Shown one piece after another: positions 1 to 32,988 of a stretch of DNA of 32,988 bases (position 1 is its first letter; every line of letters starts with the position of its first letter). Location of the stretch: positions 1-32,988 of the IMG/VR virus record IMGVR_UViG_3300020042_003425; one strand, written 5' to 3'. The position numbers were made by a program, and so were the translations under genes. Origin of the DNA: a virus. Taxonomy: Duplodnaviria; Caudoviricetes. The notes beneath the pieces were generated by a model. It made no database searches, was not told the DNA's origin, and saw nothing but the letters and a program-made list of their open reading frames with translations.

Positions 1-2976
1 GTTAGTCAAGTAGATGGAAATGACACCACAGGCGATGGAACTTTAATTAATCCAGTTGCCACAATTACCAAAGCATTGACTTTAGTAGATGCACAGCAAA
101 GAAAAATAATTGTTCACTCAGGTGGGTATACCGAAAGCCCAACAATATCTTTATCTTATGTAACATTAACTTCCGAAGCACAAAAAGGGGATGATGTTGT
201 AATTACGGGTACTATAACCGCTAGCGTTGGCTGTACTATTTCAGGCTTAAAGATGACAAACTTGAATATTACTGCACCTGCAGCAACAGGAAGTGTAAAT
301 ATACTTGGCTGTGACATTACTGGCACACTTACAAAAAGCAGTACTGCTGACTACACTCTTATTCGGTTTTGCGACATTGGCACTACAAATATTACTGGTG
401 GAGGGGGGTTAGTTGCTTTTTTTGGGGGTAATCCTAATTTAATAACAATTAACAATGCTAGTGCTAGAGTAATTGTTAAAAACGCTGTTACTGTTGCTCC
501 CGTTTTAACTGCAGGCAATGCAAACTTTGTAGACAGTGTTGTAATCGCTAGTGGTGCTACATCTAACGCACTTACTTCATCTGCTGGAACAATTGTTACC
601 CTAGCCAATAGTCAATTTATAGTGCCAACATTTAATAATGTTGCTAGAGTTTCGCTAAGTGGTTTTTATTCAATCTTTAACTCCGTATATGATAAACCAA
701 ATTCAACACTAGTAGCTTTATCTGCTACTGGGGGGTCAACTGATTCTATTGATTACTTCCAGCGCATAAATTTAGACAATATAACGTCAACCGTGTACAC
801 CGTTGCAACTTTGCCTAGTGCGTCAACTTATGGAAATGGCACTTGTGCTTTTGTATCAAATGCGCTAAACCCAAGAACTGGCGCAACAGTTGTTGGTGGC
901 GGTTCAACTGCTAGCCCTGTATTTTCTAATGGCACAAATTGGATATGTGGTACTGGTTTAGGGGGAACTACAGGCACAGGCTCAGTAGTATTAAACAGTA
1001 ACCCATCTTTTGCTACAGACATTACGGTTAATACTGCAAATGTAGGAACTGGTGCAAATTCCAATAGTGTGCTTATGGGAGTTGGGGCTTTACAATCTAA
1101 CTTTAAAAACACATCTTACAATGATGGTAATGTTGCTATTGGTAAAGATGCGTTGATAGATATTGGGGGTGGGGTTGCAACCTTTCAAACTTTAGTTGGT
1201 GGTTCAGGATATACAAATGGCATTTATGAAATAGAATTATCATTGTATTCAGGCACACCTGTTATAGCAGGTGGTATATATCCTACTGTAAGAGCAACTG
1301 TATCAGGGGGGGCAGTAACTAATGTTGCTCTTGTAAGTCGTGGTGTTGGATTTCAACATGCACAATTTCCAGTTTTAACCTACACAGGCTCAGCAATGGG
1401 GGCGGCTGGCACAGGATTTAGAATTACAGTAAACCAATTACAATTTGGTGACCATACTACTGCTGTAGGATTCCAAGCAGGAAAAACAAATCTTACGGGA
1501 AAAGATAGTACATATGTTGGGTATTATACTTATGGAAGTGGCTCAAACCATGTAGTTATTGGTTCTAATGCTTACAATAATGGTGGAGATTTAACTCAAG
1601 ACAGCGTTTATGTTGGATTTGGTGCAGGTGGTTCAAGTTCAAATGAAATTGTTATTGGTGCAAATGCTATTGGCACTGGTGCTAACAAGACTGTTATTGG
1701 CAATACAAATACAATCAATACTAAATTATTTGGCACACTTGAAGCAGTTGGTGATGCTTTAGTCAACGGACTAACAGTAGGTAGAGGTGATGGCAATGTA
1801 TCAACCAATACTGCATTTGGTGTAGATGCTATTGGTTCACCTTACATCACATCTGCAAACACAAACAATGTAGGTATTGGTTATAACGCACTAAATACAA
1901 TTGGTTCTGGTGTTGCTACATTAGCATTACTTACTGGGGGTAGTAATTATAATATAGATGATGACATTTACCAAACTCAATTAGTTTATGTATCAAACAC
2001 TCCAGTTCTTGCTGGTGGTGTTTTACCAACAATACAGTTTACTATTTCTGGGGGTGTAGTAACTGCTATTAATAGCATAGTAAATAATGGGTATGGATTT
2101 TCAGATACGACAACTGTATTTACAATTCCATCTGCTAGTTTTGGTGATGGTTCTGGATTTACTTGTAAAATTGCATCTTTAATGACAGCAACAAATAATA
2201 CTGCTTTAGGATATAACTCTGGCAACACTCAAACAGTTCGCTCAAATAGCGTTTATATTGGTGCAAATGCAACTGGCAGTAGTGACAATGAAATTGTTAT
2301 TGGCTCAAATGCAACAGGTCAAGGAGATAATACTGTTGTTATTGGTAATACAAGCATTACAAGCACCACATTAAGAGGTTCAATAAATGCTGCTGGCTCA
2401 ATTAATTTAACAGCATCAGCAGGAACTGTAAGTATAGGTGGAAGTGTTACAAATGGTTCAATTAACATTGGTGGTAGTACATCTAGTGCTACAGGACTAA
2501 TTACTTTAGGTAGGTCAACAGGTGCACAAACAGTCAATATTGCTACAGGTGTTAATAATTTAAGTGCTAAAACAGTCAACATTGGCACAGGTGGCACTAC
2601 TGGTGCTAATACTATTAACATTGGTCCAACAGGAACTGTTAATGGTAATACAACTGTAAACATTGCCACACAAGTTAGAAGTAGTAATGTTACAGAAGTA
2701 AATATAGGAACAAATGCTACAGGTGGGAATTCAAACATTACTTTAGGTTCATTAGGCGCGGCTACTCTTATAACTAGCAACGGCATTGTTCAACAGCGTA
2801 TATATACAGGCATAAATTCATTTAATGCAACAGCAGGTAGAAAAGCGTTTGTATCAGACCATCGTTCAAATAGTGCATATCCAGTATTTGGGGAAGCATA
2901 TAATTCAACAAGCGGCACTTTTGGTCCATTTAATGTGCCTGTATTTGGAGATGGAACAATTTGGCGTGTAGGTTAA
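1..2976 (+). CDS. Long tail fibre / receptor-binding protein, 5'-truncated by the window edge (beta-helix N-part, then YadA-like head repeats, internal duplication)
   Basis: Frame 1 is open from base 1 (VSQVDGNDTTGDGTLINPVATITKAL, a typical beta-helix-start motif), so the track's start at 76 is not the real start. G/T/S/N-rich, with many NxxIGxxA and NIGTG repeats; lies upstream of other fibre genes. Confidence 0.85.
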   Translation, partial: VSQVDGNDTTGDGTLINPVATITKALTLVDAQQRKIIVHSGGYTESPTISLSYVTLTSEAQKGDDVVITGTITASVGCTISGLKMTNLNITAPAATGSVNILGCDITGTLTKSSTADYTLIRFCDIGTTNITGGGGLVAFFGGNPNLITINNASARVIVKNAVTVAPVLTAGNANFVDSVVIASGATSNALTSSAGTIVTLANSQFIVPTFNNVARVSLSGFYSIFNSVYDKPNSTLVALSATGGSTDSIDYFQRINLDNITSTVYTVATLPSASTYGNGTCAFVSNALNPRTGATVVGGGSTASPVFSNGTNWICGTGLGGTTGTGSVVLNSNPSFATDITVNTANVGTGANSNSVLMGVGALQSNFKNTSYNDGNVAIGKDALIDIGGGVATFQTLVGGSGYTNGIYEIELSLYSGTPVIAGGIYPTVRATVSGGAVTNVALVSRGVGFQHAQFPVLTYTGSAMGAAGTGFRITVNQLQFGDHTTAVGFQAGKTNLTGKDSTYVGYYTYGSGSNHVVIGSNAYNNGGDLTQDSVYVGFGAGGSSSNEIVIGANAIGTGANKTVIGNTNTINTKLFGTLEAVGDALVNGLTVGRGDGNVSTNTAFGVDAIGSPYITSANTNNVGIGYNALNTIGSGVATLALLTGGSNYNIDDDIYQTQLVYVSNTPVLAGGVLPTIQFTISGGVVTAINSIVNNGYGFSDTTTVFTIPSASFGDGSGFTCKIASLMTATNNTALGYNSGNTQTVRSNSVYIGANATGSSDNEIVIGSNATGQGDNTVVIGNTSITSTTLRGSINAAGSINLTASAGTVSIGGSVTNGSINIGGSTSSATGLITLGRSTGAQTVNIATGVNNLSAKTVNIGTGGTTGANTINIGPTGTVNGNTTVNIATQVRSSNVTEVNIGTNATGGNSNITLGSLGAATLITSNGIVQQRIYTGINSFNATAGRKAFVSDHRSNSAYPVFGEAYNSTSGTFGPFNVPVFGDGTIWRVG
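1018..2385 (+). repeat. Degenerate internal duplication of roughly 210-245 aa in the tail fibre (units approx. 1018-1752 and 1753-2385)
   Basis: NVAIGKDAL..IGGGVAT...L.GGSGY...SGTPVIAGG.YPT...T.SGG.VT versus NVGIGYNAL..IGSGVAT...L.GGSNY...SNTPVLAGG.LPT...T.SGG.VT; both units end in SxNEIVIGxNA.G.GxN..VIGNT. Confidence 0.8.
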
Positions 2977-2991
2977 TTTAAGGAAAATATT

Positions 2992-3258
2992 ATGGCACTA
3001 TTAAAGGCAGTAAACACAGAATTTGGCATTGATGCAACTTATTGGAATATTTATTCTATTACAGAAGACTTCAAGAATAAATCACTTGAAGTGGTTATCA
3101 ACGGCTATGTAAGCAAAGAAGTGCGTGATAAGAATCTTAATCCTGTTGCATGGAATAATCTAACATTTACAAGCAATGATTACATCAAAGATGCTACTCG
3201 TGAAGCCGTGTATTTGGCACTAAAGAGTAAAGACTTTTCTGACGCAGAGGACGCATAA
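2992..3258 (+). CDS. Small tail-fibre-associated protein (likely chaperone/assembly factor)
   Basis: RBS AAGGA upstream; MAL.K...T.FG..A.YW.I pattern and an AVYLALK...F.DA.D end typical of small fibre-adjacent phage proteins; same AT-rich composition as the fibre. Confidence 0.65.
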   Translation: MALLKAVNTEFGIDATYWNIYSITEDFKNKSLEVVINGYVSKEVRDKNLNPVAWNNLTFTSNDYIKDATREAVYLALKSKDFSDAEDA

Positions 3259-3287
3259 TGGCACAAGCAGGCTTTACAACTTATTAA
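3258..3287 (+). pseudogene. 9-codon remnant MAQAGFTTY* resembling the N-terminus of the downstream gene
   Basis: ATG overlaps the previous stop (TAATG); MAQAGFT aligns with MAAPGAT of the 3297 gene. Confidence 0.45.
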
Positions 3288-3296
3288 GGAATTAAC

Positions 3297-3773
3297 ATGG
3301 CAGCACCCGGCGCAACCCCTATTATTATTTATCACAGCACGACCGCTGCGGCAGTCCCGTCCGCCGGTAATTTATCCACTGGTGAGTTAGCTATTAACGT
3401 CACTGACAAGATTATTTACTCCAAAAACGGTGCGGGCGCTGTAATTGCTTTGACAGGGACACTTGCTTACCAAAATGCAAACGCAGTAGCCATTACTGGT
3501 GGAACGATTTCAGGCGTCACTGGCGTTCCCTCAAGCACAGGAGGAGGAGCAAGCGGCACTTGGGCGATCGACATTACCGGGTATGCTGGCACAGCTGGCA
3601 CAGCGGATTTTGCGCAGTACGCACAGGAAATTTCTAATCCTGGAGGATGGAGTGTAGTGGGCGGCACAGGAACAGATTTATACTTTAGCTATGACGGCAC
3701 AAACGTAGGAAAACTTGACTCTTCAGGAAATCTTACTGTCATAGGCGACGTGACGGCATTCGGGTCGATTTAA
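3297..3773 (+). CDS. Short tail fibre with an Mtd-N/hyaluronidase-N-like anchor
   Basis: PSAGNLSTGELAINVTDKIIYSKN anchor motif; C-terminal KLDSSGNLTVIGDVTAF typical of fibre ends that bind a tip adhesin. Confidence 0.7.
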   Translation: MAAPGATPIIIYHSTTAAAVPSAGNLSTGELAINVTDKIIYSKNGAGAVIALTGTLAYQNANAVAITGGTISGVTGVPSSTGGGASGTWAIDITGYAGTAGTADFAQYAQEISNPGGWSVVGGTGTDLYFSYDGTNVGKLDSSGNLTVIGDVTAFGSI

Positions 3774-3775
3774 TT

Positions 3776-5035
3776 ATGGCGTTACCAGATTCAGGACCGT
3801 TAAGACTTACCGACATCCAAACCGAGTTTGGCGGTGATTTTCCTCTTACCTTAAGCAACTATTACGCAGGAGGCAGTTTTGTCCCTACCGGCACTTCCGG
3901 TACTTACGGGGCAGTCCCTTCGGACGGCGCTATATCAATCCAAAACTTTTATGGAACATCATCGTATGTTCCTGTTCCTGGCGTTGATTGGACCAACCAA
4001 CCAGGGTTTACCTCTGTTTTTGGAAGTGGCGCAAGTAACATTGCCTACGCTGTTGCCGCGTCACAAGAGGAATTTTTCCCCGAGAATACTCGATACGTAG
4101 CAGTCGGTATGAGCGGCGGACAGGCGCGGTGCGTTACATCTACGGACAAGGTTACGTGGACAGTTAATTCCAGTTTTACACAAGCTTGGAGCGGTGCGGG
4201 CTTTACCGCGATTGTCCCTAGAGCTATTATATGGGCTAAGAATCAGTTTGTAGTAATTGGGGGTTACATTACGAGTAATGCTTTACCAAGGTGCGTAACG
4301 TCACCTGATGGCATTAATTGGACCGTTCGAAACTTTACTTTTCCTTGGGGAAATACTGGGATCCCGAATGCTATTACTTACGACTATCACTCAGAAATGC
4401 TTATAGTTGTTGGAGAAAATAGTAAGTGCGCTACATCGCTCGACGGTGGTGTTACTTGGACTGTCAGGGCGGGCTTTGCTAATTTTAATGGAACCGCTTA
4501 CGCCGTTGGGTACAGCCCATCTGGCTGGATCGTGGCTGTTGGGACAGAAACGGGGGGTAATGCAAGGTGCCTTGTTTCTATCAACGATGGAGCAACTTGG
4601 TTTGTTGCCCCTCAGTTTCAACAAAGATTTTTGCGAAATATCCCTTCTGCTATGACTTGGTCGGATTTTTTAAATGGTTTCGTAGTTGTCGGCAGCAACG
4701 GAACGTGCGCCACCTCAGATCGCGATGGCGGGGCGTGGACCTATCAACCAGGTTTTAACCAGGTTTTTAGGACAAACAATTTTCCTGATTTAGCCAGAGC
4801 TGTTGTCAGTTTTTTAAACACCGGCCTTTCTCCTGACGCCTTTCAGATTATAGTTGTTGGCCAGAACGGAAAATGCGTTCAGTCACTTGATGGAATCAAT
4901 TGGTCTAATGTACCGTCGTTCACTGAAAAATTTGGAAGCAACACCGCTTTTTCAATTATTGCAGCATCTGAGGAATACGGCTATTTTGACCTTATAGCGG
5001 TCGGCTCGGCTAGTAAATGTATAACGTCTCCTTAA
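3776..5035 (+). CDS. Fibre-tip adhesin with Asp-box (BNR) beta-propeller repeats
   Basis: N-terminal MALPDSGPLRLTDIQTEFGG..LSNYY attachment motif; repeated SxDGxxW boxes (STDKVTW, SPDGINW, SLDGGVTW, SINDGATW, SDRDGGAW, SLDGINW). Confidence 0.75.
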   Translation: MALPDSGPLRLTDIQTEFGGDFPLTLSNYYAGGSFVPTGTSGTYGAVPSDGAISIQNFYGTSSYVPVPGVDWTNQPGFTSVFGSGASNIAYAVAASQEEFFPENTRYVAVGMSGGQARCVTSTDKVTWTVNSSFTQAWSGAGFTAIVPRAIIWAKNQFVVIGGYITSNALPRCVTSPDGINWTVRNFTFPWGNTGIPNAITYDYHSEMLIVVGENSKCATSLDGGVTWTVRAGFANFNGTAYAVGYSPSGWIVAVGTETGGNARCLVSINDGATWFVAPQFQQRFLRNIPSAMTWSDFLNGFVVVGSNGTCATSDRDGGAWTYQPGFNQVFRTNNFPDLARAVVSFLNTGLSPDAFQIIVVGQNGKCVQSLDGINWSNVPSFTEKFGSNTAFSIIAASEEYGYFDLIAVGSASKCITSP

Positions 5036-5049
5036 CGAAAGGATAGGTA

Positions 5050-5463
5050 ATGATTAACTCGCGTAAACTAGAAGACCTGCATCCTAAAGTTAAAACGCTA
5101 TGCGAGCAGTTTATTGCTTCTTGCGCCAAGCACAATATTGATGTGTTAATTACGTCAACTTACAGGGATGCAGAGTCACAAAATGCGTTATACGCACAAG
5201 GCCGTTCTTTGCCTGGTAAAAAGGTGACTAACGCATCGGCAGGCAAAAGCTTTCATAATTGGAGGGTTGCATTTGATTTCGTGCCTCTAGTTAACGGTAA
5301 AGCGATGTGGGCGGATACTGCGCTATTTACAAAATGTGGTGAGATTGCAGAAGGCGTAGGACTTGAATGGGCTGGACGTTGGACAAAATTTAAAGAACTA
5401 GCTCATTGTCAATATACAGGGGGCTTAACATTGCAAGACTTTCAACAAGGAAAAAGTTTCTAA
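5050..5463 (+). CDS. Endolysin, peptidase M15 family (L-Ala-D-Glu peptidase, Ply500/CwlK-like)
   Basis: TYR....Q..LYAQGR, VTNA..GKSFHN...AFD and ELAHCQ give the Zn ligands H/D/H. Confidence 0.92.
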   Translation: MINSRKLEDLHPKVKTLCEQFIASCAKHNIDVLITSTYRDAESQNALYAQGRSLPGKKVTNASAGKSFHNWRVAFDFVPLVNGKAMWADTALFTKCGEIAEGVGLEWAGRWTKFKELAHCQYTGGLTLQDFQQGKSF

Positions 5464-5837
5464 TGGACCCGATTACAATTTTAGCGGCTTTAGGCCCAGT
5501 AGCAGTAGACTTAGGCAAATCCCTTATCAATCGCTTTATTGCGCCTGACCAATTCAAACCTGCAACTATCGAACAGTATGCAAAGATGAAAGAGATTGAC
5601 TTAGAATTCTTTAAGACCATGAATGAAGCCGGCGGTGGTAATCCTAGTTATCCTTGGGTTGAGGCAATTATTCGACTAATGCGCCCAGCTATTGGGATTA
5701 TTGTTTTATCTACTTGGGCTTACTTAGCTTTAGCTGGCAAGGGTGAAGTTAATGAGCAAGTATCTAACTTTGCTTCTGTCATTGGGTTCTACTTATTTGG
5801 CGAGCGCAGTTTGTTCTACGTAAAGAACAAGAAATAA
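5463..5837 (+). CDS. Holin (3TM-holin-like); start corrected to the ATG at 5463
   Basis: TAATG coupling to the endolysin stop; MDPITILAALG N-terminus; hydrophobic segments MRPAIGIIVLSTWAYLAL and FASVIGFYLFGERS; basic C-terminus. Confidence 0.75.
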   Translation: MDPITILAALGPVAVDLGKSLINRFIAPDQFKPATIEQYAKMKEIDLEFFKTMNEAGGGNPSYPWVEAIIRLMRPAIGIIVLSTWAYLALAGKGEVNEQVSNFASVIGFYLFGERSLFYVKNKK

Positions 5838-5928
5838 TATATTTTTACATGATTTTGGCTTATAATGGGCCAAAAATATTAGTAACGTCGACGTGCTGTC
5901 TTGAGCAAGTCACCAGTGAGGGATCACA

Positions 5929-6573
5929 ATGGCTTATACAATGACATTCAACAGCCTCCAGGTTGACCTTAGACGGTACCTTGAGCGCGGCTTTACTTTA
6001 GCAGACGATCCGTACGTCTATGAGCAACTACCTCGCCTAATTAACATGGCAGAGCGCCGCATTGCCCGTGATCTTAAGATCCAAGGCTTTATCGTTGCCG
6101 TCACTACACCGCTCACTAACGGCGTTGCCACTTACCAAAAACCTAACCGTTGGCGCGATACTATCTCCATGACTGTTTCATCAGGCACCTCTATGTCGCC
6201 TGTTTTTACTAGATCTTATGAGTATTGCCGTAACTATTGGCCGGACGAAACTCAAACAGGGCAGCCAGAATTTTACGCTGATTACGACTACACGCACTGG
6301 TTAATAGTCCCCACTCCTAACGCAGCTTACGATTTAGAGGTGCTGTACTACGAGCTTCCAGCGCTATTAGACGATGCTCAACAATCAAATTGGCTAACTG
6401 AATATGCACCTAACTTGTTGCTGTATGGCGCTTTGTTAGAGGCTACCCCTTTCTTAAAGAACGACGACCGGATTGCTACTTGGCAAAACTTTTACCAGGC
6501 TGCAGCTAACGCGCTTAATCAGGAAGATCTTAAGAAAATCACTGACCGCGACTCTGTCAGGACGGAGGCTTAA
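5929..6573 (+). CDS. Head-tail adaptor / tail tubular protein A-like
   Basis: LINMAERRI, G.P.FYA, PTP..AY..EV.YY and NWL...AP.LLLYGAL.EA..FLK patterns of podovirus adaptor proteins; precedes the nozzle gene. Confidence 0.75.
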   Translation: MAYTMTFNSLQVDLRRYLERGFTLADDPYVYEQLPRLINMAERRIARDLKIQGFIVAVTTPLTNGVATYQKPNRWRDTISMTVSSGTSMSPVFTRSYEYCRNYWPDETQTGQPEFYADYDYTHWLIVPTPNAAYDLEVLYYELPALLDDAQQSNWLTEYAPNLLLYGALLEATPFLKNDDRIATWQNFYQAAANALNQEDLKKITDRDSVRTEA

Positions 6574-7628
6574 TGTCTTTTACCAATGTCTTTACAGGAT
6601 CCACAATATACCCATCTGTGATCGCCCTTACTAGGTTGCAGATGACGGCCAACGTGGTTTTATTTTGGCCACTTGAGGCACCAGACGGGTCACCCTTAGC
6701 CTCAGAGATTGTTGAAATTACTAGCTCTACATCAGCAACGTGGTCGATCACTGTCCCTGACGCCACGCAAGTGTCTATTGGCCAAACGATCTTATTTAAC
6801 AATCTTTCTGCCTTTACTATCTCAGTAAAAAATCAGGCAGGGACTACAATCCTTTCTGTGGCGCCAGGTACTCAGTGGCAAATATACTTATATGACAACA
6901 CCACGGCCAACGGATCTTGGCGCGTTTATCAGTTTGGTGCTGGTACGTCTACCGCTAACGCAGGTGCTTTGGCAGGTGCTGGTTTACAAGCTAACGGGGC
7001 CACGCTGGAAACAGCTATTAACGCTAATAACATCTCAACTAACACTACCCTTGTTAGTGCAGACAGGGCTGAGTTATTCAACTGGACTGGCGCGTTAGGC
7101 ACTATTACCTTGCCAAGTCCTGCTGTCGTTGGCAACGATTGGTACGTTCACATTAGAAACTCAGGGACTGGTGAACTAGCGCTAGACCCTCCTGGCGCTG
7201 CTGTAATTAACGGCTCACCATTACTTCAGTTAGCAATCGGCGACTCGGCCACTATCGTGACAGACGGCACCAACTTTTTTACTATTGGTCTTGGGCAAGC
7301 GGCTATCTTTGCTTTTGACTACGTAGTGGTAGACATTACAGGCAGCACCGACTATGTTCTATCAGGTAACGAATTAAACCGCATTGCTTATCAATTTATA
7401 GGTACTCTTGGCGCGGACATTACGGTTATTGTGCCAAGCACCGTTCAGCAATACTGGGTTTACAATAACACGACAGGCGGTTTTGACGTTTCTATCGGGA
7501 CGGTCAGTCAAGTATCTCCCTTAGCTGTTGTAAACGGAAACAGGACAATTGTTTATTGTGACGGGACCAATGTAGTTCCTGCGGTAACCGCGTTTATTAC
7601 TGGCGGGATTAATGGAGGTACATTCTAG
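6573..7628 (+). CDS. Virion structural protein (tail appendage / fibre-anchor-like)
   Basis: Beta-rich T/S/G composition; repeated TITLP...G....I.N and vxxDGTN motifs; coupled between adaptor and nozzle. Confidence 0.6.
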   Translation: MSFTNVFTGSTIYPSVIALTRLQMTANVVLFWPLEAPDGSPLASEIVEITSSTSATWSITVPDATQVSIGQTILFNNLSAFTISVKNQAGTTILSVAPGTQWQIYLYDNTTANGSWRVYQFGAGTSTANAGALAGAGLQANGATLETAINANNISTNTTLVSADRAELFNWTGALGTITLPSPAVVGNDWYVHIRNSGTGELALDPPGAAVINGSPLLQLAIGDSATIVTDGTNFFTIGLGQAAIFAFDYVVVDITGSTDYVLSGNELNRIAYQFIGTLGADITVIVPSTVQQYWVYNNTTGGFDVSIGTVSQVSPLAVVNGNRTIVYCDGTNVVPAVTAFITGGINGGTF

Positions 7629-9472
7629 TGGCTGCCAGTGTGATGGTCTTAAAGTCAAACCCTGGAATTAAGCGGGATGGCACGGTATTTGAGGGAGACT
7701 TCTACGTTGATGGTCAGTGGTGTCGTTTTCAGCGTGGCCTTCCTCGTAAGATGTGGGGCTATAGAGCTTTAAACTTATACTTGTCGCAGATTTCAAGGGG
7801 CTTTCATTCGTTTACAGAGGGGAACCTTGTTTATTGCCACTCTGGTTCACAGTCATACCTTGAGCGGTTTACCCTTGACTTAAACGGAAACCCATCGATT
7901 ATTAGCAACAGAACACCGGTCAACACAGCTGCAACAGGAACTGTCACGCTAACCACAGGGGCTTCTGGCTCTGTCGATGGAATCACAGTAAATGGTGTGC
8001 AGATCATGTCTGGCGCTGTTTCCTTTGTAACTAGCTTAACAGAAACAGCGACAGCCGTTGCCGCAAACATTACCGCCTACACTTCAACCCCTAACTATTC
8101 AGCGACAGCTGACGGCTCTGTTATTACAATTACAGCTGGAACAACTGGATCAGGCTCTAACGGTTTTGTTGTTGTCGTTGCTGCAACTACTATTACTGCA
8201 ACAGCGACTAGCTTTGCTGGCGGAACAAACGCGTATGTTCCTAACGCTAACAACGCCTGGATGTTTGACGTAATGTTTTCATCCGTCAGCCTTAACAACG
8301 ATTTAGTTGCTCACGTAGCACCAAATGAAAACAACATCGCATCAACAGGTGAAGGCTTTATATTTACTGGCGATATTACAGCCCCGACCCCTTTGACAAG
8401 CGTAGCTCTTCCTGCTAATGGTAACGTGACAGGCGGTATTGTAGTCTTGCATCCTTTCTTGTTCTATTATGGCACCGCTGGTTTTGTAGGTTGGTCAGTG
8501 GCGGGTAAGCCAAATGATTTAACTGGCGCAGGCTCAGGCCAAGCCCGTGTTGCTGGTCAAAAGATTGTAAAAGGACTGCCTCTTCGAGCTGGTGCAGGTT
8601 CAGCGCCTGCTGGTTTATTCTGGGCGTATGATGCGTTGATTCGCTCTACCTTTACAGGTGGCGCTACTGTATTTCAGTTTGATACGATCTCTGCTGAGAT
8701 AACTGTGATGTCGCAAAGCTCAATCATTGAGTACGATGGTATCTACTACTGGTGCGGTGTGGATCGTTTCTTAATGTTTAACGGTGTGGTACGAGAAATA
8801 CCAAACAACATGAACATTAACTACTTCTTTGATACGTTAAACCAAACTCAGCGCCAAAAAGTATTTGCGGTTAAGGTCCCAAGGTTTGGTGAGATCTGGT
8901 GGTGCTTTCCACAGGGTTCTTCAACTGAGTGTAACCATGCCGTTATTTATAACGTCAGAGAGAATACTTGGTATGATACCGAGTTACCTAACTCGGGCCG
9001 CGCTTCAGCCTCATTCAGCCCTGCGTTTGCTGCACCTTTAATGACAGGCGTGACCAACCAAAATGGTTTAGGCTTTAAAGTATGGCGCCACGAGATTGGG
9101 TTAAACGAAATTGATGGTGTGACAGTTAACCCTATTCCATCTTATTTTGAGACTTCTGACTTGTCCCTGACTGTCATGAACAACCAAAATAGAAAACTAA
9201 AGATTAGTTACATTGAGCCTGACTTCGTTCAGGTTGGCAACATGACTGTTGAAGTAACTGGCCGGGCTAACGCAAGAGCGCCTACCGTGACAAGTAACGT
9301 GGTAACTTTTGTGGATAATCCTGGCTCTGACCCTGCTGCTCAGATTGTACCGTTTAAAGAACAGCGTAGAGAGATGCGCGTTAAGTTTACGAGTAACGCA
9401 GTAGACGGAGACTACCAAATGGGTCAGGTGCTAATGCACGTTGAACCAGGTGATGGTACGATTACAGGATGA
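7628..9472 (+). CDS. Tail nozzle / tail tubular protein B-like (P22 gp10 / T7 gp12 analogue), GTG start
   Basis: PGIKRDGT N-terminus; FGEIWWCFP....EC..AVIYN..E..WY; size and position; Thr-rich inserted domain at approx. 7920-8230. Confidence 0.7.
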   Translation: MAASVMVLKSNPGIKRDGTVFEGDFYVDGQWCRFQRGLPRKMWGYRALNLYLSQISRGFHSFTEGNLVYCHSGSQSYLERFTLDLNGNPSIISNRTPVNTAATGTVTLTTGASGSVDGITVNGVQIMSGAVSFVTSLTETATAVAANITAYTSTPNYSATADGSVITITAGTTGSGSNGFVVVVAATTITATATSFAGGTNAYVPNANNAWMFDVMFSSVSLNNDLVAHVAPNENNIASTGEGFIFTGDITAPTPLTSVALPANGNVTGGIVVLHPFLFYYGTAGFVGWSVAGKPNDLTGAGSGQARVAGQKIVKGLPLRAGAGSAPAGLFWAYDALIRSTFTGGATVFQFDTISAEITVMSQSSIIEYDGIYYWCGVDRFLMFNGVVREIPNNMNINYFFDTLNQTQRQKVFAVKVPRFGEIWWCFPQGSSTECNHAVIYNVRENTWYDTELPNSGRASASFSPAFAAPLMTGVTNQNGLGFKVWRHEIGLNEIDGVTVNPIPSYFETSDLSLTVMNNQNRKLKISYIEPDFVQVGNMTVEVTGRANARAPTVTSNVVTFVDNPGSDPAAQIVPFKEQRREMRVKFTSNAVDGDYQMGQVLMHVEPGDGTITG

Positions 9473-9708
9473 GTCTTAATATCACGCTACCGGTTGGCAT
9501 GGGTCTTAAGGACTGGGCTGACCAAATTACATTTGATTTAGACAACCAAACGACGCTGTCTAAATTAGAGGATGAAACAAAGTGGCAAGATTGGGCGGTA
9601 CAATTTGTGACGGCTGCCGGCTTGTCTACATACAACGTGCCCACGCCGTACAGCTACAGTGATTGGCATCCTTGGGCGGATGCACTTTGTAAGACGTTAG
9701 AAGCTTGA
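9469..9708 (+). CDS. Small Trp-rich hypothetical virion protein
   Basis: ATGA overlap with the nozzle stop; repeated WxDWA motifs. Confidence 0.6.
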   Translation: MSLNITLPVGMGLKDWADQITFDLDNQTTLSKLEDETKWQDWAVQFVTAAGLSTYNVPTPYSYSDWHPWADALCKTLEA

Positions 9709-9755
9709 AGTTTATTGGATTTTTTAAAAAAATTATATAGGACATAGGTGGCATC

Positions 9756-11765
9756 ATGGCAGATAAAAATAGTTTGATTCAATACGTGGTTCAGAAAGTA
9801 GGGCCTGACCAATTAAAAATGATGGTGGACCAGGCCGAGCAAGAACTCAGTCAAGACCCTGATGTCACTCAGGAGGCTCTTGCTGAGTTAGAAAAGCAGC
9901 TTACTTATTTAGTTGAAAATCCGGAAACGTACCCTGAATTTGTGGTTTCTGCCGTTGAATCCGGGATGATCGATGCGGAAGATCTTCCGCAAGAATTTCA
10001 GCCTATTTTTATTGCGGTAATATTAATTGCTATATCAGAGCTTAAGAATCGTATGGCTACCCAAGGCAGCCAGATGTTTGCTAAAGGGGGTCTTGCAACT
10101 GTTGCCAATCAGTTAGCTGCAAAAGGACGCTTTGGCGACACGATGCTAGCGCACATTAATCCTCGTGAGGCTGAAGTCCTTCGCCAAATGGGAGGTTCAG
10201 GTACAATCAATCCTCATACGGGCCTTCCTGAGTTCTTTTTTAAGAAGCTTTTTAAAGCAGTTAAGAATGTGTTTAAGGCTGTTGTTAAAATAGCTGCCCC
10301 AATTGTTGCTACTGTTGTTGCAGGACCTTGGGCTGGTGCAGCGGTAGGTGCTTTGATAGGTGCTGGCGGCGGTGGCGGTTTGAAAGGGGCGTTAATCGGA
10401 GGTCTTACTGGATCGTTAGGGCCAGGAGGATTACTAGGTAACACAGCGAAAGCTTTAGGAACCGGGGTATCAAAATATTTACCTAAGCTTATTACAGATA
10501 ACATCGGTGCTCAAACATTAGGGGCCGGTTTATTAGGCGGCGCGGGTAGCGCTGCATTAGGTCAAGGTTTTTTACCGGGTGCTTTAGCAGCTGGGAGTGT
10601 GTCAGCGCTGACCCCAACTGTTACAAGTTTAACTAACAGCGCAAAAGGAATAATAGGCGGCGTAAAAGGAGTAGGAAGCAGCGCGGCCGGTTCTGGCGGA
10701 GTCTTCCCATCACAAGCTGGTGGATTAAACCAAGTAAGTAGTAATCTACTGGGATCCTCGTCTAGTGTTCCAAGAATGAGTAACGCTATTAATGCCGCTG
10801 AAGTAGGCGCTAATCCTGCGGGCTACGAGGTATATAAGAATGCTATGCAGGCTAACGCTGCTGCGGGTATTCCAGGGTTTACTAATGCGGCTGGTGCGGA
10901 GGTAGCTAAAAATGCTATGGAAGCAAACATCGCAGCGGGCATCCCAGGGTTTACTAATGCGGCTGGCGCAGAAGTAGCTAAAAATGCTATGGCGGCTAAC
11001 GCCGTTGCCGGTGTTCCAGGGTTTAGTACTAACGCGTCAAACATCGCTGCGTCAAATATAGCCGGAGGTACTGGACTAACTAGCGGTACTGATTTAATGG
11101 GTGCTACCACCATGGGAGGGGCAAATGCATCACCTGGTTTATTAATTGGCGGAGCAGCTAAAGATACTGGACTATTTGGTACTGGCATCTCTGGCAGCCA
11201 AGCGCTAATGGGGACCCTGCTTCTAGGTGGCTTAACACCGCAAGAGGGACTTAAAAAGATTGAAGAAGATCCTGCCTTGACTGCGGCACACAAAGAAGCA
11301 ATGAGCCGCGCTTTAACAAACTACACCGCTAAATACAACATGACTACCTTGCCTCAACAAGGCACCCCTGAGTATGACGACATGATGAGCAACATTAGTC
11401 AGGGTATCGGCATTACCTTTATGAACCCAACTATTACTGTTGACAATACTGGCGTTACTCAACCAATGAAACGTGGGGGAAAAGCAAAAGCTCCTGCTGG
11501 TGGATTATCTCAAATTGCTATGCTAGCAAGTGGTACAGGTTCAGGCAGAGATGATACAATTAACGCAAGATTATCAGACGGCGAATACGTGCTTGATGCT
11601 GAAACAGTGGCGCTACTTGGTAACGGTAGCACTAAGGCAGGCGCAGCAGTCCTTGACCAAATGCGCGAACAACTACGCAAACAAAAAGGTAAGGCTCTGG
11701 CAAAAGGGAAATTTTCACCTGACGCCAAATCGCCATTGGCTTACATGAAAGGTGGGTTAAAATAA
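9756..11765 (+). CDS. Internal virion / DNA ejection protein with Gly-rich membrane-type segments
   Basis: MFAKGGLA...GRFGDTMLAHINP.EA..L...GGSGTINP.TGLPEF; amphipathic KKLFKAVKNVFKAV followed by Gly-zipper hydrophobic helices; C-terminal GTGSGRDDTINARLSDGEYV motif of the kind seen at tape-measure C-termini. Confidence 0.7.
   Translation: MADKNSLIQYVVQKVGPDQLKMMVDQAEQELSQDPDVTQEALAELEKQLTYLVENPETYPEFVVSAVESGMIDAEDLPQEFQPIFIAVILIAISELKNRMATQGSQMFAKGGLATVANQLAAKGRFGDTMLAHINPREAEVLRQMGGSGTINPHTGLPEFFFKKLFKAVKNVFKAVVKIAAPIVATVVAGPWAGAAVGALIGAGGGGGLKGALIGGLTGSLGPGGLLGNTAKALGTGVSKYLPKLITDNIGAQTLGAGLLGGAGSAALGQGFLPGALAAGSVSALTPTVTSLTNSAKGIIGGVKGVGSSAAGSGGVFPSQAGGLNQVSSNLLGSSSSVPRMSNAINAAEVGANPAGYEVYKNAMQANAAAGIPGFTNAAGAEVAKNAMEANIAAGIPGFTNAAGAEVAKNAMAANAVAGVPGFSTNASNIAASNIAGGTGLTSGTDLMGATTMGGANASPGLLIGGAAKDTGLFGTGISGSQALMGTLLLGGLTPQEGLKKIEEDPALTAAHKEAMSRALTNYTAKYNMTTLPQQGTPEYDDMMSNISQGIGITFMNPTITVDNTGVTQPMKRGGKAKAPAGGLSQIAMLASGTGSGRDDTINARLSDGEYVLDAETVALLGNGSTKAGAAVLDQMREQLRKQKGKALAKGKFSPDAKSPLAYMKGGLK
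10827..11030 (+). repeat. Three tandem 72-bp (24-aa) repeats EV.KNAM.AN.AAG.PGFTNAAGA, the third incomplete
   Basis: Units start at 10827, 10899 and 10971, with near-identical DNA (aatgctatg...ccagggtttactaatgcggctgg). Confidence 0.9.
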
Positions 11766-12667
11766 TGGCAGCAACTAATTGGACCGCCGCATTATCAGGG
11801 TTATTTCAAGGCAATCCGCAGGCTGCGCCTAGCTATGCTGCAACCACATCTGACGTGCCTAAGTGGCTACAAGACTATACTGTTGACTTGTTTAGTCAGC
11901 AGCGTGCTGTCTCAGGCTTACCTTATCAATCTTACAAACTACCACGAGTAGCAGGTACCACACAGCCTACACAGCAAGCTTACCAAACGGTTCTGAACTC
12001 AGTTGGTGATTATCAACAACCGCTAGATGCTGCTATGTCTGGCACACAGAACTTAGCAAACACCAATTCGTATAGCAACGTCGCTAACTATATGAACCCG
12101 TACAACACGGCGGTGACGGATCAGATTGCTAAACTTGGTGCCCGTAACTTGACAGAGAACATACTACCTGGCGTGTCTGATCAGTTTATTCGTGCTGGTT
12201 CATTTGGTGGATCCCGTATGGGCGAGTTTGGTAACCGCGCTGTTCGTGATACTCAAGAATCGATCCTTGGTCAGCAAGCAAACGTGCTAAATACAGGCTA
12301 CACCCAAGCAATGGCAAACGCTCAGCAAGACATGACTCGTCAGCAAGGAGCTCTTTCTCAAACAGCTGAGCTTGCTAAGATGCAACAAGGTCTGGCTGCC
12401 TCAGACGCCGCCGCGCTTCAGTCTATTGGTACGGAACAACAAAATCAACAGCAAAAAGGTTTGGACATTGCTTACCAAGATTTTATCAATCAACAAAACT
12501 GGCCACAGCAGCAGATCAACAACATGTCTACTACACTTCGTGGACTACCTCCTGCAGCAATACCGACTACTCAAAACCAGACTGGTGCTACCACGCAGTT
12601 TAGTCCAAGTCCATTGTCACAAGTAGCGTCTGCTTACTTTACATCTAAAGCGTTAGGACAACCGTAA
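11765..12667 (+). CDS. DNA ejection / pilot protein
   Basis: Gln-rich and helical; YMNPY...V and AGSFGGSR motifs typical of podovirus DNA-transfer proteins; TAATG coupling. Confidence 0.7.
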   Translation: MAATNWTAALSGLFQGNPQAAPSYAATTSDVPKWLQDYTVDLFSQQRAVSGLPYQSYKLPRVAGTTQPTQQAYQTVLNSVGDYQQPLDAAMSGTQNLANTNSYSNVANYMNPYNTAVTDQIAKLGARNLTENILPGVSDQFIRAGSFGGSRMGEFGNRAVRDTQESILGQQANVLNTGYTQAMANAQQDMTRQQGALSQTAELAKMQQGLAASDAAALQSIGTEQQNQQQKGLDIAYQDFINQQNWPQQQINNMSTTLRGLPPAAIPTTQNQTGATTQFSPSPLSQVASAYFTSKALGQP

Positions 12668-15030
12668 TGGCTAATCAAATCATGACCCCACTTGAAGAAC
12701 AAGTGATGAAGGACTACGGCAAGTACATGTACAAAGGCGTGTCCTTACCTGCTAATTACAAGATGACAGGACCTTTACCTTTTGGTGTTAGCATGGTAGA
12801 CAACCAACTGCGTGTTGATCCTTCAAGTAAATTATACGGCACTCAAGGTGATATGTTTGCTGCTATTCAAAATGCTAATGCTCCTAAGTCTACTGGTCGT
12901 TTTAATATGGGGAGTCTTAGCAATTTTAATTTGTCTAATATAACGCAACCTTCTTTTCCTAATAACGCTCCTTTTTCATTAAATAAACCTAGAGGCTTTG
13001 GAATGGGAGTGGGCGGATTTAATAATCTTGGCGCTAACATAATGGGCAACATGGGTAGAATGACTGGGTTTAATACTTTTGGCGCTCTTGGTAACCGTGG
13101 TAAACCTGCTCCTGTACAAAACGTAGCTAAAGAATTTGAAGTGTCCCGAACTCTTGACGAAGCTTTGCAAGAATACTTACGCCGTCAGCCGGGTATGACA
13201 CTTGAGCAGCTAAAAGCGCAGATTGAACAAAATCGCCAAGCGATAGCTGGCATGCCTACTACTGCACCTCAAGCCCTTGGTAAACCTATGTCTATTGGGG
13301 AACTAAACGCCAAGTACTACCAAGGTGGAAACCCTTACGGTAATACATTTGGTCAAGGCTACGCTGAGGGCGGTGAAGTTAAAGGCTACGCTCGTGGTAC
13401 AGAAGATGGCCCGTTTTATGACGAGACAGATCCTAATTTTGCTGCACAAGTTCAAAATAATATGAGCAAAAACCCGTTGTATGCTCAACGCGAAATAGCG
13501 GCTCCGGCTCCTGTTGCTAGACCTTCTGCGGTAGAGGAGGCCCTGGCACAACGACGCGCAATTATGGCCGACTTAAATAAGGCCCTTACGGCAGCCCCTG
13601 TTACTACATCAGGAATGACAGATTCTGAAAGAAACTGGCGTCTAGCGGCGGCGTTTGCTAAGCCGGGTAAGACAGGCGCCTTTGGCGAAGGCTTAGGTTA
13701 TGCGGCAGAGACAATGGCCGACGTAGCGGCAGAAAAACGTAAAGAGGCTAAAGAGCAAGCGGCTATGGGGTTACAACGTTTACAGGCCCGCTCTGAGTTG
13801 GCTAACCAACAGTACGCACTAGCCCGCGAAGGTGAGATGCAAGAGCTACTTAAAAAGTACGTTAGCAAGGGCCAAGGGGTGACAGACAAAGTAACCTCTG
13901 GTGCTACTTCACAAAGCGGCGGCGCAAGTGACGGTGTCCCAGAGGATGTTAAGGCCCTAATCTTAGCGCAACCGACAGAAAAAGCTGTGGCAACCATTAT
14001 TGAGATTGCTAAAGAAAATAACAAGCCCTCTGACTTAATTAAGGGTGTTAGTTTCTTGGTTAAAAACGGTGCTATTTCGCAAGAGCAAGGTAACGCAATT
14101 GTTCAAGAAAACTTACAGGGTAAGTTAGAGCAGCTTGATGTACAAGTTCCTGAATTAGGTGGGACCTTTAAACTTACTGGTCCAGAGGCTCGTTCGTATT
14201 ATGCCGACGGTACTCTTCCTACTCGTTTAGGCGGTAAAGCTAAAACAACGGCAGCCACAAGCCCTGATACTTCAGTGGCCCCAGCTAAGCCTGTTGCGGC
14301 ACCTGTGACGCAAGAGCAAATGAAGGCCAAAGAGACTGGGATGGTTGAGCAGGCTAAGAAAGACATTGACGCTAGTGACGCTTTATTGTCTCAAAAATCT
14401 TTCGCTAAGCAGCAAAAAGATGCCGCTAAGCTAATCCTAGGTTACGCTAAAACTAGCCCTAAATCATTCGGTGTTATCGCTGATCCAAACTGGTCAAACG
14501 CTGTCGCTAATCTTTTAGAGACGGGCATTAATACGCCATTTGGTAGTCTAGGTTTGGCAGTAGAGGAACCGATTGCCAAGCTTAAACTAACTGGCCCAGA
14601 GGCTACTGTTCGTCAAATGGCGGCGGCCCCTATTGCGTTGATTGAGGTTGGTTACCGTAAGTTGTACCTAAAAGGTGAGGGCGCTGTGTCTAACATGGAA
14701 GGGGCCTTGACTAAGTACATTGGTCCACAACTTTCTGACAACGCTAAGACAGTCCAGCTTAAAGCAGGTATGATTACTATTGGTGCAGAGAAACAAGAAA
14801 AAATAGTTGAGGCCTTTGAGAAGTACAAAGAAGCTCACCCAGAGGCTGGCCCACGTTCATTCTATCAAACACCAGAGTTCAAACGGATCAGGGACGCGTA
14901 CGAAACTAAGTACCGTGCTTTTGCGAAGGCAAACGGTATCCCTGTTGATGAAGAGGTTGCCTCAAGTGGCCCATCTAAAGGCGGAAATTTACTAGATTCT
15001 TTGCAAAAAGATCCACGTTGGAATAAATAA
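12667..15030 (+). CDS. Internal virion / ejection protein (low-complexity N-part, helical body)
   Basis: Position; YAEGGEVKGYARGT motif; AFAKPGKTGAFGEGLG; GAVSNME near the C-terminus. Confidence 0.65.
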   Translation: MANQIMTPLEEQVMKDYGKYMYKGVSLPANYKMTGPLPFGVSMVDNQLRVDPSSKLYGTQGDMFAAIQNANAPKSTGRFNMGSLSNFNLSNITQPSFPNNAPFSLNKPRGFGMGVGGFNNLGANIMGNMGRMTGFNTFGALGNRGKPAPVQNVAKEFEVSRTLDEALQEYLRRQPGMTLEQLKAQIEQNRQAIAGMPTTAPQALGKPMSIGELNAKYYQGGNPYGNTFGQGYAEGGEVKGYARGTEDGPFYDETDPNFAAQVQNNMSKNPLYAQREIAAPAPVARPSAVEEALAQRRAIMADLNKALTAAPVTTSGMTDSERNWRLAAAFAKPGKTGAFGEGLGYAAETMADVAAEKRKEAKEQAAMGLQRLQARSELANQQYALAREGEMQELLKKYVSKGQGVTDKVTSGATSQSGGASDGVPEDVKALILAQPTEKAVATIIEIAKENNKPSDLIKGVSFLVKNGAISQEQGNAIVQENLQGKLEQLDVQVPELGGTFKLTGPEARSYYADGTLPTRLGGKAKTTAATSPDTSVAPAKPVAAPVTQEQMKAKETGMVEQAKKDIDASDALLSQKSFAKQQKDAAKLILGYAKTSPKSFGVIADPNWSNAVANLLETGINTPFGSLGLAVEEPIAKLKLTGPEATVRQMAAAPIALIEVGYRKLYLKGEGAVSNMEGALTKYIGPQLSDNAKTVQLKAGMITIGAEKQEKIVEAFEKYKEAHPEAGPRSFYQTPEFKRIRDAYETKYRAFAKANGIPVDEEVASSGPSKGGNLLDSLQKDPRWNK

Positions 15031-15041
15031 GGAGCGCTGCT

Positions 15042-18000
15042 GTGGCAGATCAAAAAGTACAAGCTGGAACAGTCATTAATGCTCCTGAGGTAGAAGTTAA
15101 AGCCGATCCAAAGTTATCTGACGAGCAAATTCTTATTGCCAGAAAGATCCACGACGCTGCCGTTAAGTATGGCGTTGATCCGGAGTACGCTTTACGTATA
15201 GGCCACATTGAAAATCGATACAACACTGGGCCATCTCCGGCCGGCGCTATTGGACCGATGCAAATAATGCCCGGCACCGCTAAAGACCTTAAGATTGACC
15301 CTAATAACATTGATCAAAATATTGACGGTGGCGTTAGGCTTCTTAAGCAGCACATGGATAAATACAAAAATCCATACATTGCGGGGATTGCGTATAACGC
15401 TGGCCCAGGCGTGGCGGATAAATTCTTAGAAACAAATGACTCCTCTGTGTTGCCTGACGAGACCCTTAATTACGTTAAAATGCTGCACGAGAATTACACC
15501 CCGGGTGATCAAATTGACACCGGTGAAATTCCTGTTATAACAGAACTTAAAGTTGAAGAGACCCCTGGCGAATTTAAACGCAATGATTTAGGTGATCAAA
15601 TAGGTGCGGGTGCGGGTGCCGGCATTGGTATTGCCGCCGGTCGGTACTCTGATAAACAAGTTGAGGCTGCTCAAAAGGCAGAGGCCAAGGGTGAGGGCGC
15701 CGCTAAAAAAATCACAGAGAAACAAATTGCCTTAGAAGAAAAACAAAAGGCTCTATCTGGCCGCGCTACTAATCAACAAAAGATTATTGAGTCAGCCAAT
15801 AAAGAGTTAGAGACGCTAGCTAAACAGCACGAAGAGGCGCAAAAACGTTTAGCAAAAGCCACTGATAATGCACGCCGTTTTAGCGTGTTAGAAGAAAACG
15901 TAAAGACCACCCCTGGTGGCGTCACGCAAGAGGGCGGCATTGGATCTGGTGCAATGCGTCACTCTAACACTATGGGTGAGATCCATGAGGCTAACGTTGT
16001 TCGTAAAGGAACAGAGGCCGCTGGCTCTGGCTACTCTCAAAAGTCTCGCTTGATTGTCCCTGATAAGTACGCCAGTGCTGAGATCTACAATCCTGAACAA
16101 AAGGCAGCCCAGGCAGAGTTTGCTAAGGCACAAAGAGAGGCAGCGGATTTAGATAAAAAGTTAGCTGACGCTCAAAAACGTGTAGACGCTGAGTCTAATC
16201 GTTTACGTAACATTACAGAAAAAGGACCCTCTGGGCTTACTTCTGCAGAGACACAGCTTGAAATTGCTAAACGCAATTACGCAGAGGCTAAGGTTAAACA
16301 GCCAGGCAAATTTTTAAAAGTTATGCGTAACATTAGCGCCATCCCTGGTGCAAACGTTTTACCTGGCGCTTTTGCTGGATTAGACGCTGCAGAGGCTTAT
16401 GAACGCTTTAAACAAGGCGACATTACTGGCGGCATTATTAGCGGTACCGGCGCCGTAGGCGGTATGTTATCAATGTTGCCTCCGGTTACACCGGTTACGG
16501 CCGTGTTAAAAGGTGTAGGCACTGGTATGACAATGGCCGCGCCCGCGATGAATTATTTCCGTGATAAGGGTAACAAGGCCCCTGAGGGTGTTCATTTTGC
16601 AGAGGGCGGCGCAGTAAAAAAGTTTGGCGCGGGCGGTAAGGTTGTTGCTATCGCTGCAGAGAAAGCTAAAAAATTTCTTCCGACTGTCCGTAGCCGTGAG
16701 CGCGTAGCGTTCCCTGAGATCTACCGTGATCCGCGTATCATTGTTGGCGAGTCTGCCGGCCGCGTATCAAAAGAGAGCCCATTGCTTAGTCAATTATTTG
16801 GCGTAGACCGTTACGATCTTGATGCAATGACAAGAGACATGGGCCATGATTTAGCCGCACCGTATTACATAGCAACTAGGCCGCCTGAGTATTTAGGTGG
16901 CTTAAAAGGTAAGGCTAACACGCAGCGCATGCAAGATATTTTAGAGATTGCGCAGGCAGACCCTCGTTTTGCAGGATCTTACGGTTGGTTTCAGTCAGAG
17001 CCTTTAAGACAGCGCTTTATCGAACTTAACCCTAACGGCGCACGTGACTTTGATCGGTTTAGTCAATTAGGCGCGGCACTGTCTCCATCGACAGCGGTGC
17101 CTAAAGAGATTGAACGCTCAAGCGTCGCTTATTTAATGGATAAAGAGGGGCGCCTTTCAGACTTTTTAGATCCACGTAATATGCCTAAAGGTTATGGCCA
17201 CGCTTACCACACGACCGCTCATAATGCGGGCGTACGTAACATGATTGAGCGTGGTGATTTTAGACCAGTTAAATTAAAAGACGCGCCTAAAACACGCGTG
17301 TACTATGGCTCACGTACTGGCGAAAACTTAGACGTACCGACAGCCGACGCTCACTTTGTACGCGGTATTGGTTTGGCTGACTTACGCCCATCAACGAAGG
17401 CTGACGACTTTGGCAGTAGTATCTCAGCGACAGAGTTAGACCCGGTTGCTCAGTGGTACCGCTCTAAAGTGGCTGAGGCTATGGACATGCGTGCCTCACC
17501 AGCGCAGGCTTTACAGTGGAACGCGATGGGCACATCTACCGGCGTTGAGACAGAATTAGGGGTCCCTTTCTTAGAGTTAGTTGCGCGTCGTATCGGTCAG
17601 GTGGCTGAAAAAGAGGGCGTTAAACCTACTAAAGTGCGTGACGAATTTATTCGTGGTGAGCGTCACTTAGCGGAGGGAGGCCTTGTAAAAGGTTACGCCG
17701 AGGGAGACTACGTTGATTTAAGTAACAGCTCCCGCACAATGCGTGGGGAAGAACGTAACGAGCGTCCTTATGTTAGTCGTCCAGCTTGGATGGAAGGGCT
17801 AAACAATGACGCGCCGGTTAGAGCAATGCGAAAGGCGTCTTCAGTCGCAGGGACTGGTTTAGATTATTTAAAACGCGGACTAAATCAATTTAGGCCCATT
17901 GATCAAGCGTATTTAATCCCTAGCATGGAAGCAAACCTTGGTGATATTTTGTTAGGCGGCGCCTCTGACACATTAAAACAATGGAGTAAACCAGGAGAGG

Positions 18001-18842
18001 GCCCTATTACAGGCGGCCAGTATTATGTAAACCCCGTAACTGGTGAGGGAAGCTTTACTCCGGTAGAGCCGGACATTATGGGGCTCGCTAACGTAGGTAG
18101 CTTATACGGCATGGGTTTATCTAAACCTGTCACTGCTCCGTTTAAAATGCTGTCTCAAAAGTACGGTCAAAAAGCAGCGAGTAAAATGGCTAGTCCTTAC
18201 GCAATGGTTGAGGCAACGTCGCCTGAGTTATTGCAAGACACTTACCGTATGCGTGGCACCGGTGACATGGCAAACGATCCGCTTGGTTTATCAATGTCCG
18301 ACCTACGCGCTAACACAGCGCTAGAACGTGCAGGTCTAAGCAAGTACGACGTCCAACCTGGACAGGGTGCCTGGGGCGGTGGCGGCGAGAGTGAATTTAA
18401 TCGCGGCTACTCTATTAAGTTACCACGTGGCAACATGAAAAAATCAGAGGGATCGTTAGCGCAGTTTGGTAGCGACACTGATCAGATGATGATGTCGGCT
18501 GTTAAATTTGTGCCTCAAAAATCATTCGCTAAAAGTACAGCGATTGAAGTTAAAGGCGTAACCGGGAACGACATTGTTAGACTAAATAAAAAACTAGGTG
18601 ATGAGTTTGTGATTCAACATCGCCCACAAACTAACTCGGCCGTGATTTTTAATTACACAGACAAGCCACGTTATATGGGCGACCTTGAAGAGGCTGTTAA
18701 TAAGATTGTTCCTAACGGTAGAGTGTCCCCTGGTACGTACGAATCAAATGTTATTGATAGTTCGCAGTACGCAAGTAAGGGCGCTAAACCAAAAGGCCGT
18801 AAAACAATTGAGGTTGAACAAAAAATTATAAATCGTAAATAG
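15042..18842 (+). CDS. Multi-module internal virion protein: SLT lytic transglycosylase, coiled coil, Gly-rich hairpin and two cargo modules
   Basis: SLT motifs IENRYN (catalytic Glu), SPAGAIGPMQIMPGTA, NIDGGVRLL and AYNAGPG; RBS AGGAG with GTG start; FAEGG and LAEGG doublets at 16596 and 17667. Confidence 0.8.
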   Translation: MADQKVQAGTVINAPEVEVKADPKLSDEQILIARKIHDAAVKYGVDPEYALRIGHIENRYNTGPSPAGAIGPMQIMPGTAKDLKIDPNNIDQNIDGGVRLLKQHMDKYKNPYIAGIAYNAGPGVADKFLETNDSSVLPDETLNYVKMLHENYTPGDQIDTGEIPVITELKVEETPGEFKRNDLGDQIGAGAGAGIGIAAGRYSDKQVEAAQKAEAKGEGAAKKITEKQIALEEKQKALSGRATNQQKIIESANKELETLAKQHEEAQKRLAKATDNARRFSVLEENVKTTPGGVTQEGGIGSGAMRHSNTMGEIHEANVVRKGTEAAGSGYSQKSRLIVPDKYASAEIYNPEQKAAQAEFAKAQREAADLDKKLADAQKRVDAESNRLRNITEKGPSGLTSAETQLEIAKRNYAEAKVKQPGKFLKVMRNISAIPGANVLPGAFAGLDAAEAYERFKQGDITGGIISGTGAVGGMLSMLPPVTPVTAVLKGVGTGMTMAAPAMNYFRDKGNKAPEGVHFAEGGAVKKFGAGGKVVAIAAEKAKKFLPTVRSRERVAFPEIYRDPRIIVGESAGRVSKESPLLSQLFGVDRYDLDAMTRDMGHDLAAPYYIATRPPEYLGGLKGKANTQRMQDILEIAQADPRFAGSYGWFQSEPLRQRFIELNPNGARDFDRFSQLGAALSPSTAVPKEIERSSVAYLMDKEGRLSDFLDPRNMPKGYGHAYHTTAHNAGVRNMIERGDFRPVKLKDAPKTRVYYGSRTGENLDVPTADAHFVRGIGLADLRPSTKADDFGSSISATELDPVAQWYRSKVAEAMDMRASPAQALQWNAMGTSTGVETELGVPFLELVARRIGQVAEKEGVKPTKVRDEFIRGERHLAEGGLVKGYAEGDYVDLSNSSRTMRGEERNERPYVSRPAWMEGLNNDAPVRAMRKASSVAGTGLDYLKRGLNQFRPIDQAYLIPSMEANLGDILLGGASDTLKQWSKPGEGPITGGQYYVNPVTGEGSFTPVEPDIMGLANVGSLYGMGLSKPVTAPFKMLSQKYGQKAASKMASPYAMVEATSPELLQDTYRMRGTGDMANDPLGLSMSDLRANTALERAGLSKYDVQPGQGAWGGGGESEFNRGYSIKLPRGNMKKSEGSLAQFGSDTDQMMMSAVKFVPQKSFAKSTAIEVKGVTGNDIVRLNKKLGDEFVIQHRPQTNSAVIFNYTDKPRYMGDLEEAVNKIVPNGRVSPGTYESNVIDSSQYASKGAKPKGRKTIEVEQKIINRK

Positions 18843-19113
18843 TAAGTCTTGCCTCAAGTATCCTGTACCAACTTTCTGGTACGGGATACTTTCTCCCTTC
18901 CTCGTAATCATAGATCGCGTACCAAGAAGTTTTTAAATACTCGGCCGCCTCTTTCTGTGTAAACCCGTTCCGTACTCTTAAACAATACAATCTATAGTCT
19001 TTTTGTAGCTTTTTATTTGTTTTACCCTCACTTTTCACGCTAAAAAACCATAAAATGCCCAGCAAGGCACTTTTTAAGCAACGTAGCGCGTTTTTATATG
19101 TTTTTAATACCAC
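18826..19113 (-). CDS. XRE/Cro-like HTH transcriptional regulator (start probably GTG at 19113)
   Basis: LRVRNGFTQKEAAEYLKTSWYAIYDYEEGRK.P HTH signature; AAGGAGG RBS spaced correctly for the GTG at 19113; converges on the late operon with a 17-bp overlap. Confidence 0.8.
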   Translation of the reverse strand: MVLKTYKNALRCLKSALLGILWFFSVKSEGKTNKKLQKDYRLYCLRVRNGFTQKEAAEYLKTSWYAIYDYEEGRKYPVPESWYRILEARLTIYDL

Positions 19114-19150
19114 GGCCTTCACCTCCTTAAAATAATTTGCGTATCATTAA

Positions 19151-19366
19151 TTACCAAGATTTACAAACACAATCAACCGGACATTGAACAATGTATTTTG
19201 TTTGCGCTAAAACATCTTTAACAGTATCGCCCGCAATTGCATGAAGTCCATCGACAGAATATCCATCATTTAACAATACTTCGTATCCTTCCCCATCTAC
19301 TTTATCGAGCATCGATGAATACACTTCTTTATTACTTTCGATTAATTTTAAAATTAATTTGCTCAA
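19151..19366 (-). CDS. Small hypothetical early protein
   Basis: Directly downstream of a consensus leftward promoter and a TAGAAAGG RBS; TTG start. Confidence 0.65.
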   Translation of the reverse strand: MSKLILKLIESNKEVYSSMLDKVDGEGYEVLLNDGYSVDGLHAIAGDTVKDVLAQTKYIVQCPVDCVCKSW

Positions 19367-19409
19367 ATCTTTATACCTTTCTAAAAGTTATGGTTTTACC
19401 ACATAGAGA

Positions 19410-19438
19410 ATTATAGACCATAAATAAACAGTTGTCAA
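19410..19438 (-). promoter_or_regulatory. Consensus sigma70 promoter (leftward)
   Basis: Minus strand TTGACA (19438-19433), 17-bp spacer, TATAAT (19415-19410). Confidence 0.88.
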
Positions 19439-19469
19439 CACTTCCATGACGCGGTGACTAGAGTCTCTG

Positions 19470-19731
19470 AAAAGGTAACTTCAAGTTACCATGAACTTAC
19501 CCATGAACTTACCGCTGTAAGCTAGACGTGACAAGGTTCTACGTTAAAAGGTAAGCTCGGTAAGTTCATTTTTAAAATTTAGAAAAAAAATTATTTTTTG
19601 TTTTTTAAGAACCTATATAGATGAACTTACCTTTTTCATTTTATAAAAAATAAAATAATGGTTTCAAAATCTTGCGATTGAAAGTTAGGTAAGTTTGTTG
19701 GTAAGTTTGCGGTAACTTGAAGTTACCTTTT
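19470..19731. repeat. Putative replication origin: terminal palindromes, iterons and AT-rich tracts
   Basis: Exact 21-bp inverted repeat at 19470-19490 and 19711-19731, each containing the palindrome GGTAACTT(C/G)AAGTTACC; ATGAACTTACC at 19491, 19503, 19621 and inverted at 19559; GGTAAGTTTG at 19688 and 19700; A/T tracts at 19570-19620 and 19632-19670. Confidence 0.75.
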
Positions 19732-19835
19732 TTGATGATTCTTTAGACGAAAAAATGAGGGGTAGAGCGCCCCTCGAGCGAGATAAAACAAAAATGAGCC
19801 CCCACTATATACAAAAGTTTTAAAAAACACAAGCG

Positions 19836-19864
19836 TTGACAACAATTGTTTGGCGCTGTAGAAT
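19836..19864 (+). promoter_or_regulatory. Near-consensus sigma70 promoter driving the replication operon
   Basis: TTGACA (19836-19841), 17 bp, TAGAAT (19859-19864). Confidence 0.85.
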
Positions 19865-19893
19865 ACACCCATAACTTAGAAAGTGAGAAATAA

Positions 19894-21381
19894 ATGTTTA
19901 AGACAAAACCGTTTGAGCACCAGCTGGAAGCTTTACGCCTGATGGAAGATAAACGCGCCTACGCTTTATTAATGGAGCAAGGGACGGGTAAGACTAAGTG
20001 CCTAATCGATGACGCCGCACGCCTCTATGGTAAGGGGCAGATTAACGCGCTCGTAGTTATTGCCCCTAATGGTGTTCACCGTAACTGGATCATTAATGAG
20101 ATCCCGGCGCACTTACCTGACTGGGCCCATAGAAAATGTGCCTGGTGGGCCAGCAACATGAAGGTCGCTGAAAAGAAAGCGTACGACGCGTTATTTGTTA
20201 CGGAAGATTGTTTGCGCGTGTTTACTATGAACATTGAGGCCCTCGCAACTAAAAAAGGTTTAGAGGCTTTAACTAAGCTGCTTAAAACATTTAACTCTTA
20301 CTTAGTCGTGGATGAGTCTAGCAAGATTAAGAATCACCAGGCTGTGCGTACAAAAAATTTGTTAAAGACGGCATCTTTTGCTAAGTACCGACGTATTGCT
20401 ACAGGGACACCGGTAACACAGTCACCGTTAGATGTGTACACACAGTTTGCTTTTCTTGATGAGGAGATCATTAACATCCCTAGCTACTTTGTGTTTAAGG
20501 CCCGCTACGCTGAGCTGGTGGATGAAAGCAGTCACATTATGCGTCACATTATGCAACGCTCTGGGGCCAGACGTGCGCCACAATTGGTGGCCAAAGATAA
20601 AAGCGGAAAACCGTTGTATAAAAATATGGAAGAGCTTCAGACTAAAATAGCTAAGTACTCTTACCGCGTGCTTAAAAAAGACTGCTTGGACCTACCTGCT
20701 AAGTTATACCAGCGTCGTTATTTTGAATTGTCTGACGAGCAAGTTCGATTGTATAAACAAATCGTCGATGACTTAAGGATAGATTTTGCTGATGGTGAGA
20801 CTGTGACAATGTCAAAACTGACTGCGGTTTTGCGTTTGCAACAAATTACGTCTGGTTTTGTGCCTAACGCTGACGGCACACTAATGGAAATTTGCGAATT
20901 AGACAAAAATCCGCGTATTCAGGCCTTGGCTGAGGAGCTAGAAGAGGTGACTGGTAAGGTCATTATTTGGGCCAGGTTTACTAAAGACATTAAGAACATT
21001 TTAGAATTTTTAAACAAGACATACGGGCCGCAGTGTGCAGTAGCGTATTATGGTGCGGTAGATGATGATACCCGGGCGGCTAACGTAAAAGCTTTCCAGG
21101 AGAATCCAGAGGCCAGGTTCTTTATTGGTAACCAGCAGGCTGGCGGTACAGGGTTAACATTAACTGCAGCGAGTACGGTGATCTATTATTCTAATGACTT
21201 TAATTTAGAAAACAGGTTACAATCCGAAGACCGGGCGCACCGTATTGGTCAGAAAAATAATGTGACTTACGTTGACATTGAGGCAGTAAGTACTGTAGAC
21301 ACCAGAATTATTAACGCGCTACGTACAAAGAAAGACGTGGCATCACTGATTACTAAAGACCCGTGGACGGAGTGGATTTGA
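19894..21381 (+). CDS. SNF2-family (SF2) helicase/ATPase
   Basis: MEQGTGKT (Walker A), VDESSKIKN (motif II), TGTP, GGTGLTL, QSEDRAHRIGQ (motif VI). Confidence 0.93.
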   Translation: MFKTKPFEHQLEALRLMEDKRAYALLMEQGTGKTKCLIDDAARLYGKGQINALVVIAPNGVHRNWIINEIPAHLPDWAHRKCAWWASNMKVAEKKAYDALFVTEDCLRVFTMNIEALATKKGLEALTKLLKTFNSYLVVDESSKIKNHQAVRTKNLLKTASFAKYRRIATGTPVTQSPLDVYTQFAFLDEEIINIPSYFVFKARYAELVDESSHIMRHIMQRSGARRAPQLVAKDKSGKPLYKNMEELQTKIAKYSYRVLKKDCLDLPAKLYQRRYFELSDEQVRLYKQIVDDLRIDFADGETVTMSKLTAVLRLQQITSGFVPNADGTLMEICELDKNPRIQALAEELEEVTGKVIIWARFTKDIKNILEFLNKTYGPQCAVAYYGAVDDDTRAANVKAFQENPEARFFIGNQQAGGTGLTLTAASTVIYYSNDFNLENRLQSEDRAHRIGQKNNVTYVDIEAVSTVDTRIINALRTKKDVASLITKDPWTEWI

Positions 21382-21725
21382 TGGCTAAAGTTTATATAAC
21401 GCAAGAAAAAGGCCGTAAGGTTGACGGACAATGGGTACGAGAGTTTGATCTCACGCCTGCTTTAAAGTATGGCGAGATTGAGATTCTGTTACCACCAGGC
21501 CAAAGCTTGTTTGGTACGGTGCCTGTAGTTCGGGCACTAAAAGAAAAGCTTAAAAACTTTACTGACGATGATTACTTGTTACCTATTGGCGACCCTTCAG
21601 TGATGATCGCCGCTGGTATGGTGGCGAGTCACATTAATCATGGGAAGGTAAAGATTTTAAAGTGGGACCGCATTATGGGTGATTATATAGCAGTACAATT
21701 TGACTTATCAGGAAAGGCAATTTAA
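21381..21725 (+). CDS. Hypothetical phage protein (start probably ATG 21381)
   Basis: TGATG coupling; KYGE..LL and DDYLLPIGDP patterns recalled from phage replication regions. Confidence 0.7.
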   Translation: MAKVYITQEKGRKVDGQWVREFDLTPALKYGEIEILLPPGQSLFGTVPVVRALKEKLKNFTDDDYLLPIGDPSVMIAAGMVASHINHGKVKILKWDRIMGDYIAVQFDLSGKAI

Positions 21726-21726
21726 T

Positions 21727-22257
21727 ATGAACGAAGAAAGTGTAGAAATTAGTGTGTCTAATGACGCGTTGCAACAGATCTCTATATTGGCGCTACAACA
21801 ATTAAGTTTAGAGAATACTATTAGCGAGATGGAAAACGCGATTAAAAAACTAGGTGAAGACCTACGTAAAGTGCAAGAGGTAGACTTACCTAATGCAATG
21901 GCTGAGGCTGGTATGAAGGCCTTTACCTTAAACAATGGCGCTAAGATTACTATTAAAGACGACGTGGCTGTGTCGATCCCTAAAGATCAGAAATACCAAG
22001 CGTATCAGTGGCTGCGCGATAACGGTTTCGGTGACGTTATTAAGCACAATGTGGTCGTTGAGTTTGGTAAAGAGGACGACGAGGCGGCGCTTAAACTTAT
22101 GCAGTACTGCGAAAAACAAGGCAAGCACGCTGAAGATCAGCAGTCTGTTCACTCACAAACACTAAAGGCCCTGGTTAAAGAGCAGCTAGCCAAGGGTAAA
22201 GAGATACCGCTTGATTTGTTTGGGGCGTACCCATATAGCAAGGCGGTCATCAAGTAA
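21727..22257 (+). CDS. Hypothetical replication-region protein (coiled coil plus WLR..G.GD.IK domain); start probably ATG 21727
   Basis: GGAAAGG upstream of ATG 21727; N-terminal coiled coil; usual position ahead of SSB-like genes. Confidence 0.65.
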   Translation: MNEESVEISVSNDALQQISILALQQLSLENTISEMENAIKKLGEDLRKVQEVDLPNAMAEAGMKAFTLNNGAKITIKDDVAVSIPKDQKYQAYQWLRDNGFGDVIKHNVVVEFGKEDDEAALKLMQYCEKQGKHAEDQQSVHSQTLKALVKEQLAKGKEIPLDLFGAYPYSKAVIK

Positions 22258-22384
22258 GAATTGGAAGAAAGCGCACGATATATTGTGCTCAACTTCATAA
22301 ACCGACGCGAGTATTCCAACCTAAGTAGTGCCTCTTGAGCTTGGGGGAGGTTAAACATCCCAGGCAATTTTAAGGAGAAATATT

Positions 22385-23194
22385 ATGGCTGACGCCAAAA
22401 ACCAAGTAGCAGAAGTAAAAAACACAGCGGTAGCATTAGCAACCATGTATGAGGAAGATATTGGAGCAGGGTTTGAGCAGGCAGACAAAGACGCCTATGC
22501 TATTCCGTTTCTATCAATTCTACAGGCTGGGTCACCGCAGGTTAAGAAATCTGATGGCGCTTACATTAAGGGCGCTGAGGAGGGTTTCTTGTTTAACTCT
22601 GTTACGCAAGAAGTGATTGACGGAACCAACGGTGCGACTGTTATTCCTTGCTACTACACACGCCGCTTTGTTAAGTGGGGCGCTCGCGATGCGGGCGGTG
22701 GTTTCAAGGGTGAGTTTTTACCTACGGATCTAATCATTGGTAGCGCTAAGGAGGTTGACGGTCGTTTATTGTTAGCTGACTCAAGTGGCGCCTTTAATCC
22801 AAAAACAAGCGACATCTTGGTAGACACACGTAACCACTACGTACTGATTTTGAGCGACAACGGCTACAGCCCTGCGTTGATCTCTATCAGCTCTACACAG
22901 ATCAAGAAGTCACGCCAATGGATGAGCAAGATGGACGGTATCAAATTGCGCCGCGCAGATGGCACGATGTTTACTGCACCAATGTTCAGCCACTCTTACA
23001 AGCTATCGACAGTTCCAGAGTCTAACGACAAAGGTAGTTGGTACGGTTGGAAGGTGGAGACTGGTGGTCTTGTTGAAGATGCTGGTTTATATCAGGCAGC
23101 TAAGGCATTCCGTGATGCCGTTGGCGCTGGTGAAGTTAAGGCCGCACAACCTGCGGGCGACAATGTCGCTGCAGATAGCGCCGAAGACTTTTAA
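22385..23194 (+). CDS. Putative single-stranded DNA-binding protein
   Basis: Strong RBS TAAGGAG; IPFL.ILQ..SPQV and N.KGSWYGW; acidic-aromatic C-terminal tail DSAEDF. Confidence 0.65.
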   Translation: MADAKNQVAEVKNTAVALATMYEEDIGAGFEQADKDAYAIPFLSILQAGSPQVKKSDGAYIKGAEEGFLFNSVTQEVIDGTNGATVIPCYYTRRFVKWGARDAGGGFKGEFLPTDLIIGSAKEVDGRLLLADSSGAFNPKTSDILVDTRNHYVLILSDNGYSPALISISSTQIKKSRQWMSKMDGIKLRRADGTMFTAPMFSHSYKLSTVPESNDKGSWYGWKVETGGLVEDAGLYQAAKAFRDAVGAGEVKAAQPAGDNVAADSAEDF

Positions 23195-23196
23195 AA

Positions 23197-23275
23197 ACGT
23201 GGCGTAGCTGAAACTGCGCATCGGTCCTTAAAACGGACGCCGGATACCGTAACCGGCCCTTATATCTTATAACGT
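23197..23275 (+). ncRNA. Candidate structured RNA element (three consecutive hairpins) between SSB and primase
   Basis: GCGTAG/CTGCGC (23202-23219), GTCC/GGAC (23224-23238), GCCGG/CCGGC (23239-23257); possible ACGT/ACGT closing stem. Confidence 0.4.
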
Positions 23276-23292
23276 CTGCGAGAAATACAATA

Positions 23293-24810
23293 ATGAGTAA
23301 AATTGAAGAACGGTTTTTCAATCTATTTAATGGGCTCACAAGAGCCTATGGCGAGTTTAAACTATCAGGTGTTTTGCGTGATGGGGTAAAGGTTGAGGGC
23401 CGAGCTAGTACGGTAAAGGGTGAGTTGACACTCGCGCATTGGCGCGATCACCTTGACGGTAAAACTGGCCTGGGTATTATCCCAATTACAGACAATGGAA
23501 CCGTTTACTGGGGCGCGATTGACGTTGACGTTTACCCAGTAGACTTTGAGGGCCTTCAAGAAAAGATCAATAACTTAAAGCTGCCCCTACTAATGTGCAA
23601 ATCCAAAAGTGGCGGCGCACACATTTATTTATTCTTTAACGAGGCAGTTAATGCTGCCCTAGTACGCGGTAAGTTGATGTCTATTGCATCAGCGCTTGGG
23701 TACCCTAAGGTTGAGATCTACCCAAAACAAATTCGCCTGGCCTCTACCCGAGACATTGGTAACTGGCTAAATATGCCGTACTTCAACGCTGAAAAGACAC
23801 AGCGCTACGGGATGCTCGACGGTAAGACGGCAATGGGCGTCAAAGAATTTTTAACTAAGGCTGAAGACATGCGCATCAACGCGGATGATCTTAACGCTAT
23901 CAAGACAGGCACTGAGGCGTTTTCTGATGGCCCACCTTGTTTACAAGCCTTGGCTGCAGCAAGTTTTCCTAGTGGATCACGTAACAATGGCCTGTTTGCT
24001 ATTGCTGTCTACGCACGCAATAAGTTTCCTGATGGCTGGGAAAAAGAGGTAGAAGACGCTAACCAAAAGTACATGCAGCCGCCCCTATCAGGGCGTGAGG
24101 TGCTGATGGTTAATCGATCAGCCGGCAAGAAGACCTACGCGTACAATTGCTCACAAAATCCGATCAATGAGTACTGCGTTAAAGACATTTGTAAGCACCG
24201 TAAGTACGGCATTGGTGGTATTAATGAGGAGGACATGCTTGGCAAGTATAACTTTGGTGGCATCACTAAGATTAAGACTAACCCGCCACTGTGGATATTT
24301 GAAGTTAACGCCTCGCGTATTGAGCTTGAGACAGACGACATTATGAATTTTTTACGTTTCCGTAAAAAGTTTTTTGAGACGAATGACACGCTGCTGCCAA
24401 TGGTAAAGCAGGAAATTTGGAACAAGCTGATTGAAGAAAAGACGCAGATGATGGAGCACATGGACGCACCAAGTGACGCAGACCCAGAGGGTCGTCTGTG
24501 GTACCTGCTTGATGCATTTTGTACGGGCCAGTCCCAGGGTATTACTAAGGAAGACATTTTAATGGGCCGTCCGTATCATGATAGTGATGATCACACCGTC
24601 ATGTTTAGATCGGCCGACTTTATACGCTTTCTAGATCAGCAGCACTTTAGGGCCGTTGCTGGGATGCATATTTGGGCAGCACTTCGTCGACGTGGGGCCA
24701 CGTACAAGCAGATTAAAATTAAAGGGAAGGTTACCAACGTGTGGATCATTCCAGAGTTTAGTCACCAGGTACAGGCGTTTGATGTGCCAGCGAGTACGCA
24801 GGACTTCTAA
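23293..24810 (+). CDS. Archaeo-eukaryotic-type primase (AEP) with PriCT-like and Cys-cluster domains
   Basis: WGAIDVD (motif I), SKSGGAHIY (motif II), EIYPKQ...GNWLNMP; GSRNNGLF (PriCT-like); C-x8-C-x4-C; no P-loop seen. Confidence 0.82.
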   Translation: MSKIEERFFNLFNGLTRAYGEFKLSGVLRDGVKVEGRASTVKGELTLAHWRDHLDGKTGLGIIPITDNGTVYWGAIDVDVYPVDFEGLQEKINNLKLPLLMCKSKSGGAHIYLFFNEAVNAALVRGKLMSIASALGYPKVEIYPKQIRLASTRDIGNWLNMPYFNAEKTQRYGMLDGKTAMGVKEFLTKAEDMRINADDLNAIKTGTEAFSDGPPCLQALAAASFPSGSRNNGLFAIAVYARNKFPDGWEKEVEDANQKYMQPPLSGREVLMVNRSAGKKTYAYNCSQNPINEYCVKDICKHRKYGIGGINEEDMLGKYNFGGITKIKTNPPLWIFEVNASRIELETDDIMNFLRFRKKFFETNDTLLPMVKQEIWNKLIEEKTQMMEHMDAPSDADPEGRLWYLLDAFCTGQSQGITKEDILMGRPYHDSDDHTVMFRSADFIRFLDQQHFRAVAGMHIWAALRRRGATYKQIKIKGKVTNVWIIPEFSHQVQAFDVPASTQDF

Positions 24811-26348
24811 TGCTAATTGCGTCGAACCAGACTCTTATCTTGGGAGCACCAGGGTGTGGCAAGACTACCACTCTTTTAAATTGCATAGAGCAGCATCTAG
24901 AGGATGGGGTACCGTCACACCGGATTGCTTACGTGTCATTTACTAAGAAGGCGGTACAGGAGGCCACCGAACGTACGATCTCAAGATTTGGTGGTTCAGT
25001 GGCCGACTACCCTTACTTTAGGACACTTCATAGTTTATGTTTTAGGCAGATAGGGGCAGAGAATGGTAAGATTTTCGACGCGGCTCAGAAAAAGATGTTT
25101 GGTAAGTTTATTGGCGTTGATTTTGCTGATATGGGTGATGATTCTGTTAATGGTATTACCATTGGTTCTTCTCGTGAAGATTGGTGCCTACTGGTTGAAA
25201 ACCTTGCTAGGAATAGACTAGTATCGATCGAAGATCAGTATGCCAGGGAAGATTACCCGCCGGCAGACATTCACATGGTTCGTTATTTCTCTGAGGCATT
25301 AAAGCGCTTTAAGAGCGACAACTTTTTGTTAGACTTTACTGACATGCTGACAACTTTTGTAGCAACAGGCAAGGCTATTGATGTTGACGTGGCTATCATA
25401 GATGAGGCTCAGGATTTGAGCCCGCTGCAGTGGGAGGTTGTTAAGACAGCCTTTAAAAATGCTAAAAAAGTCTACATTGCGGGTGACGATGATCAGGCAA
25501 TTCATGAGTGGGCCGGGGCTGACATTGAGAAATTTTTGTCTCTAGAGGGTGAGCAGATTATCTTGGGCCAGTCTTACCGGATTCCACATAAAGTGTGGGA
25601 GCTGTCTCAGAGTATTATCAAGCCAGTGTCAAAAAGATTTGACAAAGTGTTTATGTCACGTAAAGAGCCTGGAACGATTCAAAATTATGGCATGATTGAC
25701 ATGATCATCCCAGAAAAGTTAGAGGGCTCTAGCATGTGGTTGGCTCGACATGTTTACTTGTTACCTAAGATGGAGGCCATGCTTAAGTCTGCCGGGATTA
25801 TATTTAATCGCCGCGGTGGTGGCAGCAGCGTATCAAAAGCTGACCGGGAGGCAATCTATCACTGGGAGCAATTACGGGCCGGGCATGAAATTTCAGGACG
25901 CTTAGTAAGAGACGTATACTCTTACATGGAGGGTAAAGGTAGGATTGCACACGGCTTTAAAGTCAAGGTTGAAAAATCTTTGGACACCAACGGCCTGTAT
26001 AAGATGCTAGATCTTAAGTCTGATTGGGGTTTACTTATAGACGGCCCCTGGTTTGAGGCACTGAATAAAATTGGCGACGACAATAAAAATTATTATTTGT
26101 CTATTTTGCGTAAGCACGGATCAAAGGCCCTGATCAGCCCACCCACGGCGACCGTCAATACAATCCACGGTGTTAAGGGTGGCGAGGCAGATCACGTAAT
26201 CATTATGACGGACCTTACTAAACGCACTTACGATAGCTACGTTAATAACCCTGACGCTGAGCGCCGAGTGTTTTACGTAGGCGTCACTAGGGCCAAAAAA
26301 CATTTACACATTATTCAGCCTAACGGCATCTATAATTTTATGCTATAA
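24810..26348 (+). CDS. UvrD/Rep-family (SF1) helicase
   Basis: GAPGCGKTT, FRTLHS, IIDEAQD, GDDDQAI, QSYR, TIHGVKGGE, YVGVTRAK. Confidence 0.93.
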   Translation: MLIASNQTLILGAPGCGKTTTLLNCIEQHLEDGVPSHRIAYVSFTKKAVQEATERTISRFGGSVADYPYFRTLHSLCFRQIGAENGKIFDAAQKKMFGKFIGVDFADMGDDSVNGITIGSSREDWCLLVENLARNRLVSIEDQYAREDYPPADIHMVRYFSEALKRFKSDNFLLDFTDMLTTFVATGKAIDVDVAIIDEAQDLSPLQWEVVKTAFKNAKKVYIAGDDDQAIHEWAGADIEKFLSLEGEQIILGQSYRIPHKVWELSQSIIKPVSKRFDKVFMSRKEPGTIQNYGMIDMIIPEKLEGSSMWLARHVYLLPKMEAMLKSAGIIFNRRGGGSSVSKADREAIYHWEQLRAGHEISGRLVRDVYSYMEGKGRIAHGFKVKVEKSLDTNGLYKMLDLKSDWGLLIDGPWFEALNKIGDDNKNYYLSILRKHGSKALISPPTATVNTIHGVKGGEADHVIIMTDLTKRTYDSYVNNPDAERRVFYVGVTRAKKHLHIIQPNGIYNFML

Positions 26349-26352
26349 AGTG

Positions 26353-26380
26353 TTGACATTTATTTCCTGTCCTGTATAAT
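26353..26380 (+). promoter_or_regulatory. Consensus sigma70 promoter, repeated promoter-leader cassette copy 1
   Basis: TTGACA (26353-26358), 16 bp, TATAAT (26375-26380); followed by TTACATGGTCGATT and TAGAAAGAGGAGAAAG. Confidence 0.85.
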
Positions 26381-26424
26381 AGTTACATGGTCGATTAAGA
26401 CCTAACTAGAAAGAGGAGAAAGAC

Positions 26425-26715
26425 ATGACAACAACAGCACAAATCGTAGCACAACGTTTAGTAGAGATCCACGCAGCTAAGGCTATTCTTGAAGAGCAAT
26501 ACGAGGCAGCTAAGAAAGAATTGTTGGCCCTTGGTGTTCAAGAGGTAGCGTTAGAGTTAGCGACTGTTAAAGTAACAGAGGGTATCCGCGGTACTTTAGA
26601 CAGCAAGGCAGTGGTTGCAACGCTTGGTCAATCATGGGTTGACGATCACACTAACTTAACGGCTTACAAGCAAGTTCGCGTAACATACAAAGCTGCAGCT
26701 AGAAAGGTGGCGTAA
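26425..26715 (+). CDS. Hypothetical early protein (coiled-coil N-terminus)
   Basis: Strong promoter and GAGGAG RBS. Confidence 0.75.
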   Translation: MTTTAQIVAQRLVEIHAAKAILEEQYEAAKKELLALGVQEVALELATVKVTEGIRGTLDSKAVVATLGQSWVDDHTNLTAYKQVRVTYKAAARKVA

Positions 26716-26716
26716 G

Positions 26717-27079
26717 ATGACAAATTTAAACTTGTGGTTACTGGATGGTGAAGCCTTAGTTAAGTACTACCATCCACAGACGGAAAACGAGGCCGTGTTG
26801 TTTAACGCTCTCAAAACACTGCTCCAAGATAAAGATTGGAAAGAGACGGAGATTGATGACGAGATCTATAATCTCAACGAGGAGATTGAAAAGCTGACCG
26901 ATGAAAATCACAATCTTGATTCGCAGCTTGATAAGTACAAAGATTTTTTTGGTTATATCTCTGCAGCGTACGACAAGGTTGACGGTACCTGGCCTAAGTG
27001 CGAGATTGATAACGACAACTGGACCCAAGCTATTTATGATCACATAGTGAATAACCCACTAAAAACCGATGAGGGCTGA
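26717..27079 (+). CDS. Hypothetical acidic coiled-coil protein
   Basis: AAGGTGG upstream; packed tightly in the operon. Confidence 0.7.
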   Translation: MTNLNLWLLDGEALVKYYHPQTENEAVLFNALKTLLQDKDWKETEIDDEIYNLNEEIEKLTDENHNLDSQLDKYKDFFGYISAAYDKVDGTWPKCEIDNDNWTQAIYDHIVNNPLKTDEG

Positions 27080-27275
27080 TCCCCTCATTCCAGGTAAGGC
27101 TTACCGCGTCCGCCACGGCAAGATTGTGGTGGACGTTATTGCGTCCAACCCTTGTGACGCAATTTTAATTATCGCTAAAATGAAAGGACTGATTGATGAA
27201 TATTCTGGAAGAGGCGGAGATGATGATTTACGGGGACCGGGAAAAGACGTATGGCCACCCGGCAGTGAACCTTGA
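27069..27275 (+). CDS. Small hypothetical protein
   Basis: Fills the gap between neighbours; its 3' end overlaps the DUF6378 gene. Confidence 0.5.
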   Translation: MRADPLIPGKAYRVRHGKIVVDVIASNPCDAILIIAKMKGLIDEYSGRGGDDDLRGPGKDVWPPGSEP

Positions 27276-27486
27276 GCGCATCGCACACTTGTGGCAGGCT
27301 TACTTGGTTGCCGCTATTCAAAGCAAAGACGAGTTTGAATTTTCCGCAGAGAACGTGGCCTGGATGATGGTGCTGGTAAAGATGGCACGTCAGATGAACA
27401 AAAGTAAACGCGACAACCTAATTGACGCGGCTGGTTATATTGCACTAATTGAAAGGATTGAAGATGGTAGCAAAGAGAGCAACTAA
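27196..27486 (+). CDS. DUF6378-like protein (all-alpha nucleotide pyrophosphohydrolase-related)
   Basis: ILEEA...IYGDR...YG.P..N..RIA.LW..YL, VA.MM.L.K.AR, DN.ID.AGY. Confidence 0.82.
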   Translation: MNILEEAEMMIYGDREKTYGHPAVNLERIAHLWQAYLVAAIQSKDEFEFSAENVAWMMVLVKMARQMNKSKRDNLIDAAGYIALIERIEDGSKESN

Positions 27487-27676
27487 ACGTAGCAAGGGCG
27501 GTACACCTTATCCACAGTGGGCATGGTGGATCCCGGGGGAGTGTGTGGTTGAGTTGATTAGACGGGGACACTTCCCCACTACATTAATTGTAAAGATGCC
27601 TGACAATCGCGAGATTGAAATTGATGAGAACGATCTAGAACAAGAGAGCAGGTTTAAATGGGTTTCCCCAACTTAA
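27464..27676 (+). CDS. Small hypothetical protein (start probably ATG 27464)
   Basis: GAAAGGA RBS; GHFPTT motif. Confidence 0.6.
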   Translation: MVAKRATKRSKGGTPYPQWAWWIPGECVVELIRRGHFPTTLIVKMPDNREIEIDENDLEQESRFKWVSPT

Positions 27677-29568
27677 AGAGCGCAAAGTTTATTGCCATTG
27701 ATACTGAAACCTTTGACCCGGAGCTGCTAGATAATGGCCCGGGCTGGGGTAGAGGTGTCGGGCACATTGTAGGTATATCGGCGGCCGTTGATGGTGAGAG
27801 CTGGTACTTTCCCATGAGGCATGAAGGCGGGGGCAACATGCCGATTGAGAATGTTCTTGCCTGGGCCGCCGATAATATCTCTGACACCCCTGGTGTACCA
27901 AAGATATTTGCTAACGCTCAGTATGATATTGGCTGGCTAAAACAGGAGGGCATCCCTGTCTCTGGCCGCGTACACGATGTGCAGCTGGCTGAGCCGTTAC
28001 TGAATGAGCACAGCTTTAGCTACTCTTTGGACTCGATTGCCAACAAGTACCTGGGCAAAGGCAAGATCCAAGATGACATGTACGACAAGCTCAAGGCACA
28101 ATTTGGTGGACCCAAGGGGCGTAAGCAGGCCGGCAATATTTGGCGGGCGCACGCTGACTTGGTGACAGAGTACGCCAAGGCTGACGCGTCATTACTGATT
28201 GAGATACTGCCTAAGCAGCTGGCGCTGTTAAAAGAGCAGGAGCTTATGAGTGTCTATGATCTAGAGTGTGAGCTGGTGCACCTGCTGATTGATATGCGCA
28301 TGCGGGGCGTTCGTGTTGATGTTGAGAAGGCCGAGCGCGTGTACAAAGATTTTAGTAACCAGGTGGATCAGATGCAGCGTGAGCTTGGTGACGTTGAGAT
28401 TGCACGGGCGTCATCTATCGCGGCGTACTGTGACAAGAAGGGAATTAAATACGGCACCACCGCTACAGGGAAGCCACAGTTTGTTGGATCCTGGCTGCGT
28501 GAGCATATCCCTCAGATCGCTGATATTCGTCGCCTGACGAAGGCCAAGGATACTTTTATCAAGGGTTATATTTTAGACAAGCACATTGGTGGGCGCGTTC
28601 ATGGGCAGTTTAATCAGCTACGGTCTGATGACTATGGTACGGTCTCTGGGCGATTAAGCGCCAGCGGACCTAACCTACAGAATATTCCGTCACGCGATGA
28701 GGAGATTGGGCCGCTAGTGAGGTCAATGTTTTTGCCGGACGAGGGTGAGATTATTTGCAGCCAGGATTGGTCGCAGATTGAGTTTCGGATGTTTGTACAC
28801 TACGCAAAGGACCAAGATTTAATAAACGCTTACTCAATAGAGGGCACTGACTTTCACAGTGTGGTGGCTGAGCTATTCGGGAATATGATACCACGTAAGA
28901 TTATTAAAAACTTTAACTTTATGCTGCTGTATGGTGGTGGTGTGAATAAATTGGCCGTGATGTTGGCGGATAACTTAACGCTGGATGAGGCTAACACGCT
29001 GCTAGATAAGCTGATGAATGACATGCCTGAGATTGGAATTAATCCACAGGATGATCTGTACTTACGCCTGGCTAAGGTATTGTTTGAGGCCTACAAGATT
29101 AAGTTTCCGGCAGCAAAGCGGTTGGCGGATCTTTCGTCACGTACGGCTAACGAGCGAGGCTTTGTGAAGACACTACTGGGCCGTCGTGCTAGGTTTGATC
29201 TGTGGGTGCCGAGTAAGTGGAGCAGCGAGGCAAAGACGCCGCTGCCTTACGATGAGGCGGTAATTGCTTATGGTCACGGTGTATCCCGATCAGGGACACA
29301 CAAGACGCTAAACAGCATCCTCCAAGGATCGGCGGCGGATGTTATGAAGACGGCGATGGTAAAGATGGTACGAGCCGGTGTGACTGACGTGCTTGGGCCG
29401 CCACTATTGACGGTGCACGATGAGCTAGTGTGGTCAGCGCCTGACACTAAGGAGGCAAAAGAGGCCCTGGATCAGGCTAAGTGGATTATGTGTAATTGTA
29501 TGCCAAACCTACGTGTGCCACTAATGGTAGACGATGAGCGCGGCACTAACTGGGGGAACGTTAAATGA
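27658..29568 (+). CDS. Family A DNA polymerase with 3'-5' exonuclease and no 5'-3' exonuclease
   Basis: Exo DTET, NAQYD, YAKAD; SGRLS...PNLQNIP; motif A DWSQIEFR; motif B RKIIKNFNFMLLYG; motif C VHDEL. Confidence 0.95.
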   Translation: MGFPNLKSAKFIAIDTETFDPELLDNGPGWGRGVGHIVGISAAVDGESWYFPMRHEGGGNMPIENVLAWAADNISDTPGVPKIFANAQYDIGWLKQEGIPVSGRVHDVQLAEPLLNEHSFSYSLDSIANKYLGKGKIQDDMYDKLKAQFGGPKGRKQAGNIWRAHADLVTEYAKADASLLIEILPKQLALLKEQELMSVYDLECELVHLLIDMRMRGVRVDVEKAERVYKDFSNQVDQMQRELGDVEIARASSIAAYCDKKGIKYGTTATGKPQFVGSWLREHIPQIADIRRLTKAKDTFIKGYILDKHIGGRVHGQFNQLRSDDYGTVSGRLSASGPNLQNIPSRDEEIGPLVRSMFLPDEGEIICSQDWSQIEFRMFVHYAKDQDLINAYSIEGTDFHSVVAELFGNMIPRKIIKNFNFMLLYGGGVNKLAVMLADNLTLDEANTLLDKLMNDMPEIGINPQDDLYLRLAKVLFEAYKIKFPAAKRLADLSSRTANERGFVKTLLGRRARFDLWVPSKWSSEAKTPLPYDEAVIAYGHGVSRSGTHKTLNSILQGSAADVMKTAMVKMVRAGVTDVLGPPLLTVHDELVWSAPDTKEAKEALDQAKWIMCNCMPNLRVPLMVDDERGTNWGNVK

Positions 29569-29780
29569 CTTTTAAAGACACAGAGCGCAGTTTTCATTTT
29601 GAGACGGCGATTAGTTTTACTAGGTTTAAACCTAAAATGATGGAGGCAGTCAAGATGGTGGTGCTGCACGATTTTACTTACGCAGCCGCTGGCCGCAAGT
29701 ATGAAATATCACGGCAGTCTGTCCACAAGGCAGTTAAAAGCTTTTATAAGACTTGTCAACACTTGAGTATTCCTATATAA
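29565..29780 (+). CDS. Small HTH DNA-binding protein (TrfB/KorA-like)
   Basis: AVKMVVLHDFTYAAAGRKYEISRQSVHKAV HTH pattern; ATGA coupling. Confidence 0.7.
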   Translation: MTFKDTERSFHFETAISFTRFKPKMMEAVKMVVLHDFTYAAAGRKYEISRQSVHKAVKSFYKTCQHLSIPI

Positions 29781-29781
29781 T
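29753..29781 (+). promoter_or_regulatory. Sigma70-type promoter for the deacetylase cassette
   Basis: TTGTCA (29753-29758), 17 bp, TATAAT (29776-29781); TAGAAAGGA RBS before ATG 29813. Confidence 0.75.
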
Positions 29782-29812
29782 ACTTGGCTCAGAAAGTTAG
29801 AAAGGATTAGCC

Positions 29813-30757
29813 ATGACAATTAAAGTATTTTATAACGATGATTTATCTATCACCAGCAAGAGCCCGTACCCGATCCCTACGGAACGTAAGGCCGCGGCTT
29901 TTGTTAAGGCCCTAGGGTGGGACAAAGATATTATCTATCATGGCCTTGTTGAGTACTACGAGACATTTGATGTGGGCACCGAGGCGTACGTTGAGTTTAA
30001 CTTGCGCCGCGTTCATAGTAAGTACTACTTTGAGAACGCCAAACCTGGTTGGGGCCAACGCCGTAATGCGCTAGCGCACAACACTATTTTATTTAAGGCC
30101 GTCAATCACGCGCAGCTAACGCGCGGCGTTGCGTTTGCGCCAGTCTCAGGGTTTCACCACGCCGGGTACGATTACGGCTGGGGCTTCTGTACCTTTAACG
30201 GCCTGGTTGCTGCCGCGTTAGAGCTCCAGGGGAGGGTGCTCATCTTAGACGGTGATCAGCATGAGGGTGACGGCTCTATTGACATCATTGATCGTCTAGA
30301 TTTGTCTGACAGGATCCACAATCACTCTATCGAATCCTGGGACGACATCCCTGACTTCGAGGGCTACGATCACATTATCTACCAGGCCGGCGCAGACTCG
30401 CACTATTTAGACGGCGGCTACTTAAATGATGAGACCTGGGTCAAGCGTGATCAGCTTGTGTTTCAACAAGCAAAGGAGCATAATGTGCCAATTACTGTGA
30501 CCTTCGCTGGTGGATACTCGGCGCTTGGTAAGGTCGTGGACTTACACTTAAGCACGTATTGGACGGCGACAGAGGTATACTATGGACGTGAGTTTTTGGC
30601 AGAAATTAGGCGCGAGATTGCTCTCAACGGCGGAGAAAGAACCTGGGATCTTTCAGCTTCCACGCAACTTGCGCTCTACGGAGAGCTTGCCCGAGATGGT
30701 GGAGCTGGGACACGGGGAGAGTTCCATCGACACTCTGAACAAGGGCTACATCATTAA
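29813..30757 (+). CDS. Zn-dependent histone-deacetylase-family (HDAC/AcuC, class IV-like) deacetylase
   Basis: GFHHA (His pair), GFCTFN, LDGDQHEGDG (Zn ligands D and H), YQAGAD (Zn ligand D), AGGY (catalytic Tyr); the last ~58 codons overlap the next gene. Confidence 0.92.
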   Translation: MTIKVFYNDDLSITSKSPYPIPTERKAAAFVKALGWDKDIIYHGLVEYYETFDVGTEAYVEFNLRRVHSKYYFENAKPGWGQRRNALAHNTILFKAVNHAQLTRGVAFAPVSGFHHAGYDYGWGFCTFNGLVAAALELQGRVLILDGDQHEGDGSIDIIDRLDLSDRIHNHSIESWDDIPDFEGYDHIIYQAGADSHYLDGGYLNDETWVKRDQLVFQQAKEHNVPITVTFAGGYSALGKVVDLHLSTYWTATEVYYGREFLAEIRREIALNGGERTWDLSASTQLALYGELARDGGAGTRGEFHRHSEQGLHH

Positions 30758-31397
30758 CAACCGGTTTAATAATTTTAAAAAGTGGGCCGACCAACAGTGG
30801 GACCCACGTTTAATTAATAAATACGAGAACGCAATAGTAGACCTTAATTTACCTATCTCGGTGGTTGACGCAATGAACGCTAGAGGCGGCGCAGTGCCTG
30901 CCTATTTTCGCGTGTACGAAGACATTGCTAACCGTGGTGGCCACAATGTGTCAGAGGGTCTGACACCTATTAATGCAAGCCGCCGTACGTCTACAATGCT
31001 GTCTTACGGTTTACGAGACCCTGATCGACTAAAACACATTGTTATGTCACCTGACCAGGGAATTGATCCGGTGTACTTCCAAAGTATGACCCCCGAGGGT
31101 AAGATTGGTATGCTAGCCAGTCGTGAGTTAGAAAACGTACGTCAACACGCGCCGGCAGAGTTAATGATGGGCGTAGCGAGCCCGCAAGATATTCCGCTGT
31201 TTGCTAAATATGTACGCGGCACTGTTAAGCCTCAAAGCTTTACTGATCCGCGTTCCGCTATTGGTGAGTCTACCTTACGCCGTGGCGTGTTACTTGATGC
31301 GCTATCAAGTGGCAAGCAAGCCCCAGCTAGGACGCTAGAGAAATCATTTTACGCTCGGGGAGGCTTAGCACAAGCTTGTGATTACATGCACAAATAA
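30582..31397 (+). CDS. Putative GNAT-like acetyltransferase with a C-terminal YARGGLA motif shared with the virion proteins
   Basis: GAGG RBS; ISVVDAMNARGGAVPAY...IANRGG.NVSEGLTPINASRR fits the GNAT beta4-loop-alpha3-beta5-alpha4 pattern. The ORF looks solid; the function is inferred by eye. Confidence 0.55.
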   Translation: MDVSFWQKLGARLLSTAEKEPGIFQLPRNLRSTESLPEMVELGHGESSIDTLNKGYIINNRFNNFKKWADQQWDPRLINKYENAIVDLNLPISVVDAMNARGGAVPAYFRVYEDIANRGGHNVSEGLTPINASRRTSTMLSYGLRDPDRLKHIVMSPDQGIDPVYFQSMTPEGKIGMLASRELENVRQHAPAELMMGVASPQDIPLFAKYVRGTVKPQSFTDPRSAIGESTLRRGVLLDALSSGKQAPARTLEKSFYARGGLAQACDYMHK

Positions 31398-31402
31398 AAG
31401 TG

Positions 31403-31431
31403 TTGACACAATATAGTTAAGTCTGTATAAT
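31403..31431 (+). promoter_or_regulatory. Consensus sigma70 promoter, repeated promoter-leader cassette copy 2
   Basis: TTGACA (31403-31408), 17 bp, TATAAT (31426-31431); followed by TTACATGGTCGATT and TAGAAAGAGGAGAAAG. Confidence 0.88.
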
Positions 31432-31478
31432 GTTTTACATGGTCGATTGGGGCCATTTAGAAAGAGGAGAAAGTAATC

Positions 31479-31937
31479 ATGGCATATGTATCAAAAGACA
31501 AAAAAACAACGATCGCTGCGGCACTTAAAAAAGTTATTCCAGCAGGCTGGAAGTACTCACTGGCTGTTGCGCATCACAGTAAGATTACTCTAACAATTAG
31601 CGCAGCGCCGGTTGATATTGTTAGAGCTTACGTTAACTTTGTTACCGCTAAGGCCGCACTAAAGGGTGACGAGTTTGATCGTAAGAATTTATTGCAGCAC
31701 GTTTTATACGTTGAAGAACGTGGGTACATTGACGTTAACGAGTACCACCTAGACAGTCAATTTACGGGTGAGTTGTTAGAAGTATTTCAAAAAATCCGTG
31801 AGGCTTTAAACACTGATAACTTTGACAACAGCGACGTGTACACTGACTACTTCCACGTTGGGCATTACGTTGGAATTAAAGTAGGTAGATGGGACAAGCC
31901 GTTTGTTGTAACCACGCCGCTTAAAAAAGCGGCATAG
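31479..31937 (+). CDS. Phage early protein, LPD29-like (large-polyvalent-protein-associated domain)
   Basis: SLAV.HHS.I.L.I and NFDNSD..TDYFHV..Y..I..G.W motifs recalled from this family. Confidence 0.6.
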   Translation: MAYVSKDKKTTIAAALKKVIPAGWKYSLAVAHHSKITLTISAAPVDIVRAYVNFVTAKAALKGDEFDRKNLLQHVLYVEERGYIDVNEYHLDSQFTGELLEVFQKIREALNTDNFDNSDVYTDYFHVGHYVGIKVGRWDKPFVVTTPLKKAA

Positions 31938-31953
31938 AAAGGGGAGAACTATT

Positions 31954-32127
31954 ATGGGTAGAGTTAAGGCAGCCTGGACGGTTGAGCAAGAGAACGAGTT
32001 TCAAGATCCAGGCTTTGAGGATCTAATTAACGAGATTCGCGCATTCAGTCGCGAGTTAGCTGAAGATAACGACAGAGCAGAGGAGCGTGAAAATGAGCGA
32101 GCAAGACAACGTGTTTCCATTCGGTAA
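31954..32127 (+). CDS. Small charged hypothetical protein (57 aa, below the track cut-off)
   Basis: TAGAAAGGGGAG RBS; MGRVKAAW...RVSIR*. Confidence 0.6.
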   Translation: MGRVKAAWTVEQENEFQDPGFEDLINEIRAFSRELAEDNDRAEERENERARQRVSIR

Positions 32128-32281
32128 GTACGATTCTAACATTGCAGAGCTGCCTGATGAGCGCATTTTAGGTGTGTTAAACGGGCTGCAGCAAAACCTG
32201 TTACTGGTTGTGCAAAAGTTAGATATTCTTGAACACAGAATTAAGGAGCTAGAATCATGTTCTTCGGAAACTCAGAAGTAA
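32093..32281 (+). CDS. Small coiled-coil hypothetical protein (start ATG 32093)
   Basis: GAGGAG RBS. Confidence 0.6.
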   Translation: MSEQDNVFPFGKYDSNIAELPDERILGVLNGLQQNLLLVVQKLDILEHRIKELESCSSETQK

Positions 32282-32421
32282 TTACTTGTTTGTACGGCAT
32301 GGCAAAGCCTGACCCTAAAGCACAAAAAGATCACATGAAAAAAGTGGCTAAACTTGTGGCTGCAATGGGAGATAAATACTTGTTAGCCAAACCTATTGAT
32401 CGTAAAGATGCAAATTCGTAG
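32257..32421 (+). CDS. Small hypothetical protein (54 aa)
   Basis: TAAGGAG RBS; MFFGNSEV...MGDKYLLAKPIDRKDANS*. Confidence 0.6.
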   Translation: MFFGNSEVITCLYGMAKPDPKAQKDHMKKVAKLVAAMGDKYLLAKPIDRKDANS

Positions 32422-32566
32422 ACGATATAGCAAGACGCGCATGGCAGCGTTTAGACGAGATCATCTAGCACACAATGTTAGATTCTTAGCTTACGCTGCC
32501 TTTCGTGGGAGGCAGCAATACGGGCGACGCCCTGTTGTGTATCGCTGGCACTTTAAGGTATTGTAA
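32408..32566 (+). CDS. Small Arg-rich hypothetical protein (52 aa)
   Basis: Overlaps the previous stop; MQIRRRYSKTRM...WHFKVL*; no clear RBS. Confidence 0.45.
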   Translation: MQIRRRYSKTRMAAFRRDHLAHNVRFLAYAAFRGRQQYGRRPVVYRWHFKVL

Positions 32567-32621
32567 TGGATGATATGTAGGTAAAAGCTAACATTATGTC
32601 CACTATAAAGGAGAAAACAAA

Positions 32622-32948
32622 ATGGCGTACTATAAAGTACTAATTAAAGAAGAGTTTGTATACGAGGTGTTAGTCAGTGCTGATACGGCTGAAGACGCTA
32701 AAAACTTAAGCAATGAATATGAATGGGGTGAACCTATAAGTATAGAAACTCATACCTATGACGTAATAGAACTACAGGAGAAAAAAGATGAGCCTGAAGA
32801 CCCGTTGTGTAAAATATGTGGTAAAGTTCTAGGTAGCACTAAAGAATGTGCATGGACAGGATGCCCGCTTAATTGGGGCGATGAAGCCTCAGAAAAAAGG
32901 CAAGACATCATCGGGCAGAATGGTAACGTAGGATATGGGGAAGAATAG
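32622..32948 (+). CDS. Hypothetical protein with a C-terminal 4-Cys motif
   Basis: AAGGAG RBS; YKV.I.E....EV.V.A.TAEDA N-part; CxxC-x9-C-x4-C; IIGQNGN end. Confidence 0.7.
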   Translation: MAYYKVLIKEEFVYEVLVSADTAEDAKNLSNEYEWGEPISIETHTYDVIELQEKKDEPEDPLCKICGKVLGSTKECAWTGCPLNWGDEASEKRQDIIGQNGNVGYGEE

Positions 32949-32950
32949 TA

Positions 32951-32988
32951 ATGGCTGATGAAGCAGATTTAGCGCAATCGCATTTAGA
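32951..32988 (+). CDS. 5' fragment of a probable DksA/TraR C4-zinc-finger protein
   Basis: MADEADLAQ start typical of phage TraR-like proteins; only 12 codons visible. Confidence 0.5.
   Translation, partial: MADEADLAQSHL

Follow-up and report, generated by a model that had tools for sequence, protein, structure and literature searches.

A recurrent AxGG motif in the ejection proteins of an uncultured podophage as a candidate tag for gripping and freeing head cargo

A short motif of the [FYL]AxGG type recurs in the ejection proteins encoded by a 32,988-nt stretch of phage DNA (the window) and reappears in a distant accessory protein, which raises the question of what it does there. The initial annotation took it for a portable tag, either a prohead protease site or a docking peptide similar to the T4 capsid-targeting sequence. 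The window is a 56%-complete contig, and the head genes, the portal gene included, lie outside it. The genes relevant for the question are:

5929..6573, + strand, head-tail adaptor of the SU10 adaptor family, which marks a podophage (PF24175, E 2.8e-30; phrog_2941)
7628..9472, + strand, tail nozzle/stabilisation protein (phrog_3287, E 1.2e-27; clusters with annotated 'stabilization protein'); a scan of this ORF found no motif
9756..11765, + strand, first ejection protein, 669 aa
11765..12667, + strand, second ejection protein, 300 aa, motif-free (phrog_4287 'DNA ejection protein', E 8.4e-15)
12667..15030, + strand, third ejection protein, 787 aa, with a tandem motif pair between leader and body
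15042..18842, + strand, fourth ejection protein, 1266 aa, with an SLT transglycosylase part (PF01464)
30582..31397, + strand, accessory protein, 271 aa, with a C-terminal tag FYARGGLA (31350) and an internal NARGGAV (30876)

All seven sites of the initial annotation, the one in the accessory protein included, were recovered at their coordinates, in frame and in long plus-strand ORFs; the internal site at 30876 had been missed. None of the window's hits lies in a fibre, lysis or replication ORF, as had been noticed before. The consensus tag is seven residues long, [F/Y/L/M/K/R]-Ala-x-Gly-Gly-x-Val/Leu. Since its copies use differing synonymous codons, they are not recent DNA repeats. Over the 34 ORFs of the window, [FYL]AxGG was observed 5 times (1.44 expected; 5 of 500 shuffles gave at least as many) and [FYLM][AK]xGG 6 times (2.5 expected; 17 of 500 shuffles). 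This excess is modest and the pattern was chosen post hoc, so the independent test is provided by the relatives, where the signal is strong.

The scan for enrichment in virion proteins suggested by the initial annotation was carried out with its pattern [FYLM][AK]xGG on 12 near-complete relatives, whose ortholog counts are not independent. Enrichment was found in the variable proteins of the terminase-portal interval (17 motifs against 2.0 expected, in 9 of 12 proteins), small basic proteins (18 against 1.7, in 10 of 65), EJ1 (10 against 3.2) and EJ3 (7 against 1.9). Terminal tags occur in 7 of the 12 terminase-portal proteins, with 0.48 expected. The expectation of virion enrichment failed for shell, portal, tail, terminase and GroES proteins, which are at background (4 against 4.1, 110 proteins); replication proteins are not enriched (2 against 3.1, 59 proteins) and the 663 remaining ORFs contain 21 motifs against 18.4. 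The tag is confined to otherwise unrelated proteins that a short-tailed phage likely carries in its head and injects.

Could such a motif be an unspecific Gly-rich linker, or a DNA-binding repeat where it occurs in the small basic proteins, spread by recombination and read by nothing in particular? The small K/R-rich proteins do contain tandem KKGG repeats, significance inside the window is weak, and AxGG fell outside the top seven patterns of an unbiased k-mer screen, in which words conserved within families prevailed. However, exact spacing matters: none of seven control patterns was comparably enriched, shifted or swapped residues gave near-background counts, and [FYLM]xGG was found 16 times against 14.0 expected, while [FYLM][AK]xGG was found 17 times against 2.1. 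The motif is also conserved at C-termini and present at a mapped cut in phage T5 (see below), and we consider a generic linker very unlikely.

From its position between the nozzle and the phrog_4287 gene we infer that the 669-aa product is an ejection protein. It is not a tape measure proper, having no tape-measure Pfam or PHROG match and lying in a podophage context of adaptor, nozzle and phrog_4287. It consists of an acidic leader, a motif with an N-module, a hydrophobic, Gly/Ala-rich middle, a motif with a C-module and a C-terminal tag:

10077..10235, + strand, FAKGG motif (F108; in MFAKGGLA, M is at 10074 and F at 10077) and N-module GRxGDTxLAH..E..NPxTGLPEF (D128, H133, E138)
11466..11690, + strand, MKRGG motif (M571; MKRGGK at 11466) and C-module G.G.D.I.A.LSDGE.V (D600, E610)
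11742..11765, + strand, C-terminal variant tag YMKGGLK, followed by the stop codon

Among 120 homologs examined, the N-module was present in 70 and preceded by the motif in 64 of these; the motif lies 12-45 aa upstream of LSDGEY in 118, and Y[MLF][KR]GG falls within the final 12 aa in 101. D600 and E610 are invariant in all 16 sequences of alignment A1. Invariance of PEFFFKKLF in alignment A2 and of the core in A4/A6 is partly circular because these words served as retrieval patterns; only D600 and E610 of A1 are free of that.

In the third ejection protein YAEGGEV-KG-YARGT is found at 13360/13387, and its orthologs keep a motif pair with a 9-residue period; at position +2 in relatives the motif occurs 62 times against 12.7 expected, in 46 of 81 proteins. 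The fourth one is arranged as the SLT part, FAEGGAV-KK-FGAGGKV (16596/16623), passenger 1, LAEGGLV-KG-YAEGDYV (17667/17694) and passenger 2. Neither passenger had a match in Pfam or in the 12 relatives, and a 411-aa homolog lacks both. The fourth position in relatives shows no enrichment (16 against 14.0). Among the relatives' proteins scanned, SLT, PcfJ and DUF6973 domains were found in 4 of 12; these passengers are bounded by motifs, that is, the motifs occupy seams. At the second position the motif is depleted (4 against 23.5 expected, 95 proteins).

The 271-aa protein matched no family in our searches, and neither a longer fused form (weak evidence) nor related loci were found. All 12 of its homologs end in YA[RK]GG, so the motif is also a terminal tag and not merely a seam; internal xARGG is kept in 9. 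The chain ends two residues past GG in five homologs and two to three residues past the tag in seven.

The initial annotation had noted that FAxGG with the segment following it resembles tape-measure C-termini, and that the 669-aa protein has the downstream part too. Both observations hold in profile searches: the C-module matches tape-measure profile A6 with E 7.5e-11 (hhalign 99.8% for A6 vs A4), and its sequence matches 8zdo (E 5e-12) and 8rk3 (E 0.002). By sequence, the C-module is of the same family as the tape-measure modules. In tape measures (30,569 clusters), as in the 669-aa protein, the motif opens an Asp/Glu module of about 50 residues, AxGG..SDSIPAMLSDGE. Among the 150 top profile hits, 499 of 572 module copies are followed by a second motif which is absent from the profile itself (background about 10%). 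The residue preceding Ala varies among copies (F/K/Y/R/L), while A-x-G-G is fixed. In giant tape measures the modules lie between enzymes and are flanked by motifs on both sides.

A single mapped cut coincides with the motif. Tape measure pb2 of T5 is cut after R1127 according to the available part of the source (PMC10038345), that is at VPR/AEGG (a slash marks a cut or boundary), immediately before the motif Ala, and a small acidic module follows. In the GExGPExVxP family to which this module belongs, the motif lies upstream in 99 of 122 unselected hits, in 77 of them at exactly 20 aa. T5 differs from our case in that pb2 acts in a siphophage tail lumen, has one site and carries a GExGPE-type module whose profile match to those of the window covers the motif only (hhalign 19.7%; 0.65% to the N-module). 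The same part of the paper sees in the segment a motif of a muralytic metallopeptidase and names no protease; a title among its references points to a host role in the cleavage of pb2 (PMC10038345).

We propose, at a probability of roughly 0.55, that the tag is a recognition site cut before Ala, by which head cargo would be gripped and then freed. A rival reading gives the tag no loading role: a separate phage or host protease would only cut at it and cargo would enter the head otherwise. Motifs at polyprotein seams, the depletion in the second ejection protein, which would fit avoidance of unwanted cuts, and the host involvement cited for pb2 speak for it. However, conserved tags two to three residues from the C-terminus and tags on stand-alone proteins are not seams, one host protease is hard to fit to phages of Proteobacteria, Actinobacteria and Bacteroidota, all of which have the same motif, and the annotation of the DSL-LC04 head region lists no prohead protease. 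This reading appears quite unlikely. The prohead protease site put forward by the initial annotation is supported in part: the T5 cut coincides with the motif, but no prohead protease able to read it was found in the window, which lacks the head genes, or among the annotated head genes of DSL-LC04. A likelier reader of the tag is the small module of the first ejection protein.

Recognition and cutting at the tag may extend to phage lambda. In gpH two motifs, F733/ATGG and Y779/ATGG, flank an HRGEFV module, which is weakly hit by the profile of the tape-measure modules (iE 0.002 when 11 sequences were searched). A cut at the first of them would release 12.5 kDa, near the removed piece of about 14 kDa, whose site and catalyst are stated as unknown in the available part of a 2025 paper (PMC12617516).

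The closest case at the portal is gp45 of crAss001 (crAss_CARG1, PF25725), which we compared via the sequence of PDB 7qog. Like the first ejection protein, it is encoded by the first gene past the nozzle/muzzle gene, has a transmembrane stretch and contains many AxGG motifs (8 against 1.3 expected). Its domain 425-552 is resolved on the portal wing (PMC10172136, available part). This portal-bound domain, with a GEVV core, begins at the Ala of WN/AFGG (N424/A425) and ends right before F/AYGG, and both of two relatives keep a motif at this place. No significant sequence match, nor a fold match with the strandless monomer models, was found between gp45 and the window's modules: PF25725 gave no match in the window at E<=10, none of four module profiles matched gp45, and the Atlas feature score of 0.84 for the crAss_CARG1 link is a lead only. 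The accessible part of the crAss001 paper contains no mention of cleavage (PMC10172136), and a model starting at the motif can reflect order and disorder without any cut. The polymerase cargo of crAss001 differs in having no clear motifs. Since gp46 and gp49 are motif-free and gp47 and gp50 have loose motifs only, the motif does not tag all cargo of crAss001.

A folded, portal-bound unit starting with the motif would also suit docking alone. Here the tag would form one of the module's structural strands, and copies standing alone on other proteins would insert into the portal-bound module or assemble together with it, uncut in podophages. Cutting would gain little where the tag is followed by two to three residues only, as it is in 7 of the 12 accessory homologs. 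The authors of the JBD30 work see in the module a hook for anchoring (PMC11445458, available part). Monomer models of the C-module (pLDDT 68) and the tape-measure module (pLDDT 70) contain helices and no strands; being confident but strandless, they may hint at a need for partners. Against docking alone stand the T5 cut exactly before Ala, the two-sided flanking of modules that separate enzymes in giant tape measures, and the permissive position before the fixed A-x-G-G. We regard docking alone as unlikely.

Foldseek against PDB found no match for either monomer model, a wide VIA fold search with the C-module model gave Z<=3.7 only, and matches in a viral fold library were uncharacterised phage relatives only. 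A predicted complex of two C-modules and two motif peptides (score 0.02, mark 0.32) counts neither way. Profile-profile scores between module families were 20% (motif only) or under 5%, and under 5% for the N- against the C-module. By eye these two share D-x4-H/R-x4-E, a plausible likeness, yet one with scores under 5%.

In the proposed recognition and cutting scheme, the module, in its two forms in the 669-aa protein, would sit at the portal as the gp45 domain does. There it would bind the tag it carries itself in cis and, in trans, those standing alone on other cargo. Cuts would strip leaders from ejection proteins, split the 1266-aa protein into the transglycosylase and two passengers (55, 38 and 41 kDa) and set tethered cargo free so that it can be ejected. 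The module itself is possibly an acidic-residue protease, which we hold with less confidence than the tag reading. It is very small for a protease.

Known signals differ in several respects. The T4 capsid-targeting sequence is N-terminal and is cut after Glu by prohead protease gp21, which also cuts the capsid protein. Both cases involve a short signal common to unrelated internal proteins and coupled to cleavage, but the present tag can stand at either end of a protein or inside it, and is missing from capsid, portal and scaffold. With F/Y/L/M/K/R instead of Glu before the cut, and with internal and C-terminal copies, a T4-type signal was rejected. The portable tag of the initial annotation is retained for proteins that are likely head-internal, with its C-terminal form in every accessory homolog, and the T4-like rule is dropped. 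Hint/intein self-processing relies on a Hint domain and on Cys/Ser where the chain is cut; it was rejected as Ala follows the inferred cut and no Hint domain matched. Adenovirus-type double-glycine sites, [MIL]-x-G-G, are cut after GG, which disagrees with the T5 cut preceding Ala, and the [FYLM]xGG spacing is near expectation. Polyvalent proteins of phages, described in the available part of their source, are similarly large, variable and multi-domain and are predicted to travel in the virion, be injected and process themselves, but the enzyme proposed is a zincin-like MPTase (Iyer et al., 2017, PMC5512222); neither 'GG motif' nor 'glycine' occurs in the text searched. The only recognisable effector domain of the 1266-aa protein is SLT. 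Our literature search, outside which most subscription papers lay, found no report of AxGG as a phage virion motif, no virion-cargo paper since 2022 on a self-cleaving tape-measure motif and nothing relevant on ejection-protein processing, autoproteolysis or a GG motif. The available part of the Douge paper has no mention of cleavage.

Taken jointly, one self-processing module of about 50 residues and a ΦAxGGxV tag might be common to the ejection proteins of podophages, the tape measures of siphophages and cargo protein 1 of crassviruses. The module would be the enzyme that cuts gpH (at F733/A734) and pb2, and would divide giant tape measures and polyproteins of cargo into pieces fit for injection. 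It would account for the presence of gp45 both at the portal and in the tail, and a C-terminal tag of seven residues would suffice to load any protein into the head. We offer this only tentatively and consider it doubtful as a whole.

The motif gives cheap and exact predictions in laboratory phages: F733/A734 for lambda gpH, whose cutting has been an open matter since 1974, the acidic residues of the T5 module and N424/A425 of crAss001. If the proposed role is true, it would show by what means uncultured podophages of a very large group, in which no head protease has been recognised, pick and release the proteins they inject; cargo would become predictable from sequence, and the motif might serve as a minimal packaging tag.

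The motif [F/Y/L/M/K/R]-Ala-x-Gly-Gly-x-Val/Leu is found in three settings: at seams between protein parts, at protein ends and as the opening of a small module. All sites listed in the initial annotation are in frame and correctly placed. The main proteins are:

9756-11765 (+), 669-aa first ejection protein
11765-12667 (+), 300-aa second ejection protein, phrog_4287 "DNA ejection protein"
12667-15030 (+), 787-aa third ejection protein
15042-18842 (+), 1266-aa fourth ejection protein, beginning with an SLT transglycosylase
30582-31397 (+), 271-aa accessory protein, C-terminal tag FYARGGLA at 31350

The four large genes follow the nozzle gene (phrog_3287) in a 33 kb record of 56% estimated completeness, which also includes fibre and lysis genes, a podophage adaptor (PF24175) and, 3' of the four genes, a Pam3-like replication block, but no terminase, portal or capsid genes. 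Close relatives with annotation include phage DSL-LC04, Caulobacter phage RW/GB2A and a Manatee Spring phage. About 1 kb of AT-rich DNA without a long ORF (18843-19893; GC 0.345 in 19001-20000) separates the ejection and replication blocks. The tagged 271-aa gene shares a 176-base overlap with a histone-deacetylase-family gene (PF00850, 29813-30757).

In the window, [FYL]AxGG occurs 5 times vs 1.44 expected (5/500 shuffles reach this count) and [FYLM][AK]xGG 6 times vs 2.5 (17/500). Since this excess is modest and the pattern post hoc, the latter was run unaltered on relatives: 112 loci, dereplicated at 90%, with gene order centred on the 669-aa ortholog, and 12 contigs of 79-100% completeness.

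Table. Occurrences of [FYLM][AK]xGG, observed vs expected; ratios overstate significance because orthologs are not independent.
669-aa ortholog position (112 loci): 121 vs 29.7
Gene directly after it (112 loci): 4 vs 23.5
Third ejection position (112 loci): 62 vs 12.7
Fourth ejection position (112 loci): 16 vs 14.0
Five genes upstream of the 669-aa ortholog, pooled (112 loci): 26 vs 20.9
Variable terminase-portal-interval proteins (12 contigs): 17 vs 2.0; 9/12 proteins carry the motif
Small basic proteins (12 contigs): 18 vs 1.7; 10/65 proteins carry the motif
Shell, portal, tail, terminase and GroES proteins (12 contigs): 4 vs 4.1, background
Replication proteins (12 contigs): 2 vs 3.1
Remaining ORFs (12 contigs): 21 vs 18.4

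In relatives the motif was enriched in the 669-aa, third-position, terminase-portal and small basic proteins. Unlike the orthologs, terminase-portal proteins are mostly unrelated to one another, and seven altered control patterns stayed near background in this set (highest 5 vs 3.6 and 16 vs 14.0). The profile is Φ-A-x-G-G-x-V, with frequent tandem pairs of 9-residue period, as in the window's three pairs. From gene position and family we infer that the motif-bearing proteins are located inside the head. Most relatives have a GroES-like gene between the portal and scaffold genes (e.g., 6593-7045 in locus L044).

The motif lies at the leader/body seam of the 787-aa protein and separates the SLT part and two passengers of the 1266-aa protein, a 411-aa homolog of which stops before the first motif; in relatives it marks seams of SLT, DUF6973 or PcfJ-like parts. 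We consider it highly improbable that the motif is a generic linker. The C-terminal motif of the 271-aa protein is kept in 12/12 homologs, which end 2 residues past GG in five cases and at most 3 in seven; Y[MLF][KR]GG terminates 101/120 homologs of the 669-aa protein, and in 7/12 terminase-portal proteins the motif lies within 30 residues of the C-terminus (0.48 expected). Of all the evidence, these terminal positions speak most strongly for an address function. The 271-aa protein also has an internal NARGGAV (30876-30896), kept as xARGGAV in 9/12 homologs. Some basic proteins consist largely of tandem motifs (9 copies in L043 1625-2974, 6 in G004 3042-3470, 5 in L036 1515-1859, all from related phages) and are possibly cut to basic peptides within the head.

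Experimental anchors come from other phages (a slash marks the mapped cut in T5 and the candidate position elsewhere). T5 pb2 is cut after R1127, as located by proteomics and intact mass (PMC10038345), within VPR/AEGGMM; Arg or Lys before the Ala is common among module copies as well. Lambda gpH sheds about 14 kDa, and its cut site and catalyst are described by the authors as unknown (PMC12617516). It contains FHF/ATGG at 733/734, where a cut would free 12.5 kDa, and a second motif at 779. In the most likely reading, the motif is a recognition site at which cleavage takes place just ahead of the Ala (probability about 0.65). An alternative in which an independent protease, of phage or host origin, makes the cut and the motif has no loading role would agree with the host dependence of pb2 cleavage named in a title cited in PMC10038345, but appears quite unlikely given the terminal tags. 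For JBD30, the authors of PMC11445458 predicted that the module forms a hook and conjectured that cleavage occurs at 1066; a motif-based cut would fall before A1020.

The crAss001 cargo protein gp45 has a domain, residues 425-552, of which 12 copies are bound to the portal wing; a further resolved piece of gp45 lies 420 Å away (PMC10172136). Residue 425 is the Ala of RNWN/AFGG, and the domain ends just before SMF/AYGG; other motifs are at 206, 260, 329 and 370. Of the relatives examined, 2/2 have a motif where the domain starts. The accessible part of PMC10172136 makes no mention of gp45 cleavage. Docking without a cut is an unlikely reading in view of T5 pb2. The motif is absent from gp46 and gp49 and only loose in gp47 and gp50, which counts against its generality.

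The 669-aa protein has two motif-headed modules, the N-module (D128, H133, E138) and the C-module (D600, E610, both invariant in 16/16 sequences). The tape-measure segment mentioned in the initial annotation is the C-module, with sequence matches to Douge gp16 and JBD30 gp46. A tape-measure-type copy matches 1,180 phage records, and a profile search gave 30,569 matches among 1.84 billion representatives. The best matches, tape measures 2,000-7,900 aa in length, carry as many as 11 copies, which separate SLT, M23, NlpC/P60 or lysozyme domains; several, including P0121, P0122 and P0123, are tape-measure-like proteins of 5,000-7,900 aa with 8-11 copies, which far exceed ruler length and look like polyproteins. 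Among 572 copies in 150 top-match proteins, 531 have the upstream motif, part of which the profile itself contains. A second, downstream motif, which lies outside the profile, is present in 499 (background about 10%). A second family, GExGPExVxP, selected independently of the motif, has it upstream in 99/122 matches and includes the T5 pb2 segment (E 1.8e-8). Judged by eye, the C-module, N-module, GExGPE and crAss forms could plausibly be homologous; profile comparisons among them scored low or gave no match. Predicted monomer structures of the window C-module and a tape-measure module both lack strands and had no match among solved folds.

The N-module is directly followed (10233-10330) by a basic amphipathic stretch (FFFKKLFKAVKNVFKAVVK) and then by the only strongly hydrophobic segment of the protein (residues 171-190); this may be the membrane-entering end. 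Several homologs have E[FY]KGG just after the N-module. In Methylophilales phage Venkman (L040 18345-19310) the N-module is followed by EYKGGGG and a body resembling, by eye only, the second-type ejection protein. Ejection-protein orthologs in L043 (18282-21443) contain Cys-rich stretches, which are unusual, and carry the C-module in duplicate.

In the proposed mechanism, the first ejection protein would be anchored at the portal and grip the bare tags of other cargo; cutting would then strip leaders, split polyproteins and release cargo. Computed pieces would be 12.2/44.9/10.0 kDa for the 669-aa, 25.2/58.2 kDa for the 787-aa and 55.4/38.5/41.4 kDa for the 1266-aa protein. That the motif also holds cargo in the head is somewhat better than an even bet; that the module, as motif reader, acts as the enzyme is a tentative suggestion.

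Cleavage-coupled cargo tags are a known kind, as in T4. Each of the T5, lambda, crAss001 and JBD30 anchors is already published singly; a search of mainly open-access literature found no paper joining them via the motif. This analysis adds a genome-wide category test, the evidence from terminal tags and the coincidences in crAss and lambda. Through the motif, both the cutting of the lambda and T5 tape measures and the loading of podophage cargo become open to direct tests.

Follow-up and report, generated by a model that had tools for sequence, protein, structure and literature searches.

Phage acetyltransferases are known as one-way weapons; AcrVA5 (PDB 6iuf), a phage effector acetyltransferase, is described as a solo early protein without a phage-encoded eraser or cargo motif, and to our knowledge phage HDAC genes have been assigned no role to date. 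The ADP-ribosylation pairs (DarT/DarG, a modification/reversal pair, together with T4 Alt, an injected modifying enzyme, and the phage 'toggles') share the logic of a writer and an enzymatic eraser with the locus described here, although their chemistry is that of ADP-ribose rather than acyl groups and their folds are unrelated. The toggles, found in jumbo phages, are SIR2/SLOG/ARC fusions with Macro, NADAR or Nudix domains (passages of PMC7824862), and Rac of phiKMV-like phages (PMC7552054) is described as a solo early protein, again with neither a phage-encoded eraser nor a cargo motif. Bacillus AcuA and AcuC, a GNAT acetyltransferase writer and a Zn-dependent HDAC-family eraser, are encoded together in the acu operon, but they serve chromosomal metabolic control of acetyl-CoA synthetase (PMC13121692), with a cluster 2 enzyme and no virion tag.

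The two components taken singly also have described relatives. Phage polyvalent proteins carry GNAT domains among their predicted capsid-delivered protein-modifying enzymes, and solo versions occur among late genes (Iyer et al. 2017, PMC5512222, in part); the main text of that paper contains neither 'deacetylase' nor 'LPD37', the LPD37 domain (PF18853) being described in its FTP supplements. VcHdaH, of the cluster 5b classical deacylase/HDAC11 class, is a lysine de-decanoylase with the motifs SGGYHH and GGGY, as in PDB 9gkv, and replacement of RPP together with a small residue before GGY is linked there to space for long acyl chains (excerpts of PMC11532494, whose main text contains neither 'phage' nor 'virus'). 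A search of the literature (open-licence PMC and bioRxiv) gave no account of a phage HDAC paired with a virion-tagged GNAT, nor of the motif, and the pair reported here is a real, conserved and apparently undescribed phage module.

The HDAC gene, gene 2 and their overlap

The window, which is the whole 32,988-nt linear virus sequence of the record (about 56% complete), carries tail and ejection genes (adaptor, phrog_3287 structural protein, phrog_4287 DNA ejection protein and a 1266-aa SLT-bearing protein) and a replication block (SNF2 helicase, primase, UvrD helicase and family A DNA polymerase), as identified with Pfam and PHROGs. The HDAC gene (gene 1) and gene 2 lie directly 3' of the polymerase gene, flanked by two near-consensus sigma70 promoters (Table 1), and gene 2 of this record is outside the late ejection module. 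A preliminary description of the sequence had given the pair its own TTGTCA-17-TATAAT promoter followed by the next promoter cassette, and both were found; in this region weak promoter-like sites are about as frequent as chance predicts (25 against 20 in shuffles), and these two are among the best three. Coverage in a single RNA run was confined to 31762-31973, outside the pair. The bacterial HDACs nearest to gene 1, many of them from Betaproteobacteria, are 44-47% identical in their best segments, which is too remote for host assignment.

The 176-bp overlap of the two genes is also as described: the ORFs (314 and 271 aa) share 176 nt, gene 2 reading in the +1 frame relative to gene 1 with GAGG 5' of its ATG. 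The HDAC domain stops near residue 258 and the final 56 residues are an other-frame reading of the gene 2 start. A C-terminal tail is present in 12/12 close HDAC relatives, 10/12 of the tails resembling that of gene 1 above 200 shuffles; a functional domain in this tail was rejected because distant pairs do not have it. An assembly artefact was rejected because an independent 20.6-kb contig of a related phage (run X1), which spans both genes and differs at 156 letters over 29000-32226, keeps the overlap frames, its single compensated indel pair (30451/30454) lying outside the overlap, which shows no frameshift. A programmed frameshift giving an HDAC-gene 2 fusion was rejected too, since gene 2 is served by a start codon and ribosome-binding site of its own, P0002 and P0004 conserve its first 58 residues, and across relatives the overlap ranges from 11 to 176 nt with eight loci tail-to-tail.

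Table 1. Features of the pair and of the ejection block, with coordinates in the window.
Feature	Position	Strand	Basis or comment
FAKGGLA in 669-aa ejection-block protein	10077..10097	+	motif matrix
YMKGGLK, second copy in same 669-aa protein	11742-11762	+	motif matrix
phrog_4287 DNA ejection protein, neighbour of 669-aa protein	11765-12667		PHROGs
YAEGGEV in 787-aa ejection-block protein	13360..13380	+	motif matrix
FAEGGAV (16596) and LAEGGLV (17667) flanking unnamed domain, 1266-aa SLT-bearing protein	16596..17687	+	motif matrix
sigma70-type promoter of pair, TTGTCA-17-TATAAT	29753..29781	+	11/12 consensus matches
gene 1, Zn-dependent HDAC-family deacylase, predicted eraser	29813..30757	+	PF00850; domain = residues 1-258, to about 30586
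VSGFHH	30143..30160	+	occupies RPP position of strict deacetylases; alignment to 9gkv
HH	30155-30160	+	HDAC catalytic dyad
DGDQH	30248-30262	+	HDAC motif in gene 1
GAD	30389-30397	+	HDAC motif in gene 1
AGGY	30506-30517	+	HDAC motif in gene 1
gene 1/gene 2 overlap, 176 nt	30582..30757	+	HDAC tail = off-frame reading of gene 2 N-terminus
gene 2, predicted GNAT-fold acyltransferase related to LPD37, predicted writer and virion cargo	30582..31397	+	AlphaFold2, fold searches, LPD37 profile
predicted GNAT-like domain, about residues 33-166	30678..31079	+	span of GNAT matches
motif-A-like Gly loop NARGGAVPAY, predicted acyl-CoA pyrophosphate binding	30876..30905	+	conservation in 57 members
family signature LTPINASRR (L-[TS]-x-x-N-x-x-R-R)	30960..30986	+	conservation in 57 members
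conserved helical C-terminal domain of gene 2	31092..31337	+	model secondary structure
YARGGLA, predicted virion-cargo motif of gene 2	31350..31370	+	family conservation
next promoter, TTGACA-17-TATAAT	31403..31431	+	consensus scan

The HDAC catalytic and Zn residues attributed to gene 1 (HH, DxH, GAD, GGY) are all in place. The protein matches PF00850 (E 7.9e-15; 55.4 bits against a Pfam cut-off of 27.9), and its top PDB sequence match is 9gkv (E 6.7e-14), ahead of HDAC6 at 5.6e-11. H115, H116, D146, D148, H150, D195 and G233-G234-Y235 are invariant in 32/32 paired representatives, in which residue X of XGGY is Ala in 31 and Gly in one. Like VcHdaH, gene 1 replaces RPP by SGxHH and has a small residue ahead of GGY, the features expected of cluster 5 (VcHdaH/HDAC11-like), in which best-hit ranking would place it, and it differs in being phage-encoded, in its compact 258-residue domain and in being paired with a predicted acyltransferase. 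In its sequence VSGFHH plus AGGY match the long-chain pocket pattern of VcHdaH and HDAC11 and not the AcuC-type one, and for this reason the 'acetylation' of the preliminary description is better read as 'acylation'; judged by its motifs, the pocket would allow an acyl chain longer than acetyl. The PEG or PIS gatekeeper motif of acetylpolyamine amidohydrolases, which we take to lie 3' of GAD, is absent after GAD in gene 1 (GADSHYLDGGYL), and none of these enzymes is among its 46 PDB matches. Gene 1 is predicted to be an active amide deacylase.

Gene 2 had been proposed to be a divergent GNAT, and this holds at the level of the AlphaFold2 model (57-sequence alignment; pLDDT 87.2, pTM 0.87), which is GNAT-like, having a mixed beta-sheet with a beta-alpha-beta-alpha core, but the fold scores are weak and GNAT sequence profiles gave no match in Pfam (57 members), NCBIfam (five members) or PDB sequences, which is what would be expected of a remote branch; AcuA-type profiles likewise gave no sequence match to gene 2. 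GNAT-fold entries make up 41 of the best 50 PDB representatives for the model (about nine of these presumably so, the assignment not coming from their titles), and the tied matches among them include Elp3 and polyamine and aminoglycoside acetyltransferases. The best seven rows of a second fold search are all acyltransferases or GNAT-fold proteins, and among viral proteins a polyvalent protein matches best (E 1.4e-3, TM 0.60). A Foldseek search of gene 2 against the PDB gave no match, the ESM Atlas no usable match for two family members, and Pfam, PHROGs and NCBIfam no significant family. The Gly loop of the model falls in the segment previously named as the acetyl-CoA-binding core (approx. 30855-31017): G102 is Gly in 46/57 family members, position 104 is Gly or Ala in 56/57 and Y108 is present in 57/57, relatives having the versions GSGVGKRLY, GSGMAKTLY and GEGMGTPLY. 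In terms of motif A (R/Q-x-x-G-x-G/A), G-x-G/A is conserved at the expected place and the R/Q position is variable. In the family signature L127 is kept in 56/57 and T/S128, N131 and R/K134 in 57/57, and G176, L178, G228 and R234 are nearly invariant in the C-terminal domain. From the model, a GNAT fold and acyl-CoA binding are predicted for gene 2. LPD37 is matched by 18/57 members (best E 9.5e-7); gene 2 itself reaches 11.2 bits, below the cut-off of 27, and its relative P0134 26.3 bits, and by this profile gene 2 is related to LPD37 but is not a filed member. Unlike the large multi-domain fusions of the polyvalent kind, it stands alone in a protein of 271 aa and has an HDAC gene as its dedicated neighbour; its relatives P0150 and P0152 carry the gene-2 domain joined to InPase and PcfJ.

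Pairing of the genes in uncultured phages

By HDAC alignment 81 viral loci were found, of which 80 were kept, the record's own locus bringing the set to 81, and a gene-2 profile built from proteins without any locus context was used to count partners. A gene-2 partner was present in 40/81 loci and overlapped the HDAC 3' end in all 40 (11-176 nt), and the two genes are thus an adjacent, overlapping pair kept together, as in toxin-antitoxin-type systems. Thirty-two of the paired loci are co-oriented and eight tail-to-tail; the overlap depends on the start chosen in the former and is fixed by stop codons in the latter. After collapsing by HDAC identity the pairing is 27/62 at 90%, 22/53 at 70% and 8/26 at 50%. 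Among control loci, no partner was found in 80 HDAC loci from bacterial genomes, and in 80 metagenome loci there was none with the first gene-2 profile and one (L006, whose HDAC is sister to a paired HDAC) with a wider one. The only cultured-phage HDAC found, gp202 of Rhodococcus phage E3, has no gene-2 partner. The reverse search from gene 2, seeded with HDAC-linked members and covering one clade, gave 64 loci, 27 on contigs already seen and 37 new, and in 31 of the new contigs the HDAC is directly upstream, the other six being cut by the contig end. Co-occurrence of the homologues, suggested earlier as a check, is therefore borne out in both directions (40/81; 31/37). Single-protein scans of IMG/VR gave nothing usable, the narrow alignment A1 no loci in viral or metagenome contigs, alignment A5, being too divergent, no search patterns and alignment A7 no loci for P0134-P0156, and the gene-2 family had no match among 50,697 phage records and no cultured phage. 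Dozens of uncultured phages, going by their contigs, keep an HDAC-family gene overlapping a predicted acyltransferase-fold gene.

Loci whose pairwise identity is as low as 24% for the HDAC and 12% for gene 2 still keep the genes paired, the median identities being 25% for gene 2 and 46% for the HDAC. On a quick, unfinished 103-row tree the paired HDACs cluster (4 changes against 24.1 in shuffles), and on a 40-row HDAC tree they lie on one side of a weakly supported branch (support 52); one origin is therefore possible and the loci are not independent events. The partner trees are not fully congruent, L126 grouping differently for HDAC and gene 2, and a Mantel correlation is not taken as co-evolution. 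As the pairing survives an inversion that puts the genes in different operons, it argues for function rather than co-transcription. At a separate locus, L130, an HDAC lies beside a giant virion protein with a remote gene-2-like segment (hhalign probability 67%, E 5e-5); this HDAC is outside the paired clades, adjoining an unpaired HDAC, and has no bearing on the 40 solo pairs.

The xxxGG[LV] motif and the genomic position of gene 2

Gene 2 had been said to end in FYARGGLA; YARGGLA is present but eight further residues follow. Its likeness to FAKGGLA at 10077 is above chance by a matrix test with 200 shuffles: when the matrix is derived from 31 distinct sites of the gene-2 family, all outside the record's own clade, seven matches of at least 8 bits occur in the record's 34 proteins, five of them in the ejection block, and 0/200 shuffles reach five. 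At 6 bits or more the motif is present in the last 100 residues of 63/65 distinct gene-2 ORFs (the other two have weaker GG variants), a count of retention and not of discovery since the matrix derives from the gene-2 family itself; G260-G261 are invariant in 57/57 members. In five near-complete relatives the motif also occurs in proteins encoded in the interval from terminase to portal, among them an ART-PolyVal-like protein (E 4.7e-4) and polyvalent proteins of the InPase and PcfJ kinds. Further copies are carried by the protein that follows the phrog_3287 gene and by one that follows the capsid gene (four in G002), and there are a few matches elsewhere, e.g. in the DNA polymerase of G003. 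At sequence level the motif is shared by ejection-module and polyvalent proteins. In P0150, P0152 and the 1266-aa protein it stands at domain junctions, and this placement fits either of the functions that it may have, as a loading signal or as a maturation-protease site.

In 5/7 distinct tail-to-tail loci (L087, L090, L106, L107 and L109; four of the five belong to one clade) gene 2 starts no more than 4 nt from the stop of a gene with an internal virion or DNA ejection annotation and is the last gene of the late operon; in the others the upstream gene is without annotation (L005) or the locus is cut by the contig end (L086). An opposite-strand operon containing thymidylate synthase has the HDAC as its last gene in G003 and G005, both complete genomes, and that of G003 also holds helicase and polymerase. 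The description of the genes as co-expressed thus fits the co-oriented loci but not the tail-to-tail loci, where they are in different operons. A consensus sigma70 promoter lies just 5' of the HDAC in 18/25 co-oriented and 0/7 tail-to-tail representative loci, suggesting that in co-oriented loci a host promoter probably drives both genes. Here lies the main difficulty for a strictly late expression of gene 2, and the two could be brought together if promoters of this kind remained active at late times and the HDAC prevented harm from the writer as it builds up.

Proposed reversible acylation and other readings

The overall writer/eraser interpretation gains from the GNAT-like model, the HDAC linkage and the ejection-operon position in relatives, and is held back by the weak fold scores and the missing GNAT profile match. 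We give an even chance to a conserved two-gene module in which an injected GNAT-fold acyltransferase acylates a host target and the overlapping HDAC-family deacylase removes the mark. The intact HDAC active site, the conserved physical pairing and the late-operon position of gene 2 in tail-to-tail relatives can be read from the sequences, and packaging, catalytic activity, a shared substrate and a purpose for the reversal we infer. The gene-2 protein would be loaded into the capsid through the C-terminal xxxGG[LV] motif, enter the host with the phage DNA and acylate a host protein, most likely at an amine (lysine or N-terminus), thereby helping takeover or blunting defence. The deacylase, made in the cytoplasm from a host-type promoter, would strip the acyl mark once phage expression is under way, most likely both ending the early takeover step and protecting the producing cell during the period when new gene-2 protein accumulates before packaging.

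The strict pairing with a GNAT-fold gene in dozens of phages suggests a testable function for both genes and points to timed, reversible host modification during infection, and from it LPD37, a polyvalent-protein domain without assignment, gains a possible fold and the HDAC11-like deacylases of bacteria, which are poorly understood, a possible natural route to substrates; the short motif may mark capsid cargo, making injected effectors predictable from sequence. More doubtful is a wider form of this reading, in which reversible long-chain acylation by a capsid-addressed LPD37-related acyltransferase, switched off by an HDAC11-like deacylase, would be used by a widespread group of podophage-like phages, with xxxGG[LV] a general cargo tag also of ADP-ribosyltransferase, pyrophosphatase and ejection proteins. 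If true, the phages would offer the first case of an acyl writer/eraser circuit encoded by a phage, LPD37 would have its fold assigned as GNAT, and injected cargo could be found, and loaded, by means of a seven-residue tag. Both genes are small and testable in Escherichia coli without the phage.

The promoter directly 5' of the HDAC in the 18/25 co-oriented loci and the eraser-first overlapping order in 32/40 loci would suit an intracellular switch without packaging, in which early expression of both proteins from their common promoter adjusts how much of an acyl mark some host or phage protein carries (as a timer, in superinfection exclusion or as a toxin-antitoxin-like addiction) and the motif is a protein-interaction tag. 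This seems unlikely to us, as it does not account for the place of gene 2 behind ejection genes in late operons, nor for a motif so widely retained in the family and concentrated in ejection and polyvalent proteins. We think it less likely still that the two enzymes cooperate rather than oppose one another, the HDAC stripping a host acyl mark (a long-chain one, for instance, or one carried by a small molecule) and gene 2 adding a different one, or both hitting one host defence pathway at different times. The HDAC pocket is of the long-chain VcHdaH/HDAC11 type, the acyl-CoA used by gene 2 may be of another kind, and the different grouping of L126 for the two genes, through which the partner trees are not fully congruent, suggests that one HDAC type accepts varied partners; the overlap in every paired locus and the fast divergence of gene 2, however, fit a variable effector with a generic protective enzyme.

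Ranked lower again is a non-catalytic ejection accessory, gene 2 being a decayed GNAT-like fold and the HDAC a separate auxiliary gene co-inherited by descent, for which the weak fold scores, the missing sequence-level GNAT match and the possible single origin of the paired HDACs could be cited. Against it, Tyr108 and Asn131 are invariant and the Gly loop conserved at 17-30% identity, the pairing is kept across inversion and in 31/31 testable new contigs, and gene 2 leaves the virion module together with the HDAC. Very improbable, finally, is a writer and eraser acting on a non-protein substrate such as a polyamine, an aminoacyl-tRNA or a DNA base (in the last case the incoming genome would be acylated in Mom fashion and the mark taken off later), for although phage spermidine N-acetyltransferases and giant-virus HDAC-fold polyamine amidohydrolases exist (PMC9992855, whose amidohydrolases are all from Imitervirales), Mom-family GNATs acylate DNA (passages of PMC7824862), gene 2 has a conserved Arg pair at 134-135 and its tied fold matches include enzymes acting on such substrates, the nearest solved HDAC relative is the lysine long-chain deacylase VcHdaH and not an acetylpolyamine amidohydrolase, and a rapidly diverging, likely injected enzyme suits a macromolecular conflict target better than a metabolite.

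Variants of gene 2 and possible other partners of the deacylase gene

At one locus on a related viral contig (L184, 7593–11248) a single HDAC gene is followed by two divergent copies of gene 2, the second of which lies 1.5 kb downstream and lacks an HDAC gene of its own. In several gene 2 proteins encoded tail-to-tail with HDAC (L087, L107, L109, L086 and L005) the C-terminus is a Cys-x-Cys peptide that follows the GG motif (the xxxGG[LV]-type predicted virion-cargo motif), and Cys-containing tails also close some gene 2 proteins of the window's clade. At L130 the HDAC gene overlaps by 26 nt the gene for a giant LPD38-bearing polyvalent protein, inside which lies a remote gene 2-like segment with a GxG loop and an NxxxRR signature. 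Two viral HDAC loci without gene 2 (L149 and L153, from two related phages) have a conserved tail-to-tail neighbour of ~470–510 aa, which comes after HDAC, differs from gene 2 and is possibly another partner family.

Locations of the features discussed
Feature	Location	Setting
71-aa ORF	window 29565–29780	overlaps polymerase stop and promoter
Perfect sigma70 consensus promoters (two)	window 26353–26380, 31403–31431	each ahead of a small-gene cluster
342-aa segment of SLT-bearing protein	window 16641–17666, inside 15042–18842	two GG-motif pairs on its flanks
Giant LPD38-bearing polyvalent protein	L130 10821–20831, minus strand	tail-to-tail with HDAC
270-aa unannotated protein	L292 5933–6748 (G002); L291 11291–12103 (G001)	gene after capsid gene
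ART-PolyVal-like protein	L303 6618–7937 (G005)	terminase on one side, portal on other

GG motifs on other proteins

Among the relatives' genomes, as many as four GG motifs occur in the 270-aa post-capsid protein, and the ART-PolyVal-like protein, which an InPase polyvalent protein adjoins, has one at its end. The segment between GG motifs in the SLT-bearing protein of the window's ejection block looks like a separate cargo domain; a Pfam search with it gave no match, and by eye it shows a putative resemblance to helix-hairpin-helix glycosylases.

Possible regulation around the cassette

The 71-aa ORF, with weak matches to helix-turn-helix and sigma region 4 domains (E 0.03–0.2), is a possible regulator of the HDAC/gene 2 cassette. 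Part of the promoter at 31403 recurs at another place in a related contig.
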